Assembly (NCBI GenBank): GCA_000004985.1 | Contig: GG738921.1 | Length of the DNA stretch: 64,000 bases | Reading direction: 5' to 3' (one strand) | DNA from: Naegleria gruberi | Lineage: Eukaryota | In this document: positions 1 through 64,000 of the stretch, piece after piece | Layout of the letters: every line of letters begins with the position of its first letter | Position numbering within the stretch: the first letter of the stretch is position 1 | The notes under the pieces: generated by a model | Told to the model about the DNA's origin: nothing | Databases searched by the model: none | The model's input: the letters and a program-made list of their open reading frames with translations, nothing else | Made by a program: the position numbers and the translations under genes

Positions 1-1654
1 AATTTTAGCCTCGTCGTATCTACCTTTTAATTCCTTAAAGGATGACTCTATTTTTGAGTAGTCTATCAGTAACTGGGTATATTGTACCTTGATACTCTCC
101 TTTTCCTTGTCATCTCCATTCTTTAAACTCAAATTTTTAAACTCCTTTTCATAATTTTGAACAAATGCTTCCAGCTCTCGTCTCTTTCTAACTTCAATGT
201 TTAACCTTTGTTCCATGTCATCGTACTCTGCTGTTAGAATAGCCATTTCCTTTAGTGTTTGTTCCACACTTTCTTGCTTAATTTTCTGCACTTGTTCTTC
301 TGTATATATCACTATTTCTGGTGGTGGTGAGGTAGACATATCCTTCCTCTCAACAATTGTGGTCTTCTCCTCAACCTTAAAGTCTGTCAAAAAATATGGA
401 TCCAAAGGAGAGAATTGAGGTGGTTGGTTACACTGTTTGTCTTTTGGTGTAGATTGCTCAATCTCCTCAAAGTTTCTGGTTTCAGTTTTTACAATTAACT
501 TTGGTGTTGCAGGTCTATCATGGAGCTCAATCTTTGGAAGATCGAAAGAGGTGTTGACTTCTGGTTCTTGAATTTTGATCATTTCGGATAAACTTGAAGG
601 TTGGTCAGAAATTGATGACGTAGAAGTAGTTGAGGAAATTGATGAATTTGATACATTTGTTTTAATATCCTCTCCTTTTTCCAATAGATATTCCAAATTT
701 GTTATTGCTGTTTTGATATCTTCATTTTCTTCTCTTTTCAGTTTCTTTAAACATTTGATGATGGTGTCTCGGTTGAAAATATCTGCCCTTTGTTTTTGAA
801 GATTGTAAACTGAAACTAAGGCTGAGCGTTTTGTTTCAATATTTCCTTGATAGGAAACGTCATCCAAATACTCCTCAAACAATCCATATGATACAATTCC
901 GATAGATCCGTTGACATTTTGAATTTCCTCAAGACAACCTCTGCAAGATGATGATATCGAGTCAATTATTGAGAAGGTTCCTTTCAATAGAGGTTTTAAC
1001 AATATAGCGTTCAATACCTCAAAATCCTCATCCAACAACCTAACAATCGATACAATTACATCACACGAAGCCTTGACGATTGAAGACCTTAAATCCGAAA
1101 GCTGCAAAACTCATTATACAACACAACATTATCCTATAACTTACCATAATCGATAATGGTTCTTGAATAGATATGGCAATTTCAAGTGCTTTTTTCTTTG
1201 ATATTGTTCCTGAAGTGAGTACATCATCCAACTCTTGCAGACAATCTAACTTTGTTGACCAATGTGTTTCCAGTGATTGGAGACTCGTTATGCAACCCCT
1301 CTCAGTCTCTGTTATATTTTCTGGTTCAATATCTATCACTCTGCTCGAATTTATATTTTGATGATTATCAAAGGCTCCGAAGCTAGCTCCCTCAATTAAA
1401 GGACTCTCCTAAAACAATTCCTTAAATACACCAAAAACATAACTTCAACTTACCGATGATTCATCCAGTGGAGAATGATCAAAAAACGACTGTGCAGTTG
1501 CACTCTGATTTCTACTTATTACAAGTAGTCTCGATTTCAATTCCTCTGATGATGAGGGCGTAGTCATGCTGACTGAGGAGGACGTTATTTTTTTGATTAA
1601 ATAATTTCGCGCCCAATTTATTGTATGTTGTTCATATTCCTGGCCGCTGTTCAT
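1..1654 (-). CDS. Coiled-coil protein, first ~522 codons in 3 exons. The gene continues beyond the left edge. The distal heptad region is TACC-domain-like.
   Basis: ATG at 1654-1652. Exons 1654-1454 / 1408-1145 / 1101-1 are joined by GTAAGT...AG introns of 45 and 43 nt and give one uninterrupted frame to base 1. It is open-ended, so it is absent from the ORF track; + strand ORFs 197-418 and 575-799 are its antisense shadow. The terminal part is charged and heptad-rich (YDDMEQRLNIEVRKRRELEAFVQNYEKEF ... KIESSFKELKGRYDEAK), loosely like the TACC SFxDLxxRYxxxK core. Confidence 0.6.
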
Positions 1655-2425
1655 TTACATCAATAAGATCCATCACACAACCTCAAAAGAAGAAGTGAGA
1701 AAGGACATTGGGTTGTGATGGAGTATATTGCTTAGTAAAAGGCTTGAATTTTGATTCAACTTTCAAAATAGTAAACCTTAATGAAAATATATTTTGTAAC
1801 AACAAACCACTTGCTCACAATGAGATTGATAATAAAATCATTTCCAATAAATTAGTATTATTGCAACAAATTGACCAATTAAAGCCCATAAAAAGAAAGG
1901 GCAACATTGATAGAGAAGAACTTGAAATGTTTATTTTAATCGACCATCTGCCTTCTTCAAGAAAGGTTTCCGATTACAGTGTGGTTGACCTCATTAAAAT
2001 TTTATAAACGAAACCTCTTTGGAATTTCCCTCTTCTTTTCCCGTATGTCAGTGCACACAGTTTGACCGTTTATCGTTCGTTGTATCTTTAAAATAAAAAT
2101 TGGCGAAAGCAATCATCACTTTATATTGACAAGGAACGAGTGATTCACTAGTTGACGACAATTTGGTCAGTTCATGAACAATACTCAACAACAAAATAGC
2201 ACAAACTTTTCATTTAGTTTTATAGTGAGAGCATATTGTCAATATATTCAATTCCTCCCTCTTCAACCTTCTCAATCATCATACGCTAAGCTATGAATCA
2301 CACTTTTTCAAATAATAATATTAATAATACAAGAAGAAAATTCATCAATCATCACAATAATAGTGTAGTATTACTTTAAATTAATACTAAGAGAAAAACA
2401 AAAAACAGACATACAGAGAGAGAGA

Positions 2426-4612
2426 ATGGGACAAAATCCTTCTTCACCCTCTCAGAATAATAGCAATCATCTCGTTGCTCATAATCATCATCATCATCAA
2501 CAGCAGCAACAACAACCCCATCATCATCACCATCATCAACATCAACAGTGTGATGTCTTACCGAATTCAACTCATCTAATAGCAGACATTTCAGAGGAAG
2601 AACTTACAACAGATTCAACCTCGGCAACAACACCAACATCATCAACCATGACAGCTTCTCTCTCATCAAATCTTATATCGAGGAGAAGATCCTCTCTCCC
2701 CCATAAATTGAATGACCATAGTACAATGAGTGGAGAACATGATGAAACGAAACGATCCCTTGGTAAAGTATTCAAAAGTGCCACACATTTAAACGCTCAT
2801 GAAGATATTGAGAATTATTCATTGGGAAAACAATTGTGGGAGGTTGAAAAAGCAAGTAATAGTTGTAGTAGTGATGAGAGTCAGCAGCAGCAGCAGCAAC
2901 AAGACTCCCATCACGAGAGTCCAGCAATGATAATATGCCAGACTCCAAGAAATACGAAAATTTAAATATCAAATCGAAACGAAACAATACTCTACCACTA
3001 ACAATAACTGCTAAGGAGAATGAATCACCAGTTCATCGCTCGAATACTCATCCTCATCTTTCCTCTCGCAATTTTCAAGATCACCAACAACAACCTGTAA
3101 CATATTCCAATAATCTCAATACTCCAAATTCTGCCACCTACAAAACTTCCCAGAAATTAATCAAACTAAAGCCATTTTCTACACCAGATTTGAAAAGGAG
3201 TGCACTTTTAAATAGTAGGAACAATCAAGAGGAAGTAAGTGTATTTAATTTGATTTCTAATAGTTTCGAATAATTTCGAATAGATGAATGGAGTAGATAC
3301 AGATACTTTAACACCTACAGTGAGTGACGATATTTCATTTAATTCATCATCTGTCTATTCTCCACCACAACATGCCAATTCTTTCAGAAATAGTGTCCTC
3401 TCAACAACAAGTAGTGCCAGTGGAGGATCCAACAATAATCACAATAATAGTCTCATCAATTCTCTTTTCCCATCTCTTCCGGTTGACAGGACTAAAATGA
3501 CTGATGAGGAATTTACTGTCTACAAGGAGGTTGTCAGTAAACCAGTTTATGAAAAAATTCTGAAAAGTAAACCTCTGACAGCTAAATGTGGATTCAATGA
3601 AGAGTATATGAAAGAGTTTGCTTTTGAACTTTCTGATGAGGAAGAATTGAAAAATACCTATCTCACAACAGACTGGGTTGAAACAGCAAAACTCCTCCAA
3701 AGAACAAGAAGTATCGACGAGACCACTCTCAATCTTGACCCAAAAACTCTACTCGAACCAATAATTAATACAGTTTCTAAACGTGATTCTCTCTCCTCTA
3801 TTGAAGAGGAAGTGAAGAAAATTGTAATGGAAGAACAAGAGGTTCTCAAACAAGAAATCAAAATCAAGCTAATAATTACTGAAATTGCAAATGCACCTAC
3901 AAAAACTCTGAGACAATTTCTTTCTCCTGTTTTGCACAAGATGAATGTTCTACCAGAGATTGGTTGGTTTCACTCTGCTATTCTCGTAGGGAAGTGGAGA
4001 CTTGACTTTAATGATAGTAGTGTAGTAATACCGAGAAAGCTTGTTAGTCAGGCTGCTGTTATTACTACAGACATTGAAACAATTAGTACATTGGAGGATC
4101 TCAATAGAGTGATTGATGGCATGTCGAGATGCATTTGTAAATGGAATAGAAATATAACGTATAAACAAACTGGAGGAGATAGAATTAACACAGGGAACTG
4201 TCAGGATTTTGTGGAAGATTTGTTGGATAGTATTGGAGTTAAAATGAATCTTTCTGGAAGTATGAAGAAATTTGTAAAACGTTTGAGAAAGACAGGAAAG
4301 TGTTCCCTTGTCTTTGAAATGGATAAGAGATTCAGAGAATATTTTGGAATGGAATCTAAACGGGTGAAGTTCAAATCACACGAACAATTAGATTTGTTTG
4401 TGAGAAAATTACTTGACAAGTGTCCAAATTTTGCTCAAGAATTCAATGATGAATGGATACTCTTACAAAGTTTTGATAGAACCTACTGGTTGAAACACAT
4501 TACGTACACTCACATTGAAGAGTATAAACCATGCAAGGTCATTAGAGATAATAAGGGAGTTTCCGATTGTCCATTTCACGAACCCGAGTTCACTAACTTG
4601 CTTAAAGACTAG
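2426..4612 (+). CDS. His/Gln-tract protein with a C-terminal LRAT/H-REV107-like (permuted NlpC/P60 papain-fold) domain. The model carries one frame break.
   Basis: ATG at 2426 gives MGQNPSS, a possible N-myristoylation start. The ORF pieces are 2426-2965, 2878-3234 (different frame) and 3284-4612. A 49-nt GTAAGT...TAG intron (3235-3283) joins the last two in phase 0. The C-terminal domain has GWFHSAILVG about 85 aa upstream of TGNCQDFVEDL, which is the His...NC(E/Q)xF layout of LRAT-family enzymes. Confidence 0.6.
3264..3282. promoter_or_regulatory. Direct pair of TTTCGAATA motifs with 10-nt spacing, inside a 49-nt intron
   Basis: TTTCGAATA at 3264-3272 and 3274-3282. See the motif finding. 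Confidence 0.3.
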
Positions 4613-4753
4613 GCTTTGATATTTGAATCAATTTTGTAAGAAAAATTGAACAAACTCTATTGTGTTTCTTTACATAAAGAATATTAATCACGAAATACTG
4701 TTAATTATTGATCAACATTGTTAATATTATATTATTAAATAGAGAAAGAAAAA

Positions 4754-5609
4754 ATGGAACAAGACAAAACAACCAAAGACACAACAATCAACAATAACAT
4801 TGCAGAGGATGATTTTGAAGACGAGGAGATTCCTTCCGATGAATACTACGACAGAATGTATCAACAAAATGTTCATAAATATTTGAAAGAAAAGGAAGAA
4901 TTTTACAAAAAGCAACAAGACAAGTTAGCTTGTTCCGAACCACAAGAAAAAAAGATTAAAAAGTAAAGCCTTCATAGCTGCATCTCTACTATTCATCATT
5001 ATGAAGAAGGCTAATTACGGACTTGCAAAATGTGATTATACACATTGGATAATTATTTGTACCATTGATTGTGATTGCAAATTAACAGATAATCAAATTA
5101 AAACAGGCTTGGAACAATTCGAGAAAATTTCGATTAGTAAATGTAAAGACATTCCAATGCAAAACGGAAGGAGAAGAATTTTGCTAGATCTTGCCACAGA
5201 ACAGAATTATTATTACTTTTTAAACTTATTTACAAGGAAAAGTAATTTTAGCATGCAAGGCCTAACAATTTATTTGAGTGGACAAGGAATTGCAGACGAT
5301 ACCAATCAAGTTAAAAACCTAGTTGCCTATCTCAAAGGTAAATTGGCAACACTAAAGAGATATCAAGATAATTTTGATTTAGTTGTTTCAGAGCAGAATG
5401 ATGATTGGCAAAATAAGAAGGAAGAAAACAACATTGACGAATTTACTGAACTCTATGAAACTTTGAAAAGCTCTAACTCAAACTATGAATCCAATCTCAA
5501 GAAGGAGGTAAATACACTTCTCCACTCAATGTATCCCTCTGCTTTCACTCCTAACTCAACCACAACTCAAATAACCTGTCTCAAAACTGGAATAACACGA
5601 AAATTCTAA
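4754..5609 (+). CDS. Unknown protein. Two ORFs (70 aa acidic plus 202 aa) are probably one gene split by a frame change.
   Basis: ATG at 4754 follows an A-run. Frame 2 stops at 4964-4966, while frame 3 is open from 4929 through M5001 to 5609. The 38-nt overlap contains an A7 run (4947-4953). The total span is not a multiple of 3. No recognisable domain. Confidence 0.45.
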
Positions 5610-5915
5610 ATGCCTCAAACTCACTCCCATCCACCTTCCACCTCAATAAGTTAAATTATTCTCAACATTAAAGAGATAATTGTAGAATTATTGCTAATCA
5701 CGTTATCGGAAAAATCAACAATTAAAATTTTATTTTAAAAAAACGAAAAAATTGTTGTCCAATAATTTGATTGGTGCGTTGCAAAGACATAACATTACAC
5801 GTAATCACCACATCATCATCATTTGTTTTTCGTTCAAACCAACGAATCTATTTTAAATTGGATTGATTTGTGGACAATCAACAATTATCTTCATCATCAT
5901 TAATTTATTCGGAAA

Positions 5916-8636
5916 ATGTCGAAAAATCCTTCACAACAACAACAACAACCAGAACACACAATTCAACTCAGTGATAAAGTTGATCAGGTTCTTGAGGAGG
6001 TGCTTCCACAGAGAGATCCTTTCGATTCGAGTTTCTTTGATCCTGTTCATTATATAAATCTTCGTTTCCCTAACGAACAAGCCTTGAATGAAGGTCTTGA
6101 ATCATCCATCATAAAAGTCAAGAAGAAGATTCAACGTGTCGATGAAGATATCCTTGTTGCTGTTCGTAAACAAAGCTCTTCTGGTGTTCAGGCAAGGAGA
6201 GACTTGGAGGAAGCAAGAGAAACCATTCAAAGTTTGTTTAAAAAGATTAACGAAATTAAGTCTAAAGCTGAACAATCCGAACAAATGGTACAAAACATCA
6301 CAAAGGATATTAAATCACTTGACTATGGTAAGAGAAATCTTACTGTTACAATGACTACATTGAAGAGACTTCACATGTTGGTGTCGGCTGTGGATAAGTT
6401 AACACTCTACACACAAAAGAAACAATACAAACAAGTTGCGGAATTATTGGAAGCTGTCAATGAGTTGTTGGCTAATTTTGAAAAGTACAAATCTAGCATT
6501 CCTAAAGTTCAAAATTTATTTATGAGATTTGAAAGTGTTAAAAAGTCACTTCGTGATCAATTGTTCCAAGATTTTAAGAGTTTGGACGCTCACAAAAATT
6601 CAGGTAGAGAAAACGTACAACAACTGTTATCAGAGGCTTGTTTGGCTGTGGATGCTCTTGGAGATTCTATTAGAACTGAACTTATTTCTCAATTTGTTAA
6701 AAATAGAGCATTGCATGTCTATGATATGACATTCAGAGAAGGAAAAGAAGAAAGTAAATTGGAAAGAATTGCAGACAGATACAAATGGCTCATGAAAGTT
6801 TTGAAATCCTATCAAGAACAATTTGGAGATATCTTCCCTAGTTTTTGGTCAGTTCCACAAGAAATTACTGTTGAATTCAGTTTAATGACTAGACAAGCTA
6901 TTGTTCAAATGCTCCAAAGAGGAAACAATGTTTCTGGTAAAACTTTATATACAGTAATCTTGTCAACAATCAAGTTTGAACGTGACATGCAAGAGAGATT
7001 TTATGATCCAGACGAATCTGAAATTTTGGTAGATCTTCAACAACAAAAGAGACAACTTGATCAAGAAGAAAAGCTCTTAAAAGAGGCAGGTCAAAAATTA
7101 CAAGAGGGTAGTCCTGAAGCCAATGACAATCTGAAAAAACAATTCAAGATTATGATCAAACGTAGAGAACTTGAAAAGGTTGAAAATGATATTACTAAAA
7201 CATCAACTCTTGATTCCTTATTGAAAGAGGGTGATGGATCAGCTAGTGGCATTAAAGAAGTTGAAAAGGCAAAGAAGAAACCAAAGAATAAGTATAACTT
7301 TATTGGTTTTATTAGTAGTTGTTTCGAGGAACATATGAGTGTATATATTGAATATGAAGAAGAGTCAATGAGAGAAACTCTTTCAAATATTATCCAAAAA
7401 GAAACTTGGGACATGAACAGCGAATACAGCAGTAGTCAAGATTTGTTCATGTACATTGTGGAATCTATGAAGTCATGCAGTGCTTTATCTAAAAAGAAGA
7501 CCCTCTATGACTTGGTTGAGAAGGTATTCAAAAAGTATCTTGCTGAGTATGCTGGCATTCTTACTAACAAATTACCAAAAATTCAATCTATTGCTTCTTT
7601 AAATTCCAACGCTCCAAATAATGCTGCATCAGGAAATTCTAGTGTTTCGTCACCTGTTGCTGGTGGTTCTGGTGCCTCCTCATTCATTCGTAGTTTGGGT
7701 ATGTCAAATATTTTACCAACAGAAACCTTCTCCGATAAGAAGATTAAGCTTACTGATAGAGAAGAAATGGTTGTATTTTACATTATTAATAGTGCTGACT
7801 ACTGTCAACAAAACATTGAAATGGTACAAGATGAATTGAAAGAAACTCTTCAAGAACCATATTGTGACCAAGTTGACCTTTCTGAAGAACAAGGTCAATT
7901 CTACCATGTTTTGAAGAGTGGTATTGAGGTTCTTGTACATAACTTGATGAATGTCATGGAAAAACAATTTTCTGAAATGATTTCTGTTGCATGGGGTAGT
8001 ATGGATACTGTCGGAGATCAATCTCCTTTCATTTCTGTTATCATGCAAACTCTCAAAGATGCTATACCATTCTTGGCTAAGGCACTTCCTATTACTCACT
8101 TTAAATTCTTCTGTGACAATTTTGTATTGTCATTTATGGCAAACTATATCAACAATATTTACAAGTGTAAGAAGATTTCACTAATGGGAGCTCAACAATT
8201 GTTGGTCAACTCTAGGTCACTTGTAAAATATAGTATTAGAGAATTAATTAATTTGGGTGATAATACAAGATTTGATGAGGATGATTTGGCAAGTTTTGCA
8301 AGGAAAGTTGATGGAAAGGCCCAAAAAATTGAATGTATTTTACGTACCTTATCTGCTCCAAATGATTTGATTGCTGAGACTTATATTAGTCTTGCTCCAA
8401 ACGACCATTCTTTACCTGAACTCACAAAGATTTTGGAATTGAAAGAATTACAAAAGAATGAAAAACAACAAATTCTTGAAGGTTATCAAAAAGAATTAAG
8501 GAAGAGACAAGGTGGAGATGCCAAAGATGCACCTCAAGCTAGTGCTATTGGTACAGCAACAAAGAAAATGGAACAAGCAACAAGTGCTATCATGACTTCA
8601 AGTAAGAGCTTTATCAAAAAGTTTACTAAGGATTAA
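5916..8636 (+). CDS. vps53: VPS53, a subunit of the GARP/EARP tethering complex
   Basis: Single 906-aa ORF. The N-terminus FDPVHYINLRFPNEQALNEGLESSIIKVKKKIQRVDEDIL ... KAEQSEQMVQNITKDIKSLDYGKRNLTVTMTTLKRLHML matches the conserved Vps53 N-terminal region nearly motif for motif. Confidence 0.9.
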   Translation: MSKNPSQQQQQPEHTIQLSDKVDQVLEEVLPQRDPFDSSFFDPVHYINLRFPNEQALNEGLESSIIKVKKKIQRVDEDILVAVRKQSSSGVQARRDLEEARETIQSLFKKINEIKSKAEQSEQMVQNITKDIKSLDYGKRNLTVTMTTLKRLHMLVSAVDKLTLYTQKKQYKQVAELLEAVNELLANFEKYKSSIPKVQNLFMRFESVKKSLRDQLFQDFKSLDAHKNSGRENVQQLLSEACLAVDALGDSIRTELISQFVKNRALHVYDMTFREGKEESKLERIADRYKWLMKVLKSYQEQFGDIFPSFWSVPQEITVEFSLMTRQAIVQMLQRGNNVSGKTLYTVILSTIKFERDMQERFYDPDESEILVDLQQQKRQLDQEEKLLKEAGQKLQEGSPEANDNLKKQFKIMIKRRELEKVENDITKTSTLDSLLKEGDGSASGIKEVEKAKKKPKNKYNFIGFISSCFEEHMSVYIEYEEESMRETLSNIIQKETWDMNSEYSSSQDLFMYIVESMKSCSALSKKKTLYDLVEKVFKKYLAEYAGILTNKLPKIQSIASLNSNAPNNAASGNSSVSSPVAGGSGASSFIRSLGMSNILPTETFSDKKIKLTDREEMVVFYIINSADYCQQNIEMVQDELKETLQEPYCDQVDLSEEQGQFYHVLKSGIEVLVHNLMNVMEKQFSEMISVAWGSMDTVGDQSPFISVIMQTLKDAIPFLAKALPITHFKFFCDNFVLSFMANYINNIYKCKKISLMGAQQLLVNSRSLVKYSIRELINLGDNTRFDEDDLASFARKVDGKAQKIECILRTLSAPNDLIAETYISLAPNDHSLPELTKILELKELQKNEKQQILEGYQKELRKRQGGDAKDAPQASAIGTATKKMEQATSAIMTSSKSFIKKFTKD

Positions 8637-8667
8637 ACGTTTCTGTTAATATTATATTACAATTTCT

Positions 8668-9761
8668 CTATTTGTTTAACCAAGCATGTGGAGGTATTTT
8701 TCCTGATTCACGAGCATTCACATAGAGTTCCCAAGCTTTTTCAGGATTATAGTTGGCCTCTGATAGACAAATAACAGTAAACTCTCTCGTGAGACCAGAT
8801 AAGGATGAAAACTTTTGTATCAGTTCCTCTTCTGGAGAAATGTTATGGTGTTGATGATTCTGGTGGTGAATCGATGGCTGTTGTTGTGGCTGTGGACTGG
8901 AATAATCTGAATCATGATAATTCTTAGATGAATAGATACTGTTAAGGCGTTCTTCTGCCTCTTTGGATGAAAAACTTAGGTTAGAATTGTTATACGAACT
9001 ATTATACGAAATATTCGAATTATAGTATTCCTCTTCTTCCTCTTGTTCCTCTTCATGATATTCAGGTGAAGAATGTGAAACATTTTTGGAACTGCTACTA
9101 CTAGAAGGTTTAGAAGACTTAGCATGTTTTTCCTCCTGCTTTTTCTTGGATTCTCTTTTCACTTCATTTGCAAGATATAGCAATACATAATTCCTCATCT
9201 TGTCAACTTCCTCCCATTCATGACTCTTCTCTGGAATTAATTCCAATAACCTCTGAATACTATCAATATATCGATACGTATCCCTCAAAGTAAAATGATT
9301 TTGATGAGCCCACTTATTTCTACAATTCCTAGCTTCAAATAATAAATTCCTATCCGTATTAGTCAACCATCTATTTCCCGCAGCAAACGCATCATTCCAA
9401 TGTCGTTGTATAACTCCAATAATATTCTGTGTATCCCAAGCACTTGATGCTGATAAATTAACATTAAATCTCGGAGCAGATGAAGATGATCCTCTTCCAA
9501 ATGTTGTAGCACTCATATAATCACCTCCCTGATCTTGATTACTTGCTGCTTTTTCTACAATTTCCTTCCAGCCTTCTCCATACTCTTCGGACAAGGCTGT
9601 TTTCACCAGAGGTTCATAAATTCTATTAAAATACTTTAAACACCTTCCGATAATATCGTGAATCTAAAATGTAACTTCCGTTTTGATCAAAAAGAGTCTT
9701 TAATATTACATCATACCTTTTGTTGATCGAGAGTTTCATCCTTCTTGTCGTGTTTTCCCAT
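8668..9761 (-). CDS. Swt1-type HEPN domain protein with a C-terminal TAP-C/UBA-like domain (346 aa, 2 exons)
   Basis: ATG at 9761 follows an A-run. Exon 1 (9761-9717, MGKHDKKDETLDQQK), a 53-nt GTATGA...TAG intron (9716-9664) and exon 2 (9663-8668) are in phase. It carries the R-x4-H motif ARNCRNKWAHQ in a helical context. The C-terminus FSSLSGLTREFTVICLSEANYNPEKAWELYVNARESGKIPPHAW follows the TAP-C pattern. Confidence 0.65.
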
Positions 9762-9834
9762 TTTTTTTAAAAATTTAAATTTAAAAATAGTATTTTAACT
9801 ATTTAATAATTATTGAAAAGATTACAATATTAAA

Positions 9835-12125
9835 TCAATAAAAAAAAAATTCTAATACTGTTTCACCATATTCGTTAAGCATTTCCAATTTAAAATCAGA
9901 ATCATTCTTTAACAAATCATCTGCAAAATATAATGCATACTCATCATATTGAGCTACCTCTTTCATGAATGACTTGTCTATTTTGAATGACACATCAATA
10001 TATTCCAATACTAAAACGTTTTGAATGACTGCTTCAATTACAATTTCCTTATCCATCTGTAATGATGAATCAAGAGAAAATAATACGAATCCATCATTTT
10101 GCAATGCAATCTTTACAATTTCTCTATCTTTTTGGAATTTTGGATCAACGTATTCCAATGCTGCTCCATCAATTTCAACCAATTGTAAAACAAAATCTCT
10201 ATCTTTCTTCCAAGATTCGTCTACATATGTCAATGCATGCACATTATTGCCTACTGCTGCTTTGATAATGTCTGGATCATTTTTGAAATCTTCACTCACA
10301 TATTCCAATGCTGTTCCCTTCTGTTTAACTGTTTCTAAAATGAATTTCTTATCATTCCTTATTAATTCATCGGCTTGTTGAATAGATGGTCGAAACTTCT
10401 TAATAACCTCTAATACAAGCTCCTTATCATTTTTATAATAATTTGGAGCTCTTGGTAAGATGGAAGCAGAATATAACTCCTCAATAAAATCATTCTGTGC
10501 AAACTCATTGATTGACTTCACTAGTGTATCTCTTGAAGTTTCGAATATTTCCTCAATGTTTTCAGTGAAATCGTTCTCACAGAAATCTAGATTGGATAGT
10601 GCTATTTGAAGAGCTTCCTCAACATGACTAAATTGTTTCATGATAAATTCTCTATTCCTTATTTTTTTCAATTCAATTCCTAGTTGTTCAATAACTTTTA
10701 AATTATTTTCAATATCATTCTTCAAAGATTCAACACAAGCCTGAAGCGATAATTTAAATCTTTCAACTGTCAATTGAATAATTTGTTCATCATGTTTAAG
10801 AGATGAATCTATTTCGAAATAGGCATTAGCATTCTGTTGAATAGCTGTTTCGATTATTTCTCTATCCTTCTTAAATGTAGCATTATTAACATAGGCAAGA
10901 GACGTTCCATCCTCTCTGACTGCTTCTAATACTATTTCTCTATCTATTTCATTAATATATTTCAATAAATATCCTTTCCTGTTAACAACTTGCATTATGA
11001 ATTGTCTATCCATTCTCAACAATTCATTATTTTCAAATGGATTGCATTTAAAATAAACATCACTAAATGAAAGGCATGCCAATATAATATCTCTATTATG
11101 AGTAAAATTATCATTAATACCTATTGGATATGATTTAAAAAAATCTGATGATAATCCATTTGTCTTGAATATTCTACTCAATATTTCACTTGCATTTGGC
11201 CTCATTTCATAATCGTCATTCAACATGGAAATTAGGATTTTGAAAAATTCAGTCCAACCTTCAATATCATCATCCAAATTAGCTTCCTTAATTATTTGTG
11301 AAATATTATTATTTTCCATGTGAATGATTAAATATTGATATATATCATCTAAATGATGTTGAATATCTAGGGATTCATTTTTTGGAAATATTACATTTAA
11401 TAATGATCTACCTAAACTCCAAATATCACTCCTGAAAGATATTAAACCTTGATTTAGGCATTCAGGTGCAATAAATCCAAAAGTCCCACATATGAAAGAA
11501 GAGGAAGAAGAACTCTCTGATAAATTTGATGGGTTTGAATCAACATCTTGAACTTTTGTAACAGTGACACCAATTCTATCAGAAGGTATTGGACATGCAT
11601 TCTCTCTAACACTTCCCAAATCTCCAATAATTGTCTCTATATGGAGAATATTATCCTCTTTTTTGGTAATTATTGTTTCTTGGAGGAATAAATTGTCTGG
11701 TTTGATATCACAATGAATTAAATTGTTATCATGAAGAGATTTTAGTCCATGACTGGTTTTAATTAGAATTTGAAGTAAATTTCCCAAATAGAGTTTAGGT
11801 TTCAAATTTCTATAATTAGACAAATTAATACCTCTATATTTGGAAATAATAATAGCTTCATTTCCATTCTTTTCAGTGATTTCATAAGTTAATATATTTG
11901 CATTGTGCATTTGTTTAGCTTTCATATTATGTTCAATTTCTCCATAATTATAAATTTAATTTTAACAACATAATGACCATTTAAATTTACATCGGTTCCA
12001 ATATATTTAGATTTGAATACAATAATACCGTCATTTCTTGCAAGTTTTAATGGTTCTTCAATTTGTAGTGCCAAGTGTTGGATGGTGATCTCCGATTTTG
12101 TGTGAATGGTTGAAATTAAACTCAT
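9835..12125 (-). CDS. Protein kinase fused to DUF4116 repeat arrays. There is a frame break inside the kinase N-lobe.
   Basis: The 5' ORF (12125-11922) ends ...NGHYVVKIKF, a VAIK-like lysine. The 696-aa ORF carries HCDIKPDNLFL, IGDLGS (DFG-like) and GTFGFIAPE. It continues with many repeats of the DUF4116 type (DREIVLEAVREDGTSLAYVNNATFKKD, DPDIIKAAVGNNVHALTYVDESWKKD, DREIVKIALQNDGFVLFSLDSSLQMD ...). The two ORFs overlap in different frames at about 11922-11960. Confidence 0.75.
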
Positions 12126-12272
12126 TTCCTCCTCTTATTTTTTTTTAAAGTAATTTTAATTTTTGTAATTCCAAAACGTGATTTAGTTTACGACTATTCG
12201 AAAGATTACAAAATTTACTTCATGAGATTAAAAACAATATATAAATGAGAATTTGTGAAAATTAAGGTTATT

Positions 12273-13346
12273 TTAATTTAAGGTTGTGTATTGTTTCTTA
12301 CGATAAAACATGTAAAGTAATCCAATAATTGAGACAGAGAAACAAATAATCACGAAAAGACCACCTATGGTTGCTCCAACGATAATTCCAATATCTGAAC
12401 TGTCATCCTTTTTTGGATTAAATGGAGAAGGTGATTGACCATTGACAGTAAAATTTTGAGCATTTGAAACAGAGAATTCAGTACATGCAGAATTTCTGTT
12501 CAATTTTCCAAATAAGATATTCTTCAATTTTTGATCATTGCACAAATTGCACTTGTCATTAGAATTGACACATGACTTGACATTTGAATTAATAAGGGAA
12601 TAGTTTGAGAAAATTTCAAATTCACCAATAACTAGGGACTGAGAACCATTACACAAAGGTCCTTCAATAGTTTCAATCATCATTTCAAAATTTCCCAATT
12701 TAAATCTCGAAAGTGTTTTCGTCTCTGAAAATTTAACATAAAATTTGTGTTGCATGTCTTCAGTGACGAACCAATCCTTCTTTTCTACAAATTCATCACA
12801 GAAAGTAGTAGGATATCTTTCACTTTGTTCAAATTCTAATTCAATAAATGAATTCTTCAAGGTTAATTGAGTGCAATTGTTAGTCAATTGAGTTTGATAA
12901 GCATTTTGAGATGTTCCCGCTGTTCTGAAGAATTTTTGCCACTTTGAGCAAGCCATGGCTCTGTTGGACTCATCTGTGGAGGAAAACTTGCCAAAATATT
13001 CATAACATGGAGTAAGTGATGCACTGCCCAATCTAATACTTTCGTCGAAAATAGTATAGCTAACTGAGAACTCAATCACAAGATCTCTTGTATTTCCTTC
13101 ATAATTAAAATCAACAACTTGTACATGTGCATACTGTTCACTGAAAAACATGTGCATTTGATTGAAATTGCTAGGATTGGTCGAGTATTTAAAACCGTTC
13201 ATGGTTGTTGTGAAATTCTTTCCAATTAAAAAATCTCTTGTGATGCTGGTTGGACATTCATCACACAAGATGACATTCAATAGACAACAACAGGATATGA
13301 CCAATAGGATGGACAACAACAGGAAGTGGAGATTGACAGTTCGCAT
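12273..13346 (-). CDS. Type I membrane glycoprotein, Cys-rich ectodomain, function unknown
   Basis: The first true ATG is at 13346 (MRTVNLHFLLLSILLVISCCCLL, signal-peptide-like); the ORF-track start at 13367 is TTG. There are many N-x-S/T sites and Cys residues. A single TM (IGIIVGATIGGLFVIICFSVSIIGLLYMFY) precedes a short basic tail. Confidence 0.6.
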   Translation of the reverse strand: MRTVNLHFLLLSILLVISCCCLLNVILCDECPTSITRDFLIGKNFTTTMNGFKYSTNPSNFNQMHMFFSEQYAHVQVVDFNYEGNTRDLVIEFSVSYTIFDESIRLGSASLTPCYEYFGKFSSTDESNRAMACSKWQKFFRTAGTSQNAYQTQLTNNCTQLTLKNSFIELEFEQSERYPTTFCDEFVEKKDWFVTEDMQHKFYVKFSETKTLSRFKLGNFEMMIETIEGPLCNGSQSLVIGEFEIFSNYSLINSNVKSCVNSNDKCNLCNDQKLKNILFGKLNRNSACTEFSVSNAQNFTVNGQSPSPFNPKKDDSSDIGIIVGATIGGLFVIICFSVSIIGLLYMFYRKKQYTTLN

Positions 13347-13693
13347 TATTGAATTATTTTTTAACAATTTGAAATAATTTGAGATTCGATTAGAATTAAA
13401 CTATTTAAGATAATTATCTTGGTGGATGTTATATGGAGTTTTGCGCATGTGGAATTATATTGGAATCTATTTGGCATTCAAGAAAAGTGTGTAACGGAGT
13501 TAAATTACAGTGACCATACTTATTGAGTATGAGATACAATGTTCCCATAGCTGAGGATTCGTGTATTAATATATCCATTACTGTTCGTTCTTATTCTCTC
13601 ACTTCTTTTATTAATAAACTACTAGAAATGTACATTTCTATTATTGAACCGATGTGAATGAATAAACAAAGAAATATTTCATAGTGAATGTAT

Positions 13694-13765
13694 TCCCGTG
13701 TAGTCCAATGGCTAGGATACCTGGCTTTCACCCAGGAGGTCCGGGTTCAATTCCCGGCATGGGAG
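13694..13765 (+). tRNA. tRNA-Glu(UUC): tRNA-Glu (anticodon UUC)
   Basis: 72 nt: TCCCGTG TA GTCC AATGGCTA GGAT A CCTGG CTTTCAC CCAGG AGGT CCGGG TTCAATT CCCGG CATGGGA G. The cloverleaf folds with one G-U pair in the acceptor stem, A and B boxes are present, and T4 runs lie downstream. Confidence 0.92.
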
Positions 13766-13840
13766 GATAATTTTACATTTTCAAATGCGGAATAGTTTGG
13801 TTATCATCTCCGGATTTATTTCTGAAACACTGCAAAAAAA

Positions 13841-16716
13841 ATGGCAAACTCCTTTTCTTTCATCTTGTTTGCCATCTTGGTTTTGAATTGGGCCTTGTTA
13901 GCCAATTGTAATTTGACTTTTTCACAACAAACATTCAACACTCTCCTCAACTCAACCCAAACTTCAACTCTATCACTGACAATGTACATGGGAGGTGGAA
14001 CAACCATCAAAAACAGTAACAACAGCACATGTGGAATGTCTGTGGATAATCCATGTACAAACTTTAATCAATTATTATTAACTTTTAATTGGACACTCTT
14101 TAGTCAATTTGAGAATTTCACAAAAGCAACATCGGCAGGTGAAAGAAACGTTCACTTGAAGATACTGATACTTCCAGATGGCAGTATTTTCTGTCCTATC
14201 AATCCAGTTAATTTATCTCCTTCAATGAATTATCATTTAGAATTTACGAAACTAGTCGAATCATCAACAATAACACCCATCTTGACCTGCCTCAACACAC
14301 AAGATGGAAATGGCATTTCCATTCCTNNNNNNNNNNNNNNNNNNNNNNNNNNNNNNNNNNNNNNNNNNNNNNNNNNNNNNNNNNNNNNNNNNNNNNNNNN
14401 NNNNNNNNNNNNNNNNNNNNNNNNNNNNNNNNNNNNNNNNNNNNNNNNNNNNNNNNNNNNNNNNNNNNNNNNNNNNNNNNNNNNNNNNNNNNNNNNNNNN
14501 NNNNNNNNNNNNNNNNNNNNNNNNNNNNNNNNNNNNNNNNNNNNNNNNNNNNNNNNNNNNNNNNNNNNNNNNNNNNNNNNNNNNNNNNNNNNNNNNNNNN
14601 NNNNNNNNNNNNNNNNNNNNNNNNNNNNNNNNNNNNNNNNNNNNNNNNNNNNNNNNNNNNNNNNNNNNNNNNNNNNNNNNNNNNNNNNNNNNNNNNNNNN
14701 NNNNNNNNNNNNNNNNNNNNNNNNNNNNNNNNNNNNNNNNNNNNNNNNNNNNNNNNNNNNNNNNNNNNNNNNNNNNNNNNNNNNNNNNNNNNNNNNNNNN
14801 NNNNNNNNNNNNNNNNNNNNNNNNNNNNNNNNNNNNNNNNNNNNNNNNNNNNNNNNNNNNNNNNNNNNNNNNNNNNNNNNNNNNNNNNNNNNNNNNNNNN
14901 NNNNNNNNNNNNNNNNNNNNNNNNNNNNNNNNNNNNNNNNNNNNNNNNNNNNNNNNNNNNNNNNNNNNNNNNNNNNNNNNNNNNNNNNNNNNNNNNNNNN
15001 NNNNNNNNNNNNNNNNNNNNNNNNNNNNNNNNNNNNNNNNNNNNNNNNNNNNNNNNNNNNNNNNNNNNNNNNNNNNNNNNNNNNNNNNNNNNNNNNNNNN
15101 NNNNNNNNNNNNNNNNNNNNNNNNNNNNNNNNNNNNNNNNNNNNNNNNNNNNNNNNNNNNNNNNNNNNNNNNNNNNNNNNNNNNNNNNNNNNNNNNNNNN
15201 NNNNNNNNNNNNNNNNNNNNNNNNNNNNNNNNNNNNNNNNNNNNNNNNNNNNNNNNNNNNNNNNNNNNNNNNNNNNNNNNNNNNNNNNNNNNNNNNNNNN
15301 NNNNNNNNNNNNNNNNNNNNNNNNNNNNNNNNNNNNNNNNNNNNNNNNNNNNNNNNNNNNNNNNNNNNNNNNNNNNNNNNNNNNNNNNNNNNNNNNNNNN
15401 NNNNNNNNNNNNNNNNNNNNNNNNNNNNNNNNNNNNNNNNNNNNNNNNNNNNNNNNNNNNNNNNNNNNNNNNNNNNNNNNNNNNNNNNNNNNNNNNNNNN
15501 NNNNNNNNNNNNNNNNNNNNTTGGAATAGCATTAGGTTTTGGAATATTCTTTGTGTGGAAAATTGTAAAGAAATTGAGAAAACTGAAAAGTAAGGAGAAG
15601 GCAGAGAAACAAATTGAAGAAAAACTTTTAGACAAGCGACTTATTTTCAATATGAATGACGAGGAGGATGAATATTATGAGGGCTCCACACCAAATATTG
15701 AAAGAAGCAAATCATCTTATGGGAAAGTATCTGAAAAGGAGTTAGTTTCTTCATTGATTGACAGTGAAAAGAAGAAATCAAAACATTCTTTCAGTTTTTC
15801 ATCCTCTTACATTATTCCAATTGAAGACATATCAATTATTAAAAAGATTGGAGAAGGAGGCGCAGCTAATGTATATTATGGTACATGGACCAATATTAAA
15901 GTGGCTATCAAGTCACTCAAGATTGACAGTTTTGATGATGATTTTGAGAATGAAGCAGCCATCCTCAGTTTAATTAGACATCCAAACATTCTGACATTCT
16001 ATGGAGTATGTTTGACTGATAAGAGTCGATATATTGTGACTGAATATATGGAAAATGGCTCTCTAGACAGGTATATATTTTTGAATAAGAACAGAGCATT
16101 GAATATTGACCTATTCAAATCAAATATTGGAATTTTGTGTGGAATTGTGGATGGTATGCAATATTTACACTCTCTTAAACCTTCAATTATTCACAGAGAT
16201 TTGAAATCGAGTAATATATTGTTGGACGAAAGAAATACTCCAAAAGTTTCTGATTTTGGTCTTGTTAAAGTATTGGGAAACAATACAATCAGTCAAATTA
16301 CAAAAGGAATTGGTACAGTGTATTATTTAGCTCCAGAAACATTCATTGCTGAACATCAAATTGAAAATAAGGAAGAGGCAACCAAGTTGGACATTTACAG
16401 TTTTGCAATAATCATGTGGGAATTATTCTTTCGAATGAGTCCTTATCATCATGTGAAAAATCCATTCAAAGTGCCTCAAATGGTTGTCAATGGAGAAAGA
16501 CCTCAAATTCCCTTCAATATTGAAAATGATACGGAAATCAAAGAATGGCTTTCAATTCAAGCATTGGAAATTTCATCGTCTGACAATTCTTTCATTAATG
16601 GTATTAAGAAATACTTCTCACTCATTCTCCAATGTTGGAATCAAAATCCATTACAAAGACCTACATTCCTGACAATTAGAAGAGAATTGGATGAGATTTA
16701 CAATCTAATCGGTTGA
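13841..16716 (+). CDS. Receptor-like TKL-family Ser/Thr kinase (signal peptide, ectodomain, TM, kinase), interrupted by an assembly gap
   Basis: ATG at 13841 follows an A-run. The start MANSFSFILFAILVLNWALLANC is signal-peptide-like, and the ectodomain is rich in N-glycosylation sites up to the gap. After the gap the frame from 15523 reads GIALGFGIFFVW (TM) then KIVKKLRKLK, followed by a kinase domain with IGEGGAANVYYG, VAIKSLK, HRDLKSSNILLD, SDFGL and YYLAPE, to the stop at 16716. Confidence 0.8.
14327..15520. other. Assembly gap (1194 N)
   Basis: A run of N in the sequence. It lies inside the receptor-kinase gene. Confidence 1.
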
Positions 16717-16876
16717 ATGCAATCTATCCTCAATCCTTTTTTATTTCATAGATTGTCCGAGTTCAAATTACAAAACTTTACAAAATCAAATGAAGTGTCG
16801 ATATGATTCATGCACAGATGAACTTGGAATTTGGGTAATTTTCAAAATAGCACAAAAAAAAACAAAAATAAAAAAA

Positions 16877-18104
16877 ATGTTCTCACTTCTCAAGAAGATA
16901 ACTGGTTCTGGTCAACAGCAACAACCAATCATTTCTAGAAAGATCAATAGTGAAGCAAGACTTTCGGAGAATGATATGAAGGATTTGGAAAAGTTAACCA
17001 ATGAATTAAATTCTAAAATTTCATCACCCAATTTGAGAGCCTTGTTGGCTATTTATTCAAAGAATATTGATGAGATCAATGGCTCGGAAGTTGTGTTGGA
17101 TCAATCGATTGCGGATTTGGAAAATAGATTCTTATCGGTTCATAAAGAACAAAAGTCTTTGATTTTTGCTCATCCTGAATTGTCCAACTCGAATGAAGAT
17201 GAAGAAATGGTCGACGGAGAAGATATGTATGAATATATTAAAAAGAAGAGTATGATCAAGAATGAATTAAAGAAATTGAATAGTGAATTTTCCAAATCCA
17301 AGATAACCTATTGTCACTATTTCTGTAAAGAAGAAACTGATTTTATTCAAAAGAATGGAAACAAAAAGGATGAATGCAAATCTTATATTTTACGACCAAG
17401 TGTTGCTTTTGATCCGTTTATTGTAACCGGTGAAGATTTTCATTTCAGATTGGCATCTTCGTTTCTTAATCATGCAAATGCTGGATTTACTTTGAATGAA
17501 GTGACATACGTTTGTAATCCATACAACTTGAAGAAATTCAATGAAAAGAAGAGAGAATTGGCTAAACGTCACAATTTTATGCTCGATTCAATGAAGCCAC
17601 TCATTCTATTCCATGGTAACAGATTGGAATCAAACTATGATAGTATTATGAAAACTAATTTTTCAATTTCAAAGGTTGGTTCAAACACTGGTAATTTAGG
17701 ATATTACGGAAAGGTAAGTTTACAATATATTGACAATAATTTAACACTCTAAAGGGAGTTTATTTCAGTTCCATTCCTTCGTATAGTGCTGCATATGCAG
17801 GTACTAATATACTTCTTGTTTGTTTGGTGTTTACAGGAAAGGCATATCCCCTCCAGCAAATTACAATGGGTTGTCCAAGACAGGAAGGTGAGTTTTCAAA
17901 TAATTTGAACAATAATTATTTAACAATTCCTTATTTGAAATAGGTTACGATTCACACACATCCCCTGATGGCTATTCAGAAGTTGTGATTTTTGATGAAG
18001 ATCAAATATTACCAGTATGTTATTATTATTTAGAACTCTATCTATATCTAATCGTTTCAATTTCATTACTTTGATAGATTTACAAAATCAAATATTCTGT
18101 TTAA
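16877..18104 (+). CDS. PARP-type ADP-ribosyltransferase with an H-Y-E catalytic triad (355 aa, 4 exons)
   Basis: ATG at 16877 directly follows an A-run; the ORF-track start at 16790 is upstream in frame but less likely. Exons are 16877-17713 / 17755-17887 / 17944-18014 / 18078-18104, with introns of 41, 56 and 63 nt, all in phase. Catalytic motifs: PLILFHGN (H), GVYFSSIPSYSAAY (Y), YSEVVIFDEDQILPIYKIKY (E). Confidence 0.8.
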
Positions 18105-18293
18105 GTTGTAAAATATATAAGAAATGTAAATAAGAAGGAACAGAAAATAAACTAAACGCAACAAAGAAATTAATTTCGGAAGGAATAGGTTCAAATTATC
18201 ATGTTTCGCAAATTACATTGGAAGATTTGCCCCTTTATTAAACGATTGATTTTTTTAATACGTTTAGTTGTTGGATTCGTATTTGGTTGTAAA

Positions 18294-21200
18294 TCATTCC
18301 TCTTCTGCTTCTTCTCTATTGTATCCAAATGGATGACAAGTTTTTCTACTCATTAAGGCAAGACAACAATTTACAACATATTCAAAGTAAGGCTTTCCAT
18401 CTACATGGATTAGTTTGGGTTGATAGTAGGCTCTTTGTACTGCATTCCTTCCTGAACTTGCAAGTGAATGAAATGTATTTTTGAAAACAAAGAATGATTC
18501 TGTGTGGAAATCAGAATTTGCAAATATTGCTTTAACTTTGATTGATTCCAATTCGTTTTCTTTGTCATTGTAATCAAATGAACATAGATATAGGTATAAT
18601 GATGAGTTTTCTCTAAAATCCTTAACCTCTGTTAATTATCGCGTAGAGAAATACAGTGTTTGTAACTAATTTCATAAAACTACTTACTATTGGCAACACC
18701 CAAGTGATTGAAACAAGCTGAAAACTTGGCTCCAAATGCTGTGAACTTATCTGAATAACAACATCTATCAATATTATCAGGACTAACACGAAATGTCAAA
18801 GTATGGATGGATAATGGAAACTCTGTTGCCCATCTATGAACAATAGGAGGATAATTAGTTGAGGATGATTCCTTTCTTCCAACATGGAACATTTCAATAT
18901 TATTGAAAGGTTTGAATGGTTCTTCCTCAACTTTCTTCATCCCAACCACAAATTTAAACTTGAGAAAATCATCGTCATCTGTTGAGTAAGCGGCAATATG
19001 GGTCTTATCAAGAAATATTCCATAAGATGCTTTAGGCATAATGAATTTTCTACTGTGAACAAGATAGGATTGAGGTTCTAGATCAAAATTACAAATAAAA
19101 AAGTCGAGTCTTATTCTATCAAATACCTGTTGCTTATTCTCTACTGGAATTGTGGAATTTAGTGTTAAAAATACTGTAGAATTGCCCAAACATTCATCTT
19201 CATCATCTGTTTCCGATTAGACAATTAGAAAATTAATAAAACGTAACATACCTGGCAGAAGCTCCACAACCCACTCGTGTCCAAACTGTATGAAAGGTTC
19301 AGAATAATAGCTAGTATTAAAAGGGCCAGTTTTTGGTACCTTAACATCTGCAATATGAATGGTATAATCTTTTTTCTGTGGTGGAATATTTTCCTGCACA
19401 AATTGGAAAAGGTCTTCTCCTATAGGTTTCAATATTGGCTTAATTTTTGTTTCTGTGAACTCTGTATCTATTTTTGCTTTCTTTTCTGCAATAAGTTCTA
19501 AGGTTTTCTTAGAAGATTTGAAAAATTCATTGGACATAACTAGGTTGATAAAGTCCAAAATGCTATCATTTTGTGGGAAATGATCCACTACTGCAATAAC
19601 AGTATTAATAATAACATGTCCAGAAAAATTACAAATTTCTTGTTTCCCATCAATAAACTGATGTAAAACTCTACTGATCATCTTTTGTGTGCAATTTTGA
19701 ATATTATCATATATCAAACATTGTATGATACACTCAAAACAATTGAAAAAACTGGTGAACCTCCCTAAATCCATTAAAATATTAGCAACAACACAAAATT
19801 CAGTTTGAGATAATATTTTAGGTATTAACTTTTCCAGATCGTGAATATTATTTTCCTCAAATATAATTTTTCCTTCTTTCCATAGTACATCCAAAAGATC
19901 AAATATTCCATAAAAGTCCACACTAGTTTCATCTTGAAAAGCAGTCAGAAAAAGTTTACAAATTTCGGCTTTCGAAATGTCTAAAAAAACATAGCTGGAT
20001 AGTTGTTCAATAGCTAAACATGCATCTTTCATTTCTCTTAAATATATTCTTTCTCTTACATAGGAAAGACATTGATCAATATCATTATAATCAATTGTTG
20101 GGTAAATCCGTTTTGTGCTTAGTGGTTCTTCTTTCATTATAACGGTAACCCTGTTAACTTCTTGTTCAAAAAGAGAATAATCTGCGCTCAATACTCTAGA
20201 GTCAAAGCATTCCAACAGTAAAACTCTACAATTGGTGAATTGTCTGAAATATTGTGTCGATTCTTGTGTAAGGCCGTCATTGTACTCTATTTTTAGGATA
20301 TCCAACTCATCAGATAGGGGAATAATATCCTTAATAAATTCATCTTGAATCTTACACCTTGAAAACACTAATTCTTTTAAAATTTTTGTAGAGAGTAGCC
20401 AGTCTTTGAATCCAATTTCTGCTCCAGTAATCTCTCCGACAAAAGAAAGATTAGTAATGTTACTTGGAAAAGTGCACTCTTGTAAGTTAGTAACTTGCTC
20501 ACCAAAGCATACTTTCAATGTTGTCAAATTCTTGAATTCTCCAAGATATTTTAGATATTCAACATTCTCGTTGGTTACCCTTACATTAAGAACCTTTAGA
20601 GAACTCCTAGGTAAATGAGGAATAACTGAAGCTTCAATGGCCTCACCTAAAACTTCTTCCAGTTTGCAATTTACTATTGCTTGGATATTTTGATGAATAA
20701 TTTTATCTTCGAACTGTTCACCTTGCAGATCCAATATTTTTAAATCTTCACAGTCATGGAGAAATGAATGGTTCCTCCTCAATATCAATATAAGTATCAG
20801 TATGGTACAGCAGTTTTTCCAAATGTTGTCCTATTAAAGCCTTAACAACATTAAAACAAATTATTTCGTTAGTACCTCCATAAATTTTAAGAATTCTGAG
20901 TTGTAAACAACTTTTCAATTGTTCCAAAATATCTTCTTTTACAATTGTAAATTGAAAATTTCTAGGAAAGTCTAATGTTAATTTAGACAACTTAGAGAGA
21001 TTACAGAGACAACCTAGCAATGTATCTAACTCATATGAGGGATCATATTCATTAGTGAAAACAACATTCAATCTTTCTAATGTTCTTGAAAGGATGCTCA
21101 AATTCTTTTGGAGATTCAATATTGTTTCATCAGAAGTTGATTTCCATACCACCTTGAGCTTTTTCAAATGGGAGAATGAATTAGATGAAAATACTGAAAA

Positions 21201-22020
21201 GTATGAACCAGTTATATTTGATAGTGTGTCTCGAGCAAAGAGGGAAAATTTTTCAATCTTTTGTGAAACATTGGAAAGTACTAATGACATAATAGAATCA
21301 TCAAAATAACTAGGGTTGATAACCAAAACTGTTAAATTTGGACATTGTTGTGTGATATCCTCAATATTCTTGCGTGTTAGTGGATAGCTAGAACGAAACT
21401 CTGTCAAAGATTGAGGAAACCCAATCACGGTTTGATCCATTTCTTCTTCATGGAGGTTTAGTTCAGATAAAAGGCTTATCAACTCGAGAGTTTTTAAATT
21501 TTTAAACTCTTTCAACAAGTGAAAATATTCAGTTTTAAGATTAGTAAGTGTCAATACTGTCAAAGATTCCAACAATGGACTTGCATTCATTATCCACTCA
21601 ACAATGAAACTTCCAGAAATACAAGTTGCAGCTCTCAACCTCAACTCTTCCATTGACAATCGTCCAAGCTCACACAAACCCACATCTAAAAAAGCATATA
21701 TTAATCGACCATTCATAAATAATAATAATAAATTGATAACAATTACCTGTTAATGACGAGAACTCCAAAGAATTGAATGTAAACAAATCAATAACCTTCA
21801 ATCGTTTCATCTTGATCAGTAAATTATCCACAACTCCTCCGATCCTATGATTACTCAATCCGATGTGAATAAAGTATTGGGTCTTGTTATTCAGGAAATA
21901 ATACCAGATCCACTCGGCAAAAGTCTTTGAAATAAATCTCATCTGCAACAAGTGGTATTCATTGAAAAAACATAGCAAGTGTTCGGCACACAAATCACAA
22001 GGTAAATTCTGAATTTTCAT
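18294..22020 (-). CDS. Large F-box-like / LRR / MATH(TRAF-like) domain protein (4 exons) with one frame break
   Basis: ATG at 22020 follows an A-run. The N-terminus LPCDLCAEHLLCFFNEYHLLQMRFISKTFAEWI is F-box-like, followed by long LRR-like segments (LKTLELISL, CEDLKILDL ...). Exons are 22020-21747 / 21685-19252 / 19206-18688 / 18628-18294, with introns of 61, 45 and 59 nt in phase. The MATH-like core is YYSEPFIQFGHEWVVELLP|DDEDECLGNSTVFLTLNST. ORFs 20754-21716 and 19217-20788 overlap by 35 nt in different frames. Confidence 0.7.
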
Positions 22021-22435
22021 TTTTTTTTGATTTGATAGGAAATCTTTGTTAAACTGGAATGAAATTGTAATATCTAAATAATTTAAATATTAAATTATTT
22101 AATATTTAAATATTCAATTTTACATGATACAATTGAGGGGTCCGATCTATTCTTAAATTCATCCTCACAATATTCCTCGCACGAGCATAGAGCTCTTATT
22201 ATCGGGTTTCCAATTTCCTCTCACAACCCTTTCAATTCACCTCTCCATGGAATTTCAATTATTCAACCTTGATCATCACATGGCAACAACCTCTTAATGC
22301 GACAACGAGAAAAAACACGAATAATTTTATTACTCCATCCTCTTCAAAGAAAGGGCGGGTTTTTTTCTTAACGTAAAAAAATACCTCGCAGCGTGCTAAG
22401 CGTTGGAATGTTTCGCACTAAGCAGAGTGCGCAAA

Positions 22436-22503
22436 GAGAGCACCATCAGCAGATTCCTTAGAGAAGAAGAAGGATGATACTGCTGATGGAAGGCTTTGCT
22501 CTC
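22436..22503. other. Extended hairpin in a GC-richer island within the divergent spacer
   Basis: GAGAGCA CCATCAGCAG (22436-22452) pairs with CTGCTGATGG ... TGCTCTC (22480-22503), giving 10 + 7 bp arms. It lies about 200 nt upstream of the ABC transporter ATG. Confidence 0.5.
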
Positions 22504-22703
22504 TATTCTTCTTCTAAAAGGTGGTGAAGGAGGACAATGTGTTGTGAGGATTATTTGTTTTTGAATGAATAGTTGAAATTGTACGTCGCTGATTCTCCAA
22601 AACACAATCAGAAAAAACAACAATACAAGAAACTATTAGGTTTCAATATATATTCCGAGTTTTATTGAATATTTGAATCATTAATTGATAATTACTTTGA
22701 AAA

Positions 22704-24776
22704 ATGTCAACAAATAATGAATTGGTTGTTGACGTCCAACAAATTAAGGATGATATGAAACAACAACAGCAACAACAGCCAGAGAGGAAATCAAGAAATC
22801 CCTTCAAGAAAAACAAGAAAAAGGCTGAAAACAAAGAAACAGAAGATATTGTCGATACAAGAGAACCAAATCTCAAATTTAAAGACAGTTTCACAATTTA
22901 CAAAATCATTGGATGGAATTGGATTTTGATATTCTTGGGAAGTATTGGTGCTATGGGAACAGGTGTTATTCCAATTAGGTAAGTTTCAGATATTTGAGTT
23001 TTTGTTACAAACACTTTCAAAGTTTCCAATTTGTTATGGGAGATTTAATCAATGTCTTTTCACCAACACGTGCCGATGGATCCACTGTTACTGCAGCTGA
23101 ACAGAAAGCTGAAATTGGAACATATGCTTCATACTTTGCAATTATTGCAGCTGCAGCTTGTATTGCCAATTTCATGTCTCAATTCTTTTTGAATTGGGCA
23201 AGTGAAAGAATTGGTGTTGCTATTAGAAGTGCTTATTTTGACTCATTGACAGTTCAAGAGATGGGTTTCTTTGATATTAAGAAGGTTGGTGCATTGACCA
23301 TTACTCTTTCTGAAGATATTACTCGTATTCAGGAAGTTTACTCTGTCAAGTTGGCTACCTTACTTCAAAACTTGGCTCAGTTCGTTGTCGGTGTCATTCT
23401 TGCCTTAACATCAGGATGGCAAATGGCCCTCGTCATGATGAGTACAACACCATTAATGATTTTGGGTGTAGTGTTGTTGGGTGGTGTTATCAGAAAGTTG
23501 ACCTTGTCAATTAATAAGGCCAACGATCATAGTGCCTCCATTGCTACTGAAGTGATGGGAGCTATGAGAACTGTAAGATCAATGGCCGGAGAGGAAAAGG
23601 AAAGAGTCAGATACAAGAAGGACTTGACCAAGATGTATTTGGCTGGTATTGGTAAGGCTGTTGCTCAAGGTTCTACTTTTGGTGTTTTGGTTGGTATCTT
23701 GTGGGGTACTACTGCTTTAGGTAAGTTTTTTTATTATTTCAAATTAGCTCAATAATGTTATTTTAGCTTTCTGGTATGGTGGTGGTCTAGTTGTTGATGG
23801 AACCATGAATATTGGATCTATGCTCAAGGTTTTCGGTTTGACATTGTTTGCTATTATTGGTATTTCTCAAGCTGGTTCATTCTTCCCTGATTATGGTAAG
23901 GCCATGGTTTCTCAAAAGACTGTTTTGAAATTATTGAAGAGACAACCAGCTATTATTTTCAAGGGAGGTAAAACTCTTGATACTATCATTGGTAATGTCA
24001 CATTTGAAAATGTTGATTTTGTCTATCCATCACGTCCAAATGCTACTGTCTTGAAGAATTTCAGTTTGGATATTAAGGCAGGTCAAGCTGTTGCTTTGGT
24101 TGGTCCATCTGGTTCAGGTAAATCAACAATTGTTGGTTTATTGGAAAGATTCTACGACCCAGCTCAGGGTAAGGTTTATCTTGATGGTGTTGATATCGCT
24201 GAAATCGATCCAATGTGGCTCCACAAGAATATTGGTATTGTCACTCAAGAACCTGTATTGTTTGCAACCAGCATTTACAAGAATATTGCTTATGCTATTG
24301 GTGAAGAAAATACTACAATGGAAAAGGTTATTGAAGCCGCTAAATCTGCCAACTGTCACAATTTCATTATGGACTTACCAGATGGATACAATACTTTATT
24401 GGGTGAACGTGGTGTCTCACTCTCAGGTGGTCAAAAGCAACGTGTCTGTATTGCTCGTGCCTTATTGCAAAATCCAAAACTTCTCTTATTGGATGAAGCT
24501 ACATCTGCCTTGGATACTGAATCTGAATCTCTCGTTCAAGCTGCTTTGGATTTATTGATGAAGGGTCGTACAACTATTTGTATTGCTCACAGATTGTCAA
24601 CTGTTAAGAACTCTGACAAGATTTGTGTATTGGCTAAGGGTATTTTGAAAGAAACTGGTACTCATGCCGAATTAATGGCCATTGAAAATGGTATCTATAA
24701 GAATTTGGCTGAAAGACAAATGTTGTTCTCTAATGAAAATGCTGATGTTGAAGCAACAATGGAAGTTTTGCAATAA
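22704..24776 (+). CDS. ABC transporter, ABCB-type half transporter (TMD-NBD, 660 aa, 3 exons)
   Basis: Exons are 22704-22978 / 23023-23720 / 23767-24776, with introns of 44 and 46 nt (GTAAGT...AG) in phase. The TMD carries AFWYGGGLV. The NBD has Walker A GPSGSGKST, the signature LSGGQKQR, Walker B LLLLDEATSALD and the H-loop CIAHRLST. Confidence 0.92.
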
Positions 24777-24985
24777 TGTAAATATGTAATTTTGGAGAGT
24801 GTAAATAAATTCAATTTCAAAAATTCTTTAGTAATAACAGAGATGGGAAAGGAGAATCATTAATCAACCAATATTCCAGGATAGAGATGTGGCCTTATTC
24901 TACCCATTGAATTCTACAATGGGAAGTGAACAATTTGTAAAAGATTTGATTTAAAACAAGCTTTACAATTTTGATAAAAAACTCT

Positions 24986-27469
24986 TTAATTACTAGTTGA
25001 TCCTTCAGTTAATTCTTTGGCCACTGACTTGACAAGTTTGTAATAAATCAATAAGGCAATAAACAAGATGGCAACTGATACAATAATTACTGATGATGGC
25101 TTGTATCCTGTCAAATTTCTTCTTTGGAACCAATATTTGGTTATTTCCTTATATTGAACATTGGTTTTGATAGCTTCTCCTTCGTTCATTAGGAATCTCT
25201 TGAATGTAAACTTGATTTGACCCTTATTGACAGGGGTGGAATTATAGGTCTGATAATTATTAAAGGACGTATCACATTCGTCAATCCATTCATTTTGAAC
25301 ATCAATAATTTCTCTAACTTTGTGTTGTTGTGTGGCAGAATAGTTTGACTTTTTCTTGGCAAATCTTTTAAGTCCGACAATACTATCAGAGAGGGTATTC
25401 TTTAAAATTCCTGTTTTGCTTTCGTCGATATTTCCTTCAAATTCTGCATACTTGTAATCATCAGGCAAAAGTAAATCAAATTGAAGTTCAGTAATTGGTG
25501 CATCAATTTGAGCAAGTGATACTGAGAGTGTTCCTGAGGAGGCAAGTTTTGTGGATGGTACAGTAAAAGTGAGGTCAATATTCATTGGAGTGGAACCTTC
25601 CTTCTTGGAGAGTGGAATGAGGATGGTCTTTTCATTATCTTTAACTTCTTGACCTGGTTTAATGGTTGCTCCATCACACAAAGTAGACCATACTTCAGAG
25701 CCGTTCAATTCTTCTGGCAATTTGATTCTCAAATATTGTTTGAAAGTATTGTAGCAGTTAAGATTAATCTTGTGGAGGAGCTTATCTCCAGAATGAGTAA
25801 TGGTATAGGTACATTGAGAAATATTTGTGGATAAAACAGACACGTCAGCATGTCTGATGACATCTAATTGCAATTCGTGTTGACTTTCTAAAAATCTATA
25901 ACCCATCAAGATTGGGAATCCACTTTGCTTATGTACATGTGGTAATTCTCCAATGTCTATCTTTCTCAAGAATCTTCTTGACTTTTCTACAATTTCTACA
26001 ACTGTCTTGGCAATAATGGCCATAGTACCAGTTTCTCTTGAAACGTTATGAGTGGAAAGAGAAGGAACTCTTACTAATGCACTAGTACCTCCCATATCAG
26101 CTTCACTCACGACTTCCAAATGGTAGGATCTTTCAATTTCTCTTGTAAAGGTAACAACTAACTTCTTTTTACAGTTTGTAAGAGAGTTGGCTTCTTCTAA
26201 TTGGTCATCCTTGACTTCTTCACTAACCATGTTCCATTCCTTAATATAGCTACCAGAAACAGAGATAATTCTGAATGGCAAATTGTATGGATTGATAGAA
26301 ATTTCCAATGAGGTAATGATTCCATTAACAATAGAGTAATCGAATCTACTCTTTGTATTGATAACACCTTCACCAATCAAACAACTGGAGTCTTGGGTAG
26401 AACTGACAGAAACTGGAAGAACAACCTTTTGTTCCTTTTCTTTTTCTTCCTCTGGCTCCTTTTGGAAGATGAGATCAATGGCTTTTTGTTGAATTTCAGG
26501 AGTCCACAAAATACTGAGATATTGTGTGGATGGAAGTTGAGTGGCAACCTTGGTAACAACTCTATCTTCAATTGTTGTATTGGATTGGTCCAAATAGAGA
26601 GATGGAGTAACTTTCACTTGACACTTTTCATTTTCAATAATGAATTCCAATGTACTGGTGACAGCATTTGGAATAGAAAGTGTGACTTGTCTTGGGGAAG
26701 TTTCATTCTTCAAACATTCAAGGTTAGTATAATTAACATCAACTTTCAATCTAACTTCATAGAGACCAGATGAATCTGTCAACATTATAATTTTACCTTG
26801 ATCAATTGAAACATGGCAATTTACATAATCATTTTCTTCCTTTTCACCCATATACTTTACATTAACTGTCTTGATCACAATACGTTGTTCTACATTACTC
26901 AATAATACACATTGAGTCCATAACTTCTTTGCTAGTAAGAGATTATTTCTTTGAAGAATGGCTTTTTGCTTTTTTGATACATTTTCTAACATATCTACCA
27001 TATACACAATTTCAAATGCACAACTATTTACACGTTCTTCTTCCTTTCCAATAGATTCTGCCAAACTCAAATTTTCCTTCTTGACATAATTTTGCTTTCC
27101 CTTTATATCCATAGATCTGATAATGTATGGTTGATCAGCAGCACTAATCACAGAATCATCGAAATGTTCTTCCAAAAACTTTTGTTGTTGTTGGAATTGT
27201 TGTAAAATCTCCAAATACTTATCAAGTGGAAGGGAAACACTTGGTAAACTGGTAGAAACACCTGATGCTCCACCAACACCTCCAGCTGGAGAATTATTCC
27301 ATTGTTGTGGTTGTTGTGGTGGTGTTATTGATGATTGAGGTGTTGGTTTGCACTCTTTCTTTTGTACTGCCAAAAAGTCGTCACAACCATTTTGTTGATA
27401 GGCAGGTTGTGAGGAGTGAGACCAAACATTAGCCTTTCTATCCTTCATCATTTTAACTTTGTTGAACAT
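24986..27469 (-). CDS. 827-aa protein of unknown function with a single C-terminal TM (tail-anchored-like topology)
   Basis: Single ORF with ATG at 27469 and no signal peptide. The body is long and beta-strand-rich. The hydrophobic helix VIIVSVAILFIALLIYYKLV lies about 17 aa from the C-terminus. I cannot assign a family. Confidence 0.6.
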   Translation of the reverse strand: MFNKVKMMKDRKANVWSHSSQPAYQQNGCDDFLAVQKKECKPTPQSSITPPQQPQQWNNSPAGGVGGASGVSTSLPSVSLPLDKYLEILQQFQQQQKFLEEHFDDSVISAADQPYIIRSMDIKGKQNYVKKENLSLAESIGKEEERVNSCAFEIVYMVDMLENVSKKQKAILQRNNLLLAKKLWTQCVLLSNVEQRIVIKTVNVKYMGEKEENDYVNCHVSIDQGKIIMLTDSSGLYEVRLKVDVNYTNLECLKNETSPRQVTLSIPNAVTSTLEFIIENEKCQVKVTPSLYLDQSNTTIEDRVVTKVATQLPSTQYLSILWTPEIQQKAIDLIFQKEPEEEKEKEQKVVLPVSVSSTQDSSCLIGEGVINTKSRFDYSIVNGIITSLEISINPYNLPFRIISVSGSYIKEWNMVSEEVKDDQLEEANSLTNCKKKLVVTFTREIERSYHLEVVSEADMGGTSALVRVPSLSTHNVSRETGTMAIIAKTVVEIVEKSRRFLRKIDIGELPHVHKQSGFPILMGYRFLESQHELQLDVIRHADVSVLSTNISQCTYTITHSGDKLLHKINLNCYNTFKQYLRIKLPEELNGSEVWSTLCDGATIKPGQEVKDNEKTILIPLSKKEGSTPMNIDLTFTVPSTKLASSGTLSVSLAQIDAPITELQFDLLLPDDYKYAEFEGNIDESKTGILKNTLSDSIVGLKRFAKKKSNYSATQQHKVREIIDVQNEWIDECDTSFNNYQTYNSTPVNKGQIKFTFKRFLMNEGEAIKTNVQYKEITKYWFQRRNLTGYKPSSVIIVSVAILFIALLIYYKLVKSVAKELTEGSTSN

Positions 27470-27832
27470 TTTGATCAGGTTTTTATAATAATGTTATCTG
27501 TACAATTTTGTTGTTGTTTAGATCAGCAGCCTATCAAGAGAAACCTCCGAAAATATGTGTGTGGTAATAATTTGGAAGATGATCAAATGATATCTTTTTT
27601 TTTTAATTTTCTCTTTGGATGAACTCACCTGGTAAGAGTTCACTCTTCAAAATTGTGTTGACCCAAGGTTCACCACCTGTTAATAATTATTAAATACTTT
27701 ACAAAAAAAATAAAATATTTAATTTAATAATAATAACAATCAATATCAGAATGAATTTTTTTGCATATTATGATTTGACTTCATGCTGGGAATGTACATT
27801 AGATAATTGTGTTCATCTCCTTCAATTAAAAA

Positions 27833-30800
27833 ATGCTCAATGATGACGATGAGGGTAGCACAACCAACAACAGCCTGACCATTTCCTCCTCAGCAAATAA
27901 TAATAGTAACAACAACAACAATAGAAGGAGAGTAGTATTTGTTGTCGATGCAGAGCAACAAAAAGAACACCATACAAATGCTACTACTAATGTAAATAAT
28001 AGTGTGTTGGAAGAGGCTGAACAACAACATAACGATAGACATGTTCATTTTGGGGAATTAGTAACGAGTCATTATCATCATCATATGGACGAACAAACAC
28101 AACAGAAGCCTTCTTCAGAAATGATTGCCGAGGGAGTTAAAAGTTTATCGGTGAGGAAGATTGCAAAGGATAATCTTGTCAAATATAACAAGGTTTATGT
28201 ATCGGATAGGTTGTATTTAAAGTTGAGAAAACAAGCATATAATGAAAGATATTCAGTGGAATCAGTTCGTTTTCCTATTAGTGCTATTGAGGAGAATGTT
28301 ATTTATTTACTTTTGGGAAATGGTGATAATTTGGGAGTGTATCAGTGTTCATTGGAGAATTCCGAATCAAAACCAACAAATTTGAGTGGAAAGAAACAAA
28401 GCTTTTTGAAAAACAACACATCCACTATTGCTTTAAATTATTTTCAACGAGAATCTATGAGTGTACAGGAAAATAGTAATGTAAATATTGTATCATCCTA
28501 TTTGGAGTGTATAGTTGAAGAAAAGTTATTCTCTGACTTTTCTTCTTTCATATTTGGAAATGGTACTAAAGTTACAGTTTTGGAGAGAATATCATTTTCA
28601 ATAACCTCTAATACTTTGTCATCATTATTGCAACAGCGTAATAATGAAAAAGTCAAATTAACAGAAGAATCTTTGAAGGAACAATTTTCACAATTTGTAC
28701 AAAAGTATTTAATTGGCAATGTATTTAAAAAGGATCAACGAGTTGGTATGGAGTATTTGACAAAGAATGGAAATTCTAAAAAGAAGAAGGAAATGATTGA
28801 GTTTATTGTCTCAAATCTAACTTTTTCCAAAAATGATATTTCATTATTTGGGATTATTACTTCAAACACTTCGATAGATATAGAGTTACGACCAACTACC
28901 GTCTCTAAGAATTTTTTGAATAAGGAACGAATTTTTCAAACACAACCAATTATGCAACTATCATGCCAACCTTTACTTTTTACTAACTTGACTAAATATG
29001 ACTGTGTATTCTGCAGTTGTGAACTAATTGAATCTGATAAGATAATGACAAAAGATGGACCATTGCTTCTTTATGCTAGAATAATACCGAGTAACATAAT
29101 TTATAGAGTCATGTTAATGAAAGGAATGGAACCAGGTACTATTCTAATGGGTAAACACCAACGTCAGAACCTTGCCACTAATGTGAATGAGAGTTTGCAA
29201 GTGAAATTTTTCTTTATGGATCCTTCGAGATGTCTTGAGGTTTCAAATGATGAAATGACAAAGAGAGTCAAGGAAAGTAATCCATTCAATTCACTTCAAG
29301 AACCAACTTCATACAATGATAGGCATTTCAGATCTCTTCAGACAATAGTCTTCAAATTGGATGAAACAAATGGAAATAGTATTTCATTCAGTAGTTTGAT
29401 TTCGTATATTTATTACTTTTTCCAATATCACTACTTTGAAATTGGGCAAGAACTTGCCTTCTCGTTAGAATACTCTATCATTAGGATGAAAGTAATATCA
29501 ATCAATGGCGTTGGAGTGCTTAGTATGAACAAGCCAATAGGAGGTTTGCTGGGAAAGAATACTCTTTGTTATTTTGAAAAATCAAGAGCCTTTGAATACA
29601 AGGCAGTTCCATCGCTTGATTTACTAGAGTTGCAACAGAGTGTTCACATAATGAAAGGATCTCTAATATCAGAAAGTGATGGAAACAGTTATTTTGTAAA
29701 TACTCTATGCCCTGAAAAGAGACAACCTCAATGCTTTGAAATTGAAAGATACGAGAAGGCTCCTTCAACAATTAACATAATCCATCATGATCAATATCCT
29801 TCCAAGGATGTTTTTAAGAGAGTTTCCAAGTTTAACAAGTCCTTACAATTTACAAAAATAATTAGATGCACGAATCATAACTCTGATTCAGAAATTAGAC
29901 ATATTGTATTCAATTTGGATTTAAACTCTGTTGAACTATTTGATTCTTATGGAGATAAGGTTGAAACTGTAGAGGAAGCAACAATTAATGAATCAATCAA
30001 TTTCCAAACCTCGGAATTTGCTAAAATTCCAGAATGGCTAAAACTATTCAATACTGGAAGGTTGAAGGCTTGTAAATTTGAAGAGCTAGCAACTCATTCT
30101 GCCACTACTTTTTACATGGACGATTTTGTAATTTTACAGGGAGGATGTGATACACAAGTCAATGAAATACAGCCACAAACAACCTTACTCATCTACTCTA
30201 TCAAGGATAGAAAATTAATCAAGCTGGACGATTCTCAGAACAAAATGTCACTTCAGCATCCTCTTAGTATTTATCACCACTCTGCTAATATTTATGAGAA
30301 CGATAAGCTGCTTCTCTATGGAGGTTTGAATTATGACTCTCAACAGAAAAAGTTTTCATCCTTGAATAATTTGATTCAACTCAATCTGAAAACTTTCGAA
30401 TGGGAATATATTGAAACAAAGAATGAAGGGCCATCTCTCTATTATCATACCTCAACACAAGCTCATGATTCTCTATTTATTTGTGGTGGATGTCACAGTA
30501 GTACTAGAATTACAGAGTATCCTTATTTGTGGGAACTCAATTTATACACATTATTTTGGAGAAAAATCAAAACAGAAGAACCAAAAGAAGATGTCAATAT
30601 TGGATGTTACTGTCTTTCACTACTCAAATTTTGTCCAATATTCTCCCAAATCATCTTCCTCCAAATGCACAGAGAACCAAAGGATGAACACTATGATACC
30701 AACTATTACAAATTATCCAAGTTACAAAAAGGATCCAGACATTTAAAGGTCAGAAAGATTACATTAAGACTGGAAAAGTCACCCCTCAAAGCATATTCCA

Positions 30801-30883
30801 AATGGCTTGCCGTCTTTGAGAGTACTTTCATGCTACCATCAGAGAGATGCACCTATCAGGATGTTCTTTTCCTTCACGAATGA
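27833..30883 (+). CDS. 1016-aa protein with C-terminal Kelch repeats and N-terminal modules possibly of the NSF-N/CDC48-N type
   Basis: Single ORF after an A-run. Kelch-like blades: LLLYGGLNYDS ... FEWEYIETKNEGPSLYYHTSTQAHDSLFICGG ... LWELNLYTLFWRKI. Upstream segments (GTILMGKHQRQNLATNVNESLQVKFF; FFQYHYFEIGQELAFSLEYSIIRMKVISI) resemble the two subdomains of the NSF N-domain. Confidence 0.65.
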   Translation: MLNDDDEGSTTNNSLTISSSANNNSNNNNNRRRVVFVVDAEQQKEHHTNATTNVNNSVLEEAEQQHNDRHVHFGELVTSHYHHHMDEQTQQKPSSEMIAEGVKSLSVRKIAKDNLVKYNKVYVSDRLYLKLRKQAYNERYSVESVRFPISAIEENVIYLLLGNGDNLGVYQCSLENSESKPTNLSGKKQSFLKNNTSTIALNYFQRESMSVQENSNVNIVSSYLECIVEEKLFSDFSSFIFGNGTKVTVLERISFSITSNTLSSLLQQRNNEKVKLTEESLKEQFSQFVQKYLIGNVFKKDQRVGMEYLTKNGNSKKKKEMIEFIVSNLTFSKNDISLFGIITSNTSIDIELRPTTVSKNFLNKERIFQTQPIMQLSCQPLLFTNLTKYDCVFCSCELIESDKIMTKDGPLLLYARIIPSNIIYRVMLMKGMEPGTILMGKHQRQNLATNVNESLQVKFFFMDPSRCLEVSNDEMTKRVKESNPFNSLQEPTSYNDRHFRSLQTIVFKLDETNGNSISFSSLISYIYYFFQYHYFEIGQELAFSLEYSIIRMKVISINGVGVLSMNKPIGGLLGKNTLCYFEKSRAFEYKAVPSLDLLELQQSVHIMKGSLISESDGNSYFVNTLCPEKRQPQCFEIERYEKAPSTINIIHHDQYPSKDVFKRVSKFNKSLQFTKIIRCTNHNSDSEIRHIVFNLDLNSVELFDSYGDKVETVEEATINESINFQTSEFAKIPEWLKLFNTGRLKACKFEELATHSATTFYMDDFVILQGGCDTQVNEIQPQTTLLIYSIKDRKLIKLDDSQNKMSLQHPLSIYHHSANIYENDKLLLYGGLNYDSQQKKFSSLNNLIQLNLKTFEWEYIETKNEGPSLYYHTSTQAHDSLFICGGCHSSTRITEYPYLWELNLYTLFWRKIKTEEPKEDVNIGCYCLSLLKFCPIFSQIIFLQMHREPKDEHYDTNYYKLSKLQKGSRHLKVRKITLRLEKSPLKAYSKWLAVFESTFMLPSERCTYQDVLFLHE

Positions 30884-30987
30884 ATGAAACAATTAAAAAG
30901 AAACTGAAAAGTAAATCTTCCTTCAACTCTCAATTCCTGAACGATTTTTCGGCCGTTATTTAAAAACATTTTAAAAATTTAAAAAAA

Positions 30988-32315
30988 ATGGAGCCACACA
31001 TCATTGAGGAGAGGGAAGTTCCTAAAGCCTATTTACTTAAATCAGCCTCGGTGCCGAAGCCTATGGGATTTCTGGATAGGTTTGAAGTGAGAAGTGTAGC
31101 TAGGGATTTTTCACTGTTGGAAAATTTACGAGATGAGGATAAAGTTTGTAGTGGTAGGTAATCTTGGATAATTATGTGATGGAAATAATATGTGGATGAA
31201 TAATAACAAAATAGATGATTCGGAAATGGTTGGAATAGAATGCCAGGATGACATGATGTTGTACTTTACAGGATTTCTAGTACTCCCATCAAATGCTAAT
31301 AAATTTCATGAGAATCCATCAAACACTAGTATATTGGATAGAGATGAAAATAGAATTTATTACTTGATGTGTTCACCGAGTAGAATGTGGTCGTTTGATT
31401 ATTCGGAAGATTTACGAGGAGTGTGGTTTGAAAATGATAATGGATGGTACAAGTTATTAAATCCAAGCAAAAAGTATGCTCCGATCTATGCCCCATTCAA
31501 AGCAGTAAGTGTTGTTCTGGTTAATACTTTATTAATTGTGATAATCTTTTGCTGAAATATATTGGAAATTTAATTATTAGAAATGTGATTTGTGGTTGTC
31601 ACTTCATGAAGTTTTACAGTCTAACTTTTCGTCCACAATCAGTCAAGTAGTAGGGATGTTAGATGAGGATAAATATACAGAAAAAAACATTCTAGATAAT
31701 GCTCAATTTATTCTCACCAATTGTTCAAATACTCAGGATGAATCAGGCAAGAAATTTTCTTCGTCTGTTTTTGCTGTGGAGCTGAGGAAAAAAATTGCTG
31801 AAATCGCATCAAATGAGAAGAAACATCCTAAAGTTAAATCTGAACCTATTAGTAGTACTACTGTAAAAAAGAGGGAACGTGTGGAAGTTGAAGTCCCAAC
31901 CAAAAAATCAAAAATCAAAAAAGCTTCAAAAAAAACCTCTCTCATCAATCCAATTTTAATAGACTCATTCAATACGGCAAAACAAAAATGGAAAAAAGAA
32001 GCTGAGGATGGAGAACTTTCAGATAGTGGAGATCGTAACATTATTATTTTTCCTACAACACTTTGTAATTATTGTAACAAACACAGACACAATTTCATTG
32101 CCTGCGCCAAATGTGAAGAATATCAATTGTGTTCTGTTTGTTTCATAAATCTCGAATTGGATCAGCAAGTGAAAAAGAAAAATCTAAAGAATGGAAAGAC
32201 AGCATTTGATTATTGTGGAGAAAACTCATTATTTACATGTAGACCTTGTTTTGAACGTGGAGATAGTGATTCATCTTCTGATTCTGGAAGCTTTAACCTA
32301 GATGATGAAAGTTAG
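30988..32315 (+). CDS. DNMT1-RFD (replication-foci/RFTS) domain protein with a C-terminal ZZ-type zinc finger (396 aa, 3 exons)
   Basis: Exons are 30988-31153 / 31215-31504 / 31581-32315, with introns of 61 and 76 nt in phase. The RFD signature is GWYKLLNPSKKYAPIYAPFKA|KCDLWLSLHEVLQSN ... YTEKNILDNAQFILT. The Cys-rich tail CNYCNKHRHNFIACAKCEEYQLCSVCF is ZZ-like. No methyltransferase domain. Confidence 0.75.
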
Positions 32316-32494
32316 ATTTGATTATCAATCAAATAATCAATGAAAACTAACAATACGGAAGGAAATATTCAATTTTAACAAGATTAAGAAGATTGAATAG
32401 AGAAGTGACAATAGAAAAGAGTAAATAATTTTACCCTGCCATCAAACCAAACATTAACACGAAGCCAAAATTGATTGTTGTAAAACAAAAAAAA

Positions 32495-33694
32495 ATGTCA
32501 AAACGAGATCGGTCATCTCGCGAGCAAGAGGATGAACAAGAAGGAACTTTGTCTTCGGAAGAAGAAATTTTTGATGATACACCAACATTGATGAAAAATG
32601 ATTTTTCAATGGAAAGGAAGAAGAAAAAAGTAAAACAAGCACCACCCTTTAATCTTGTCAAAATTACGCAAGATTACGATCAATCACATTATAAATGTGT
32701 TCAACTAGGAAATGATTATGATTCATATATGTTATTTTCGGCCAACAAAACGCCAACCAAAGAGATTAAAGAAGTGATATTCATGATGGAAACATTTCTA
32801 CTTATTAGAACAGTTGAAAATAGAATATTTTACATGGATGAAATGATTGCACATGGAGAGGTGGATTGCAGCAAGATCATTGATAAGAGTTCAATTTTGA
32901 AACTTGTGGCAACCTCTTCATCTGCCTATTTACTAACAAAGAGCGGAATTTATGTGTATGCTCGTGGTACTCATTCATTTGAACCTTCCTTTTCAATTGA
33001 AAATCATGATGAGGAGTTTGTTGATATTTCAGCATCTTTTGTTGATAACTTACTGATTCTAACAAGTGAGAATAGAATTTTAACAACTGGTTGGAATAAG
33101 TTTGGAATGTTGGGAGATGGCACAACCAAAAGCAAATATCACTCATTAGTTAATCCTGAAACAAGTCATACTCATCGTGTAAAGATTATAGTGAGTGGAT
33201 CATGCTTTAGTCTTTACACAAGTGGCAGCTCTTTATTTGCATGTGGAGAATTGTATAATATTGGAAGTTCTGCATGTGTCTCCAAGTTTGAAAGACAATC
33301 TCATTTCAAATTCGAAGCGTCAGATGTGGAACAGATCATTGCCAAACCTTTATTTACCTGTTTTTGGACGAAACAACATGATTTACATATTTACGGAAGG
33401 GGATTTTATACCAAACTCAATCTTAATCAAAATATTTACTCAATAGCTGTGCTTTACACCAACATATTCTGCTCATATAAGAATGGAAATGAAATAACAC
33501 AAACAAGACATGAACATGTTTCAAATGGAGAGTTTACAACAGAGGTTGTGACTGGAAAGTATAATGTCAAGTGGTTCAATTCTGTTTGTGTTGGTTCCAA
33601 CTCAATGTTGCTGTTTTTCACAAAACCACAGGAGGAGTCAATATTTAAAAAAGTAATTACCAATTTTTTTGACATCATAGTCGATTCTTCATGA
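32495..33694 (+). CDS. RCC1-like repeat (beta-propeller) protein
   Basis: ATG at 32495 follows an A9 run. Acidic then basic N-terminus (KKKKVK). Degenerate RCC1 blades: ILTTGWNKFGMLGDGTT, SLFACGELYNIGSS, HIYGRGFYTKLN. Confidence 0.6.
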   Translation: MSKRDRSSREQEDEQEGTLSSEEEIFDDTPTLMKNDFSMERKKKKVKQAPPFNLVKITQDYDQSHYKCVQLGNDYDSYMLFSANKTPTKEIKEVIFMMETFLLIRTVENRIFYMDEMIAHGEVDCSKIIDKSSILKLVATSSSAYLLTKSGIYVYARGTHSFEPSFSIENHDEEFVDISASFVDNLLILTSENRILTTGWNKFGMLGDGTTKSKYHSLVNPETSHTHRVKIIVSGSCFSLYTSGSSLFACGELYNIGSSACVSKFERQSHFKFEASDVEQIIAKPLFTCFWTKQHDLHIYGRGFYTKLNLNQNIYSIAVLYTNIFCSYKNGNEITQTRHEHVSNGEFTTEVVTGKYNVKWFNSVCVGSNSMLLFFTKPQEESIFKKVITNFFDIIVDSS

Positions 33695-34222
33695 CCAGGT
33701 TTCAAATATTTTGCTTTGTCAAAGACGCCCTACTTGAAAATTCAAAATCAAAACGATGAGGCACTGACCATTCCATAATCAAAAGTGTAAAGCACTTGAG
33801 TTTTTAGATGTGTCCTCAATTTTAAATTTTAAGAAATATTCAAAGTTTAAGTAAAATGTACAGTAGTAAGAATGATATAAATTTCTATGCTTTTTTCATA
33901 AAACACATTAATACATGCGTTAAAGATGACATCTAGAGTTAGTCATTTACTAAGATCTGGATCGTAAATAGTTTGGAGATATATCTCCTCTGAGAAGAAA
34001 ATGAACCTCAAGCGTGCGTATTAAAAAACACGTATTGGTTGAAATGAATAACATTCATTCCTTCCTCACGAATGGAAACTTTCTAGAAAGCATAAAGATT
34101 GAAAAAGAGAAACTTCAAGGTTTAGGACTTACCGACAGCTCACTATTCAATGTTTCCATCGCAATAAGACCATTCTACAGTAAATACGCACGCTCCAACA
34201 AGCATCCATAACAATAATTTCC

Positions 34223-34230
34223 TATAAAAG
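34223..34230 (+). promoter_or_regulatory. Candidate TATA box (TATAAAAG)
   Basis: CCTATAAAAGG lies 50-57 nt upstream of the ATG at 34280. The call rests on position and sequence only. Confidence 0.3.
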
Positions 34231-34279
34231 GAACTTCCGTGTTGAAACAAACTTCCACAACAAAAAAACACAAAAAAAA

Positions 34280-35392
34280 ATGGTCATCCTCTCAAACAGA
34301 AGAATTTTACTTGTTGCTCGTCCGGAAAACACACCAAAATCTGCTCATTTCACACTGAGTGAACCAGTACAGGAAATCAATTCTGAAACTTGCCTAAACG
34401 AAGGTGAAATTCTTGTGAAAACCTTATTCCTCTCAGTGGATCCCTATTTACTCATGCCAATGGGAAGAAAGGGAGTGCATCCTGATGTGGTTCCTAATCA
34501 AACTCCATATCCATTGAAACAATTCAAGGATGCAGCAATTATTGCCAATGTTGGAGATGTGTTTGGAGGAAGAGGTGTTGGACACGTGGTTGCCACCAAA
34601 CATGATGATTACAAGGTTGGAGATTTGGTTGCTGCTGATTATAGATGGCAAGAATATGCAATTATTAGTGTAAAATCAGAGTTGACTTTTGAAAAATTGG
34701 AAAATGAAATATTTAGTCAAGTTTCTCCATCAACTGCTTTGGGTGTTTTGGGAGTGAGTGGTTCCCATGCATTGTGGGGTTTCAATTTCGTCCTTCCAAA
34801 AGATGAGAAACCAATCGAAGGAAAGACAATTGTTGTGAGTGCTGCAGCTGGTAGTATTGGACTAACTGTTGCTCAATTGGCCAAAAACAAGGGTTTCCGT
34901 GTGGTTGGTATTGCAGGAGGTGAAGAAAAGTGTGAGAAATTGATTTCTGAATTTAAATTGGATGCCGTAGTTGATTACAAAAAGGCAAATGGTGACTTGA
35001 CCTTACTTAGTCAATTATTGAAAGAAGCAGCTCCAAATGGAGTAGATGCATTCTTTGATAATGTAGGAGGATTGGTTGCTGATGCAGTTTATGAAAATCT
35101 CAATTTGAATGCAAGAGTTTATTTTTGTGGAGCTATTTCACAATATGGAGAAGGAAAATCAGTTTTAGCTCCAGAGAAATACACAAATAATCCAAATATT
35201 ACAAGTATTACATGTTTACAAGCTGATTATATTAATAATATTCCACAAGCAAGAAGAGAACTCTTTGAATTGATTCAAAAAGGTCAATTGAAACCAGTTG
35301 AGTGGATTACTAAGGGAATTGAACAAACTCCAAAAGTTTTTGAGGAGATGTATGCTGGAAGAAACTTTGGTAAAACACTTATTCAAATTTAA
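34280..35392 (+). CDS. NADP-dependent MDR oxidoreductase of the alkenal/one reductase type (PTGR1 / LTB4 12-hydroxydehydrogenase family)
   Basis: Single 370-aa ORF. The N-terminal LFLSVDPYL and the Rossmann motif VSAAAGSIGLTVAQLAKNKGFRVVGIAGGEEKC, plus the C-terminal GKTLIQI, are typical of this zinc-independent MDR subfamily. Confidence 0.85.
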   Translation: MVILSNRRILLVARPENTPKSAHFTLSEPVQEINSETCLNEGEILVKTLFLSVDPYLLMPMGRKGVHPDVVPNQTPYPLKQFKDAAIIANVGDVFGGRGVGHVVATKHDDYKVGDLVAADYRWQEYAIISVKSELTFEKLENEIFSQVSPSTALGVLGVSGSHALWGFNFVLPKDEKPIEGKTIVVSAAAGSIGLTVAQLAKNKGFRVVGIAGGEEKCEKLISEFKLDAVVDYKKANGDLTLLSQLLKEAAPNGVDAFFDNVGGLVADAVYENLNLNARVYFCGAISQYGEGKSVLAPEKYTNNPNITSITCLQADYINNIPQARRELFELIQKGQLKPVEWITKGIEQTPKVFEEMYAGRNFGKTLIQI

Positions 35393-35636
35393 ACTCTTAT
35401 TTTCTATTTCAATAAATTACAAAATTTGTTTCACATTAGAAATTGTAATAATTTTACATAAAAAATAAGGAAATACTTTTAAATAATAGTAATTTTAGTG
35501 ATCTATACAATATATTTCCTATTACTAAATCAAATCTATCCACAATACTACCTTTCGAACAAACTTTACAATAAAAAATAATTTTTGGAAGAATCTCTTT
35601 ATTAAAGCAGACTAAAAAATAACAAATCAATAAATC

Positions 35637-36026
35637 TTAATAAGCTTCATCTTCATTAATATCCTCATCATCCTCACCAATATCTTCCATATTATCTTCA
35701 TCAATATTTTCAAAATTAGAACTTTCATCAGTTGGTAAAGAATCAAGTGTATCCAAAACTTCTCCTTCATCACTCAAAGTTTCTGCTTCAAGATTTTGTT
35801 CAAGAGCAGCTTCTTCTTCTTCCTCACCTTCGGAATTTTCAGTATTTGATTCAGTTGATGCCTCGGCAGTGTCAAGACTGTCAAGTGTCATTTCTTCTTC
35901 AGTTCCATCGAGGAGAGCAACTGATTCAGCGGAAACAACATTTGATGTAGAAGTTGTGGAGAAGAAACCGCTGATTAAGAAGAGGGTTAATAATAACAAG
36001 GAAAAGACAAGAAAACGTTTGTTCAT
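35637..36026 (-). CDS. Small secreted acidic protein
   Basis: ATG follows an A-run. The start MNKRFLVFSLLLLTLFLISGFF is signal-peptide-like and is followed by a D/E-rich low-complexity region. 129 aa. Confidence 0.5.
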   Translation of the reverse strand: MNKRFLVFSLLLLTLFLISGFFSTTSTSNVVSAESVALLDGTEEEMTLDSLDTAEASTESNTENSEGEEEEEAALEQNLEAETLSDEGEVLDTLDSLPTDESSNFENIDEDNMEDIGEDDEDINEDEAY

Positions 36027-36318
36027 TTTTTTTTGATAGTGAAATTTGATGTCTGACAGAAAATCGAGTCAACTTTCTGACCTAACAGAGCAGATTTATG
36101 TTTCATGATAATTATTAGAGAATGGACAAGGTGTTTTATTGGATTTTTAATTAAATTGTAAATTTTCTTTATTTAATAAAAAATCAAAAATTCAAAAATG
36201 GAAATTTTGAAATTGTAATTTTGATTTGGAATTGCTGATGACAAAGCAATGATGTAACAACATGATCAATCTCTTATCAATTACTACATCCAATTATTGA
36301 AAGTAAACTAATTTTATC

Positions 36319-36348
36319 TTTCGAATAATTTAGTTTACGTTTCGAATA
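36319..36348. promoter_or_regulatory. Direct pair of TTTCGAATA motifs with 21-nt spacing, in a divergent spacer
   Basis: TTTCGAATA at 36319-36327 and 36340-36348, about 165-190 nt upstream of the Arl GTPase ATG. Confidence 0.3.
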
Positions 36349-36511
36349 CATTTACCAGTTGAAACTTTATCTGTGAATTTTCCAACTGATGGCTTCCTTT
36401 TCCATACCAACCGTCTGTTCGAGTGTCAAATTGCACCTGTCATCAATTCAAAAAACATTAAAAAAAAATATTTCGTCGTCGTTCTTCTAACAAATAACAC
36501 AATCATCAAAA

Positions 36512-37492
36512 ATGGGTAATGTCATTCCTGTTAACACTCTCTTCTTGGGTATCGATGGAGCTGGTAAAGTAAGTAACATGAAATCTTTACATTTCGTCTA
36601 ATGTGTAAACTAATGTTTAAACTAATGTGTGTAAACTAAACTTTAGACCACCATCATCAACACTGGTATGAACAAATTCAAACAATTAAAACAAGAGCAA
36701 ATTGATGCTATACAACCAACTTTGGGACATGATTCAAAGAGATTTACAGTGGAAGGAGTTGAATTTATTTCATGGGATGTAAGTATTTGAAGAATTGAAC
36801 AAGTTTTCTAATAGTAGAAATTGTCATTGATTGAATGGTGTTGTTGTTTTGTTCATTGACTGCTCCAATAACAATAATAATAACAAATGTCATGTTGACG
36901 TGTAAAAAACTCGAAATCTTTGGATGATTTGAAAAAATATTAAAAAATTCGTGATGATATGAAAAATGGATTCGATTCTTGGCCATGACATGAATTTTTC
37001 TCACTATTTCTCACCACCATTGACAATACCACAACAACACATTGAACAATTCAATCACGACCACTTTGTTGCTTCCTATAGTTCCCTGGCAAGGAACAAC
37101 TTCGTTCCACATGGACTTCCTACTATAAACATGCTCAAGTCATTGTCTTTGTTGTTGACAGCTCTGATAGTGATGAACGTTTAGAAGAAGTTAAGGAAAT
37201 TCTCCACTCCATCATTCAAAATGTCCAATTACGTGAATGTTTGTTGTTGATTTTGGGTAACAAACAAGATTTGAATTCCACTAGAAATTTGGATAAATTG
37301 AAGGATACTCTCGGATTAGGAGGTAATTTAAGTGGATTACGTGATCGTACTTGGAAGATACTTACTTGTACTGCCAAAACTGGAGATGGTTTGGAAGATG
37401 CTTTCAAATGGTTGTCAACTGAAACAATGAAGGCCTATAAAAAGAGAGAAAGCAAGAAGAAGGAAGAAAAGAAGGAAGAAACTAAAAAATAA
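36512..37492 (+). CDS. Arf/Arl-family small GTPase with an atypical switch II (199 aa, 3 exons)
   Basis: Exons are 36512-36568 / 36647-36778 / 37082-37492, with introns of 78 and 303 nt in phase. MGN start. G1 is GIDGAGKT, G2 is PTLG, G3 is WD|FPGKEQLR (canonical WDVGGQ), G4 is GNKQD and G5 is TCTAKTGDG. Lys/Glu-rich tail. Confidence 0.8.
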
Positions 37493-37880
37493 TTGAACTA
37501 AGATGTTGTATTTCAATAAATCTAATTGTTAAATATCAAGACAGAGATCAATCGGTTTTAATTGAATATTGGGAGAAATATCCTATTGTTTCAAAGAAAA
37601 ACATGTTTAGGATAAATATTGAACTGAACTAAAATGTGATATCATAACAAGATGACACTTTGTTGAAAAATTTTAGTGCCATCTCACAGATTTGATCTCT
37701 CTTTCAACAATGCACCAATTGGATAACATTCTTTACAATTCAAATTCATCCCAATTTTTTGGTGCATTTTCCAATTTGAAATCCAAGTTCCAAACGAAAT
37801 TTAAAAATTCATCAAAAATTCCAAAAAATTCATAAAAAAAAATTCAAAACTTGAAATTTTCATCATTTCACTAATATAAA

Positions 37881-38988
37881 ATGTCTGCTCAATCCATTAG
37901 CTTTTCCAAGTATACAAAATTCGACAATCACTACAGAAAACAATACGTCGAATCGATCAAGACCCAAAATGAAGAGATGAGCAAGAAATTAAATCATCCA
38001 ATGGAATGGTATTGCTCCGAGAAGGTTCATGGTTGTAATTTGAGCTTTATTGTTGATAGAGTAAGGCAATCAGAGTATAAAGTAGAGGTTGCTAATCGTT
38101 CATGTGTTCTTTCACAATCATCAATGAGCTTTTATCCAAAAACAATTGAACAGTTGGAGAAAAAGTTTGAGTGGTGAATTGAATGAACAATTGAAATTGA
38201 AGAGTGTTCAAATTTATGGTGAATTATTTGGTGGATTATTCCCAAATAAGAAACCTTCAGATGCTAAGGCAATTCAAAGTGGAATTCACTATTGTCCACA
38301 TCATGATTTTTATGCTTTTGATGTTCTTCTCGGATTTGAGAATGGAAAACAATCTTGGGCTGTTTTTAACAATGTTGATCCATTGTTGGATGAGTGTGGA
38401 TTCAAAGTGAGAGCTCAACCATTGTTTAAGGGAACTTTGGACGAATGTTTGGAGTTTGATGTTAAATTTAACACTAAATTACCAGAAACTTTCTATCCAG
38501 AAATTGTAAAGGAAAGAAATGCTTCCTGGAAGGATTTGGATAATATTTGTGAAGGTGTTGTCATCAAACCAACCAAGTACAATATCTTTGTGGAAACTGA
38601 AAGAGCTGTAATCAAGAAGAAGAATGAAAAATTCTTGGAAACTGAAGCTAGTGATAAACCACAACAACCAGTGAAAAAGGAAAAGGGTGACTCTGAAGAG
38701 CTAGTTCAGGTATGGAATGAACTCTCACGATACATTACCTCCAATCGTTTGGATAATGTTCTCTCAAAGATTGGAAACCTCACCAAGAGTAACATGTTCC
38801 CAGTTATGAAGGAATTCTCAAATGATGCCCTCGAAGAATTTAAATTAGATTTGGAACGTGGTGCTTTGGAAAATTGTAAACCAGTTTCTTCACTTTCAAG
38901 TGAAGATCAGAAAAAGCTCACTAAAAAGATCAATGATGCTTGTATGGTTTTAATTAAGGAACAATTAAACAAACCATCATCAGAATAA
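37881..38988 (+). CDS. T4 Rnl2 / kinetoplastid REL-type ATP-dependent RNA ligase, with a frame break between motifs I and III
   Basis: Nucleotidyltransferase motifs: I SEKVHGCNLSF, III VQIYGELFGG, IIIa HDFYAFDVL, IV CEGVVIKP, V AVIKKKNEKF. There is a helical C-terminal domain (RYITSNRLDNVLSKIG). ORFs 37881-38177 and 38146-38988 are in different frames, and the span is 1108 nt. Confidence 0.8.
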
Positions 38989-39098
38989 AGTGCAAGTTGA
39001 CTATTTCGAATAAAAGTGGTGTTACTGAAATAATTTACAATTTTTTGTTTTTTGAATACAAATTGCAATTTATTGATTATTTACCATACAATAACCAT

Positions 39099-39386
39099 TC
39101 AATAATTACGGTGTTTACCCTCATAGGTATGATAAACCTCTACTCTGTCTTGTTGTGGTACAGTATCGCTTCTTTTTTGATGGTCTGGAAAGTTTTGTAG
39201 GTGTTGTCTTAAATTGCCATGAATGTTACCAGTGGCAGCACACTTATGTCCTTGTGGGGTTTGACTACTAATGGGGTTATTTTGAGATTTAATTTGACTA
39301 CTTGTTTGGGAGTTATTTTGAGATTTAATTTGGCTACTTGTTTGGGAGTTATTTTGGCGACCAGTTTGGGATTTATGTTGAGTCAT
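39099..39386 (-). CDS. Small Ser/Gln/Asn-rich protein containing a 12-aa tandem repeat
   Basis: 95-aa ORF with ATG at 39386. NSQTSSQIKSQN occurs twice, encoded by a 36-nt tandem repeat. No homology recognised, so coding status is uncertain. Confidence 0.35.
   Translation of the reverse strand: MTQHKSQTGRQNNSQTSSQIKSQNNSQTSSQIKSQNNPISSQTPQGHKCAATGNIHGNLRQHLQNFPDHQKRSDTVPQQDRVEVYHTYEGKHRNY
39276..39357. repeat. 36-nt tandem repeat, about 2.3 copies
   Basis: GTTATTTTGAGATTTAATTTGACTACTTGTTTGGGA at 39276-39311 is repeated at 39312-39347 with one A>G change. A third partial copy starts at 39348. Confidence 0.9.
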
Positions 39387-39624
39387 TTTGTTTCTGGCTT
39401 GTTTTATTTATTTTAACATACCACGTTTAACATCAAAACTTTTATTATAAAGAACTTTTGAGCCAAAAGGGAGACTTCATTTTTGGACAATTTCTTAATT
39501 TATGAAATTACTAGCTCAAGAGAAGCCCAAGACGAGTCAAGGATTTATTTGGTGTTGGTGAGCCTTTAAATTGAACCAATGACAATAAGGATATTGTTAA
39601 GAAATTTTAAAAAATCAGAAAAAA

Positions 39625-41562
39625 ATGCTCAACACTGAAACCAAGCTAACCTTCCATCATGCAATTTTCGAATTATCGGAAGGCTACTTTTTCATTGATC
39701 AAATTCTTCCATTCTTTTCTTTCAATGATTTGGAAAATTTATTTCTCACCTCCAAACATATTGCCGAGTTGGTGAGCAGACAACATCACATTGATTATTT
39801 AGCTGTTTTTAATGCTGGACTTGCACATTATTCATCATCGGGGAATCGGAATAGATGGATTGATTCAACTCCTCCGAATGAATTTCCATCACTGCTGCAA
39901 TTTGCAAATGGAATAAAAGTGATGATTGAAGCAGAGGGATCATGGCTGATTGAATATATTATTGGTTATTGTCGGAAGGTGAATAAGTTATTCAGTATTT
40001 CATATGATAAATATATTTATAATTGGTCACAAATGGATTTATCACTGATTAAGAATATTGAGGAGTTTGGACTTGTCAGGTTGGACATGTATAATTTTCC
40101 AAAATTTATGCCATTGTTTGAGGGAAAGAAAGTGAAACAGATTAAATTATCTATGGGATATATTTATCAAGATATCTTTGAACAGACTAGACCTGTTTTA
40201 GATAAGATCAATTTCAAGGAATTATATTATTCCATTTCATGGGTTTCTTCATTTAATATACTGAGTGAAGGTCTATCTAAGGAAGATTTAGATTTTAGAA
40301 ACAAGATAAAGATTTCAGTAGGTGATGTCGGGATAGATCAACACCATTATAGTTCGCTGAAAAACATTTCTAAATGTTTCGAGTTTAGTTCAATTACAAT
40401 TGAGAATGCTACAAAAAAAGAGGAGGATTATAGCGACCACAAATTTGACCTATTTTCAAAATCATACACCTTGAAAGCAGCTTTTTTAACCAAAGTACAG
40501 TCACTTGCATTGCCTAAATTCTCAAATACTGAGCCTTCAGCAATAGAAATGCATAATATTGAATTAGCTCTCAATAGTGCAAACATTGATACTTTTCATG
40601 TGCTACACACGACGAAATATTTAACAGAATTGAAATTGCAGGACTGTCACATTGATTTTTCAGATATTGATGCAATTGACTTGAAATTATTGAATAATAT
40701 GGTTTTGAATAGATGTAAATTTGTAAAGAATGGAAAACAATCAAATTTGGAATTTATTGAATGTATTAGTGCACCTAAACTCACAAATCTAACATGTGGT
40801 GACCTGTCGTTAAAATCAATTCCAATGATTTCAAAGAGTATCACCACTTTAAAATTAGGCAAGAATGAAATTGAAAATATCGAATTGGAAAGGTTAGATT
40901 CTATGAAAGGATTGACTAGTTTGGATTTATCAAATAACAAGTTAAATGATTTAAAAAACGTTCAGTCGATTATTGGAAAATTCAAGGACCTGAAATTGAA
41001 TGGAAATCCAATCTTTAAACGTATGATGATTAACAAAAACAAACTAGAATTTATTAACGATGACTGTAAACATGATGTTAAAAGATCGAGTAAGCTAAAC
41101 ACAAAACCAAAATTTTCTGGAACAGATGTGGAAATTATCAAACAATTCAGAATCATTATCTCTCAGAGAGATTATCCACACTGTGTTGAAAGGAAGGATT
41201 TTCTTAAACTAATTTCAAATCCAAAAAAACCAAACAGCTTGGACGAAACAAATGTGATTTTCTGGAACCATCACTACAGCAACAGTCAAACATCATTGTC
41301 AAAAGATGGAAATACCACATTTGTTGGAACTAATTTTACAAGCTTTTGTCAAGTTGCCATCTATCTAAACAATTATTTACAACACGAGTTTTGCTCTAAA
41401 TGGTATTTTTTCGGTATTAATGGAACAGATAATATTGAGCCACTGCATAATAGAGAATTGCTAAATGAGGTGTCCTATATTGTGCATGAATGGTCCTTTG
41501 TTTCCTCTCACATTGAATTTGTTAGAGAATTGAGAAGAAAATATCCTTCGAATTCTTTCTAA
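39625..41562 (+). CDS. F-box-like / leucine-rich-repeat protein (645 aa)
   Basis: Single ORF after an A-run. The N-terminus IDQILPFFSFNDLENLFLTSKHIAELV is F-box-like. LRRs include LTELKLQDCHIDFSDI, LTSLDLSNNKLNDLKNV and LKLNGNPI. Confidence 0.65.
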   Translation: MLNTETKLTFHHAIFELSEGYFFIDQILPFFSFNDLENLFLTSKHIAELVSRQHHIDYLAVFNAGLAHYSSSGNRNRWIDSTPPNEFPSLLQFANGIKVMIEAEGSWLIEYIIGYCRKVNKLFSISYDKYIYNWSQMDLSLIKNIEEFGLVRLDMYNFPKFMPLFEGKKVKQIKLSMGYIYQDIFEQTRPVLDKINFKELYYSISWVSSFNILSEGLSKEDLDFRNKIKISVGDVGIDQHHYSSLKNISKCFEFSSITIENATKKEEDYSDHKFDLFSKSYTLKAAFLTKVQSLALPKFSNTEPSAIEMHNIELALNSANIDTFHVLHTTKYLTELKLQDCHIDFSDIDAIDLKLLNNMVLNRCKFVKNGKQSNLEFIECISAPKLTNLTCGDLSLKSIPMISKSITTLKLGKNEIENIELERLDSMKGLTSLDLSNNKLNDLKNVQSIIGKFKDLKLNGNPIFKRMMINKNKLEFINDDCKHDVKRSSKLNTKPKFSGTDVEIIKQFRIIISQRDYPHCVERKDFLKLISNPKKPNSLDETNVIFWNHHYSNSQTSLSKDGNTTFVGTNFTSFCQVAIYLNNYLQHEFCSKWYFFGINGTDNIEPLHNRELLNEVSYIVHEWSFVSSHIEFVRELRRKYPSNSF

Positions 41563-41601
41563 TAAATTGGATTCTAATATTTTTCAGTTATTTCGAATAA
41601 A

Positions 41602-42484
41602 TTAAACTTTATTATCAGCTCCGTAAGGTTGATTTGGTTGGGCATAATAATTAGGTTGTGGATCCACAACTCCTGGTTGACCATATCCTTGATTAGCAGT
41701 AGGATATGGTTGACCATAACCACCTTGTGGTTGTCCATAGCTTTGATTAGGATTATAAGGTTGAGCTGTTTGATTTGGATTATACGGTTGACCATAACCT
41801 GGTTGACCATAAACCTCTGATGATGGATTGTAATAAGGTTGTTGTTGACCTACTACTGGTGGTTGTGTTTGATTTGAATAATAAGGAGTTGAAGTGTAAC
41901 CACCTGGTTGTTGAACTGCCAAATTTGGTTGCATTTGGCCAACTGTTGTCGTGGTTGATTGAACAGTTGTGGTTGCAACTGGGATTGGAGTGGTGACAGT
42001 TGTGGCAGCTGCCAAATCACTTCTTGACATACCATCTGCGATATTCTTCATGATAATGAACATTCGAATACCTGCAATGACGGACGAAATTCCAGCAATG
42101 ATCAATACAATGCCAATAACACCCAAAACAATTGGAGTGGTAATTCCAGAGCATGATGTGCTGGAATTGGTTGTCACAGCAAGACATGCTATAATGAATA
42201 CAAAGTTTAGTCAAGTTTCGAATAATTTCAAAAATTGATTATTAGAAACAAGATAATGAATTAGTTTTCAACAGATCAACAAGAAACCTACCTGCATACA
42301 ATGCACCAACGGCAATCGCAGCAATTCCTAGAGCAATACCAATCAAGATGGAAACAACTCCTGAGATAATTGTGGCAAGTGGTTTAGTTCTTCTGTTTCC
42401 AATAACTATTCCTCCTCCTACGTGATGATTTACATGATGATGGTGATGATGACCGTGTCGTCCATGGTGATGGTGGTGAGCCAT
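41602..42484 (-). CDS. Two-TM protein with an N-terminal His tract and a Q/P/G/Y-rich C-terminal tail (259 aa, 2 exons)
   Basis: Exons are 42484-42292 / 42188-41602, with a 103-nt GTAGGT...TAG intron in phase 1. The start is MAHHHHHGRHGHHHHHHVNHH. The TM helices are ATIISGVVSILIGIALGIAAIAVGALYA and IVLGVIGIVLIIAGISSVIAGI. The tail has YGQP / NPNQ repeats. Confidence 0.65.
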
Positions 42485-42719
42485 GCGTTGTGTTTCGTTT
42501 CGTTTTTTTTGTTGGAATGTTTATTGGAAACTGGGTGATGTACTTGCCAGGTATGGGTTGAAAGGGAGTTCCAATGTTGTTTCTATTTGATGAGGATCTT
42601 ATTGTAATCATTGATTTGTAATTTCCTCATACTGATCCAGTGTGGATATTCGAAAGTTCAATACTAACTTGGAAAATTAACATAAATTTATAATTTTCTT
42701 AAATATTCCAATTTCATTT

Positions 42720-44267
42720 TCATCTAATGTTTTCCAATTTTAGTGTTTCTTCTTGTACATAAATGTCTTTCGTTTGCAATTTAGAAAAGGTAGGATTAGT
42801 TTTCAGTGCTTGTAAACATTCGCTTGTTACTTTCATTTTTCCTTTTCTGTTTCCTTCAAGTTTTGTTAAATTTATCAAATTGGTGCAATTTGATAAAATG
42901 GTTGCATCTATAGATGTTTCTTCAATATTTGTAAAACGTAATTCCTTTAAATTAGACAAGATTGGATTGGTGCAAATTATTTGCAATTCCTTGTTTCCAC
43001 CATCGATACTCAAATATTCCAAATTTGATAGACAAGTAGAATTCAAATAATTTGAAAGGACATTTTGTGATTCCTTGGTAGGTCTAAGACGTAGTTGTTT
43101 GAGCTCTGGACAATGATCAATAAGTGAGGGAAATGGTGCCAAGTTGGAGTCATCCAATTTTAGGTTGGTAATTGAACTTTGACTGTTGGGAGGAAATTTA
43201 GCAATTGTATTATCAAATACCATATTTCGATAAGATTGTACATTCGCATTTACCCATTTGACTGTTGTTAGATTTGGTAAGTTTGGAGAAATAAGCAAAT
43301 TTGCAAAATCCTGATTGTTAATGGAACATTCAGTAATCTTGAGATATGTAAGATTCTTACAATTTCCATTTGATAAAGAAATATCAGTAATTTGGTAGTT
43401 TCCAATGTCCAAATATTCCAAGTTGGGCTTATTTTTCAATACTTCATTCTGAAATTCGTTACCTCTGTAACCGTATGTATGAGATGTTAAATGAGTAATT
43501 TGTTTCAAATATTTGGTACCCAAGCATGACCCAATTCCATCAAAATTATATGATACATCTAACTTCTTAACGGTTGACATAAACGCACTTCCAAATAATG
43601 CATCTGCTTCCGTTTTTTTAAACTTTTGCAGTTGCCTTAAGCTCAGTTCAGTTAAGTTTGGCATTTGACATTTCGTTAAATGCTTTACGGATGATAGAAT
43701 CAAATTATTACCAGAAATATCTAATGTGTGCAATTTATCCCATCTGATACCTTTTCTTGAAAGTGATTGAAATGAGCTAACAAGAGCACCAGACAATTTC
43801 AAAGAAGTGACATTCTTAATTTGTGGACTTTTTACCAAAAACTCAACATTCTTGGAAGCATTCACTTGTATTTCAACCCTGTCCACAACATCTTTCCACA
43901 ATTTTGAAACATATCTACAATAAGCGAGATCATTAACATTCAAGAATTGGAAAATACTAAATAAATTGTCAGAATTCAAACGAGTGGACGAAACTTTTTT
44001 TCTATGAATATCCACTTGTTTTAAAAACTCGTAAATATTTCCAACAAATTCATCAATTATTTCGCTATTGTACACAAAATAACGACTATCAACAAGTTTC
44101 ACCTTATTTGCCAATGAAATTAATTGTGAATTAACAGTCGTCATTTCTTCAAATAACACCGATTCAATATTTTCATCATCAAACATTTTTCCATCATGAC
44201 CATCGTGATGATCAGCAGCCGAAGGCTGTGATGATTCGTGCTTTCTCTTCTTTGTGTTGTTGGTCAT
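42720..44267 (-). CDS. F-box / leucine-rich-repeat protein (515 aa)
   Basis: Single ORF after an A-run. The F-box is LFSIFQFLNVNDLAYCRYVSKLWKDVV. It is followed by many LRRs (LHTLDISGNNL, LTELSLRQL, LEYLDIGNYQITDISL, LTYLKITECSI ...). Confidence 0.75.
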   Translation of the reverse strand: MTNNTKKRKHESSQPSAADHHDGHDGKMFDDENIESVLFEEMTTVNSQLISLANKVKLVDSRYFVYNSEIIDEFVGNIYEFLKQVDIHRKKVSSTRLNSDNLFSIFQFLNVNDLAYCRYVSKLWKDVVDRVEIQVNASKNVEFLVKSPQIKNVTSLKLSGALVSSFQSLSRKGIRWDKLHTLDISGNNLILSSVKHLTKCQMPNLTELSLRQLQKFKKTEADALFGSAFMSTVKKLDVSYNFDGIGSCLGTKYLKQITHLTSHTYGYRGNEFQNEVLKNKPNLEYLDIGNYQITDISLSNGNCKNLTYLKITECSINNQDFANLLISPNLPNLTTVKWVNANVQSYRNMVFDNTIAKFPPNSQSSITNLKLDDSNLAPFPSLIDHCPELKQLRLRPTKESQNVLSNYLNSTCLSNLEYLSIDGGNKELQIICTNPILSNLKELRFTNIEETSIDATILSNCTNLINLTKLEGNRKGKMKVTSECLQALKTNPTFSKLQTKDIYVQEETLKLENIR

Positions 44268-44373
44268 TTTTTTTTTTAAGTTTTTAATTAATAAAATTTT
44301 AAATATATTGCTTAATATTATTTAAATTGTGTAAATTAGTGAAATATTGAATGTTCAGTTTAGTAATTTGTAT

Positions 44374-45513
44374 TTAGTTGTATTGATGTTTTGCAGGTGA
44401 TGCCATTCGAATAGGAGCATCTGGATTCAATTGATAATCTGTTTGTAAGAGTGGATACAGTGTAATTGTCTTTCTGGTACACATTGAAATAATTGGGAAA
44501 TACATGACAGATTGTGAGACTAAATCCTGAGTTCCAGTAATTGCTGATGCAATGTGAATTCCATTCTTGAAAAAGTTGACCTGTTTGGCATCGTAATCTA
44601 TAATGACAGCAAATCGATCACCAACAGAGATCTTTCCAACAAATTCAGAACCTACAGTTCCATCAATAAAGTCGCCAAACATTTTGAATGATTTGTTTTC
44701 GAGAATGTAACCAACTCCAGAGTTTCTTTCAACGAATTGAGCTATGGATTTGTCATTATTGAAATCTTCATAATCAGTTCCAATACCAAATGCTATTGTT
44801 AATTGATGGAGGTCAATGTGTCAATATTTCAAATATAGTAAATTTCCAATATACTTACCAACATTCCATGCATTGCCACACAAGAAATATTCTTCAATAA
44901 CCATCTCATATCCTTTAAATCCAAAGTAAAATTGAGGAGATAGTTCTGATAAATCCTTAATCATTGGATATTTGGATGCTTTAAATGCATACCAAGTTGT
45001 AACGTTAATATTTCCAACAGTTCTCTCTCTATTAATGACCTTTTGTTCCTCAACATCAGATGCCTTGTCAAAACACAACTTTTTCATTTGCATCAACACT
45101 GAACTATACTTGATTGCATTTCCCTCTCTCAAAAAGAGCATTTCCCTCAAATATCGATCCAATTCCTTCTCATTCATTGAATTGACCAACGAAACATCCA
45201 AACCACTACTAATAATCTTTGAATTCACTTCATCAATAAATCCATTCATCATACCCAACAATCTATGTTTCCAAATAGTATTTCTATACGCAGCAACATC
45301 ATCCTCTTCATCATCACGATAATTGGAAGAATTCAAACAACCTCCCAAAACCAAATGATAATAAAATCGATTCAAACAAGCAACATTCATCAATGTATTC
45401 TCACAACAATACCACAGAACATTTACTTGATTATCGAGTGGGAGTTCCTGGAATGGAATTTTGTATAACCATTCACCATCAGCAATTTCCAATGTTGTTG
45501 TTGTTGTTGACAT
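44374..45513 (-). CDS. F-box-like / SPRY domain protein (357 aa, 2 exons)
   Basis: Exons are 45513-44859 / 44792-44374, with a 66-nt GTAAGT...TAG intron in phase 1. The N-terminus ELPLDNQVNVLWYCCENTLMNVACLNRFYYHLV is F-box-like. The C-terminal SPRY-like core is YFGFKGYE ... CGNAWNVGAFGIGTDYE ... GDRFAVIIDYDAKQVNFFKNG. Confidence 0.7.
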
Positions 45514-46366
45514 TTTTGTATTTACAATTATTAAATAGTATTATTATGAGTATTAAATATTAAATTATATATTAAATTATATTTAAATAAATTATAGGAT
45601 GATGATGATCGGAATTAATGTATTACAGTATTAACTATTATTATTAATATTCAATATAATATAATACAAAATATGTACAAGAGCCTTTTTTAGCTATATT
45701 GTTGTTGTTGTCTTTTTTCAATAATTATGATATGAAAAATTAAAGATCATGTGATGATGGATAATAAATTGTGTTTCGTTATCTCTTTCGGATGACGATG
45801 ATTCAAAGTCTTGAAATTAATGATGATGAATTAATGAAATTGTAAAGTTATTGAAAAAAACGTTTTTTTCAATTTTTTTTTTGATTTTGGGATAAAAATA
45901 GAATTTTTGAATCGTTTTTAAATTTGAAGTGAGTTTCAAATAGTTGAAGGTGAAGTTGAGAAGATAGGAATCGAATAGTGGAATTAGAGAATTGTTGTTG
46001 ATCATCAGCACAAATGGAAGAGATTAAATAGTATATATGGAAAATTGGATAATTAAGAAACATTGGATTACTGACAACCATTGAAAAGATGAGGAAACAT
46101 TAGTTTACAATGGATTTTTTATTCGAATCCAAAGCTCAATAATCGAGAAATGATTATCCAGTGACTTTTATGAAACTTGATGAAAAAGGACTTTCGTTCG
46201 CTCGAGTTTCAGTAATTTTTATACATTCCATTAAATATTCGCTAAATTACATTCATTTAATATTCAATTTATTGTAAAGTGTTTGTATAATTCAATGAAC
46301 CTTGAAATCAAGTCAAGGAACTTGGAACCTGCATGAAAGAATGAAAAAAAACAAACTTTAAAAAAA

Positions 46367-47677
46367 ATGCTTTCTTCCAATCATCAACAAGTTCTCTTCC
46401 TCTCCAACCAATCCTCCTCGATGGAAATTGACGGAGTTTTTGAAAAATGTAATCTTGTCTCTCTCCATCAATTAACAAATTTGGAAATTAAGAAAATTTG
46501 TCCCTCCTCGAGAAATTCATTTATTTGGACAAGTGAGGAAGATCGAATTTTCAAAGTGGGTCGCTCGAATGTTCCAATAGAATCTGAAATTCAATACTGG
46601 AAGAATCCACTCAATTGTTTCGAATGGAAATGGAAAGAAAGAGTGAATAGATATTTGAGAATGAATAAGGAAATGGCATCTATTGTGGATGGTAGAGTTT
46701 TAAATTTGAAGAATATTTATGCATCGTGGTATGCTGTCTTTTTAGAGTTGGATGATGGAGTTTTCTTTGCTGTCAATGATCAAGATGAAAGAATGTGGAA
46801 ATTGGAAAAGGAAATTAAAATGTTTGTAACCTCGCCATGTAGTAATCATGCTTTGGTGGTATTGGAAGATGATGAGCTCATTAATATTGACAGTTTATTC
46901 TTTCAGATGCCTTCTTCTGAAACAGATCAAATTGATGGAACAATTGTAAAGGCAGCAACATCTGCCAAGTCAGATATCATTTTCACAGATAAGAATAAGA
47001 TGTTTTGTAGAGGGGATAATCGATTCAATGTTCAAAATGGTACTAGATCTAATGGATTTTATTCCTATGTGAGAACTCCTTTCGAAAATGAAAGTCTAGT
47101 TCAACAAGTCAAATGTGGACTTTTTCACACAGCTGTCATGTTGGAAAATAAGAGTATTTATGTGTGTGGACAAAACAAATTCAATCAATGTGGAGTTTCC
47201 TCAAAGGAAGATCAATCCTTTACAAAAATTCAATTCTCTTCAGATATAATTCCAGAGAGTTTGTATTGTGGAAGTGATTCGACTGGTTTCACCACCAAAT
47301 TCTCAACCTCCCTGTATGTGTTTGGTGGCATGTTGAAGAATTTAGATTTGAATGCAGTGGAACATGTCCAACAGATGCAAATTACTCAAAAGAAGGGAAA
47401 TAATCAACAACAACCAACAGAATCAGTTTCGTTTGAACAAGTTTCAAGATTTGAACCTTTCGAATTGATTTCAGGAGTGAAGGGTATTAAACTATCACTC
47501 AAATCCATTCCAAATGCTGATTTCAATTCGGTAGTGTTTGGAGATTCGTACATGTTGGTCTTTAAGAGAAATGAGCTAATTGGAAAAACATTGAATTATA
47601 TTCATTTGAATATGAAACGTCTTGGCTTGCAAATTGATAAGCACTATTCAGATCTTGTCTTTCACACTGAATGTTAA
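46367..47677 (+). CDS. RCC1-like repeat (beta-propeller) protein
   Basis: Single 436-aa ORF after an A-run. Blades: MFCRGDNRFNVQNG, KCGLFHTAVMLENKSIYVCGQNKFNQCG, SLYVFGG. Confidence 0.6.
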   Translation: MLSSNHQQVLFLSNQSSSMEIDGVFEKCNLVSLHQLTNLEIKKICPSSRNSFIWTSEEDRIFKVGRSNVPIESEIQYWKNPLNCFEWKWKERVNRYLRMNKEMASIVDGRVLNLKNIYASWYAVFLELDDGVFFAVNDQDERMWKLEKEIKMFVTSPCSNHALVVLEDDELINIDSLFFQMPSSETDQIDGTIVKAATSAKSDIIFTDKNKMFCRGDNRFNVQNGTRSNGFYSYVRTPFENESLVQQVKCGLFHTAVMLENKSIYVCGQNKFNQCGVSSKEDQSFTKIQFSSDIIPESLYCGSDSTGFTTKFSTSLYVFGGMLKNLDLNAVEHVQQMQITQKKGNNQQQPTESVSFEQVSRFEPFELISGVKGIKLSLKSIPNADFNSVVFGDSYMLVFKRNELIGKTLNYIHLNMKRLGLQIDKHYSDLVFHTEC

Positions 47678-47788
47678 TATATACTGTACAAAATTTATAT
47701 ATTTTATGTAAATAATTGATCAAATATAAAATCTTCTATAAATGGAAGAAATAAATAATTATTGAAATATTGCAATTGTGTAGTGTCA

Positions 47789-48543
47789 TTAATACAATTT
47801 ACATTCTGATAGAGTGGCATTGTATGATCCACATCTTGGAATTAAATTTTCATCCCATCCCATGCAACTGTTTGGAATATACAAACAAGATTGTGCAGGA
47901 ATACATCTCTCTGGCGAAAGTGTGTACAAATTACTTGCCTTTCCAACAATTGTTCTTCCATTAACAACTGTAGTTCCATAAAAACATTGTTGTCCAGGAT
48001 AACCAGTTCCAAAAACATAAAACAAAGCAACAGCACAACCAAAAACAAAGAGAATTGGAGTTAAAATCATCAAAATACGTAATTTAGGTTCCAGATAGGA
48101 TGTTCTTTGCCAATAAATCAAAATTCCAAGAGGAACCAATTGAATTATCAAGTAAACCATCATGGCCAAATTACCCCATAATTTCAAATCCGATTCTCTG
48201 TATGTAAATACACCCAACAAGATGAATGTTACCAAACCAATTAATATAACAATTGCTGATGAAGTATATGTAGCTATTTTAATCTATCCATATATATATA
48301 CATATAATAATTATGATCACATCATCATTATCATCCACATATAATAATAACAATAATAACAATAATATCAAACAAATATATCAAACATTAATAGCAATCA
48401 TCCGATCAATATTTAAATTATCATCATCATCAATAATAATATTAATAATACAACAATAATAAATGTAAATATGATCCAATCTATATAACAAAATAATAAC
48501 ATACAGCCTTGCTATTCTCATCACCATAAAGTGGATTCTCCAT
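47789..48543 (-). CDS. Small multi-pass membrane protein with a Cys-rich C-terminal domain (177 aa, 2 exons)
   Basis: ATG at 48543 follows an A-run. Exon 1 is 48543-48505 (MENPLYGDENSKA). A 221-nt very AT-rich GTATGT...TAG intron follows, and exon 2 (48283-47789) is in phase 0. There are three hydrophobic helices and then a C-rich tail (CFYG ... CIPAQSCLYIPNSC ... C ... C). Confidence 0.55.
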
Positions 48544-48773
48544 TTTTTTATATTTGTTTTTGGTTTCTTCGAATCTTTACAACTCCTCTCGGAGTTTGCA
48601 AAAAAGGCACCGGGTCTTTGAATTGGAATTAATTTGGACTCTAGAATTGAGTGTTATTTGAATATAAAACAATGATTCATGTTCATTTGTGTTGTATTAG
48701 TTGAAGCTTGTATTAAAGATGGTTTAAGGTATTTAAAGTTTACAAAAATATTTTTTGAGTTTACAAAAAAAAA

Positions 48774-49817
48774 ATGTATCAAGATGCATGGGTGGAGGTG
48801 ATGCAATTTTTAGAGCCGATTGATGTGTTGGCGTCTCTACTCACTCTCAATAGAAATTTGTATGAATGGATTAGAAAATCTTCGTGTTTAACCTTTGATG
48901 ATATTTGTAATTATTGTGCTGGAGATGAAAATTCATCCCGAGGCTTGAAAATTTCATTTCATCATCAAATTGATGATCATGATAATTCAATGATTGATAA
49001 TGTAATTGATGATTATTATGTAAAATTGGTTGGAAATACTAAATATATTATTCGGTTGTACTTGGCAAAATTGGCCAAACGATTGGGAAATCAAAATCCT
49101 GTGGAGAGATCTGAGAAAGAAATTTCAAAAATTCTGAATTCATACGAATTGAAATTATTGAATTTTTATAGATCTGTGTTTTTTCCTCAATTTAAATATC
49201 AGGAGAGTGGAACGATTAATTATTTTGTTTTGGGAGATACAGGAATAGGAAAGACAACTTTCAGATATTTTATATGTTATGGAAAGAAAAAAGATAGTTA
49301 TTATGGAGCTACTGGAATTGATTTTCTTATCAAACGGTTTCAAATTGCTGATGAGATGAAATGTGAACATAAGATTTTTGACACTGCTGGTCAAGAAAGG
49401 TTCTTTGCTCCAAACATGATGGTGAAAAGACATGCAAGAAACGATAGGATGGGATTTCTTCTTTGTTTTTCAATGGTTCATCTAGTGTCGTTTGAGAAAT
49501 TGGATGAATGGTTTTCTGCTGTTAAGGAACATGCCCATCCAGAAATTTCAAATTATGGATTAATTGTTGGATTACATCCCCAGAATATTCGTTGGGTCGA
49601 AACTCCTAGCGAACCTCAGATCTGTGTTAAAGATACTGTAAAGAAATCGTATGCTCTTGGTAAATCAGTGTTTTTTGAAGCGAATTGCAATGAGTCCAAA
49701 CAAGTATTTGCTCCTTTTTGGTTTATTCAATTACAATGCACTTATTTCAATAATTGTAAAGAGAAAGACAAGGATCTAACACAAGTTAATAATTCTTGGA
49801 ACTGCTCAATATATTAA
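48774..49817 (+). CDS. F-box-like N-terminus fused to a Rab/Ras-like GTPase domain with a degenerate G4
   Basis: Single 347-aa ORF after an A-run. The N-terminus WVEVMQFLEPIDVLASLLTLNRNLYEWI is F-box-like. The GTPase has G1 LGDTGIGKTT, G2 ATGIDF and G3 FDTAGQERF. The NKxD position reads GLHPQN and the G5 position reads EANC. Confidence 0.65.
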   Translation: MYQDAWVEVMQFLEPIDVLASLLTLNRNLYEWIRKSSCLTFDDICNYCAGDENSSRGLKISFHHQIDDHDNSMIDNVIDDYYVKLVGNTKYIIRLYLAKLAKRLGNQNPVERSEKEISKILNSYELKLLNFYRSVFFPQFKYQESGTINYFVLGDTGIGKTTFRYFICYGKKKDSYYGATGIDFLIKRFQIADEMKCEHKIFDTAGQERFFAPNMMVKRHARNDRMGFLLCFSMVHLVSFEKLDEWFSAVKEHAHPEISNYGLIVGLHPQNIRWVETPSEPQICVKDTVKKSYALGKSVFFEANCNESKQVFAPFWFIQLQCTYFNNCKEKDKDLTQVNNSWNCSIY

Positions 49818-49888
49818 AATAACATGAAATTCGCAAAATTTACAATCCTCATGTAATGTACATTTGAAATAAATTAAGGTTTTAAGAT

Positions 49889-51670
49889 TTATTGGAATGG
49901 TTCCAATTCAATTTCGAAAACTGAAACTGGTGTCTTCAAACCAAAGTTAGAAGCAACTTCTGGATGAATAATACCGAAAATACCAATCTTCTTGCCCTTG
50001 TAGAAGATATCAGCTTGTCTACCTGGCAAGAAGCTAATATCGTTAGATGGGAAAATTGAGAAACAGTGCTTATCAACAGATTGGCTATGTTCAACTTCGA
50101 ATGGAACAGCTAAAACTTCCATAACTCTGTCAACCAAACCGTGAATCAGTTCCAAACCCGATGTAGCAGATGAGAAGAGAGCAGCAAGTCTTCTATTATT
50201 CTTAGCACCAACATCCTTAGAATCATCAACTAAAATAACATCACCACATTCGAACAATTTGATTGGCAATGGCAATGACTTGTTGCTTTGCAAGGTCTTT
50301 AACAAACCTGGAATCAAACTAATTCTAGCAGTCTTGAATTCGAATGGACATGGTTCAGCAACAGCAATAGCAGTCTTACCATCGTTGACTCTGTTCATGT
50401 ATTTAAAGTTTTCTTCATCGTTACAGAGAATCAAGGACAAAACTTCAGTATATCCTGACATGGCGAGTTCAAGACGCACCATTTCTGACAATTGGTTCAA
50501 TTCATTTTCCTTACCAACAGTTGAAGACTTTGGGAAAGTAATTGGGATATTGTTGTAACCATGAGCAATGGCAACATCTTCCATAATATCACAAGCATGT
50601 AAAACGTCTGAACGAGTTGGTGGAGCAAGAACTCTCAATTCATTATTTTGAGTGACAGTAGCATTCAATTGCATCTTTGTCAAAATTTCTGCAATTTGTT
50701 GAGCAGATAAATTCAAACCAATTCTACTATTAATATAGTCGCTATTTGTAGTGAATTCAACATTATCAAGAATTGGAGTAGGTTCATCCTTTGATTGAGT
50801 CTTATCTTCATATACAATTTCAACTTGTTCAACTGTGAATGGAACAGAGCAATGTTCAGAGAACATGGTAACAACAGTATTCAAGACAACCTTAGCCTTT
50901 GTCAAATCAGTTGCAGTACATTCAATGAAAACATTCTTTGTAGACATTTTGATCTTTGAGTGATCTCCGTTAATAATTGGTGGCAAAGACAAAACTCTTC
51001 TCTTAGCATCTAAAATAACTGGATAAACTGGACTATCCTTGATAATCTTAGTGTAAGGGGACAAGTGCTTCATTTCACTTCCCTTTTTTTCAATAAAAGC
51101 GAAAAGTTCGTCAGCATCCATTAATTCAGTTCTATCCAAAGGAATGAATTTGATTTCTTTTGGTGGAAGAGCTTCATATGTGAAAGGACCTTCAATAACA
51201 TCCAAATCGTGAGTACCAATAGCAACGAGGGTTCTCTTTCTACAAATATTTTGATGAAGCTTTTCTTGTAAATCAATGAAACTATTGTAGGCATCTTCGG
51301 TGAAGGTGATATTTCTCAAGACAGCACCAACAACAAATTTACGGATTGATCCAGTTTCCTTTTTCACGTTAATCTTTAACAATTGTTTGGTTTTGGAATT
51401 ATCAATTTTATAGGTTGGAGCATCTTGACGACCGAGGAAAATGTTCAAAGCTCTGCTCAAGCCTTCTTCACAGAGTAAATCGTATCTGTTGGCTGGGATT
51501 TCAATCTTGTAGATGACTTCATCGGAGAGTTTGCTTGTATCCTTTGCAGAACCCAATTCCTTTTCCTTCATCAATCTTTCAGAGGTAACATCATCCAATT
51601 CAATACCAAAATCAAAACAAAGTTGCTCAAAATCGGCATCGGCTATAGGAGATATTTTTTTAATTTTCAT
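49889..51670 (-). CDS. FARSB: Phenylalanyl-tRNA synthetase beta subunit (cytoplasmic type)
   Basis: 593-aa ORF. DFEQLCFDFGIELDDVTSE ... YKIEIPANRYDLLCEEGLSRAL and colinear B3/4 and B5 regions are typical of eukaryotic PheRS beta. The N-terminus is about 10 aa shorter than usual, so a missed upstream start or exon is possible. Confidence 0.9.
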   Translation of the reverse strand: MKIKKISPIADADFEQLCFDFGIELDDVTSERLMKEKELGSAKDTSKLSDEVIYKIEIPANRYDLLCEEGLSRALNIFLGRQDAPTYKIDNSKTKQLLKINVKKETGSIRKFVVGAVLRNITFTEDAYNSFIDLQEKLHQNICRKRTLVAIGTHDLDVIEGPFTYEALPPKEIKFIPLDRTELMDADELFAFIEKKGSEMKHLSPYTKIIKDSPVYPVILDAKRRVLSLPPIINGDHSKIKMSTKNVFIECTATDLTKAKVVLNTVVTMFSEHCSVPFTVEQVEIVYEDKTQSKDEPTPILDNVEFTTNSDYINSRIGLNLSAQQIAEILTKMQLNATVTQNNELRVLAPPTRSDVLHACDIMEDVAIAHGYNNIPITFPKSSTVGKENELNQLSEMVRLELAMSGYTEVLSLILCNDEENFKYMNRVNDGKTAIAVAEPCPFEFKTARISLIPGLLKTLQSNKSLPLPIKLFECGDVILVDDSKDVGAKNNRRLAALFSSATSGLELIHGLVDRVMEVLAVPFEVEHSQSVDKHCFSIFPSNDISFLPGRQADIFYKGKKIGIFGIIHPEVASNFGLKTPVSVFEIELEPFQ

Positions 51671-52342
51671 TTTAATAAAAAATTCATTTTTAAAAGGACA
51701 CTATCCTGTTGGCTTTAAGCAGGCTTGGTCATCAGAGAAGATAATAATAATTATGTATTATATTTCCAGCTAAATTGTTATCCAGCCAAGACTGTTTATC
51801 TTTGAACCTATCTATTTTCAAATGAATTCTCAATTTCAAAACACTGACTGCTCTTACGGAATTTACTTGTAAATATATTCATCATCAAACAACTACACCA
51901 AAACAACAACTCTCAAATGTTTTTAAATCATAAGGATAATTATCAAAATCCTCATCAAAACAACAGGCCTCAAGAATGATCATTCCGTTAAATGGTCTAC
52001 TCCACCTCCCGTACATCAGGAGTCGCTTAAATTTACCATGTTACCTCTCGCCAAATGATCCGAGCTTCTTCACAGGCTATCCAAAGAGCCAATAGTGGTG
52101 TTTGGATGGAACTTTTACTCTATTCATCACTCAGTGTCGAGTGACCTTCTTTCGCGATAATGTTTAATATCCAAACAAAAACAAAACCAACAACATTAAC
52201 AGCAACACTGCTTCTCTGTTCTCCTAATAATCGATACTGAACCTCGGAACAAGTTATTAGAAGTTTAACCTTAAGCCTCATTGGATCTCTTATTAGGGTT
52301 GACAATCTTTAACTGTCTGGATATTAACAAATTTAAAAAAAA

Positions 52343-53881
52343 ATGTTTAATCCATTCTTTACACAACCTTCTGGTGGCGCCAATGTCAATCCATCCAATG
52401 TGAATGGTTCAAATCAATTCAATAATAGTGTTGCTGGTACGTATAACAGTTGTAGTAATAGCAGTGGGAGTACAATGCCAAACTTATTTTCAGACATGAT
52501 TAATGTGAACAGAAGAATGATGATGGGAGGATTTAGCATGCCAAGTGTGAATTTTGGTATGACAGTGATGGGTCAATCGAGCACTACTAATATGACAAAT
52601 AGTGGGATGCTTGGTGGAGGAATGATTATGCCATCAAGTAAAACACATGAAATGTGTGACTTGTCTGGAAAGTGGCAAGACAAATCTGGTATGGTTTGGC
52701 ACATTACTCAAAATGGAAATACGTTCCAAATGATTGAGGAAAGGAGTAATTTCACAGGAAAGGGTTCAGTTATTTCGAGCAATATTAATGGAACCGAATG
52801 GGTAATTCATGTGTCATTAACTGCCAGAACATTACAAGTTAATAATCGTTTACAAGCATTCGACAATAACATGCTGGTTGGTCAAAGGGATTTTTTCAAA
52901 TTAATTGAGAAATTTAACACTAATGTGAAACCATCCCCAAACAACGTGATAGATCCAAATTTGAGTTTGAAATTGGTTGGATCATCTTTTAAATCAAAGA
53001 GTGGCGAATGGCAAGTGGTAATGAAACTAAATGAAGGATTATACGCAATTAAGAATGGAAGTGGAATTATGAAGCATTTGTGTATCACCCCAGACAATAA
53101 TGGTCAATTAATGGTTTTCATTTCACAAGAAAACAAATCAGGTAAGGGAGAAGAGGCCCTCTTCTGTTTAACAGCCGATATCTCACACTTGTCTCTTTCC
53201 AATGGAGAAGTTTGGACCTTAGAGGCTCCTCCAACTATCAATTCCCATGTCTACTCATCAATTTATCAACAACCTCAAACTTATAGTCAACCAGGCTATC
53301 CAATGTATCAACAACCACCAACTCAACCAAATTACTACCCTCCAAACAATTCATATCCACAACCTCCAAATCTTTACCAACAACAACCTTTTAATCCTTA
53401 CCCACCACAATACGGGCATCACCATCAACCACAACCAAATTATTATCCTCCAAATAATTCATATGTTCCACCTCCGCAAACTGTCTCACCTCCACCAAAA
53501 ACTATTGGTTGGGTGGAAAGCATTTTGGCTTGTAAAGACGAGAGTTCGAATAGAATTCTTGAAAAAATTGATCAATATTCAAAGAGCCAATATGAAAAAT
53601 GTGAATCTCATCATCTGAAACAAATTTTAAAACTTTTAACTCATGGACCACACCAACGTGATGCAATCTCCTTATTAAGCAAAAATTTAGCAATTGGATA
53701 TTTAACTTGTAGTTCAGTAGCTACAGATATTGTTCCTTGCTTTGACTTTTTCTCTCATACTTTTGAATCAATCACTACTTTAGCTCCACAAATAACAGAC
53801 AGACGTCAAAATGCAGAAGTAATTTGTAAATGTTTCAATGATATTGATGCCAAGAAAGTGAGAGAACTGTTAATGAAATAA
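52343..53881 (+). CDS. N/Q/P/Y-rich protein of unknown function
   Basis: Single 512-aa ORF after an A9 run. It has an Asn/Met/Gly-rich N-terminus, a globular middle and a PQ/Y-rich tract (YPPNNSYPQPP repeated). The C-terminal helical region faintly resembles DUF4476; this is unverified. Confidence 0.55.
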   Translation: MFNPFFTQPSGGANVNPSNVNGSNQFNNSVAGTYNSCSNSSGSTMPNLFSDMINVNRRMMMGGFSMPSVNFGMTVMGQSSTTNMTNSGMLGGGMIMPSSKTHEMCDLSGKWQDKSGMVWHITQNGNTFQMIEERSNFTGKGSVISSNINGTEWVIHVSLTARTLQVNNRLQAFDNNMLVGQRDFFKLIEKFNTNVKPSPNNVIDPNLSLKLVGSSFKSKSGEWQVVMKLNEGLYAIKNGSGIMKHLCITPDNNGQLMVFISQENKSGKGEEALFCLTADISHLSLSNGEVWTLEAPPTINSHVYSSIYQQPQTYSQPGYPMYQQPPTQPNYYPPNNSYPQPPNLYQQQPFNPYPPQYGHHHQPQPNYYPPNNSYVPPPQTVSPPPKTIGWVESILACKDESSNRILEKIDQYSKSQYEKCESHHLKQILKLLTHGPHQRDAISLLSKNLAIGYLTCSSVATDIVPCFDFFSHTFESITTLAPQITDRRQNAEVICKCFNDIDAKKVRELLMK

Positions 53882-54055
53882 TACAACCACTTTCAAACTT
53901 TATCTCCTCATATATTATCTCACTATTATTTTGATTATTAATGATTCAAAAGAAGAAATGAATCAAATTGTTAAAGTTTGTTTATCTTGTGGATAAATAC
54001 TTTATTTATATACATCTCACTAATATTTGAATTCAAAATTGGAATCTCTTTGCAT

Positions 54056-54802
54056 TTATCTGAAGATGACACCACCACCGCCGCCACCACCGACAACAGC
54101 ACCACCAACTGGACCTGGACCACCAACTGGACCAACTGGACCACCTGGAATTGGACCTGGGCCACCAATTGGACCAATAGGACCACCAACTGGAGGAGGA
54201 ACACCACCAGCAAATCCAATGCCACCATCAATTCCACCAACACCCCAACCACCATAATAAGGAGCTCCATATCCAACACCAACACCATAACCACCGCCAT
54301 AACCACCTCCATAACCATAACCACCACCATAACCACCATAAATTGGAGGAGGAGGAGGAGGAGGAACACCATAACCATAACCACCGCCATATCCACCATA
54401 TCCACCATAAACTGGAGGAGCAACAACAACTGGAGGTGGAGGAGGAGGAAGATATTGTTGGAATGAGCTACCATAGTTTGAACCATAATTGCTTGGACCA
54501 GTGTAAGAGCTTCCATAAGAACTGTATGGATTTGAGTTGACACTATCTACTTGATTGAGATAGGATTGAGTATTTTGAGCATACTTGTTATAGTTGCCAC
54601 CTGAGGTTCCATAATTAGAACCAGCACCGCCATAAGAACCATAATTATTGGCATTGTTGAAGGAACCAGTAGATCCACCAAAACCACCATAGTATGGAGG
54701 AGGAACACCATAGGATTTTGTTTCAGTGTCTCCTCCTGCCAAGACAATCGCAAGGGAGCAGAGTGATAGCAATAAGCCAATAAGAATCTTTTCAGATATC
54801 AT
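54056..54802 (-). CDS. Secreted Gly/Tyr/Pro-rich structural-type protein
   Basis: The start MISEKILIGLLLSLCSLAIVLAGG is signal-peptide-like. It is followed by GGYGGYGGGYGYG, PPPPPPP and GGPIGPIGGPGP repeats. The other five ORFs reported across 53971-54780 are alternate-frame shadows of this biased sequence. Confidence 0.65.
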   Translation of the reverse strand: MISEKILIGLLLSLCSLAIVLAGGDTETKSYGVPPPYYGGFGGSTGSFNNANNYGSYGGAGSNYGTSGGNYNKYAQNTQSYLNQVDSVNSNPYSSYGSSYTGPSNYGSNYGSSFQQYLPPPPPPVVVAPPVYGGYGGYGGGYGYGVPPPPPPPIYGGYGGGYGYGGGYGGGYGVGVGYGAPYYGGWGVGGIDGGIGFAGGVPPPVGGPIGPIGGPGPIPGGPVGPVGGPGPVGGAVVGGGGGGGVIFR

Positions 54803-55077
54803 ATTTTGTTTTTTTGTTTTGATGAGTAATTAGGAAGGGAGAGAAGGGTGGAATTTATTGAATTTTTGGAGCTTGTCAACTTCATAACTAAATGTGCAAG
54901 TATCTAATAGAGGAAAATGAAATGATGGGAATGATGGACCTATAAAGTAAAATTGTGTATAAATGTTGAATTACTTAAATGGAAATGATCAGATTGTTTG
55001 GAAACAAAGTCTCATTTTGTAACAAAGCAGTTTTTAAATTCACTACAATTTAAGAAAATTTCATATCTGAATGTGAA

Positions 55078-55129
55078 GCGTCGATGGTTTAGTGGTAGAA
55101 TACGGCGGGTTCAATTCCCGGTCGACGCA
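55078..55129 (+). pseudogene. tRNA-Gly-like element lacking the entire anticodon arm (52 nt)
   Basis: GCGTCGA TG GTTTAGTGGTAGAAT AC GGC GGGTTCAATTCCCGG TCGACGC A. The acceptor stem is perfect, and the D-arm with A box and the T-arm with B box are present. About 20 nt (anticodon stem-loop) are missing between GAATAC and GGC. One mismatch closes the T stem, and a T4 run lies about 20 nt downstream. Confidence 0.7.
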
Positions 55130-55331
55130 GCAGAAAGCAATAATTTTGTTCAATTAAAGCTTTTAATGTGAATTGTTTTTACACTACAATCTAGACATAC
55201 CATACTACACGAATCTCAAATACCACATTTTCATTCTTTATATTAGAAAAGATATTAATCAAAGTTAAGACCTCATTTTTTTATTGTGTTTTGTTTTTTA
55301 AAAAATGCAAGTAATGAAAATTTAACAAACT

Positions 55332-56586
55332 TTAATTTTCCTTGTCAATCAAGGCTTGATTCACAGCCATTACCACTCTGTAACGAGCTTGATTCTTGAG
55401 AACCTTTTCAACGGCTTGAGTTACATTATCAAGAGTAGTTAATTCAATTTGTGGCTTAATATTGTGATCAGCAGCAAATTGCAACATTTCCTTCATCAAA
55501 TCGGGAGTGGCACTTGCTGAACCAACAATTGCACGATCTTTGAGGATGAGAGGAAAAGCTGATGCTTTATATATGCCAGAATCAGCTATTTAAATTGTTA
55601 TTTAATTAATTTAAATTAATAATTAATAATTAATAATAATATTAGGAAATTAAAAGTAATTAAAAGTAATTGGAATGCAAAACAAGTTAAATTACTTACG
55701 AAGTCCTAACATGACCATCTTTCCGAATGGTTTCAACATTTGGATAAACTTATCATTATCAATATCAGTGCTAACAGTATTGAGAATCATGTCAAATTTG
55801 CATGAAAGAGATTTTGCATCATTTTCTTCTGTGTGGACAAAGAATTCATCAGCTCCAAAGGATCTGCATTCCTTCTCCTTATTTGCATTTGTGGAAAGGG
55901 CTACAACATGGAATCCCATCTTTTTAGCAAATTGGAGAGCTAAATGACCTAATCCTCCCAATCCCAATACTGCTACTACAAATTCATTTCGTTTCGAATA
56001 AGGACTTTCACGATAGTAGTATAATGGTGAGTAAACTGTGGCTCCAGCACACAACAATGGACTGGCATCGACAGATTTCAACTTGTCTGGAATTGGAAAA
56101 ACAAATCTAGCATCCCAAACAACACCTGTTTGAAAACCTCCTCCAATTGGTGCCTTATCGAAAGGTAAGGTCTTGTCACACAAATTTTCGAAATGATTCT
56201 TACAAGTTGGACATTCGAAACATGAAGTGTAGTGCCATCCCATTCCAACACGATCTGATACCTTAATCTTTGTTTCCTTCTCGACTTGCTCACCAACATG
56301 ACGAACAATTCCAACAATTTCATGACCAGGAATGCAACCAACATTATGCAATGAGTGAATATCTGATTATTTAATAATATTTGATTTGGATAACTACTAT
56401 TACTATTGAAAAATACTAACCTGTATAACAAATACTACTGGCAATTACTTCGACAAAAACCTCCAAAGGACCCAAACTTTTCACTTGTTGCTTGATTGGG
56501 CGAAAGGAGAATTCCTTTCCTTCTTCCTTTTCTGCTACTGCATAACCAGAAACTTGGATTGGTGGATTGATTTCCTTGATAGACAT
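55332..56586 (-). CDS. Zinc-type alcohol dehydrogenase, cinnamyl/mannitol ADH-like (MDR; 360 aa, 3 exons)
   Basis: Exons are 56586-56421 / 56362-55700 / 55585-55332, with introns of 58 and 114 nt in phase. Motifs: CYTDIHSL, GHEIVG, the structural zinc site CFECPTCKNHFENLC, and the NAD(P) motif GLGGLGHLALQFAKKMG. Confidence 0.88.
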
Positions 56587-56983
56587 GGCGATAGATACTT
56601 TTCTTGTGGATTTCTTTTTTTAATTGTTGGATTTAAACTAATGCAGAAGAATTCTTGCTTTTAAATGTTACAAATTTGGAGATTGTACATTCTTGCGACT
56701 TTATACGTGCATTCATACATTCGCACGAGGATGTTATTTATTTAATATCCACCGTTGAAACTTGTTAAATTTCCATACGAAAGAAACACATTATCTGACA
56801 TGTCTTTGTTAAGATTCATCTCATTTATGAAAGTTAGAATGACCTGTGAAAGGAAGACGAGGAGAATGGATATTTTGTGTTGTAATAACACATTTACAGT
56901 TACAATCCAGAATTTAAGGTCCGCATTCGATATCCTTTAGGAGTCGATTAGATCAGCAGCGGTTATTTATCTTTTCAAATTGA

Positions 56984-58089
56984 CCACATCAACAATATCC
57001 TGATTTTATCATACTCTTTCCAGAGTGGATACAAGATTTCGTTATTCGATTCCCTTATGTTTTACCCAGTTTTTTCATTTTCTGCTTTTACATGGTTGCA
57101 TTCGTGTTGGGTTGTTTGAAATTAGAGGAGGCCAATAAGAATACCTGGTATTATAGAAGGTTTATTGCTAAAGAGACAGTTGATAATATTGATAAGGAAA
57201 CTTCCAAAACCAAATTAATATCACCAAATAATGAATTAGAAGAAGAGCAAGTTCAAGAGCCAATTATTGTTAAGGAATCCATGTTACAGAAATTCAAGAA
57301 TAAGTTTAACAATTTCAAAAGTCATGAAATGTTATCATCTCCAATTCCATTGCTGACATGTTTCCTCTACTTGATGTTGGGATCGAAACAAATCTTATTT
57401 GACGAATGTTTACCTCTCTTTTCAGTTACACCAAAAGAGTTGGGAGGATTAGGATTATCTTCATATCATCTTGGTTGTAAGTTTACAATTTTTGTAATTC
57501 TATAGAAATTAACTTTTACTTTCACATTTCAATAATTAACATGCAAATAGTAACTGGTGGATTTTTAGGATTTATCATATTTATGAATCAGGCATTCATC
57601 ACACCACGTGTTATTGCCAAATTCAGTCCATTGATTTGCTATAGGGTGAGTCTTGTTGTGGATATTGCATTCAATGTAATCTTTCCTGAAGTTATTTGGT
57701 TAATGGTTAGTGAACATGATCCAATTTGGAGACATGTATTGTTCTGGTTTGTTTTCGTATTCATTCTCCTATTAAGACAAGTTTCTAATGGGTACAGTTT
57801 CTTGGGAACTTTACTCATTACAAATAACAGTGTAACCCGAAAGAATTCTGGAAAATTGAATGGAACTTCTCAATCATTGGTTTCACTTTCGAGAATGATT
57901 AGTCCGATTGTTGGTGGGGCTATCTTTGCTAGCTCAACAGCTGTCTCTAAATTTCCAATTGACCATCGCACGGTGTTTTATGTTGTTGGTATAATAAGTG
58001 TAATTATGTTTTTCCTTTCATTGATTTTGAAAAAGTCAATCAATAAGCCAAAGGAAGAAGTTAAAGTGAATGAGGTAGCAAAAAAGTAA
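56984..58089 (+). CDS. MFS transporter, C-terminal half only (apparently a 5'-truncated gene or fragment)
   Basis: The frame is open from 56984 with a possible acceptor at 57021-57022. RFPYVLPSFFIFCFYMVAFVLGCLKLEE looks like MFS TM6, followed by the central loop and six more helices. A 74-nt intron (57477-57550) is in phase. Only about 400 nt of non-TM-coding DNA separate it from the divergent ADH gene. Confidence 0.55.
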
Positions 58090-58150
58090 AGTCTGTCAAT
58101 TTTGGAGAAACTCTTCTTTTAGCTAATTTCCAGAATGTTGTAATCGGTAG

Positions 58151-58178
58151 GGAATTTCGAATACATTATTCGAATTCC
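58151..58178. promoter_or_regulatory. Imperfect 28-nt palindrome built from an inverted TTTCGAATA pair
   Basis: GGAATTTCGAATAcatTATTCGAATTCC lies between the MFS stop (58089) and the next ATG (58192). Confidence 0.35.
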
Positions 58179-58191
58179 AACATTAAAAAAA

Positions 58192-59118
58192 ATGGTCAAT
58201 TCTCATTGTTATTCTTTTCGTTGCGAGAATGGAGAAGGTAAATTCATTGAATTGCAGTTATCATTCTCCGAACCTGAGCATCAAATCACTCTAGCTTGTA
58301 CCTACAATTATCATAAATATTTGTTTCGTGAAGAAACTTCATCCGTCATTCATTTCAAATATTACAAGACATGTTTGATGAATAATTCAATTAAATGCAA
58401 AGTTTCTGAGAATTGCATTACCCTGAATGTGAAGGAATGTTCTGATCTGGAAGAAACTGTAAAATTTATTCTTGAGAAACAAGAAAGAAACCCAGAAGAA
58501 AAATTGAATATCATGTTTGAAGTCATGATGCAAGATATTAGAGAATTGAAGGAAAAACTTTGGTTTACAGATAAGGATTTGAACAAATTCTCAGAAAAGT
58601 ATATTTCCAATTGGAATAGTTTAACAAATAACTATTCGAAAAACGTTGACAATCCTTCTATTAGAAAAAACCAAGATTCTAATTATGATGTAAAGAATTA
58701 TGCAGTTAATACTTCAGGTTTTAAGGCTAATGGATATACGAAAGGTTGTCGTGAAGAAAATTTGGAACCTATTGTCATTTACTTTAAACAAAAAGTGGAA
58801 TTCTCAAAGATTGAATTCATTGTGAATGCTCCAGGTAAGAAAGAAGACCCAATTGCAATTTATATCTATGGTGTGTTTAAACCTCAAGGATTTATTAGAA
58901 AAATGGAGGAATCAGGTTCAAGTTCTGGAACTTCTGAACCAAAAGAAGAATTCATCATCATGCCAAAATTGGAGCAACTTGTTAAGGAAGATTGTAAACA
59001 ATCAGATATTGTTTCGGTTAGTTTAAATCTCAGTAATTGCTACGATGGTATTGGAATTGCAGTTAGAAAGGATAAGACTGCCATCTCTTATAGCTTGACT
59101 GATGTCAGAATTTATTAA
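58192..59118 (+). CDS. Unknown protein (308 aa)
   Basis: Single ORF after an A-run, with a coiled segment in the middle. The C-terminal beta-rich region (IVIYFKQKVEFSKIEFIVNAPG ... IAIYIYGVF) may be a jelly-roll or discoidin-like fold; this is unverified. Confidence 0.5.
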   Translation: MVNSHCYSFRCENGEGKFIELQLSFSEPEHQITLACTYNYHKYLFREETSSVIHFKYYKTCLMNNSIKCKVSENCITLNVKECSDLEETVKFILEKQERNPEEKLNIMFEVMMQDIRELKEKLWFTDKDLNKFSEKYISNWNSLTNNYSKNVDNPSIRKNQDSNYDVKNYAVNTSGFKANGYTKGCREENLEPIVIYFKQKVEFSKIEFIVNAPGKKEDPIAIYIYGVFKPQGFIRKMEESGSSSGTSEPKEEFIIMPKLEQLVKEDCKQSDIVSVSLNLSNCYDGIGIAVRKDKTAISYSLTDVRIY

Positions 59119-59157
59119 ATATCCTTTCGAATAGATTTTATTAGCACCAAACTATTC

Positions 59158-59982
59158 TTACTTTTGCAAATTAGTGAATGATTTTCTAAATATTCTAATA
59201 AATTCGTTATGAACTTGTGCATCTCCCATTTCCATAACATATAAAACTGCATTACTTCCAGAAATATCCAAATTATTCTTCTCGACATACTCATTTGAGA
59301 ATTCGTATAATTGTTTGAAAATCTCAAGATATTGCTCTTCCATAACCGATCTATTAGCAATCTGAACAGCAATCTCCAACTCTTCCCTATTCAAATCATT
59401 ACAATACATTGGACCACCCATTTGTTGTTTCCATGAATCAGCCAAAGAACCAATATCAACCGCATCGAATCCTAAATCTTCAATTATATTCGAAACCAAT
59501 TGCTTACTTTTCAAACTATCACCAGAAACTGGAATTGCAACTCTGTTTGGAGCATTTTGAATGCCTCCTTTTGATTTTAAGCTGAAATCTGTAATATTGT
59601 TAAAGGCCTTAATCATTGGACGATTAAAGTAGTGAGAAATCCATTCGGTGTGGTTTAGTTTCCCATTTTGAATTTCCTCAATGGGGCCATCTCTAGATGG
59701 GTTATAATTACACGTATCGACAATTACGACATTTTCCAATGCGCTTTCGAATAATTGTCTATCCAATTGAAAAACTCCTTTCGTTGGAATGGTCAGAATG
59801 ATTAGTTGTGCATTTTTCACAACTTCTGCAACTGGGAGAGCAGTGGCGCCAGTTTCACTTTCGACTTGTTTCAAAGTTTCTGGACCTCTTGAGTTTGAAA
59901 TTCTAACAGAATGACCGAGTTGGGTGAAAGATTTCGCCAAGAAAGCACCAATTCTGCCAGCACCAATAATACCAATTTGCAT
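59158..59982 (-). CDS. NADP oxidoreductase, coenzyme F420-dependent-like family (NpdG / COG2085-type dinucleotide-binding enzyme)
   Basis: Intronless 274-aa ORF after an A-run. The N-terminal Rossmann fold is MQIGIIGAGRIGAFLAKSFTQLGHSVRISNSRG, with a colinear VAIPVSGDS ... LGFDAVDIGSL segment typical of this mostly prokaryotic family. Confidence 0.7.
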   Translation of the reverse strand: MQIGIIGAGRIGAFLAKSFTQLGHSVRISNSRGPETLKQVESETGATALPVAEVVKNAQLIILTIPTKGVFQLDRQLFESALENVVIVDTCNYNPSRDGPIEEIQNGKLNHTEWISHYFNRPMIKAFNNITDFSLKSKGGIQNAPNRVAIPVSGDSLKSKQLVSNIIEDLGFDAVDIGSLADSWKQQMGGPMYCNDLNREELEIAVQIANRSVMEEQYLEIFKQLYEFSNEYVEKNNLDISGSNAVLYVMEMGDAQVHNEFIRIFRKSFTNLQK

Positions 59983-60178
59983 TTTTTTTTTGACAGTTTA
60001 CTTGAGTGAATCTATTCGATCAGCATGAGATTTTTATTCGATTTAGAAGTAGATTATGGAGAGTAAAAGTGCTCACGCAATCAATTCGCAGTAGTAGCAG
60101 TAAGTAGTAAAAGTCAATAGAACGCACGCAATTACTTGCTTTAACAATAATAAAAACAAGTTGCTGAAATCAAAAGTA

Positions 60179-60265
60179 TCCGATGAGACGGAATCGAACC
60201 GCCGACCACAGGATGACAGTTTTTCTTGCTACAGTCCCATGCTCTACCAGCTGAGCTATCATCGG
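60179..60265 (-). tRNA. tRNA-Tyr(GUA): tRNA-Tyr (anticodon GUA) with a 14-nt intron
   Basis: The reverse complement reads CCGATGA TA GCTC AGCTGGTA GAGC A TGGGA CTGTAG [CAAGAAAAACTGTC] A TCCTG TGGTC GGCGG TTCGATT CCGTC TCATCGG A. The intron sits at the canonical 37/38 position, and a T5 terminator lies downstream. Confidence 0.92.
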
Positions 60266-60404
60266 TTGTATTTATTTATTAAAAATACCTTTTGTAAACT
60301 ATAAAAATATCTAAGGTATTAAGGTAGTTTGTTAAAGAGTGGCCGAGTTGTGTATTTGTGCAACCATGTATTGACGAACTTTATTAACGAACATTATAAA
60401 AAAA

Positions 60405-61375
60405 ATGCCACAACATGTCCATCATCACTCCCTCTCACCTTCAAGACCAGTCGTCGTTATTGATAATGGCTCGGGAATGATTAAGGTAGGATTTTCCTGT
60501 AGTGATTCTCCCAGAGCCATATTTCCAACAATAGTAGGGCATAAAAAAGAGTCATCAGATCAAAAGAAGGAAACAACCAACAATGATCTCAATAGTATCG
60601 GATCATCATTTGTTGGAGAGATGGCAATAGCTCATCGAGAATTATTGGACATAAAAAGTCCCATGGAAAATGGAATAATTTCAAATTTTGATGATATGGA
60701 AAAGATTTGTTATCATCTCTATCCGGAGTTCTTGTCACAGAACCAAGTTAGAATCCAAAGTTGGTGAGAGAAAAAACAACAGAAATATTTTTTGAAAAGT
60801 TTAAGGCCAATCAGTGATGGGACTTTGTTCGAGTGCCAGATCAGATGGTGTTGTTTTGGATGCTGGTTATACGAAATCATATGCTGTTCCAATTCTTGAA
60901 GGAATTGCATTGCCACATGCCATTCAGGTGATGNNNNNNNNNNNNNNNNNNNNNNNNNNNNNNNNNNNNNNNNNNNNNNNNNNTTCACAAAGAGGAGGTT
61001 TGAATTGTCAGATGGAAGCAAAGTGAATTTTGGAGAGGAATTAATGTCATGTCCAGAAGCTCTATTCAACCCACAGTTAATCAAAGAAGGAGAAGGAATT
61101 CACAAGATTCTCGTCAATTCCATTTTCAATTCAAATGCAGAAATCACAAGACAACTCTTTGCCAATATTGTCCTTGTCGGTGTCTCAACAATGTTTGAAG
61201 GTTTTCCCAATCATTGAATTGGCTCCTCTCTCTGTAAAAGTGAAAATCCTTTCATTCCCCGAAAGAAAACTCTTCCTGGTTTGGAGGTTCAATTACGAGC
61301 TCTCTTTCAGAATTCCACAATATGGCCATTCACAAAAAGGAATATGAAGAAGTTGGACCTAGAATTGTAATGTAG
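60405..61375 (+). pseudogene. Actin-related protein gene with an in-frame stop, at least 4 frame changes and an internal gap (probable pseudogene)
   Basis: Actin-colinear pieces lie in different frames: VVIDNGSGMIKVGF ... FPTIVG (from 60405); VLVTEPS*NPKLVREKTTEIFFEKF (TAG at 60749-60751); DGVVLDAGYTKSYAVPILEGIALPHAI; [gap]; FELSDGSKVNFGEELMSCPEALFNP ... LVGVSTMFEGF; [18 protein letters not shown]; [33 protein letters not shown]. Confidence 0.6.
60934..60983. other. Assembly gap (50 N)
   Basis: A run of N inside the actin-related locus. Confidence 1.
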
Positions 61376-61473
61376 AAATGTTTTTAATGCAAAATATGAG
61401 TGCAATGTATCAATATTTCCTGTTATCTATTTCAGACTTACCATTTTCGTTCAAGTTTTTACAAAATAAAAAA

Positions 61474-63277
61474 ATGGCGCAAGATAACACCACGGATGAA
61501 TTGAATGAATTTTTTAATGATTTATTGGAGAGCAATGTGGAAGGAGGAGATAATCCCCTCCTACAGCAACAAGAACAAGAACAACAAGATGATGAATTAT
61601 TGCATCCTATATCATGTTCCTATTGTCGGAAAAACCATCGGTACGTGTGTGGTTCTTTAGAATTATAATTAATAATATTAAATTAAATTAAATAGAAAGT
61701 GTGGTATGTAATTTATCAGCTGATGCCGATTGTGACCAGAATAATAATTACATCATAAATGATGAAATAGATAGAAAGAAGCCTTCATGTACTAATTGTG
61801 TGAGAAAGGGAGTTGTTTGTAACTATTCGGATCCATTAAAGAAGGGAAGAAAAAAGAAATCGGAAAAGGAAGTGGAGGAAATTCATGAAGAGAAGAAGAA
61901 AAATTCTTCAAAGAAAGCTGTTAGTAGTAGTAGTAGTGGAAGTAGTCATCATTCAACAACAACCTCTTCAGCAATTCCCTATAAAACAATTCATATCGAT
62001 TCCGATGATATTCTATTGAAAAGATCAACATTTGATTTATTTGGTCTATTGTACGTTGTTAGTAATTGTTTAAATAATTATTGACGATTGGAAATAGAGA
62101 TATACCAATTCAACAATCAGATTTTGAAAATTATTACAATATGGCTCAGAATGGAGTGTTAAAGGATGATGTTATTAATGCAATCTTATTTGGTTGTCAG
62201 GCTCTAATTGACCAAAGATTAGGAGATAAGGAAGCATCGAAATTATCATTTAATAAGGCAAGGAAACTCATACAACCATATTTTGATAATATTGATGATA
62301 TTAATGTAGGATGTGTCTACTTTTTATTTTGTTCGTTTGAAGCTTCAAATGCAAATTATAGAAAGGTAGCTCTATATTATAATATTTTGAAAACCTTTGT
62401 GGATGAAATTGTCAAAATGGAAAATTCCAACATCAAGTTGACAACACAAATGAAAAGGTTAAAAAGCAGGACTAGATTTATTGAAATGACTATGAGTACC
62501 TCTCAAGATATAGACTGTAATAATCCTCTAGCAATTGCCAAAATGTTTCCAAGACTGGTCTATGTTGCCACAGGAGTTGATGGATTTGCTGAACTATGTG
62601 CAAAATTAGAACATTTAGATAAGGACAGAATTGAAGAACATTTAGCTACTGTTGATTCTGTGTGCATATTCATGAACAATCATATGAGACAAATGGACGA
62701 AAGTGGTGATCGCAAAAATGTAATTGATTTAATGGGAAATATTGTTTCGAATGGAATGAAACTGGCTTCCTACCTCACAGTAGATAATGACAATTGGGAG
62801 AAGATAATGACTTACTCGACCAATATTACTACAGCAACAGAGAATCCACTCTTTGTATTTCTTCCAGCGGCTGTTGTGTCTCATGTTGCCATGGCAGCTA
62901 AACAACATTTGAGACTGTGGTCCTTAATCAGATTGGGAATGGTTTCAGATTTCTTCCAAGGAAAAAACACTCTCTCACAATTAATCTATCAAAGTTATAG
63001 AGCTCTCAGTATTCTCTCCACTCGATTCGATCGCGTCCAAAAATTCTACTCTGATCTCTATCAAGAATTGGAACACTTCATTAAGGAATACTTTACCCAA
63101 CAAAATCAACTTGATTCCACCCTTCTCAACAATACTACTATTGTTATTGATAACAACACTGCAACAACTACAAATGAACCTTTATTACCTGACCTACAAC
63201 CACCACCACCAGAAAGTTCATTCACAAGCATGCTTGATGATTCTTTCTTTTTCGATCCACCACAACATTTTGAATAA
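61474..63277 (+). CDS. Zn(II)2Cys6 (Gal4-type) binuclear cluster transcription factor (about 565 aa, 3 exons; second exon boundary ambiguous)
   Basis: ATG at 61474 follows an A-run. Exon 1 ends at 61640 (CSYCRKNHR) at a GTACGT donor. Exon 2 runs about 61700-62050 and contains PSCTNCVRKGVVCNY and a basic region. A 47-nt intron follows, and exon 3 is 62098-63277. Confidence 0.7.
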
Positions 63278-63505
63278 CTTCAACTATCTCACATTCCGAA
63301 AACGATCTCATACGCTTTCTCCTATCTAATTCTGCTTTGGGAAACGAGACACAAATTTAAAAAATCAACCATCACAGAACTCAAGATTTGTTGCCAACAC
63401 AATCCTTTCAAACAACCAATTATCAAAAACAAAAGCTTCCTCTTCCTGCCACAGGTTTTTTAATTTTCTCCAATCTAACTTTGTTGTTTTGAGTTTGGGA
63501 AGATC

Positions 63506-64000
63506 ATGGAAAGTTATTGTTCATTGGATGAAGACAAGATGATGATGTATTCAAAGAAGCCGGATAATAGTAATGATAACGATAATAGTACTGGAACACA
63601 AACATCATCAAATTGTGGATGTATTGAAAATAATAACAATGATGAAGAAGTAGAACAACAACATGCTGACCAGCAACAACAACAACAGAAAATAGATAAT
63701 GATGAATTGTTAATGGAAATGATTCTAAATAACATACTGCCTATTAATGATAGCAGTGATGATAGTATTACAGCAATATCATCATCCTCAGCAAAATTAT
63801 TATCTAATAATTATTATAATACAGAAAGTAACAATAATTTATCTACCGAAGAAGAACCATCATCATCAACAATGGAAGAAGAGCAAGCTACACTATTGGC
63901 TGATGAAGAATCTGCCAATTATAACATTATCTCTGATTCTTGCTCTACTACATCATCTAACAACTCTAATAACACAACATGCTCAACAAGCACTAATTAT
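63506..64000 (+). CDS. 5' part of a low-complexity (N/S/D/E-rich) protein gene that continues beyond the right edge
   Basis: ATG at 63506 (MESYCSLDEDKMMMYSKKPDN ...). The frame stays open for 165 codons to base 64000. It is not in the ORF track because it is open-ended; the minus ORF 63514-63735 is its antisense shadow. Confidence 0.5.
   Translation, partial: MESYCSLDEDKMMMYSKKPDNSNDNDNSTGTQTSSNCGCIENNNNDEEVEQQHADQQQQQQKIDNDELLMEMILNNILPINDSSDDSITAISSSSAKLLSNNYYNTESNNNLSTEEEPSSSTMEEEQATLLADEESANYNIISDSCSTTSSNNSNNTTCSTSTNY

Follow-up and report, generated by a model that had tools for sequence, protein, structure and literature searches.

A short asymmetric word, over-represented in a 64-kb window of Naegleria gruberi, is probably a docking site for a DNA-binding protein

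Introduction

Budding yeast has general regulatory factors, among them Reb1 (which recognises TTACCCG), Abf1 and Rap1. Their sites have a role at promoters and also form a barrier to read-through polymerase; Reb1 terminates transcription as a roadblock. Other short words are read differently. The SHLQKY-type Myb domain of GARP proteins binds a GAT(A/T)CG core. The consensus GGTTCGANNCC, with invariant G53 and C61, is that of the tRNA B-box and of extra-TFIIIC sites, which are dispersed intergenic boundary elements. In naturally competent bacteria, USS and DUS words are read by the DNA-uptake machinery, and we know of nothing comparable in an amoeba. The plant protein LUX ARRHYTHMO, a GARP-type Myb with the site GAT(A/T)CG, places a single Myb-type domain on an asymmetric 6-8 bp site, and this domain has been crystallised on 5'-TATATTCGAA-3' (bioRxiv 10.1101/584854). 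For N. gruberi itself, a study of polyadenylation reported only AAUAAA, UGUA and U-rich elements, together with 3' UTRs whose median length is 39 nt and stop/poly(A) signals that are dual-purpose (PMC11529991).

Here, we describe the 9-mer TTTCGAATA. Our evidence comes from a single 64-kb N. gruberi window, the whole stretch of DNA analysed, with about nine non-coding loci.

Results

An asymmetric 9-mer is strongly over-represented

Counting both strands, the window contains 16 exact copies of TTTCGAATA (Table 1). This recount matches the original prediction exactly, for every position and strand. Note that 100 dinucleotide-preserving shuffles gave an expectation of 0.92 copies and a maximum of 5, with no shuffle yielding 16. 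Markov models of order 2, 3 and 4 predict 1.58, 1.78 and 2.32 copies. Overall, 16 copies are found where 0.9-2.3 are expected (Poisson P 1.6e-11 to 3.8e-9), about ten times the chance level, and most are in short intergenic gaps. Once trinucleotide repeats are set aside, no 9-mer in the window ranks higher. Non-coding-like DNA makes up 16-18 kb (25-28%) of the window and holds 10-11 copies, against 0.4-0.7 expected; the predicted excess in non-coding DNA, counted there as 11 copies, is thus borne out. Coding-like DNA has 5-6 copies where 0.5-1.1 are expected (for 5 against about 1, P is 0.006). The word retains a CpG, despite a CpG observed/expected ratio of 0.41-0.64.

The enriched word is asymmetric, with the consensus VTTTCGAATA and the core TCGAATA. 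Of 15 TTCGAAT cores in non-coding DNA, 13 have the full W-TTCGAAT-A word. Almost no variant is tolerated at positions 2, 3, 7 and 8, and T is disfavoured at -1 (1 of 16 copies). It had been suggested that the palindromic TTCGAA core might bind a dimeric factor. This did not hold up, and we reject such a site. The palindrome alone is barely enriched (42 against 30 expected) and its symmetric extensions are not: TTTCGAAA occurs 5 times against 3.5, ATTCGAAT 6 times against 3.6, and TATTCGAATA is absent from the window, with 0.18 expected. By comparison, the asymmetric word occurs 16 times against 1.6. A heat-shock element, with inverted nGAAn units in a 5-bp register (TTCnnGAA), was also rejected, since TTC and GAA abut in the motif with no 2-nt gap.

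Near-matches had also been proposed; we place them at 35553 (8/9), 45969 (7/9), 46120 on the minus strand (8/9) and 48567 (7/9). Variants expected from CpG decay, TTTTGAATA (9 against 5.4) and TTTCAAATA (10 against 5.4), suggest motif turnover. A branch-point-like variant with one mismatch, TTTCTAATA, occurs 8 times against 1.9. Flanks of the 16 copies have a mean identity of 0.296 (0.278 expected), and there are no informative columns beyond positions 1-9. Since the flanks are random, the word is not within a longer repeat and, lacking flank similarity, it is not a transposon fragment. The original preference for a short cis-element over a MITE is therefore supported.

Table 1. Coordinates of motif copies, variants and partner words in the 64-kb window
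Feature	Position	Strand	Context
TTTCGAATA copy	3264..3272	+	first of tandem pair, 10-nt period
TTTCGAATA copy	3274..3282	+	second of tandem pair; ends 1 nt before TAG/ATG junction (3283/3284)
TTTCGAATA copy	10539..10547	+	coding, kinase/DUF4116 gene (minus strand), antisense
GTAAACTAA partner word	12183..12191	-	3 nt after copy 12195
TTTCGAATA copy	12195..12203	-	tandem spacer, sense orientation
Inverted GTAAACTAA (36303-36311, plus strand) and TTAGTTTAC (36330-36338)	36303..36338		bracket copy 36319
TTTCGAATA copy	36319..36327	+	divergent 5' spacer between annotated genes
TTTCGAATA copy	36340..36348	+	divergent spacer shared with copy 36319
TTTCGAATA copy	39004..39012	+	15 nt past stop of Rnl2-like RNA ligase gene; overlaps AATAAA
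TTTCGAATA copy	41591..41599	+	39-nt convergent spacer; overlaps AATAAA
TTTCGAATA copy	42216..42224	+	inferred 103-nt intron 42189-42291 of minus-strand gene, antisense
TTTCGAATA copy	42647..42655	-	tandem spacer, sense orientation
ATTCGAATA variant (8/9)	46120..46128	-	divergent spacer
TTTCGAATA copy	55992..56000	+	coding ORF 55692-56366 (minus strand), antisense
TTTCGAATA copy	58155..58163	+	tandem spacer
ATTCGAATA variant	58167..58175	-	inverted partner of copy 58155, imperfect hairpin/palindrome
TTTCGAATA copy	58633..58641	-	coding, annotated gene 58192-59118, antisense
TTTCGAATA copy	59125..59133	+	39-nt convergent spacer, 6 nt past stop 59118
TTTCGAATA copy	59487..59495	-	coding, F420/NADP-oxidoreductase-like gene (59158-59982, minus strand), sense
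TTTCGAATA copy	59745..59753	+	coding, F420/NADP-oxidoreductase-like gene (59158-59982), antisense
Promoter-proximal module of gene 59158-59982	59995..60041	-	two TCGAATA cores and GTAAACT, all sense

Copies are found at both ends of genes

The 5'-proximal loci are 12195, 36319/36340, 42647, 46120, 58155 and 60013/60035. Across copies, the gap to the ATG is not fixed and varies from 1 to 184 nt. Copies 36319 and 36340 are indeed a direct pair 21 nt apart, located outside any intron; their divergent 5' spacer is bounded by ATG 36026 (minus strand) and ATG 36512 (plus strand). All three listed tandem-spacer copies are 64-69 nt after the upstream stop, which exceeds the published median 3' UTR. 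Thus, copy 12195 is separated by 69 nt both from the preceding stop (12273) and from the inferred ATG 12125 that follows; copy 42647 is 64 nt past the stop (42720) of an annotated F-box gene and 162 nt ahead of ATG 42484; and copy 58155 is 65 nt past stop 58089 and 28 nt ahead of ATG 58192, which starts an annotated gene. The last of these had been placed in a 28-nt palindrome (58151-58178). An inverted repeat is present but imperfect: its arms, 13 and 12 nt long, are offset by 1 nt, and the second reads ATTCGAATA, which agrees with the motif at 8 of 9 positions. In the module at 59995..60041, the TCGAATA cores (60035-60041 and 60013-60019) and GTAAACT (59995-60001) are 52, 30 and 12 nt before ATG 59982.

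Concentration in gene-end spacers was also confirmed. The word is in 3 of 9 convergent 3' spacers (1.0 kb in total; P about 0.02-0.03); three of these nine measure less than 40 nt, and two of them have it. Gaps from the stop codons are 15, 28 and 6 nt at 39004, 41591 and 59125, so the claim that copies follow stops closely stands; convergence at 39004 would depend on an unannotated 95-aa minus-strand ORF. Copy 41591 is between stop 41562 and a minus-strand stop at 41602, 2 nt further on. A pure 3'-end or termination element is not supported: at least five loci have a 5'-proximal position or belong to a divergent promoter spacer, and copies are on both strands relative to transcription.

An intronic location applies to only one or two loci (3264/3274 and 42216). 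The first is a direct pair 10 nt apart, as described, within GTAAGT...TAG (3235-3283, 49 nt); copy 3264 is either in this intron or 20 nt ahead of ATG 3284. The intron is frame-consistent but remains putative because neither of the two protein models there matches an annotated N. gruberi protein. The motif does not occur in either of the confirmed ARF introns, has no CTAA, and takes opposite orientations in the two inferred introns, sense in the first case and antisense in the second. It thus does not match a spliceosomal branch-point or intron signal, for which a CTAAY-type branch site, always sense and at a constant distance from the 3' splice site, would be expected. Of the five copies in coding sequence, four run antisense to the gene. 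Together, the coding excess and the intronic copies argue against a pure promoter or boundary site.

Copies pair, cluster and co-occur with a second word

Three motif pairs are spaced by less than 25 nt (10, 21 and 12 nt; P 0.0013 by permutation), and five copies cluster in 1.6 kb (P 0.006). A second over-represented word in the window is GTAAACT. Half of its ten non-coding occurrences have a TCGAATA core no more than 45 nt away (P 0.00025 by permutation). Variant 46120 is followed, 11 nt later, by GTAAACTAA (46100-46108, minus strand), and a GTAAACT at 56031 is 30 nt downstream of coding copy 55992. Note that two further GTAAACTAA words are found towards the 3' end of an intron confirmed in an ARF gene. 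Conversely, GTAAACT upstream of ATG 59982 has no AG downstream, and two occurrences before ATG 48774 are antisense. Hence, this word is not only a branch point. We found no common RNA fold around the TTTCGAATA copies. Since the motif also occurs in both orientations relative to transcription, we read it as a DNA-level element.

Samples of two other Naegleria species show no enrichment

The original prediction had proposed conservation in sister species as a check. In a 23-kb locus from each of N. fowleri and N. lovaniensis, enrichment is absent: each has one copy, against 0.4-0.6 expected, and TCGAATA does not occur in the 4.7 kb of intergenic DNA at these loci. We reject a Naegleria-wide conserved cis-element on the basis of these samples; logically, the element is not an ancient core signal. 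Recent neutral spread in N. gruberi is possible. In strain L144, which is 98.5% identical, one of four motif copies is lost (58155 becomes TTTCGATTA). Variant 58167 and coding copy 58633 are kept, as is copy 59125, despite changes at positions either side. No presence/absence polymorphism was seen at three motif sites. Substitutions affect 1 of 27 motif bases and 3 of 114 bases in the rest of the spacers, which is not a lower rate, in an underpowered comparison.

Discussion

The word is over-represented, sharply asymmetric in its specificity, concentrated in spacers and part of no longer repeat. It is equally established that copies pair and cluster locally, that they co-occur with GTAAACT, and that two other Naegleria species lack the enrichment in the loci sampled. 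The 9-mer is probably a docking site for a DNA-binding protein. Our preferred, tentative explanation is more specific: a lineage-specific site for an abundant factor at gene boundaries, with a promoter role, a boundary or roadblock role, or both. VTTTCGAATA would then be a DNA-level cis-element of N. gruberi, with each asymmetric site of about 9 bp bound by one copy of an abundant sequence-specific protein. Myb/GARP-like or three-finger C2H2-type proteins would be fitting readers. It would be bound in the very short gaps that separate the tightly packed genes. Upstream of an ATG, the motif and GTAAACT may form part of the promoter. In spacers of the tandem and convergent kind, past poly(A) sites, the protein could be a boundary or roadblock for read-through polymerase, much like the general regulatory factors of yeast.

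We also considered signals read in RNA. The word may act in the nascent transcript (UUUCGAAUA) as a fail-safe terminator or cleavage auxiliary immediately past poly(A) signals, which would also end antisense transcription within genes. The three convergent-spacer copies are 6-28 nt past stops that overlap A(A/U)UAAA, and two of these copies contain a second AATAAA; the three tandem-spacer copies are sense; and the antisense bias of the coding copies fits, as do the short 3' UTRs and dual-purpose stop/poly(A) signals of N. gruberi. Yet 36319/36340 and variant 46120 are in divergent 5' spacers, which contain no gene end, sense copies 3264 and 3274 are in a putative intron or 5' leader, the two cores ahead of ATG 59982 are promoter-proximal, and six of nine convergent spacers have no motif. 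Furthermore, direct RNA sequencing of N. gruberi poly(A) sites revealed no elements other than AAUAAA, UGUA on the upstream side and U-rich elements on the downstream side (PMC11529991). On balance, we consider this signal unlikely. A link to splicing, with copies beside branch-point-like GTAAACTAA in unannotated short 5'-UTR introns, is less probable still. Three copies are within two inferred introns, GTAAACTAA occurs in the ARF intron as noted and is 3-11 nt away from the motif at two loci compatible with GTAAAT...AG frames (12195 and 46120), and TTTCTAATA is enriched. However, orientation differs between the two inferred introns, both confirmed ARF introns lack the motif, copies in coding sequence and 39-nt convergent spacers cannot be intronic, and the GTAAACT words before ATG 59982 and ATG 48774 indicate that this word is more than a branch point.

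Alternatively, nothing may read the word. Lineage-specific mutation or duplication, by local tandem duplication or template switching, could have let a non-functional by-product drift upwards. The unenriched relatives are compatible with this, as are the copies that fall outside spacers, in introns and coding sequence, the obvious 10-nt tandem duplication at 3264/3274, mildly enriched CpG-decay variants, and a copy that is polymorphic between near-identical strains, where excess constraint is not measurable. Against this, the flanks are unrelated and no process is known to spread an exact 9-mer without flanking sequence; the CpG is kept in a CpG-depleted genome; and the spacer bias is strong, with significant co-occurrence of an unrelated second word. 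We therefore think such an origin improbable. Far less credible are fragments of a dispersed repeat or MITE, or footprints of DNA transposon excision. A short, exact, multi-copy word, partly in inverted pairs, might suggest these, and TA-TTC/GAA-TA would fit a mariner-type footprint (TA-xxx/xxx-TA). We reject both candidates for this window: flank identity matches random expectation, with no information or longer consensus beyond the 9-mer; the symmetric footprint TATTCGAATA does not occur and the enriched word is asymmetric; and three sites show no presence/absence polymorphism in the second strain.

Returning to a protein docking site at gene boundaries, a bolder version is doubtful. The word could punctuate gene boundaries genome-wide, with around ten thousand copies and one abundant factor, in a system that would postdate the divergence from the N. 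fowleri/N. lovaniensis lineage. The copy number extrapolates 16 per 64 kb to the N. gruberi genome of about 41 Mb. If true, a single factor, with GTAAACT, would set up promoters and block read-through between genes some 40-250 nt apart. Such a system, akin to general regulatory factors, would be the first of its kind described in Heterolobosea.

How does the motif compare with known systems? It shares TTCGAAT with the tRNA B-box, but has T and A at the G53 and C61 positions and avoids T before the TTT run. We reject a B-box or TFIIIC site, since those two bases are invariant; the two tRNA genes in the window have canonical B-boxes, GGTTCAATTCC and GGTTCGATTCC. Like N. gruberi poly(A) signals, three copies are within 30 nt of stops and two overlap AATAAA. 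Unlike those signals, among which it does not feature (PMC11529991), most copies are away from 3' ends and both strands are used. As an analogy of pattern, USS and DUS words are also exact 9-12-mers, at least ten-fold over-represented in coding and non-coding DNA, and often paired in spacers of convergent genes. The reverse complement of the motif, TATTCGAAA, contains TATTCG, which resembles the LUX site in matching GATTCG at five of six positions; the conserved G is replaced by T, and LUX is a plant clock factor. Compared with sites for yeast general regulatory factors, which are in nucleosome-free spacers, the N. gruberi motif is known from its sequence, and it differs in that sequence, in its excess of coding copies and in the absent enrichment in N. 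fowleri and N. lovaniensis. What the two have in common is a short, sharp, asymmetric and very abundant word and, in location pattern, its placement in the spacers that flank genes on the 5' as well as the 3' side, within a compact genome.

The word TTTCGAATA is strongly over-represented in the window

An exact count over both strands of the window found 16 copies of TTTCGAATA, reproducing every coordinate and strand listed in the original prediction. The expected number, from 100 dinucleotide-preserving shuffles, is 0.92; the shuffle maximum was 5, and none of the 100 reached 16. Markov backgrounds of order 2, 3 and 4 predict 1.58, 1.78 and 2.32 copies, respectively, and the Poisson P for 16 copies is 1.6e-11 to 3.8e-9. 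Once coding trinucleotide repeats are set aside, the word ranks top among all over-represented 9-mers. Using an ORF and codon-usage map, later refined, to divide the window into compartments, 10-11 copies fall in ~16-18 kb of non-coding-like DNA (0.4-0.7 expected) and 5-6 in coding-like DNA (0.5-1.1 expected). Note that all motif statistics derive from a single 64-kb window, with ~9 independent non-coding loci. Within that window, the over-representation is real and statistically robust.

The over-represented unit is asymmetric and has no common flanks

With the 16 copies aligned on the motif, mean flank identity is 0.296, compared with 0.278 expected. Nothing is common outside the word, apart from a weak tendency to avoid T at position -1. 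Hence, the proposal that all copies belong to one longer dispersed, MITE-like repeat is refuted for the window. The TTCGAA palindrome occurs 42 times (30 expected), TTTCGAAA 5 times (3.5 expected), ATTCGAAT 6 times (3.6 expected) and TATTCGAATA not at all (0.18 expected). Equivalent counts are 23 for TTTCGAAT (7 expected), 22 for TTCGAATA (4.6 expected) and 27 for the 7-mer TCGAATA (11 expected). In non-coding DNA, TCGAATA is found 17 times (4 expected) and the full W-TTCGAAT-A word accounts for 13 of 15 TTCGAAT cores. Single-mismatch variants, when pooled, are enriched just ~1.5-fold, and positions 2, 3, 7 and 8 tolerate almost no substitution. Since enrichment tracks the asymmetric word, not TTCGAA, and most cores are part of the full word, we conclude that the putatively recognised unit is asymmetric and ~9 bp long. 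Such asymmetry speaks against palindrome binding by a symmetric dimer. The cis-element reading of the original prediction was thus partly right: the word behaves like a short cis-element, and the step from a palindromic core to a dimeric factor lacks support; we reject the palindromic dimer site. An excision footprint, a tRNA B-box, a heat-shock element and a branch point were each tried as the identity of the word, and rejected.

Copies occur in spacers at both ends of genes

The positions of copies, and of other features discussed below, are listed in the table.

Coordinates of motif copies, the partner word and further features of the window
Feature	Position	Strand	Context
Motif copy	12195	minus	69 nt past a stop, 69 nt ahead of the inferred start (ATG 12125) of a kinase gene
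Motif pair	36319/36340		divergent spacer separating two annotated genes
Motif copy	42647	minus	64 nt past an annotated F-box gene's stop; next ATG 162 nt on
Motif copy and inverted partner	58155		65 nt past stop; 28 nt ahead of an annotated gene's ATG
Motif variant	46120		another divergent spacer
Two TCGAATA cores			52 and 30 nt ahead of ATG 59982
Motif copy	39004		15 nt past stop codon
Motif copy	41591		28 nt past stop codon
Motif copy	59125		6 nt past stop codon
Motif copy	42216		inferred 103-nt intron; antisense to host gene
Motif pair	3264/3274		putative 49-nt intron; sense
GTAAACT(AA)	12183-12191	minus	
GTAAACT(AA)	36303-36311	plus	
GTAAACT(AA)	36330-36338	minus	
GTAAACT(AA)	36605/36631	plus	
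GTAAACT(AA)	46100-46108	minus	
GTAAACT(AA)	48737/48758	minus	
GTAAACT(AA)	59995-60001	minus	
tRNA, GTA anticodon (Tyr), ~14-nt intron	60179-60265	minus	Rfam match, missed by ARAGORN
tRNA-Glu(TTC)	13693-13766	plus	
10-bp palindrome AATGTACATT	13627-13636, 27791-27800, 49855-49864		three intergenic spacers
Tandem GTTTCGTTTCGTTT	42492-42505	plus	directly upstream (minus strand) of ATG 42484

As predicted, the word favours spacers at gene ends: 3 of 9 convergent spacers, totalling 1,028 nt, contain a copy (P 0.017-0.03). For the 3' copies at 39004, 41591 and 59125, two of the three spacers are just 39 nt long, with convergent genes on either side. Four of the five coding copies are antisense. The predicted details stand, some with slight amendment. 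The supposed 28-nt palindrome is an inverted repeat, and an imperfect one, its second arm being the 8/9 variant ATTCGAATA. The pair 21 nt apart is genuine, and sits in a divergent promoter spacer rather than an intron. The proposed 49-nt intron (3235-3283) is consistent with the reading frame; comparison with annotated N. gruberi proteins gave no confirmation of it.

The word is paired, clustered and accompanied by a second word

In three cases, two copies are no more than 25 nt apart, with spacings of 10, 21 and 12 nt (permutation P 0.0013), and five exact copies fall in 1.6 kb between 58.1 and 59.8 kb (P 0.006). A second word, GTAAACT(AA), is also over-represented in non-coding DNA, where its 9-mer form GTAAACTAA occurs 6 times (0.19 expected). 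Half of the non-coding GTAAACT sites (5 of 10) have a TCGAATA core no more than 45 nt away (P 0.00025), in variable order and orientation. GTAAACT(AA) adjoins TCGAATA cores and sits just upstream of several ATGs. The sequence is found close to the 3' end of the confirmed intron of an ARF gene, and also directly ahead of ATG 48774 (two copies, antisense) and ATG 59982 (sense). Because of the latter locations, it is more than a branch-point word; GTAAACT(AA) could be a promoter/initiator-type element, a branch-point word, or both.

No RNA structure common to the motif loci was found. Two loci can form hairpins, with the motif in the stem of one and the loop of the other; where a convergent spacer has a single copy, it is unstructured. 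Hence, we reject a common RNA hairpin.

The word is not enriched at sampled loci of two other Naegleria species

For comparison, we used 23 kb around the Kelch orthologue in each of N. fowleri and N. lovaniensis. Each locus has one copy (0.4-0.6 expected), while 11.6 copies would be expected in the combined 46 kb at N. gruberi density (P 7e-4). TCGAATA is absent from the 4.7 kb of annotated intergenic DNA in these loci. On this evidence, the element belongs to the N. gruberi lineage alone among the available species. Protein searches for sister species matched only bacteria, N. fowleri and N. lovaniensis, besides N. gruberi itself. Two metagenome scans for such species gave no match above 36% identity; one ENA metagenome contig was the single success.

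That contig (L144, from ERZ929261; 1,550 nt) aligns to 57764-59309 at 98.5% identity, with 19 substitutions and 2 indel events, and stands for a second N. gruberi-like strain. A 1-nt insertion in L144 changes a stop from TAA to TGA, and abolishes the ATTAAA overlapping that stop. The copy at 58155 is TTTCGATTA in this strain. The inverted partner of 58155 and the copies at 58633 (coding) and 59125 show no change, the last despite base changes at both sides. Overall, 1 of 27 spacer motif bases is changed, compared with 3 of 114 other spacer bases; at so high an identity, the comparison is too shallow to tell for or against constraint.

The matches listed in a motif-pair scan of viral contigs included unrelated AT-rich phage and giant-virus contigs, so the pair pattern is too unspecific for use with metagenomes. 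A few IMG/VR contigs (L124, L049 and L123) carry 4-8 copies of TTTCGAATA in 1-6 kb, probably as tandem arrays.

Genes, composition and further words in the window

The 274-amino-acid ORF at 59158-59982 (minus) is 100% identical to the NCBI entry 'predicted protein [Naegleria gruberi]', encoded on a scaffold of 207 kb, and four more gene models exactly match annotated proteins of N. gruberi NEG-M. A Kelch-repeat ORF shares 48% identity with N. fowleri and N. lovaniensis proteins. After its own entry, the best matches to the F420/NADP-oxidoreductase-like product of 59158-59982 are bacterial (~41-51% identity), with no other Naegleria homologue above them; the gene is a candidate for horizontal transfer. 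Its coding sequence holds two motif copies, and the tRNA-Tyr gene is ~200 nt upstream. An Rfam search of the window yielded only the two tRNAs. The ORF at 38146-38988 (plus) is a T4 Rnl2-type RNA ligase, with a nucleotidyltransferase domain and an Rnl2 C-terminal domain. For 39625-41562 (plus), the annotated 517-amino-acid protein departs from the ORF past residue 488 and terminates in a different frame, near 41365. A 650-amino-acid N. gruberi paralogue aligns through the very end of the uninterrupted 645-amino-acid ORF, which supports a stop at 41562, against the annotated model. Hence, the annotated 3' end is probably a mis-splice.

The window has a GC content of ~33%. The ratio of observed to expected CpG is 0.41 in coding-like DNA and 0.64 in non-coding-like DNA, and such depletion is in line with what has been noted for Naegleria (PMC12695648). 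That depletion is stronger in coding-like DNA is the reverse of what would be expected from methylation-driven non-coding decay. Of the three copies of AATGTACATT, one is ~30 nt ahead of ATG 27833 and one is inside the 72-nt convergent spacer 49818-49888. The related count for AATGTACAT is 7 in non-coding DNA (0.48 expected), and AATGTACATT/AATGTACAT is a candidate for a further cis-element. In non-coding-like DNA, GTTTCGTTT occurs 5 times (0.21 expected).

Discussion

The set of features described best fits a putative protein-binding DNA element. Our reasons are that the word is sharply defined, asymmetric and flankless, is concentrated in short spacers at both gene ends, and occurs in both orientations relative to transcription. 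Furthermore, homotypic pairs have approximately helical spacing, and a second word co-occurs in variable arrangement. Copies at 3' ends, and the excess of antisense orientation among coding copies, would also suit a signal for nascent-RNA 3'-end formation or termination. We consider this unlikely, given the copies in divergent spacers and the lack of the word from an analysis of N. gruberi poly(A) elements (PMC11529991). An intronic element linked to splicing is less probable still, and a MITE or excision footprint is very improbable.

The word might instead be neutral and recently spread. Lineage specificity, copies in coding sequence and introns, the polymorphic copy at 58155 and mild enrichment of CpG-decay variants all favour this. 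Conversely, there is no known mechanism for dispersing a flankless 9-mer, and the CpG is retained in a CpG-poor genome; we regard neutral spread as doubtful. Were it correct, the word would be of minor importance.

N. gruberi is a free-living model amoeba, and kin of the brain-eating N. fowleri. The literature searched, of which coverage is incomplete, contained no account of a Naegleria motif for promoters, gene boundaries or terminators, and no publication on this word in the genus. A sharp, frequent gene-boundary word would offer a handle for purifying the first sequence-specific regulator of the lineage. It could also aid the design of expression constructs, and probe the transcriptional independence of genes just 40-250 nt apart. 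Absence from two other Naegleria species would mean rapid turnover of a genome-wide cis-code.

Returning to a protein-binding element, the word resembles the GARP/LUX Myb site, GAT(A/T)CG, as a lead only; LUX was crystallised on TATATTCGAA (bioRxiv 10.1101/584854). In tandem spacers, the word is 64-69 nt past the stop, and so beyond the median N. gruberi 3' UTR of 39 nt (PMC11529991). A roadblock would be useful just there, beyond the typical 3' UTR end. Tentatively, we infer binding, a factor and its function together, in what may quite possibly be a general-regulatory-factor-like site. The bound factor would serve promoters and block read-through polymerase at gene boundaries. The distribution of the word is like that of general regulatory factor sites in budding yeast, which have promoter roles and block read-through polymerase.

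Follow-up and report, generated by a model that had tools for sequence, protein, structure and literature searches.

RFTS (RFD) domains have been studied almost solely in DNMT1-type enzymes and in fission-yeast Raf2. One locus in the analyzed stretch of Naegleria gruberi DNA (64 kb of contig GG738921.1, hereafter the window) raises the question of whether this organism encodes such a domain in a protein of its own, and what this protein could do. A sequence-only reading had proposed an RFD protein with a ZZ finger and no methyltransferase domain. It had also assumed a dictyostelid source with Dnmt2 as the only methyltransferase, placing the RFD outside DNMT1. The source is instead Naegleria, an amoeboflagellate of the Heterolobosea: the PheRS-beta ORF (49889-51670) has a product 100% identical to an N. 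gruberi protein, and the gene downstream of the locus is XP_002669883.1. N. gruberi has two DNMT1 orthologs, carries 5mC in its repeats and forms heterochromatin marked by H3K9me3 and H3K27me3, with 447 hypermethylated/H3K9me3 regions reported (PMC12344493), together with a UHRF1-like protein, HELLS and a putative CDCA7 (10.1101/2023.01.30.526367). The argument from Dnmt2 therefore fails, and the RFTS protein, though it has no catalytic domain, could act in the DNMT1/UHRF1 pathway.

The RFTS gene is separate, intact and under purifying selection. It encodes a protein of 396 amino acids in three exons and runs from an ATG at 30988 to a TAG stop (32313-32315); the coordinates and the three-exon model proposed earlier were reproduced (Table 1). 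With the N. lovaniensis ortholog as a tblastn query, all three exons were matched and their order was kept. To set the position of intron 1, every in-frame GT..AG pair was listed and the orthologs were aligned; only one donor/acceptor pair at the exon 1 junction matches the length of the orthologs (VCSDDSEMVGIECQDD vs ACDDDINLVRVESQDE). L002, an uncultured relative, has intron 2 at the identical position (after PFK[A/K] and before KCD). A second strain (L001, 98.9% identical) was used for comparison of substitutions and indels. The coding sequences differ by eight synonymous and three non-synonymous substitutions and by no exon indels, and the indels are confined to intron 1 and intergenic DNA. 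Were intron 1 coding, the 2-nt insertion that it carries in this strain would lead to loss of the frame. The peptide quoted in the sequence-only reading, GWYKLLNPSKKYAPIYAPFKA-KCDLWLSLHEVLQSN ... YTEKNILDNAQFILT, is present in the protein and crosses the exon 2/3 junction. An exact look-up of four candidate protein models gave no match in the protein collection.

Table 1. The RFTS gene of N. gruberi, the features of its product and the neighboring genes (positions in the window)
Feature	Position	Strand	Basis or remark
Upstream Kelch-repeat gene, 1016-aa ORF	27833..30883	+	Separate gene, fused wrongly to the RFTS gene in the reference
988-nt "intron" of XP_002669882.1	30749..31736	+	Removes the true Kelch end, the intergenic region and aa 1-204 (RFTS)
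Whole coding span, RFTS and zinc-finger protein	30988..32315	+	396 aa
Exon 1, aa 1-55 and one base of codon 56	30988..31153	+	Splice-pair choice via ortholog length
Complete RFTS/RFD, aa 1-235, with a beta-stranded N-lobe and a helical bundle as C-lobe	30988..31829 (introns included)	+	AF2, Foldseek, family profile
Intron 1, 61 nt, GTAGGT...ATAG	31154..31214	+	In-frame splice pair; indel in second strain
Exon 2, ends at aa 152	31215..31504	+	ORF and tblastn with N. lovaniensis ortholog
Pfam PF12047 DNMT1-RFD match, aa 64-168	31238..31628	+	Pfam
Intron 2, 76 nt, GTAAGT...TTAG	31505..31580	+	Position common to uncultured relative
Exon 3, aa 153-396 and stop	31581..32315	+	Reading frame
Basic stretch KKRERVEVEVPTKKSKIKKASKK, aa 248-270, in disordered Lys-rich linker	31866..31934	+	Sequence; bipartite NLS pattern
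Conserved acidic short motif EDGELSDSGDRN, aa 294-305, directly before the finger	32004..32039	+	Ortholog alignment
Predicted Cys8 zinc finger, aa 314-375, CxxC-x9-CxxC-x5-CxxC-x32-CxxC, first half ZZ-like	32064..32249	+	Sequence, ortholog alignment, profile search, structure match
Acidic Ser/Asp-rich C-terminal tail, aa 379-396	32259..32312	+	Sequence
Downstream RCC1-like gene, XP_002669883.1	32495..33694	+	Separately annotated

Residues 1-235 form a complete two-lobe DNMT1-type RFTS domain, and the sequence match is far beyond chance. An HMM search, which had been suggested as a check, placed the protein above the threshold of PF12047 (E=2.4e-9, 37.8 bits vs a gathering score of 22), and the orthologs likewise exceed this score. 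Residues G75, W114, W126, W133 and P139 inside the match are invariant in the family. The DNMT1 RFTS chains 5wvo and 3epz were matched by phmmer at about 1e-4, in an alignment that contains the motifs named earlier. The family profile matches Arabidopsis MET1 with E=1.7e-22, covering positions 10-208 of its RFD2, and DNMT1 RFTS with E=6.5e-13. The AF2 model has pLDDT of about 90 across the domain. Foldseek aligned it with the DNMT1 RFTS structures 6pzv, 3av4, 5wvo and 3epz (1.6e-9 to 1e-7, 216-248 columns, probability 1.0; TM up to 0.64 when normalised on isolated RFTS chains), with further matches to MET1 and DIM2.

In two details the domain departs from DNMT1, and these count against the reader role proposed below. 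The RFTS N-lobe of animal DNMT1 has a zinc site composed of a CxxC and Cys/His ligands. No CxxC is present in residues 1-120 of the Naegleria protein, and neither C54 nor C65 is conserved in the orthologs; this site is a trait of animal DNMT1 and not a criterion of the Pfam family. Where DNMT1 has a di-Trp motif, the Naegleria protein has one Trp. That this residue, W114 (RMWSFDY), is invariant in the family and lies within the matching stretch favors a reader role, but its register varies among ungapped alignments. Its pairing with W464 or W465 differs between these registers, and the HMMER local alignment begins after the W114 stretch. In DNMT1 the di-Trp motif (human W464/W465) serves H3K9me3 and ubiquitin binding (10.1101/2020.04.27.064493), and the RFTS domain of DIM-2 is an H3K9me3 reader (PMC13297926).

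As the sequence-only reading had it, the protein has no methyltransferase domain. Neither C5 cytosine methyltransferase nor BAH domains were found by Pfam in the 396 residues, even at E<=10, and a scan of the downstream ORFs at 32495-33694 and 34280-35392 found no methyltransferase domain. The first of these ORFs is the annotated N. gruberi protein XP_002669883.1, a separate gene as had been expected, and the RFTS gene therefore ends at 32315.

The domain is followed by the Lys-rich linker noted earlier (residues 236-312, 23% K/R). Its basic stretch, modeled with pLDDT below 50 (AF2), fits a bipartite nuclear localization signal and could function as one. The acidic motif is predicted to be disordered; its residues G, L, D and D do not differ among four orthologs. 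The C-terminal finger contains four invariant CxxC pairs and no conserved His ligands, and is predicted to be of a two-zinc Cys8 type with a ZZ-like first half. Its earlier designation as a ZZ finger holds in part: ZZ domains are its best sequence matches and the CxxC core aligns with them, but the finger is below every Pfam family threshold (ZZ, PF00569, 10.1 bits vs 21.4; ZZ_ADA2, PF25299, 13.5 vs 27.5), and three scanned orthologs have no ZZ match in Pfam at E<0.1. When the ortholog profile was compared with PDB, 25 matches were listed at E<=10, and 15 of these are ZZ-domain proteins, led by the ZZ domain of p300 (E=0.003) and followed by dystrobrevin, CBP, MIB1, p62, HERC2, ZSWIM2 and ADA2. 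Over stretches of 30-40 residues, the local rmsd to solved ZZ domains is 1.2-1.9 A. The first three CxxC pairs can be aligned, spacing included, with the ZZ fingers of p300/CBP, p62, dystrobrevin and HERC2 (31-37% identity). Domains of the ZZ type are compact, with a length of about 45 residues and a last ligand pair that is near the others. In the ZZ domains of p300 or p62, acidic residues beside the second CxxC hold a peptide N-terminus. The corresponding residues vary among the orthologs (EEYQ, GKRQ, GEYQ and YS-Q), and since acidic residues of the p300/p62 type are not conserved here, a ZZ that reads histone tails is doubtful.

A conserved family of stand-alone RFTS proteins exists in Heterolobosea. 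It was found by an exhaustive HMMER search; a word-indexed protein search gave only ORF fragments (one match with the single sequence, four with the alignment). The orthologs are N. lovaniensis XP_044550037.1, annotated as "RFTS domain-containing protein", Willaertia magna KAL9652359.1, and proteins of metagenomic or uncultured relatives. The N. lovaniensis ortholog (41% identity) and that of Willaertia (about 32%) share with the N. gruberi protein the order of RFTS domain, basic linker, acidic motif and Cys8 finger, but are longer at the C-terminus by 200 and 550 residues, respectively. This extension has no counterpart in the window by tblastn; a likeness of it to a TFIIS domain was considered and dropped, as Pfam gave no support. 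Other RFD proteins that lack a methyltransferase carry Zn2Cys6 in N. fowleri (e.g. XP_044565096.1), a bromodomain in Rhodosorus, and DDT/WHIM in a EukProt protist. These partner domains are chromatin or DNA modules, which argues for a chromatin role of stand-alone RFD. Methyltransferase-less RFTS proteins were taken as fungus-specific in the paper on Raf2 (PMC4121317).

Taken jointly, the results establish the structure of a separate N. gruberi gene, the domains and fold of its product, the conservation of this product in Heterolobosea and its lack of a methyltransferase part. We read the product as most likely a nuclear, non-catalytic chromatin adaptor or reader built of an RFTS domain and a zinc finger, and give this reading about an even chance; the nuclear location, the ligands and the heterochromatin role are inferred. 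As in other RFTS proteins, the RFTS domain would serve for docking, here to heterochromatin or to chromatin that has just been replicated. Its ligand could be the H3 tail, with H3K9me3 and/or ubiquitylated, or an E3 ligase responsible for these marks. The zinc finger may provide a second peptide-binding surface that recruits or reads another partner. With its DNMT1, 5mC, H3K9me3 and UHRF1-like protein, N. gruberi is a tractable system for an RFTS domain acting alone, in which it can be asked whether RFTS links ubiquitin, H3K9me3 and DNA methylation beyond animals, plants and fungi.

More specific or different roles can be proposed. By analogy, the protein may be a Raf2-like subunit, in which the RFTS domain and the finger bind a Cul4-type cullin and hold together a CLRC-type complex of H3K9 methyltransferase and H3 ubiquitin ligase. 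The layout is the same, both parts of Raf2 are needed for Cul4 binding (PMC4121317), and H3K9me3 is present in N. gruberi. We nevertheless consider this role unlikely, as the predicted Cys8 cross-brace finger, ZZ-like in its first half, differs from the atypical C2H2 finger of Raf2, and the family is nearest by sequence to the RFDs of plant MET1 and animal DNMT1, in a comparison that did not include Raf2.

It is similarly doubtful that the protein has no chromatin role at all, the RFD being a general protein-protein or dimerization module and the ZZ-like finger working in a ubiquitin, N-degron or other cytoplasmic pathway. Many ZZ domains function outside chromatin, among them those of p62, HERC2 and MIB1, which are among the best matches of the finger, and the Raf2 RFTS was described as a protein-interaction module (PMC4121317). 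Against this, the basic linker is NLS-like, the characterized RFTS proteins are all chromatin-bound, and other stand-alone RFD proteins combine this domain with chromatin or DNA modules.

Regulation of the two Naegleria DNMT1s in trans is a more remote idea. A free RFTS domain could compete for UHRF1-like marks or occupy the catalytic cleft of DNMT1, and so tune a low and dynamic level of 5mC. The presence of two DNMT1 orthologs, sparse and variable 5mC and a UHRF1-like protein would fit such a role, as would the ability of RFTS within DNMT1 to bind ubiquitylated H3 and auto-inhibit the enzyme (PMC10470860; 10.1101/2020.04.27.064493). The RFTS domain is, however, not a recent copy of the DNMT1 RFD. 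No Naegleria DNMT1 is among the matches of the single-sequence search, where the only long proteins (>1,000 aa) matched over the RFD region, both weakly, are a Balamuthia cytosine-specific methyltransferase (E=3e-4) and an unnamed EukProt protein (E=9e-4).

The reference annotation presents the locus differently. XP_002669882.1 (1164 aa), which clusters with the exon 3 ORF, is a chimera of the upstream Kelch gene and residues 205-396 of the RFTS protein. That this model is correct, with a Kelch and zinc-finger fusion as the real product and the RFD-like stretch as an intronic relic, is hardly credible: although NCBI, UniProt and EukProt all contain the model and its splice sites are a GT..AG pair, its intron is far longer than the 61 and 76 nt of the RFTS gene introns, contains an intact and conserved RFTS reading frame, and drops the last 44 codons of the Kelch ORF. 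The relative L002 has these codons conserved, and its Kelch and RFD genes are separated by a gene of the Ras family. The N. lovaniensis and Willaertia orthologs begin at the RFTS N-terminus without a Kelch part. In the N. gruberi reference proteome the RFTS domain is thus lost in a spurious intron, and proteome-based surveys of chromatin domains miss it for this reason. Elsewhere in the window, a GC dip at 14-16 kb reflects only an assembly gap.

In comparison with known systems, the domain has the same predicted two-lobe fold of about 220-240 residues as the RFTS domains of DNMT1 and MET1 (PF12047; 3epz, 5wvo, 6pzv, 9peb), a significant sequence match to them, and the common motifs WYKL-PS-YAP, (F)LQSN and AQF(I/V). 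It differs from them in standing alone in a 396-aa protein without BAH, CXXC and C5-methyltransferase domains, in the absence of an N-lobe CxxC, and in having one Trp in place of the di-Trp of DNMT1, with a register that is not fixed by sequence. The heterolobosean RFD and Zn2Cys6 proteins have a paralogous RFD, a C-terminal zinc module and likewise no methyltransferase; in place of a Cys8 finger, this module is a binuclear DNA-binding cluster of the fungal type (PF00172). Raf2 of Schizosaccharomyces pombe, a 73-kDa CLRC subunit, also lacks a methyltransferase and has a zinc finger at the C-terminus; its N-terminal RFTS domain is required both for binding of Cul4 and for methylation of H3K9 (PMC4121317). 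The comparison with Raf2 drawn in the sequence-only reading is therefore a fair analogy of architecture, to which the likeness is confined, and does not extend to the finger type. We speculate, as a rather improbable extension of the adaptor or reader reading, that the RFTS module is ancient and autonomous, a reader or adaptor for heterochromatin with H3K9me3 and/or ubiquitylated H3, and that stand-alone RFTS proteins were present earlier than the fusion to DNMT1 or alongside it. The heterolobosean RFTS and zinc-finger proteins, which belong to Discoba, would then be counterparts of fungal Raf2 that link an E3 ligase to H3K9 methylation, and an RFTS-containing silencing complex would be placed near the root of eukaryotes.

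The RFTS gene occupies positions 30988-32315 of the plus strand. Its coding sequence of 1191 nt is composed of three open stretches with canonical introns between them, and encodes 396 residues. For intron 1, all in-frame GT..AG pairs were enumerated, and the pair was selected by residue-for-residue colinearity with orthologues. The Naegleria lovaniensis orthologue matches the three exons in order in a tblastn search, with breaks at the proposed junctions. A metagenome contig of a near-identical strain (L001; ENA ERZ929261, PRJEB11402) matches window 29613-33715 at 98.9% identity. The coding sequences differ by 11 substitutions, of which eight are synonymous, and no indel falls in an exon; the contig has 2 nt inserted within intron 1 and 8 nt deleted from the intergenic DNA upstream of the gene. 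From this match, a close N. gruberi strain was present in the sampled metagenome. In an uncultured relative that is more distant (L002; JGI 3300002220), intron 2 takes the same codon position. These observations agree with the three-exon model of the sequence-only reading, and the peptide quoted there is found in the product, spanning the exon 2/3 junction. We consider this description of the gene and its domains very probably correct.

Coordinates of the RFTS gene elements and of two other features in the window
Feature	Position	Strand	Remarks
Exon 1	30988-31153	+	
Intron 1	31154-31214	+	GTAGGT...ATAG, 61 nt
Exon 2	31215-31504	+	
Intron 2	31505-31580	+	GTAAGT...TTAG, 76 nt
Exon 3	31581-32315	+	stop = TAG
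ORF with protein-kinase domain and nine DUF4116 repeats	9835-11925	-	PF13475, E=7e-92
tRNA-Glu (TTC) gene	13693-13766	+	just upstream of gene broken by assembly gap

The only N. gruberi database protein overlapping this gene is XP_002669882.1 (D2W184, NAEGRDRAFT_53906; 1164 aa). Its residues 1-972 correspond to an upstream Kelch ORF (27833-30748), and residues 973-1164, encoded by 31737-32315, are amino acids 205-396 of the RFTS protein. The annotated intron of 988 nt (30749-31736) splices out the RFTS domain together with the genuine C-terminus of the Kelch protein, and no RFD match is found in the resulting model. Judged by sequence comparison, XP_002669882.1 is almost certainly a chimera of the Kelch gene and the tail of the RFTS gene, because it drops 44 C-terminal Kelch codons that are yet kept in L002, because a Ras/Roc-family GTPase gene (L002 4042-5370) separates there the Kelch and RFD genes that adjoin in N. 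gruberi, and because the orthologues start directly at the RFTS N-terminus; that it represents the correct product is hardly credible. The reference annotation thus hides the RFTS gene, and its correction is useful.

The N-terminal 235 residues are predicted to form a complete RFTS domain with both lobes, since Pfam, phmmer, profile and structural searches all match it, which confirms the RFD/RFTS assignment made from the sequence. PF12047 matches residues 64-168 with E=2.4e-9 and 37.8 bits, above its cut-off of 22. With the protein as query, phmmer finds DNMT1 RFTS chains among PDB sequences, and the alignment displays the motifs named earlier: Y-L--PS--YAPI, LQSN and (F/Y)TE--(L/I)L--AQF. 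A family profile of 12 members retrieves both RFDs of Arabidopsis MET1 at near-full domain length (E=1.7e-22) and animal DNMT1 RFTS (E=6.5e-13). In an AlphaFold2 model based on a 16-sequence alignment, residues 1-235 have pLDDT near 90, and Foldseek aligns the model with the RFTS of bovine, mouse and human DNMT1, with MET1 and with Neurospora DIM2 (best E=1.6e-9, probability 1.0, 216-248 aligned columns). Animal DNMT1 RFTS has a zinc site with a CxxC; this site is missing from the N. gruberi domain, as residues 1-120 hold no CxxC. Five residues are invariant across the family (G75, W114, W126, W133, P139). W114 lies in the stretch corresponding to the DNMT1 di-Trp motif, where sequence alignment leaves the register unfixed.

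The Lys-rich linker reported earlier is confirmed: residues 236-312 contain 23% Lys/Arg and are predicted to be disordered in the AlphaFold2 model. Within it, KKRERVEVEVPTKKSKIKK (aa 248-266) matches a bipartite nuclear-localisation pattern, which would fit a nuclear protein. A short acidic motif, EDGELSDSGDRN (aa 294-305, window 32004-32039), is kept in all four aligned orthologues. This motif, G-[ED/N]-L-S-D-S-G-D-R-[ND], lies in the disordered stretch directly N-terminal to the zinc finger and is almost identical among N. gruberi, N. lovaniensis and one uncultured relative.

The C-terminal Cys8 finger consists of CxxC pairs 314/317, 327/330, 336/339 and 372/375, all four invariant among orthologues; an additional Cys364 is not conserved. 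Searches give a mixed picture of the proposed ZZ identity: the finger stays below Pfam thresholds (ZZ_ADA2 E=0.079, ZZ E=0.74), but ZZ domains rank top when a four-orthologue profile is compared with PDB sequences, with p300 the best (E=0.003), followed by dystrobrevin, CBP, MIB1, p62, HERC2, ZSWIM2 and ADA2. Foldseek also ranks ZZ first for a separate finger model (pLDDT 68), with 30-40 residues superposed at 1.2-1.9 A and a non-significant E of ~0.4. From these results we conclude that the domain is probably a cross-brace finger with two zincs, ZZ-like in its first three CxxC pairs. In ZZ domains a nearby His/Cys pair is usual, whereas the Cys8 finger has a 32-residue insert and the fourth CxxC pair there. 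The ZZ domains of p300 and p62 grip a peptide N-terminus through acidic residues, whose counterparts are not conserved among the Cys8-finger orthologues.

Pfam finds neither a C5-methyltransferase nor a BAH domain in the 396-residue protein, and the ORF from 32495 is a separately annotated RCC1-like N. gruberi protein (XP_002669883.1), so the absence of a methyltransferase is not due to a missed downstream exon. The next gene encodes an alcohol-dehydrogenase-type oxidoreductase. Elsewhere in the window, positions 14327-15520 and 60934-60983 are runs of N; the former gap accounts for a 13.5% GC dip and for pseudo-ORFs that overlap on the two strands at 13.8-15.6 kb.

Searched exhaustively with HMMER, 1.84 billion representative proteins gave 21 matches. 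True orthologues, which keep the order RFTS-linker-motif-Cys8, come from N. lovaniensis (XP_044550037.1; 596 aa, 41% identity, 'RFTS domain-containing protein' in UniProt), Willaertia magna (KAL9652359.1; 949 aa) and, as fragments, uncultured relatives. The C-terminal extensions in N. lovaniensis (aa 420-596) and Willaertia (aa 540-949) pass well beyond the N. gruberi stop; they have no significant Pfam match, and no counterpart was found within the 64-kb window. At its C-terminus, the Willaertia protein has a zinc-ribbon-like CxxC...CxxC motif. Heterolobosea have a second family of RFD proteins that lack a methyltransferase, which includes N. fowleri XP_044565096.1 (P0014/P0025), P0015, P0011, P0018 and P0012, and a C-terminal fungal-type Zn2Cys6 DNA-binding cluster is present in N. 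fowleri P0025 and metagenomic P0015. Beyond Heterolobosea, RFD proteins lacking a methyltransferase carry a bromodomain (red alga Rhodosorus) or DDT/WHIM modules.

A dictyostelid origin of the DNA is ruled out by the phenylalanyl-tRNA synthetase beta ORF (49889-51670; 100% identity to N. gruberi, then 72% to N. fowleri and 67% to Willaertia) and by two genes neighbouring the RFTS gene that exactly match RefSeq products of N. gruberi. Two DNMT1 orthologues occur in this species, along with low but real 5mC at repeats and silent genes, coinciding with H3K9me3 and H3K27me3 (PMC12344493); a UHRF1-like protein, HELLS and a putative CDCA7 are also reported (10.1101/2023.01.30.526367). The argument that the RFD must act outside DNMT1, as only Dnmt2 is present, is therefore inapplicable; the RFTS protein itself lacks a catalytic domain but could act beside DNMT1.

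Characterised RFTS domains bind the H3 tail with K9me3 and ubiquitin through the di-Trp motif in DNMT1 (10.1101/2020.04.27.064493) and read H3K9me3 in DIM-2 (PMC13297926); in Raf2 the RFTS, along with the zinc finger, binds Cul4 and is required for H3K9 methylation (PMC4121317). By analogy with these domains and from its anatomy, the protein may be nuclear and non-catalytic, its RFTS domain docking onto heterochromatic or replication-coupled chromatin marks, or onto the ligase writing them, and its Cys8 finger providing a second binding surface; this broad chromatin-docking reading is the one we favour, with about an even chance. More specific versions are less likely. A cullin adaptor similar to Raf2 seems improbable, and a role outside chromatin is unlikely to the same degree. 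Regulation of DNMT1 in trans is more doubtful still.

Our literature search found no paper describing heterolobosean RFTS proteins; one orthologue already bears an automatic RFTS label. To a specialist, the protein is moderately interesting rather than surprising. Methyltransferase-less RFTS proteins are already known from Raf2 and its fungal relatives. They have been viewed as fungus-specific (White et al. 2014, PMC4121317), and the N. gruberi protein adds a new lineage, Discoba, a new architecture, RFTS with a ZZ-like Cys8 finger, and an organism with a full DNMT1/UHRF1-like/H3K9me3 toolkit.

What the first reader, a model, noticed from the sequence alone, without database searches (positions are those of the whole stretch)
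37881..38988. T4 Rnl2 / RNA-editing-ligase-type RNA ligase in this eukaryote
All five nucleotidyltransferase motifs are present in the Rnl2 order and spelling (KVHGCN, YGELFGG, FYAFDV, EGVVIKP, IKKKNEKF), plus the Rnl2-style helical C-domain. This family is best known from phage T4, kinetoplastid editosomes, some viruses and archaea. Its role in a free-living amoebozoan is unclear; nick-sealing RNA repair or tRNA/ncRNA processing are possibilities. No signal or targeting sequence is evident at the N-terminus.
Basis: partly seen in the sequence, partly recalled or inferred. Interest (0 to 1): 0.5.

Follow-up and report, generated by a model that had tools for sequence, protein, structure and literature searches.

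The report
Known Naegleria Rnl2 ligase gene, frame-broken
This is one of the five T4-Rnl2-type RNA ligase genes already listed for the amoeboflagellate Naegleria gruberi, but in this sequence a 68-base deletion breaks its reading frame, and the public gene model hides the break with an invented intron.

Summary
The Rnl2 call is right. Pfam RNA_ligase and T4_Rnl2_C (E=7e-28), NCBIfam TIGR02307, PDB sequence search and Foldseek all put T4 RNA ligase 2 first.

Three corrections:
1. The organism is Naegleria gruberi, a heterolobosean (Discoba), not an amoebozoan.
2. The gene is already known. It is XP_002669886.1, one of five N. gruberi Rnl2-family members listed by Unciuleac & Shuman 2015. It is listed there but not characterised.
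3. Region 37881-38988 is not one ORF. It is 1108 nt long. Motif I lies in one frame and motifs III-V plus the C-domain lie in the +1 frame.

A 99%-identical contig and an 88%-identical sister-species contig both carry 68 extra nt at 38166-38169, between two TTTG. These 68 nt encode 22 conserved residues of the helix after motif Ia. As written, the window gives a 98-aa stub. The RefSeq model restores the frame with a non-conserved 79-nt "intron" that deletes motif Ia.

dN/dS of 0.13 against the intact relative suggests the break is recent, or an assembly or cloning artefact.

The finding is ordinary, apart from the annotation correction.

The parts
37881..38177 (+). 5' part of the Rnl2 gene in frame A. 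Codons 1-96 are authentic: ATG at 37881, motif I KVHGCN with the Lys48 nucleophile at 38022-38039, and motif Ia EVANRS at 38085-38102. Two out-of-frame codons and a premature TGA (38175-38177) follow.
   Evidence: ORF list and translation. Pfam RNA_ligase profile positions 2-33. TIGR02307 profile positions 1-66. Motif coordinates.
38166..38169 (+). Deletion junction. A single TTTG stands where relatives have TTTG, 64 further nt, then a second TTTG. 68 nt are missing. They encode 22 residues, GPMSIQLFESIERVLPKWAELD in L001. The loss shifts the frame by +1.
   Evidence: blastn HSPs overlap by 4 nt in the window and lie 68 nt apart in L001. Three-way DNA alignment A2. Protein alignment A1 shows the segment in all Naegleria, Acrasis and bacterial homologues.
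38167..38988 (+). 3' part of the gene in frame B, 273 codons plus TAA at 38986-38988. It holds motif III YGELFGG (38215-38235), motif IIIa FYAFDV (38308-38325), motif IV EGVVIKP (38551-38571), motif V IKKKNEKF (38611-38634), a linker, and the C-terminal helical domain.
   Evidence: Pfam RNA_ligase profile positions 44-170, E=1.1e-12. TIGR02307 profile positions 91-295, E=1.1e-32.
38686..38946 (+). Rnl2 signature C-terminal all-helical domain (Pfam PF18043 T4_Rnl2_C). It includes the counterparts of T4 Rnl2 Arg266 (in YITSNRLDNVLSKIG, 38731-38775) and Asp292 (in SNDALEEF, 38818-38841).
   Evidence: Pfam E=7.2e-28, residues 181-267 of the 280-aa ORF. Residue mapping to T4 Rnl2. Four helices in the AF2 model of the intact relative. 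Full-length Foldseek alignment to 2hvr/2hvq.
38075..38153 (+). The 79-nt GT..AG 'intron' of the public gene model XP_002669886.1/EFC37142.1. I judge it an artefact of gene modelling. It restores the frame but removes EYKVEVANRS...TIEQLE, which includes motif Ia.
   Evidence: Removing 38075-38153 reproduces P0001 exactly. The stretch is in-frame, conserved coding sequence in L001 and L002, and L002 has no GT at the donor position. It holds Arg73, the counterpart of T4 Arg55, which is invariant in the family.

Best explanation
The locus is the Naegleria gruberi gene annotated as XP_002669886.1. It is a two-domain ATP-dependent RNA ligase of the T4 Rnl2 family.

In its intact form (391 aa in a 99%-identical strain, 400 aa in a sister species) it should work by the classical three-step ligase pathway. 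First, Lys48 of KVHGCN attacks ATP to form ligase-AMP. Second, AMP is passed to the 5'-phosphate of a nick in duplex RNA or an RNA:DNA hybrid; by analogy with T4 Rnl2, this step needs the C-terminal helical domain. Third, the RNA 3'-OH attacks to seal the nick. This mechanism is inferred from homology and from conservation of the T4 Rnl2 catalytic residues. It has not been shown for this protein.

In the sequence as given, a 68-nt deletion flanked by TTTG microhomology at 38166-38169 removes 22 residues of the helix after motif Ia and shifts the frame. The gene can encode only a 98-aa stub carrying motif I. It can also encode a 3' ORF that lacks the lysine nucleophile and has no ATG ahead of its motifs. 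I take this copy to be a recently inactivated allele. With four other Rnl2 paralogues in the genome, the loss would be tolerated.
For: Family:
- Pfam PF09414 and PF18043 (E=7e-28).
- TIGR02307 'RNA ligase, Rnl2 family' is the top NCBIfam hit. It matches end to end on the intact relative at E=1e-40.
- T4 Rnl2 is the best PDB sequence hit, E=2.4e-17.
- The AF2 model of intact relative P0003 (pLDDT 90) best matches full-length T4 Rnl2, E=5.9e-19.
- T4-like phage rnlB genes are 28-32% identical over 87-96% of the length.
- Counterparts of T4 E34, K35, H37, N40, R55, F65, E99, F119, D120, E204, K209, K225, K227, R266 and D292 are all conserved.

Identity:
- P0001 = XP_002669886.1, named as an Rnl2 member in PMC4408790.

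Deletion:
- define it.
- The missing segment is present in N. lovaniensis, N. fowleri, Acrasis and bacterial homologues.
- It lies inside the long helix at residues 57-88 of the model.

Recent break:
- dN/dS is 0.13 against L002 on both sides of the junction.
- There are 8 synonymous, 3 non-synonymous and 1 nonsense differences against L001.

Eukaryotic context:
- The neighbours are an intron-split Arf GTPase, LRR, F-box/LRR and RCC1-like genes.
Against: I could not find an independent copy of this strain's sequence. Exact look-ups and two metagenome scans found nothing. The deletion could therefore be a cloning or assembly artefact of the reference, or one allele of a heterozygous locus.

The low dN/dS means there is no signature of long-term decay.

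No expression data or enzymatic data were available.

The TIGR02307 score (140 bits) is below NCBI's equivalog cut-off of 197.
Confidence: 0.6

Rival explanations
1. The gene is intact and functional in the organism. The 68-nt gap is an artefact of the reference assembly, such as a deletion in a sequencing clone or a consensus error. Alternatively it is only one of two alleles, with the other intact.
For: Strong purifying selection up to the present: dN/dS 0.13 against L002, and 8 synonymous to 3 non-synonymous differences against L001. Every catalytic residue is intact on both sides of the junction. The window comes from a draft assembly with N runs. Deletions between short direct repeats also arise in E. 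coli clones (general knowledge).
Against: No second sequence of this strain was found to show the intact version. The only N. gruberi protein of this orthologue group in the 5.8-billion-protein database is the frame-patched model P0001. Closely related copies also carry disruptions: a TAG in L001 and several indels in L163. Loss of this gene is therefore plausible in this lineage.
Confidence: 0.3
2. The public model is right. A 79-nt intron (38075-38153) is spliced out, giving the 342-aa protein XP_002669886.1, which acts as a ligase.
For: The stretch has GT..AG ends, and removing it restores the frame exactly.
Against: In L001 and L002 the same stretch is uninterrupted, conserved coding sequence, and splicing there would break the frame. 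L002 has no GT at the donor position. The 'intron' removes motif Ia, including the family-invariant Arg73 (the T4 Arg55 counterpart), and a core beta-strand. The 22 deleted helix residues would still be missing as well.
Confidence: 0.05
3. The gene is a recent horizontal acquisition from a phage, giant virus or bacterium, or it is contaminating non-eukaryotic DNA.
For: The nearest non-heterolobosean relatives are Bacteroidales and other bacteria, and large viral contigs, at about 30-34% identity. Rnl2 has been reported as laterally acquired in ciliates (PMC13198582).
Against: The flanking genes are typical eukaryotic genes. GC content matches the window. Homologues exist in N. lovaniensis, N. 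fowleri and Acrasis kona, on contigs of 676 kb and 716 kb in the two Naegleria species. In the NJ tree the Naegleria orthologues group at 98% and all Heterolobosea at 66%, with no supported bacterial or viral sister. Any transfer would therefore be ancient, before Naegleria and Acrasis diverged.
Confidence: 0.04

Closest known systems
Bacteriophage T4 RNA ligase 2 (Rnl2, gene rnlB; PDB 2HVQ/2HVR/1S68)
   Same: Same two-domain architecture: an N-terminal nucleotidyltransferase domain with motifs I, Ia, III, IIIa, IV and V, plus the helical T4_Rnl2_C domain. It is the best sequence and fold match. All the T4 catalytic and C-domain residues I checked are conserved.
   Different: About 22-25% identity only. 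The Naegleria proteins are 391-437 aa against 334 aa, with a longer helix/insert between motifs Ia and III. The host is a cellular eukaryote. The TIGR02307 score is below the equivalog cut-off. The copy in this window is frame-broken.
The other N. gruberi Rnl2-family paralogues (XP_002672691.1 = P0013, XP_002679917.1, XP_002679286.1, XP_002676530.1; list in PMC4408790)
   Same: Same organism and same family. P0013 carries both Pfam domains and groups with the window gene's clade in the NJ tree at 66% bootstrap.
   Different: P0013 is only about 30-35% identical. I did not examine the other paralogues. None has been characterised biochemically as far as I found.
Kinetoplastid RNA-editing ligases REL1/REL2 (PDB 1XDN)
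   Same: Same Rnl2-type nucleotidyltransferase domain (E=1e-7 by sequence; Foldseek E=1.9e-15, TM 0.70 on the target). The host also belongs to Discoba.
   Different: The match covers the catalytic domain only. REL1 never grouped with the heterolobosean sequences in bootstraps (0%). From my own knowledge, RELs lack the T4_Rnl2_C domain, are mitochondrial, and work within the editosome. This protein has no N-terminal extension.
NgrRnl, the characterised Rnl5-family nick-sealing ligase of N. gruberi (PDB 5COT)
   Same: Same organism and the same expected chemistry: ATP-dependent sealing of nicks with an RNA 3'-OH strand (PMC4408790).
   Different: It is a different family. Rnl5 has an N-terminal domain and no C-terminal domain. 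The fold match is weak and limited to the NTase core (E about 2e-5).

Membership tests
Rnl2 family of ATP-dependent RNA ligases (T4 Rnl2 type) | Nucleotidyltransferase domain with motifs I (KxHGxN, lysine nucleophile), Ia, III, IIIa, IV and V in order | tested here: met
   All motifs are located. Pfam PF09414 hits both halves. The motifs are spread over two reading frames in this window.
Rnl2 family of ATP-dependent RNA ligases (T4 Rnl2 type) | Signature C-terminal all-helical domain (Pfam PF18043 T4_Rnl2_C) | tested here: met
   E=7.2e-28, 97 bits against a cut-off of 27. The AF2 model of relative P0003 has four C-terminal helices, and the alignment to full-length 2hvr spans 364 columns.
Rnl2 family of ATP-dependent RNA ligases (T4 Rnl2 type) | Closer to Rnl2 than to Rnl1, Rnl3, Rnl5, DNA ligases or capping enzymes | tested here: met
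   Foldseek E-values: Rnl2 6e-19, Rnl3 3e-6, Rnl5 2e-5, Trl1 (Rnl1-like) 3e-5, DNA ligases 5e-4 or weaker, capping enzymes about 2e-2. No other ligase Pfam family hits at E<=1.
Rnl2 family of ATP-dependent RNA ligases (T4 Rnl2 type) | Residues essential in T4 Rnl2 are conserved: K35, H37, R55, E99, F119, D120, E204, K225, K227 and C-domain R266, D292 (list recalled from the Shuman laboratory's mutational studies, not re-read here) | tested here: met
   All are identical in L001 and L002, and in the window wherever the window has sequence. They are invariant or nearly invariant across 56 homologues.
Rnl2 family of ATP-dependent RNA ligases (T4 Rnl2 type) | NCBIfam TIGR02307 equivalog cut-off (197 bits) | tested here: not met
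   TIGR02307 is the top hit and matches end to end (profile positions 1-316 of 326), but at 140 bits for the intact relative and 137 bits for P0001. The model is tuned to phage and bacterial members, so this argues against 'equivalog of T4 Rnl2', not against family membership.
Rnl2 family of ATP-dependent RNA ligases (T4 Rnl2 type) | An uninterrupted ORF able to encode the enzyme | tested here: not met
   A 68-nt deletion at 38166-38169 and a premature TGA at 38175-38177.
Rnl2 family of ATP-dependent RNA ligases (T4 Rnl2 type) | ATP-dependent self-adenylylation and sealing of 3'-OH(RNA)/5'-PO4 nicks in duplexes | not testable with these tools
   This needs recombinant protein. No biochemical report for this protein was found.
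Kinetoplastid RNA-editing ligases (REL1/REL2) | Specific phylogenetic affinity to REL1/REL2 | tested here: not met
   The REL1 catalytic domain grouped with the Heterolobosea in 0 of 200 bootstraps. The sequence E-value is 1e-7 against 2e-17 for T4 Rnl2. Caveats: NJ method, a partial REL1 sequence, and long branches.
   No such Pfam hit at E<=1. Fold matches are 15 or more orders of magnitude weaker than to Rnl2.

The most novel reading that the evidence does not exclude
This Rnl2 lineage may be undergoing recurrent, independent loss within the N. gruberi species complex. Three disruptions were seen: the 68-nt deletion here, a nonsense codon in a 99%-identical strain, and a multiply disrupted copy beside an intact one in a sister species. 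In contrast, N. fowleri and N. lovaniensis keep the gene as a tight head-to-tail pair with an Rnl1-family ligase. That arrangement would suggest an Rnl2-Rnl1 RNA-repair cassette that N. gruberi has dismantled.
Probability: 0.25. Interest if true: 0.35.

Novelty: already known. Interest (0 to 1): 0.2.

Why it matters
The presence of T4-Rnl2-type ligases in Naegleria, and this very accession, were published in 2015, so the main claim adds nothing new.

The practical value is a correction. The reference sequence of this gene is frame-broken, and the RefSeq/UniProt protein (XP_002669886.1 / D2W189, 342 aa) is a modelling artefact lacking motif Ia and part of a core helix. Anyone who clones or models that entry to study Naegleria's unusually large set of RNA-repair ligases would get a dead protein. 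The 391-aa form (L001 with its TAG reverted) or the 400-aa form (L002) is the one to use.

The Rnl2-Rnl1 gene pair in N. fowleri and N. lovaniensis is a small lead for how these ligases might work together.

Tried and rejected
1. A short intron at the frame junction. The only GT..AG there with a length of 3n+1 is 7 nt (GTTTGAG, read), which is far too short. Relatives also show that sequence is missing here, not extra.

2. Programmed +1 frameshifting at TGG-TGA-A. There is no slippery P-site codon, and 22 conserved residues would still be missing.

3. The annotated 79-nt intron. Rejected as a modelling artefact.

4. Contamination or recent HGT. Rejected on the eukaryotic neighbours, the homologues in other Heterolobosea and the tree.

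5. Looking for independent evidence of the deletion in this strain. Exact look-ups of the 98-aa ORF and of P0001 and two metagenome pattern scans all found nothing.

I used P0003 instead, which is the same protein minus 38 N-terminal residues.

7. My first dN/dS run for the window against L001 was wrong, because the internal stop in L001 broke the codon register. I replaced it with a direct codon-by-codon count.

8. A literature search for the T4 Rnl2 essential-residue papers found nothing usable in the library. That residue list rests on my memory.

9. Deep phylogeny. NJ with 200 bootstraps gives no supported sister group for the heterolobosean clade. The origin (vertical or ancient transfer) stays unresolved.

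Full report
**What is in the sequence**

The finding's region, 37881-38988, is 1108 nt long, which is not a multiple of three. The ORF list shows two ORFs:
- ORF 37881-38177 encodes 98 aa starting MSAQSISFSKYTKFDNHY, and ends ...EKKFEW followed by TGA.
- ORF 38146-38988 lies in the +1 frame and encodes 280 aa.

KVHGCN (motif I, 38022-38039) and EVANRS (motif Ia, 38085-38102) are in the first ORF. The second ORF holds YGELFGG (38215-38235), FYAFDV (38308-38325), EGVVIKP (38551-38571), IKKKNEKF (38611-38634) and the C-terminal domain.

**Family**

- Pfam gives RNA_ligase PF09414 on both pieces, covering profile positions 2-33 and 44-170. It gives T4_Rnl2_C PF18043 at E=7.2e-28. No DNA-ligase or capping family appears at E<=1.
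- NCBIfam's best model is TIGR02307 'RNA ligase, Rnl2 family'. The two window ORFs cover profile positions 1-66 and 91-295. The intact relative matches positions 1-316 of 326 at E=1e-40. Its 140 bits fall below the 197-bit equivalog cut-off.
- Against PDB sequences, T4 Rnl2 is first (2hvq, E=2.4e-17) and T. brucei REL1 is next (E=1e-7).
- An AlphaFold model of the closest intact relative, P0003 (pLDDT 90, pTM 0.76), best matches full-length T4 Rnl2 (2hvr, E=5.9e-19). After that come REL1 (1.9e-15), archaeal Rnl3 (3e-6), NgrRnl/Rnl5 (about 2e-5), DNA ligases (5e-4 or weaker) and capping enzymes (about 2e-2).
- T4-like phage rnlB genes are 28-32% identical over 87-96% of the length.
- The counterparts of T4 Rnl2 E34, K35, H37, N40, R55, F65, E99, F119, D120, E204, K209, K225, K227 and the C-domain residues R266 and D292 are all conserved. 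The list of essential residues is from my memory of the Shuman laboratory's work.

**Organism and prior knowledge**

The near-identical database protein P0001 is 'RNA ligase [Naegleria gruberi]', XP_002669886.1 / EFC37142.1 / D2W189. Naegleria belongs to Discoba, Heterolobosea, not Amoebozoa.

[quoted passage not shown] Five of them are Rnl2-family members, listed by accession, and XP_002669886.1 is one of the five. It is the only paper in the library that cites the accession. A Diplonema study also used an N. gruberi Rnl2 as a comparator (PMC4599027). The existence and family of this gene are therefore already known. Its biochemistry is not.

**The break**

- Contig L001, from an ENA metagenome, is 99.2% identical in the coding region and 94% identical in the upstream spacer. 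L002, from a sister Naegleria species, is about 88% identical. Both carry 68 nt that the window lacks.
- In the window a single TTTG (38166-38169) stands where the relatives have TTTG, 64 further nt, then a second TTTG.
- The missing segment encodes GPMSIQLFESIERVLPKWAELD. It has counterparts in N. lovaniensis, N. fowleri, Acrasis kona, the N. gruberi paralogue P0013 and a metagenomic homologue annotated as an Rnl2-family ligase. The deletion is therefore derived.
- In the model it removes residues 68-89 of the long helix (residues 57-88) that follows motif Ia.
- The public model P0001 (342 aa) is reproduced exactly by removing 38075-38153, a 79-nt GT..AG 'intron'. That stretch is conserved in-frame coding sequence in L001 and L002. 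It has no GT donor in L002 and contains the invariant Arg of motif Ia. I conclude the intron is a gene-modelling patch over the frameshift.

**Age of the break**

Nei-Gojobori dN/dS between the window and L002 is 0.13 (dS 0.61). It is 0.13 upstream and 0.12 downstream of the junction. Against L001 there are 8 synonymous, 3 non-synonymous and 1 nonsense differences.

The gene was under purifying selection until very recently. The deletion is therefore either a young null allele, one allele of a heterozygous locus, or an artefact of the reference. I could not find any second sequence of this strain to decide between these.

Related copies are also damaged. L001 has AAG>TAG at the codon equivalent to window 38809-38811. 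L163, from the same sample as the intact L002, has a 10-nt and a 1-nt deletion and EGVVIKP changed to EGDVIKP. This makes a real loss plausible, so I favour it at about 0.6, against 0.3 for an artefact or an intact second allele.

**Context and origin**

- The neighbours are ordinary eukaryotic genes: an intron-split Arf-family GTPase upstream, an LRR protein and an F-box/LRR protein downstream, plus an RCC1-like protein and an oxidoreductase. GC content is uniform at about 0.33.
- Homologues sit on contigs of 676 kb in N. lovaniensis and 716 kb in N. fowleri, and in Acrasis kona.
- The gene immediately upstream of the N. lovaniensis copy has a homologue at window 42189-42013, which is weak microsynteny.
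- Outside Heterolobosea, the nearest relatives are about 30-34% identical. They are mostly Bacteroidales MAGs (344 loci in GTDB genomes) and large viral contigs (76 loci).
- I built an NJ tree of 114 sequences with 200 bootstraps. The Naegleria orthologues group at 98%, adding Acrasis gives 56%, and all Heterolobosea including paralogue P0013 give 66%. No sister group is supported, and REL1 never joins them.
- The gene family is old in Heterolobosea. Whether it came vertically or by ancient transfer is unresolved.

**Mechanism**

By homology, the intact enzyme should proceed in three steps:
1. It self-adenylylates on Lys48.
2. It transfers AMP to the 5'-phosphate at a nick in duplex RNA or an RNA:DNA hybrid. 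By analogy with T4 Rnl2, this step depends on the C-domain.
3. It seals the nick using an RNA 3'-OH.

Only five residues precede the point where the alignment with T4 Rnl2 begins. A mitochondrial presequence is therefore unlikely, and a cytosolic or nuclear RNA-repair role is the default inference.

None of this has been shown experimentally for this protein, and the copy in this window cannot do it as written.

**Verdict**

This is a correct family call on an already published gene, in a mis-identified host, with an overlooked frameshift. Scientific novelty is low. The useful output is the annotation correction.

Noticed in passing
L164 6001-8731 (N. lovaniensis PYSW02000017.1) and L165 6001-8786 (N. 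fowleri VFQX01000030.1): In both species the Rnl2-type gene is followed 72-92 nt downstream, on the same strand, by an Rnl1-family ligase gene (Pfam PF09511, 465-466 aa). This is a tight Rnl2-Rnl1 pair. The N. gruberi window has no Rnl1-like ORF; an LRR gene follows the ligase instead.
   Followed up: partly
L163 648-1879 (ENA ERZ27315067 k141_960899): A second, decayed copy of this ligase gene occurs in the same metagenome sample as the intact L002. It has a 10-nt deletion just before motif V, a 1-nt deletion near the 3' end, and Val to Asp in motif IV (EGDVIKP). The flanks of L163 and L002 share no similarity with each other or with the window.
   Followed up: partly
L001 1397-1399, equivalent to window 38809-38811: The 99%-identical N. 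gruberi-like contig has the 68 nt intact. It carries AAG>TAG at codon 333, which truncates the C-terminal domain. This is a second, independent disruption of the same gene, or a metagenome assembly error.
   Followed up: partly
window 39008-39605: About 600 nt between the ligase stop codon and the next gene are absent from L001, where the two genes lie about 60 nt apart. The segment is unique within the window. It holds a minus-strand 95-aa ORF (39099-39386) with QNNSQTSSQIKS repeats, from a 33-nt tandem repeat at about 39260-39356. It has no Pfam match.
   Followed up: partly
window 36668-36790 and 37241-37492: An Arf-family small GTPase gene lies just upstream of the ligase and is split into at least two exons. 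This is a useful marker that the region is ordinary eukaryotic chromosome.
   Followed up: partly
window 42013-42189 (-), within ORF 41602-42177: This ORF is a homologue (68% identity over 59 aa) of the uncharacterised 217-aa gene that lies immediately upstream of the Rnl2 gene in N. lovaniensis. It suggests rearranged microsynteny around the ligase.
   Followed up: no
window 14327-15520 and 60934-60983: Runs of N mark assembly gaps, so the window comes from a draft scaffold. This is relevant to how far the 68-nt deletion can be trusted.
   Followed up: no

Follow-up and report, generated by a model that had tools for sequence, protein, structure and literature searches.

The Naegleria gruberi protein XP_002669889.1 combines a divergent F-box-like module, a helical linker, a Rab-derived G domain that lacks canonical G4 and G5 motifs, and a C-terminal CaaX box. 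This architecture recurs in what appears from sequence searches to be a Naegleria-restricted, rapidly diversifying family. Our leading interpretation, held with middling confidence, is that the protein is a prenylated SCF adaptor in which a pseudo-GTPase-like G domain serves as the recognition module.

Gene structure and prior annotation

The gene occupies positions 48774-49817 on the plus strand of the window, which is the 64-kb stretch of DNA that was analyzed. It corresponds exactly to an open reading frame (ORF) of 347 codons plus a stop, and it is a complete, single-exon gene whose 347-aa product matches XP_002669889.1 (EFC37145.1; D2W196_NAEGR; "rab family small GTPase") with 100% identity over the full length. 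Because an in-frame TGA sits 18 nt upstream of the ATG, the N-terminus is complete, and all paralogs share the start M-x-Q-D-x-W. Every string quoted in an initial annotation of this locus, which was made from the sequence alone, is present in the ORF. No second copy of the gene was found within the window, and a tblastn comparison of the gene with phages gave no match.

XP_002669889.1 and its paralogs are already listed in Table S8 of Herman et al. 2021, BMC Biol (PMC8296547). The portions of that study considered here describe three Naegleria-only Rab-like subgroups, each with a conserved N-terminal extension in which an F-box is recognizable in some members (Additional File 4), and one such subgroup has a conserved CaaX. 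Its authors inferred birth-and-death evolution for these clades, some members of which have disrupted coding sequences. They also reported that the F-box is the commonest accessory domain on Naegleria Ras-superfamily proteins, and they proposed GTPase-dependent ubiquitination for Naegleria. The Table S8 rows for the subgroup of XP_002669889.1 carry no F-box tag. Furthermore, the searchable passages are silent on the loss of NKxD, SAK and the G2 Thr and on the decay of G1 and G3, and they hold no structural model or per-region conservation analysis. The family and its architecture were thus catalogued in 2021 and, relative to those passages, the motif-loss detail alone is new.

An F-box-like module and a helical linker precede the G domain

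The first 36 residues (48774..48881, plus strand) form a divergent F-box-like module, as judged from Pfam, hhalign, AF2 and paralog identity, and they are the best-conserved part of the family; aa 6-33 read WVEVMQFLEPIDVLASLLTLNRNLYEWI. PF00646 is the sole Pfam family that matches this N-terminus, and it does so in the correct register (aa 4-38 on profile positions 7-40 of 43), although the 15.5-16.6 bits obtained are below the Pfam F-box gathering cut-off of 20.5 bits. The same family is matched at E<=10 by five of eight family N-termini, always in the same register. For the homologous N-terminus of an N. lovaniensis member (P0019), the score of 23.0 bits (E=7e-5) exceeds the cut-off, and in UniRef this protein is called "F-box domain-containing protein". 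When the family N-terminus was compared by hhalign with an F-box alignment, which had been validated as retrieving only F-box proteins from the PDB, the result was a probability of 58% (E=1e-4) in the correct register, dropping to 31% with a longer profile. AF2 predicts three short helices in this segment (aa 3-10, 15-21 and 27-36; pLDDT 82-95).

Other searches were less informative. Two family N-terminal profiles retrieved no F-box proteins among PDB sequences. Structure searches with the whole AF2 model, from which the N-terminal module was not separated out, return G domains only. An N-terminal profile run against a set of 5.8 billion proteins returned P0019 alone, in a search that also missed known paralogs. 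One marginal PDB match to the N-terminal profiles, ZCCHC8 (E=0.035), is probably due to chance. Elsewhere in the window, the ORF at 44821-45513 on the minus strand looked F-box-like by eye and was dropped, as Pfam gives no support for it.

Canonical F-boxes begin with Leu-Pro, which contacts Skp1. This pair is absent from XP_002669889.1, where the extended hhalign register places Met1-Tyr2 at the F-box start and the aligned block opens at Tyr2, facing the F-box Pro. The later hydrophobic positions of the F-box are retained (V9, F12/L13, I16, V18/L19, L25 and L29). The proposal in the initial annotation that the N-terminus is F-box-like is therefore supported, with reservations: the PF00646 register, the P0019 score and the predicted helices agree with it, but the protein's own score is sub-threshold and Leu-Pro is missing. 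The segment does not fail F-box profiles outright.

Downstream of this module is a variable, weakly conserved middle segment (aa 37-86; 48882..49031, plus strand) with a mean pairwise identity of 0.20 and indels among paralogs; the AF2 pLDDT is 68-79 at aa 51-80. The F-box is then joined to the G domain by a conserved helical linker (aa 87-144; 49032..49205, plus strand) that carries the motifs GNxKYFIRLYLLKL and ELKLLNFYRSVF. Its predicted helices span aa 89-104, 114-120 and 123-136, with pLDDT values of about 87-95 across aa 81-140 and 80 across aa 141-150. Searches of Pfam and of PDB sequences found no relatives of the linker. The whole-protein AF2 model, built from a 48-row alignment of the family plus Rabs, has a pLDDT of 85 and a pTM of 0.87, and the latter indicates that the prediction is one compact body. 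This compact arrangement recalls Cdc4, Fbw7 and beta-TrCP, in which the helical linkers are rigid. Alternatively, the same pTM could mean that the N-terminus is packed on the G domain and hence is not free for Skp1.

This second possibility bears on a rather different reading, in which the N-terminal 140 aa are a lineage-specific helical domain that resembles an F-box, caps or regulates the Rab-like domain or oligomerises, and has no link to SCF. We regard this reading as unlikely. The sub-threshold Pfam scores of XP_002669889.1 and most paralogs, the hhalign probabilities of 31-58% (the lower from the longer profile), the failure to retrieve PDB F-boxes by sequence and the missing Leu-Pro all appear to weigh against an SCF adaptor, and they agree with a look-alike domain, as do the single compact body of the model and the untagged Table S8 rows of Herman et al. 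(PMC8296547). However, a look-alike must be reconciled with the F-box being the only Pfam match, found in one register in five of eight members and above threshold in P0019, which UniRef labels as an F-box protein. It must also accommodate three predicted helices whose lengths and spacing are as expected and the fact that Herman et al., in the portions considered, read the N-termini of these clades as F-box too (PMC8296547).

The G domain retains G1 and G3 but lacks G4 and G5

Residues 145-325 (49206..49748, plus strand) adopt a Ras (small-GTPase) fold, and the top sequence and structure matches are Rabs (Ypt6, Rab3 and Rab6). We placed the G motifs by MAFFT L-INS-i alignment with canonical Rabs and by HMMER comparison with Ypt6. 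As the initial annotation held, G1 and G3 are good. The P-loop GDTGIGKT (aa 154-161; 49233..49256, plus strand) is intact, fits GxxxxGK[ST] and aligns to the Rab P-loop; the longer string GDTGIGKTT covers aa 154-162 and starts at nt 49233. Likewise, G3 is intact as DTAGQE (aa 203-208; 49380..49397, plus strand) with its catalytic-position Gln and aligns to Rabs, and DTAGQERF spans aa 203-210 from nt 49380.

A good G2 had also been claimed, but the match is only approximate. In the MAFFT alignment with Rabs, the switch I/G2 region ATGIDF (aa 179-184; 49308..49325, plus strand) has Ala179 in the column of the invariant Thr, and Thr180 is one residue off (YYGATGIDF versus YAPTIGIDF). The Rab-like IGxDF signature is preserved as TGIDF. 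By eye, the RabF motifs TGIDF and RF after DTAGQE are present, whereas YYRGA is replaced by HARND and LVYDIT by LCFSMV.

The remaining two motifs are lost. GLHPQN (aa 266-271; 49569..49586, plus strand) stands in place of GNKxD, and EANC (aa 302-305; 49677..49688, plus strand) in place of ETSAK. A regular-expression search for [NT][KQ]x[DE] across the whole 347-aa protein found no instance. Because both MAFFT L-INS-i and HMMER align GLHPQ on GNKxD and EANC on ETSAK, the loss of G4 and G5 is not an alignment artifact. The replacements noted initially remain non-canonical once properly aligned, here and in every family member. Beyond them, the position of helix alpha-5 is occupied by the conserved motif APFWFIQLQCTYF (aa 313-325; 49710..49748, plus strand), which is seen in the family alignment and modeled by AF2 as a helix with a pLDDT of about 95. 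The motif is near-invariant as PFWFxQLQxTYF and constitutes a family signature.

With the G2 Thr, G4 and G5 gone, XP_002669889.1 fits the pseudo-GTPases by sequence, as a Ras-fold domain that lacks at least one G motif. Its comparison class comprises pseudo-GTPases and atypical Rab-like proteins such as IFT22/RabL5, RabL3, CENP-M and the pG domains of p190RhoGAP. Some GTPases without canonical G4 and G5, including IFT22/RabL5, bind GTP, and therefore pseudo-GTPase status is not proven. Since its P-loop and DTAGQE are kept, XP_002669889.1 may retain some binding of phosphate or nucleotide that is weak or less selective for the base.

The protein ends in a CaaX box, CSIY (aa 344-347; 49803..49814, plus strand), which is a predicted prenylation site. 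Eight of the nine N. gruberi paralogs have a CaaX (CSIY, CSLM, CSLL, CIIQ, CTVL, CSLQ, CLLQ and CGLM), and the ninth, P0003, terminates in CFI. The double-Cys endings typical of Rabs (CC or CxC) are absent, and the tail ...WNCSIY has only one Cys, as in the CaaX boxes of Ras and Rho proteins.

Conservation is concentrated outside the nucleotide pocket

The family consists of nine N. gruberi paralogs and P0019 from N. lovaniensis. Conservation of the fusion in related species, a check suggested at the outset, therefore extends to N. lovaniensis, and when 1.84 billion representative proteins were searched with a profile, no full-length relatives turned up outside Naegleria. The lack of matches in N. 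fowleri, Willaertia and others is weak evidence because the word-indexed search of 5.8 billion proteins missed known paralogs too. The family profile's best matches beyond the family itself (P0013-P0022; E-values of 1e-20 to 1e-12) were considered as possible relatives of the euglenozoan FYVE-F-box GTPases discussed below and rejected, as they are tandem multi-Rab gene models without FYVE or F-box; no FRP-like proteins are among the best matches. A Pfam-tagged member of another Naegleria F-box-Rab subgroup (corrected XP_002677491) aligned only through its G domain (hhalign 92%), with its GLKSD opposite GLHPQ, and profile comparison detected no shared N-terminus.

G4 and G5 are missing in all family members, and none has Thr in the switch I column. 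The G4-equivalent has the consensus G[LF][HY][PS], and the G5-equivalent varies (ESD, EVD, EID, QAN or EVN). G1-G3 have decayed in most members: the P-loop is lost in P0002 (GEAGVGTC) and ACER01000495 (GMPIFGPS), and DxxG is kept among the ten members only in XP_002669889.1 and XP_002681067 (DTSGEE), with P0009 reading ETNGVE in this region. XP_002669889.1 has the best-preserved G1 and G3 and the least decayed G domain. Among the nine paralogs, mean pairwise identity is 0.485 in the F-box region and 0.427 in the linker (aa 87-136), compared with 0.273 in the G domain. Constraint thus seems to sit mainly outside the nucleotide pocket, as expected if docking and scaffold parts are fixed and the G-like module is variable. 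The paralogs are mutually only 24-45% identical, and the retention of the F-box, linker, alpha-5 motif and CaaX at such divergence points to purifying selection on those parts. In turn, the family-wide loss of NKxD, SAK and the switch I Thr, together with the decay of G1 and G3 in most members, suggests that the G domain is evolving as a pseudo-GTPase-like protein-binding module and not as a guanine-specific switch.

These data can be set against a reading in which the protein works through its G domain, a nucleotide switch that is anchored to the membrane and has altered or relaxed base specificity, and the F-box mainly drives SCF-dependent self-turnover instead of recruiting other substrates. 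The intact P-loop and DTAGQE with its Gln in XP_002669889.1 are compatible with such a switch. F-box proteins commonly auto-ubiquitylate, which fits the turnover component. Moreover, the authors of the work on TbFRP, a euglenozoan FYVE-F-box-Rab-like protein, proposed a link between its F-box and fast turnover of the protein (PMC3593210). Nonetheless, we consider this reading unlikely: nucleotide motifs are the family's least conserved features, paralogs that lack DxxG (most) or the P-loop Lys (some) keep the F-box, linker and CaaX, and the G2 Thr, G4 and G5 are missing even in XP_002669889.1.

The eroded G motifs, along with the disrupted members and birth-and-death dynamics described for these clades in the portions of Herman et al. 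considered (PMC8296547), might instead indicate that the gene has no function and, as one product of birth-and-death evolution in an expanding family, is decaying toward a pseudogene. This is very unlikely given the intact 347-codon ORF, the conservation of the F-box, linker, alpha-5 motif and CaaX among such divergent paralogs, and the fact that G1 and G3 of XP_002669889.1 are the best preserved in the family.

The initial annotation also pointed to an RCC1-like gene 1.1 kb upstream, and this gene is real. The ORF at 46367-47677 on the same strand contains RCC1 repeats (RCC1_2, E=8.8e-10), and its end is 1,097 bp upstream of the ATG. Same-strand adjacency and genuine repeats could be taken to mean that it encodes a dedicated exchange factor or partner, making a functional pair with the Rab-like protein. 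We give this pairing almost no credence, as eukaryotic gene neighborhoods carry little functional information and a protein without guanine-recognition motifs would hardly need a GEF. In addition, the ORF covers only part of the RLD propeller (profile positions 141-274 of 363; 51 bits versus a cut-off of 150).

Comparison with known GTPase and F-box fusions

Describing the fusion as unusual, as was done initially, overstates the case for Naegleria, where the F-box is common on Ras-superfamily proteins (PMC8296547, in the portions considered), and Euglenozoa have FYVE-F-box-GTPase proteins. Like XP_002669889.1, TbFRP belongs to a discobid protist and has an F-box N-terminal to a Rab-like G domain; its G domain is nearest Rab18/Ypt6, and Ypt6/Rab6 are the best matches for XP_002669889.1 (PMC3593210 for TbFRP). 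Both have a membrane-targeting device, FYVE in TbFRP and the predicted CaaX in XP_002669889.1. The authors of the TbFRP study found no N. gruberi ortholog (PMC3593210). Unlike TbFRP, XP_002669889.1 has no FYVE domain (Pfam, E<=1) and begins directly with the F-box-like segment.

Small GTPases fused to docking modules of cullin-RING ligases are known elsewhere. RhoBTB, which combines Rho and BTB, is a Cul3 adaptor of this kind. In Rab40 the G domain carries canonical motifs and is regulated by GTP, whereas G4 and G5 are lost in XP_002669889.1. Rab40 (Rab plus SOCS box, Cul5) is also a small GTPase fused to such a docking module, acting as partner or substrate selector (PMC8129794, PMC10509765), and Rab40-SOCS-Cul5 ligases ubiquitylate Rab40 partners (PMC8129794). 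Its docking module is a C-terminal SOCS box, in contrast to the predicted N-terminal F-box (Cul1) of XP_002669889.1. Pfam matched no SOCS or BTB in XP_002669889.1, whose C-terminus comprises the alpha-5 helix, a short tail and the CaaX. The substrate modules of FBXL2 and FBXO10 are LRR or CASH/beta-helix and not Ras-fold. These two are prenylated F-box proteins in which a C-terminal CaaX tethers the SCF ligase to specific membranes (PMC9988375, PMC11042265), and they share no homology with XP_002669889.1 beyond the F-box.

A transcript of Echinamoeba exundans (EP01122_P015764; P0049) encodes a protein whose N-terminus (LPDDCIVHM...) is F-box-like, with a sub-threshold Pfam F-box-like match (E=0.008), and whose Rab domain comes about 100 aa later. 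Unlike the Naegleria family, its Rab is fully canonical (GDTGVGKT, WDTAGRERF, GTKSD and ETSAK; Ras E=1e-52), and it has no CaaX. It also lacks the linker and alpha-5 motifs of the Naegleria family, and thus it probably represents an independent fusion in Amoebozoa.

A candidate membrane-bound SCF adaptor

Under the SCF-adaptor interpretation, we infer that farnesylation or geranylgeranylation would place the protein at a membrane, where the F-box would dock Skp1-Cul1-Rbx1. The Rab-like domain, rigidly held by the helical linker, would then provide recognition or regulation within a membrane SCF ligase. A more specific version, which we offer as a long shot, is that members of the CaaX subgroup are membrane SCF receptors whose "decoy Rab" domains trap Rab binders for ubiquitylation. 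The targets would be endogenous effectors, GAPs or GEFs, or else effectors with which intracellular bacteria that prey on amoebae, Legionella for example, target Rabs. On this view, an arms race where the organism meets its environment would account for the lineage-specific expansion, the birth-and-death turnover and the rapid evolution of the G-like surface.

These findings are of modest immediate value, since the gene and its architecture were already catalogued and the family is limited to a single genus. What is gained is a sharper annotation, in which an F-box-like module, a degenerate Rab-like domain and a CaaX replace "rab family small GTPase", and a record of G4 and G5 loss across the family. 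If the proposed mechanism is true, F-box fusions in Naegleria would link modules shaped like small GTPases directly to membrane-located Cul1 ligases, and this would be a third independent case of a GTPase used as an E3 adaptor, after Rab40-Cul5 and RhoBTB-Cul3. The family would also illustrate how such a module can drift toward a pseudo-GTPase even as the part that docks the ligase is preserved. It would thereby provide a natural example for pseudo-enzyme evolution and possibly a handle on the membrane and ubiquitin biology of Naegleria.

Gene identity and neighborhood

The ORF at 48774-49817 (+ strand) has an in-frame stop 18 nt 5′ of its ATG and encodes a 347-aa product that matches XP_002669889.1 (EFC37145.1, D2W196_NAEGR) of Naegleria gruberi with 100% identity over its full length. 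The database annotation of this protein is “rab family small GTPase”. The match assigns the window to N. gruberi nuclear DNA. The ORF is the only copy in the window of a family of proteins that combine an F-box-like N-terminus, a helical linker, and a Rab-like G domain. The window is AT-rich (G+C of about 29-37% per 2-kb window, assembly gap excluded) and carries long ORFs without interruption. Runs of N that represent assembly gaps lie at 14327-15520 and 60934-60983, and the 13.5% G+C dip at 14-16 kb is only apparent because of such runs. The gene for the phenylalanyl-tRNA synthetase beta subunit (49889-51670, − strand; B1, B3_4, B5, and core domains) is downstream and convergent, with a gap of about 71-72 nt (49818-49888). 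Because the two stop codons are only 71 nt apart, the 3′ UTRs must be very short or overlapping.

The initial annotation had also pointed to an RCC1-like gene 1.1 kb upstream, and such an ORF is indeed found on the same strand (46367-47677, +, 436 aa; Pfam RCC1_2, E=8.8e-10) and stops 1,097 bp short of the Rab-like gene's ATG. Its RCC1 repeats are restricted to the middle (aa 190-330), and its RLD profile match covers positions 141-274 of 363 at 51 bits vs a cut-off of 150. This ORF may be a partial propeller or a piece of a larger gene model. Adjacency is the one argument for its functional pairing with the Rab-like protein, a link that we regard as unsupported and extremely improbable. Between the two genes lies a 148-aa ORF (47789-48235, − strand), possibly a gene, with hydrophobic, transmembrane-like segments and no more than weak Pfam matches (DUF2678, E=0.003). 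A 230-aa ORF (44821-45513, − strand) has an N-terminus (ELPLDNQVNVLWYCCENTLMNVACLNRFYYHLV) that is F-box-like by eye; a Pfam F-box match to it is absent even at E<=10.

Loss of nucleotide-binding motifs

All sequence strings quoted in the initial annotation are present where it had placed them. On alignment with canonical Rabs, G1 (P-loop; GDTGIGKT, aa 154-161) and G3 (DxxG; DTAGQE, aa 203-208) are canonical, as proposed. The same description of G2 did not hold, since Ala179 fills the switch-I Thr column and a Thr is found one residue on. The proposed replacements of the G4 (NKxD) and G5 (SAK) motifs are borne out: in the alignment GLHPQN (aa 266-271) takes the place of GNKxD, and EANC (aa 302-305) that of ETSAK, and proper alignment reveals no canonical G4 or G5. 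The pattern [NT][KQ]x[DE] has 0 occurrences across the entire protein, and the Pfam G-domain match ends before G4 (profile positions 3-106 of 162 only).

When 1.84 billion representative proteins were searched with a HMMER profile, full-length relatives turned up in Naegleria only: another six from N. gruberi (P0002, P0003, P0009, P0010, P0012, and P0156) and one from N. lovaniensis (P0019). All remaining matches are confined to the G domain. Table S8 of Herman et al. (PMC8296547) contributes a further two N. gruberi members, whose gene models are corrected there, giving nine copies in this species. The sole non-gruberi member found, P0019 (XP_044545630.1), stops at aa 248, mid G domain (...CFSVSNRKSLLR), which points to truncation of the gene model or to a copy that has become a pseudogene. 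A word-indexed search, itself blind to known paralogues, brought up no member from N. fowleri.

Across the family, G4 is always G[LF][HY][PS]-like, and NKxD, SAK, and the G2 Thr are found in no member. DxxG is left only in the window protein and XP_002681067 (DTSGEE), with ETNGVE in P0009, and several members lack the P-loop Lys or Ser/Thr of G1 (GEAGVGTC, GDRSIGKK, GDAFVGKK, and GMPIFGPS). Mean pairwise identity is 0.485 for the F-box (aa 3-36), 0.427 for the linker helices (aa 87-136; motifs GNxKYFIRLYLLKL and ELKLLNFYRSVF), and 0.273 for the G domain, whose best-kept stretch, ahead of the G motifs, is the alpha-5 motif PFWFxQLQxTYF. A CaaX C-terminus is present in 8/9 N. gruberi proteins (CSIY, CSLM, CSLL, CIIQ, CTVL, CSLQ, CLLQ, and CGLM), the exception being P0003 (CFI). 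As judged from these alignments, the well-conserved parts lie mainly outside the nucleotide pocket: selection keeps the F-box, linker, and tail, and the nucleotide-binding elements drift. The G domain of the family thus behaves evolutionarily like a pseudo-GTPase. With its P-loop and DTAGQE intact, the window copy may, on sequence grounds, retain nucleotide binding that is weak or does not discriminate between bases. It is very unlikely that the window gene is a functionless decaying paralogue, given that its ORF is intact and that four separate features are conserved between paralogues that are just 24-45% identical.

In Table S8 (PMC8296547), the corrected XP_002677491.1, from another Naegleria F-box-Rab subgroup, carries GLKSD at G4 and ELSSK at G5. 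GLKSD, which hhalign puts on GLHPQ, has Leu for Asn and keeps K-S-D; it may represent either a G4 motif caught partway through decay or a case of convergence.

A probable divergent F-box at the N-terminus

The claim of an F-box-like N-terminus stood with regard to family and register and fell short in score. The first 50-65 aa alone match exactly one Pfam family, F-box PF00646, in the right register (aa 4-38 on profile positions 7-40 of 43), and at 15.5-16.6 bits are below the gathering score of 20.5. PF00646 is matched by 5/8 family N-termini. The plainly homologous N-terminus of P0019 (DDVWIEIFSFLEPLDIIAS vs QDAWVEVMQFLEPIDVLAS) scores above threshold (23.0 bits, E=7e-5), and UniRef names this protein “F-box domain-containing protein”.

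A reference F-box alignment was made from Skp2, FBXW7, beta-TrCP, Cdc4, TIR1, cyclin F, and FBXO2 plus two protist F-boxes. When validated against PDB sequences, it retrieved F-box proteins only, many from outside the alignment. The family N-terminus matched it by hhalign at 58% probability (E=1e-4) in the expected register; lengthening the query profile lowered the probability to 31%. In the AF2 model, aa 3-10, 15-21, and 27-36 each form a short helix (pLDDT 82-95), and such a three-helix layout is expected of an F-box. The canonical Leu-Pro is absent, with Met1-Tyr2 at its place and the hhalign block opening at Tyr2 opposite Pro, and the family profile did not find F-box proteins in the PDB by sequence alone. 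A match of ZCCHC8 (PDB 7z4y) to the family N-terminal profile at aa 27-109 (window 48852-49100; centre GNxKYFxxLxLxKLG) is marginal (E=0.035) and most likely due to chance. We consider the N-terminus to be quite probably a divergent F-box, which may bind Skp1; a look-alike with no SCF link is unlikely.

Possible function and relation to known systems

The structural model predicts a compact architecture (pTM 0.87) of F-box-like helices, conserved helical linker, Rab fold, and CaaX tail. As a precedent, rigid helical linkers join the F-box and substrate domain in Cdc4, Fbw7, and beta-TrCP. We infer that the window protein would be prenylated and membrane-bound, that its F-box would dock Skp1-Cul1, and that the resulting SCF ligase, localised to the membrane, would use the Rab-shaped domain as its module for recognition or regulation. 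This entire mechanism, a prenylated F-box adaptor with a Rab-shaped recognition module, has perhaps an even chance of being correct. RhoBTB-Cul3 is one precedent for a GTPase joined to a cullin ligase. Furthermore, the Rab40 SOCS box recruits Cul5, leading to ubiquitylation of Rab40 partners (PMC8129794, PMC10509765), and FBXL2 and FBXO10 are precedents for prenylated F-box proteins (PMC9988375, PMC11042265).

Alternatively, the F-box could be a self-degron on a still-functional switch of relaxed specificity, as suggested for TbFRP (PMC3593210); we consider this unlikely here. TbFRP, described independently of the Naegleria family, is a FYVE-F-box-Rab-like GTPase of Euglenozoa. The study that described it found N. 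gruberi to lack an orthologue (PMC3593210), and no FRP-like proteins are among the best matches to the family profile. In a protein from the amoebozoan Echinamoeba exundans (P0049, transcript EP01122_P015764), a Rab with fully canonical motifs (GTKSD, ETSAK) comes after an F-box-like N-terminus (LPDDCIVHM...). This fusion outside Discoba probably arose independently, and F-box-Rab fusions therefore recur.

The Ras superfamily of both N. gruberi and N. fowleri was the subject of an earlier study (Herman et al. 2021, BMC Biol 19:142, PMC8296547). That work already includes the gene, the N-terminal extension and its F-box reading, the CaaX box, and the Naegleria-specific expansion. It also puts forward “GTPase-dependent ubiquitination” and, in the supplement, birth-and-death evolution of Naegleria Rab-like clades. 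Table S8 lists XP_002669889.1 and its paralogues together as “Rab”, in rows without an F-box tag, and no mention of G-motif losses was found in the passages searched (PMC8296547). Our analysis confirms the observation made in the initial annotation and supports its domain-level interpretation, with the caveats that the F-box is sub-threshold in the window copy and G2 is not intact. It adds the loss of NKxD, SAK, and the switch-I Thr in every family member, with patchy decay of G1 and G3, evidence for constraint on the F-box, linker, alpha-5, and CaaX, and a confident predicted structure. From the motif loss, the constraint pattern, and the model follows the hypothesis that a pseudo-GTPase would serve as an SCF module in Naegleria.

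Follow-up and report, generated by a model that had tools for sequence, protein, structure and literature searches.

Genomic setting and anatomy of the locus

The stretch of DNA analysed here (the window, 64 kb in length) is, judging from its sequence, nuclear DNA of Naegleria gruberi. The ORF for PheRS-beta (49892-51670, minus strand) is 100% identical to a N. gruberi protein, with the next-best matches in N. fowleri (72%) and Willaertia magna (67%), and the window as a whole carries long, intron-poor ORFs at about 33% G+C. Two runs of N, at 14327-15520 (1194 bases) and 60934-60983 (50 bases), are scaffold gaps and mark the assembly as a draft. An apparent G+C content of 13.5% in the composition profile is due to the first of these gaps. 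Two intact tRNA genes are present within the window, tRNA-Glu(TTC) at 13693-13766 on the plus strand and an intron-containing tRNA-Tyr(GTA) at 60179-60265 on the minus strand, the latter scoring 54.8 bits with Rfam and being missed by ARAGORN. Weak, sub-threshold matches to the C/D-box snoRNA models snoR79 (27.7 bits against 80) and sR11 (26.7 bits against 39), located at 19154-19214 and 9895-9951 on the minus strand, are probably chance matches.

A third tRNA-like locus is formed by a 52-mer, GCGTCGATGGTTTAGTGGTAGAATACGGCGGGTTCAATTCCCGGTCGACGCA, which lies at 55078-55129 on the plus strand, the position given for it in an initial annotation of this DNA. The 52-mer is intergenic. It is found 276 bp upstream of a divergent ORF of the Gly/Pro-rich secreted type (54056-54802, minus strand). 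On its other side a convergent ADH-like gene, whose last exon occupies 55332-55499, has its stop codon 203 bp away. Ten small ORFs around the locus, one of them reading through the 52-mer, gave no match in the protein collection. The neighboring ADH/cinnamyl-alcohol-dehydrogenase-like gene is composed of two segments on the minus strand, 55332-55499 and 55692-56351, separated by an apparent intron. It has no 100% N. gruberi protein match in the database, the top N. gruberi match being a 74% paralogue, and the same ORF is carried by a metagenome contig (L037) that is 99.4% identical at the DNA level. This gene may be unannotated or a pseudogene.

A functional tRNA has a 7-bp acceptor stem with a discriminator base, an anticodon arm bearing an anticodon, and a 5-bp T stem closed by a 7-nt loop. 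Of these, the 52-mer retains the first in full: the 5' strand GCGTCGA (55078-55084) forms seven Watson-Crick pairs with TCGACGC (55122-55128), both in the Rfam alignment and in the minimum free energy (MFE) fold, and is followed by a discriminator A at 55129. The A box, TGGTTTAGTGG, lies within the D arm at 55085-55095, and the D stem GTTT/GAAT (55087-55090 with 55098-55101) belongs to the same D arm that is found in 40 full-length metagenomic tRNA-Gly genes. The B box, GGTTCAATTCC, is located at 55108-55118. Both boxes fit their consensus sequences and are identical to the boxes of intact relatives, and the motif GGTTCRANTCC occurs in the window only at the three tRNA or tRNA-like loci. The perfect acceptor stem and the A box were therefore described correctly at the outset, as was the B box. 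The T arm, also described as intact, has kept its loop TTCAATT, while its stem (residual arm at 55106-55120) is reduced to four base pairs, CGGG/CCCG, beneath an outer G.G mismatch between 55105 and 55121 (49:65 in tRNA numbering). There is no anticodon arm with an anticodon, as seen in the Rfam alignment, in the ARAGORN output and in the comparison with a 71-nt relative described below. Because it has no anticodon, a product of the 52-mer could not decode. Downstream of the 52-mer a T4 run first appears at 55144-55147 on the plus strand and may serve as a Pol III terminator. It begins 15 nt past the 3' end, not about 20 nt as first estimated, and the corresponding distances are 5-6 nt for tRNA-Glu and 4 nt for tRNA-Tyr.

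In a permissive Infernal scan (e-value mode) the 52-mer aligned end-to-end to the tRNA model RF00005 with 31.5 bits, against a gathering score of 29. This is a marginal value compared with the 67 bits of the intact tRNA-Glu and the 54.8 bits of the intact tRNA-Tyr. In the alignment all 17 positions of the anticodon arm are deleted and the outer pair of the T stem is marked as non-canonical. Neither ARAGORN nor the default Rfam gathering scan with its filters called the 52-mer. A match to the Plastid-ycf2 model on the minus strand (24.9 bits against 65.7) was rejected as merely the tRNA-like shape read in reverse. Chance resemblance to a tRNA was likewise rejected, since each half of the 52-mer is unique in the window where 0 occurrences are expected by chance, and since the 52-mer is identical at 52 of 52 positions to a real tRNA-Gly(GCC).

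Relatives of the 52-mer and the missing 19 nt

The metagenome collection was scanned for the D-arm and T-arm sequences with 0 to 30 free bases between them, a pattern that catches truncated as well as full-length forms. The scan returned 40 matches in 32 contigs. In every one the spacer was 24 nt, so that all are full-length tRNA-Gly genes. One of these, at positions 207-277 of contig L023, is a 71-nt tRNA-Gly(GCC) as called by ARAGORN, and it is identical in sequence to the 52-mer in the acceptor stem and discriminator as well as in the D and T arms. For a BTB-domain ORF beside this tRNA gene, the only relatives with names are proteins of N. fowleri and N. lovaniensis (43%), for which reason the contig is assigned to a Naegleria-related organism; N. 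gruberi itself is an unlikely source.

Removal of one contiguous block of 19 nt from this 71-mer yields the 52-mer exactly, with 52 of 52 remaining nucleotides identical, the parent sequence in this comparison coming from the relative's contig and not from N. gruberi. The 52-mer is thus a derivative of the Naegleria-type tRNA-Gly(GCC) family, in agreement with the tRNA-Gly origin first assigned to it. Three placements of the deletion in the 71-mer (positions 29-47, 30-48 and 31-49) are equivalent, because a CG dinucleotide is present at both ends and constitutes a 2-nt microhomology. In the 52-mer the junction accordingly falls after 55105, 55106 or 55107. The deleted form reads GTAGAATACGGCGGGTTCAATT across the junction, and the undeleted full-length form reads ...ACGGCGTTGCCATCGCCGTGACCCGGGTTC...

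The deletion has taken away the anticodon loop, TTGCCAT, together with the anticodon-stem strand on its 3' side (CGCCG). The variable loop, the 4 nt TGAC, has gone as well, and the T stem has lost its first two to three nucleotides. On the 5' side of the anticodon stem the strand CGGCG (55103-55107) has been kept. It carries the junction, and some of its bases take the place of those missing from the T stem, which results in the four base pairs and the G.G mismatch. The initial annotation had described a precise loss of the anticodon stem-loop, amounting to about 20 nt. A missing block does exist and measures 19 nt, but its borders do not coincide with those of the stem-loop, as one strand of the anticodon stem remains and the deletion extends into the T stem. 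Part by part, the 52-mer has the acceptor stem and discriminator of the Naegleria-type tRNA-Gly(GCC) genes, their D arm and 5' anticodon-stem strand, their two promoter boxes and most of their T arm, and departs from them in the absence of 19 nt including the anticodon, in a shorter T stem and in the spacing of the A and B boxes.

The truncated form appears to be confined to this locus as far as the searches reached. No second copy of the 52-mer or of its halves is present within the 64-kb window, none of the 40 related metagenomic tRNA-Gly genes is truncated, and the viral contigs gave 0 matches. Corresponding loci in other Heterolobosea were inspected through the neighboring protein genes. 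Around PheRS, neither a tRNA-Gly nor a tRNA-like remnant was found in N. fowleri (L001), in Willaertia magna (L002) or in an environmental relative of Naegleria (L039). The result was the same around BTB in N. fowleri and N. lovaniensis (L035, L036) and around ADH in Willaertia (L038). This synteny comparison is uninformative, as either the neighboring genes do not keep their order or the contigs do not extend far enough. The metagenome contig from the 99.4% identical strain (L037) ends about 540 bp short of the 52-mer. Among the titles and abstracts returned by literature searches, none dealt with mini-tRNAs of Naegleria or with anticodon-less nuclear tRNA-like genes. A tRNA-derived SINE or other repeat was rejected as a candidate: the 52-mer is single-copy in the window, no repeat family overlies the locus, and the flanks are unlike those of the other tRNA loci except for a 23-nt motif on the 5' side.

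The 5' flank and the spacing of the promoter boxes

The 23-nt motif, AAGAAA(T)ATTTCATA-N1-2-TGAATGT, stops 2-3 nt short of the 52-mer and likewise of the tRNA-Glu gene. The copy at the 52-mer, AAGAAAATTTCATATCTGAATGT, is located at 55052-55074 on the plus strand, and that at tRNA-Glu occupies the same position relative to its gene (13669-13691). The score of the local alignment was reached by 3 of 5000 shuffles, and the core of the motif has only these two sites in 64 kb, where 0.00 are expected. It is absent before tRNA-Tyr, and beyond its 23 nt the flanks of the 52-mer and tRNA-Glu do not align. It is possible that the motif belongs to the Pol III promoter of N. gruberi tRNA genes as an upstream element. 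Because it is shared with an intact tRNA gene and stands at the same distance, the locus would once have been a bona fide tRNA gene rather than the landing site of a transposed fragment.

With consensus A and B boxes and an oligo-T run shortly downstream, the 52-mer has the sequence elements of a type-2 Pol III gene. The gap between the boxes has been reduced from 31 bp in the full-length gene to 12 bp. In classical spacing experiments, contact with the A block was reportedly lost when the A-B gap was shortened. In S. cerevisiae tRNA genes the gap ranges from 31 to 93 bp, with 32 bp, at the short end, being the commonest value, and the two TFIIIC subcomplexes lie about 168 Å apart on the tRNA gene (PMC11724288). 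The 12 bp of the 52-mer fall outside this range, which is that of yeast and may not be that of Naegleria TFIIIC. With the two boxes only 12 bp apart, TFIIIC-dependent Pol III transcription of the 52-mer is probably weak or absent. By analogy with extra-TFIIIC (ETC) sites, the B box alone could bind TFIIIC.

Folding gave an MFE of -18.6 kcal/mol for the 52-mer (z = -2.2). A three-arm, cloverleaf-like fold has an energy of -15.1 kcal/mol and would account for about 0.07% of the structures in the ensemble. The prediction fails for the full-length tRNA too, its cloverleaf having -27.1 kcal/mol compared with an MFE of -30.5 kcal/mol. Because the same method misfolds a full-length tRNA, folding is only weakly informative and unfit as a discriminator between the explanations considered below.

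Origin and possible roles of the 52-mer

We consider it likely that the 52-mer is a plain tRNA-Gly(GCC) pseudogene of the N. gruberi nuclear genome. A resident tRNA-Gly(GCC) gene would have lost 19 bp in place, by replication slippage or microhomology-mediated end joining at the 2-nt CG direct repeat, and the original-looking 5' flank and the downstream T run would have stayed at the locus. A deletion around a G+C-rich hairpin that is bounded by a direct repeat would bear the usual signature of slippage or of microhomology-mediated repair, although a microhomology of 2 nt is weak evidence for any one deletion mechanism. As there are 0 substitutions in 52 nt, the event would be recent, or the sequence would have been kept uniform by other means. 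A total of 924 tDNAs has been reported for N. gruberi (PMC2888827), and with a complement of about this size the genome should be able to lose a single Gly(GCC) copy neutrally. Copies of this kind, degenerate or with internal deletions, are common in tDNA-rich eukaryotic genomes. Like other tRNA pseudogenes, the 52-mer is a single-copy damaged derivative of a multicopy gene, with a marginal model score and missed by a standard finder. It is unlike them in being unusually clean, with one deletion, no point substitutions and an intact flank motif, and this cleanness would again point to a very recent event. The initial annotation had offered a decaying tRNA-Gly copy as one of two alternative readings, and the comparison with the 71-mer favors this reading.

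Other accounts deal with the same features differently. The deletion could be an artefact of sequencing or assembly, the real locus being a full-length tRNA-Gly(GCC) whose 19 bp disappeared at the stage of cloning, base-calling or consensus building. Assembly collapse was the second alternative given in the initial annotation. G+C-rich hairpins are prone to deletion during cloning or sequencing, and the missing block does hold the G+C-rich anticodon hairpin; the scaffold is a draft with N gaps, and the remaining 52 nt are flawless. The nearest gap, however, is more than 5.8 kb from the locus, the flanks are unique sequence, and since any read would far exceed 71 bp, the length of the gene, a repeat collapse would not drop an internal 19 bp. 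On balance an artefact seems unlikely to us. As for a piece of a split, permuted or trans-spliced tRNA gene with its middle encoded elsewhere, disrupted tRNA genes of the split and permuted kinds exist in Archaea and some algae (PMC4033280, PMC3978253). At the present locus, however, the 5' and 3' ends are contiguous and only an internal piece is gone, which corresponds to none of the split or permuted arrangements known. A search of the 64-kb window for the missing 22-mer gave no match even when up to three mismatches were allowed, and a deletion at the CG microhomology fully explains the junction. We therefore view a split gene as extremely improbable.

The initial annotation had suggested possible transcription into a mini tRNA-like RNA. 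In this account the 52-mer would be a functional derivative, transcribed by Pol III and processed by RNase P, RNase Z and the CCA enzyme into a non-decoding RNA, or would serve only as a B-box site for TFIIIC, in the manner of an ETC site, between the divergent Gly-rich gene and the convergent ADH-like gene. What speaks for the idea is the integrity of the parts, with A box, B box, 7-bp acceptor stem and discriminator A, 5' motif and T4 run all intact. The 0 substitutions in 52 nt would also be expected from purifying selection on a functional mini-RNA. Minihelices composed of an acceptor and T arm serve as substrates of tRNA end-processing enzymes, and by analogy a transcript of the 52-mer, if made, could in principle be processed and CCA-tailed as such a minihelix. 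Sites that bind TFIIIC without Pol III are known in several eukaryotes (PMC11724288). The 52-mer is similar to ETC sites in its perfect B box, its intergenic position between Pol II genes and an A-box partnership that is probably disabled, but it keeps an A box and a terminator. The ETC class is recognized from ChIP, by occupancy in which Pol III is lacking, and the 52-mer would be a candidate for it. Among small RNAs, the mascRNA and MEN-beta RNAs (RF01684) share an acceptor/T-arm module with a reduced middle, and their model aligns end-to-end to the 52-mer. The score of this alignment is only 14.5 bits (E = 3.7), well under the gathering score of 42.5. Further, mascRNA-type RNAs are cut from the 3' end of long vertebrate Pol II transcripts, whereas no upstream transcript on the same strand is evident at the 52-mer. 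The 12-bp gap between the boxes, far under the natural 31-93 bp, the weakened T stem and the scarcity of the cloverleaf-like fold, itself a weak indicator, also speak against function, as do the lack of a second copy in the window, the 40 related genes and the viral contigs and the lack of a conserved counterpart at the heterolobosean loci examined. We found nothing in support of a transcribed mini-RNA, and a functional derivative is in our view improbable. That the deleted gene is under selection, whether as a nuclear Pol III gene for an anticodon-less, CCA-tailed mini-RNA or as a TFIIIC-bound boundary between two Pol II genes, would be more improbable still. Residual transcription or TFIIIC binding at the 52-mer is possible but unsupported.

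As a pseudogene, and so one damaged copy among about 924 tDNAs, the 52-mer matters little as it stands. It does make a point about annotation, in that it escapes standard tRNA finders and comes out of a permissive covariance scan as a marginal tRNA, and it illustrates cleanly how a tRNA gene is inactivated by a small deletion flanked by microhomology. Were the junction RNA found to be expressed, or the deleted form to be conserved, the locus would become a natural experiment on the minimum A-B spacing of type-2 promoters and would show what a tRNA body without an anticodon does in the cell.

Several observations were made on the contigs used for comparison. The order of genes around PheRS differs between N. 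fowleri and the N. gruberi window. In N. fowleri, two adjacent RNA-ligase genes of the T4 Rnl1-like and Rnl2-like Pfam families (L001, 1948-4733) are located about 5-8 kb upstream of the PheRS-beta gene. At least 19 identical copies of a protist tRNA-Gly(GCC) are present on L008, L013, L018, L025 and other Ga0182738 and PJUD01 contigs. Each of these copies follows a conserved ...(G/T)ATCAA 5' flank. The copies often occur in clusters, three of them lying within 1.5-2.6 kb. A tRNA-Gly(CCC) is found in a repeated unit on L004, L009, L017, L020, L021 and L026, with flanks conserved on both sides (upstream ...ttagtagtaatgat...ctat, downstream ...gtgtgaatttaat...cgtcacata). This unit looks like a tandem or dispersed repeat carrying a tRNA gene, and L026 contains two copies of the tRNA-Gly(CCC), 717 bp apart.
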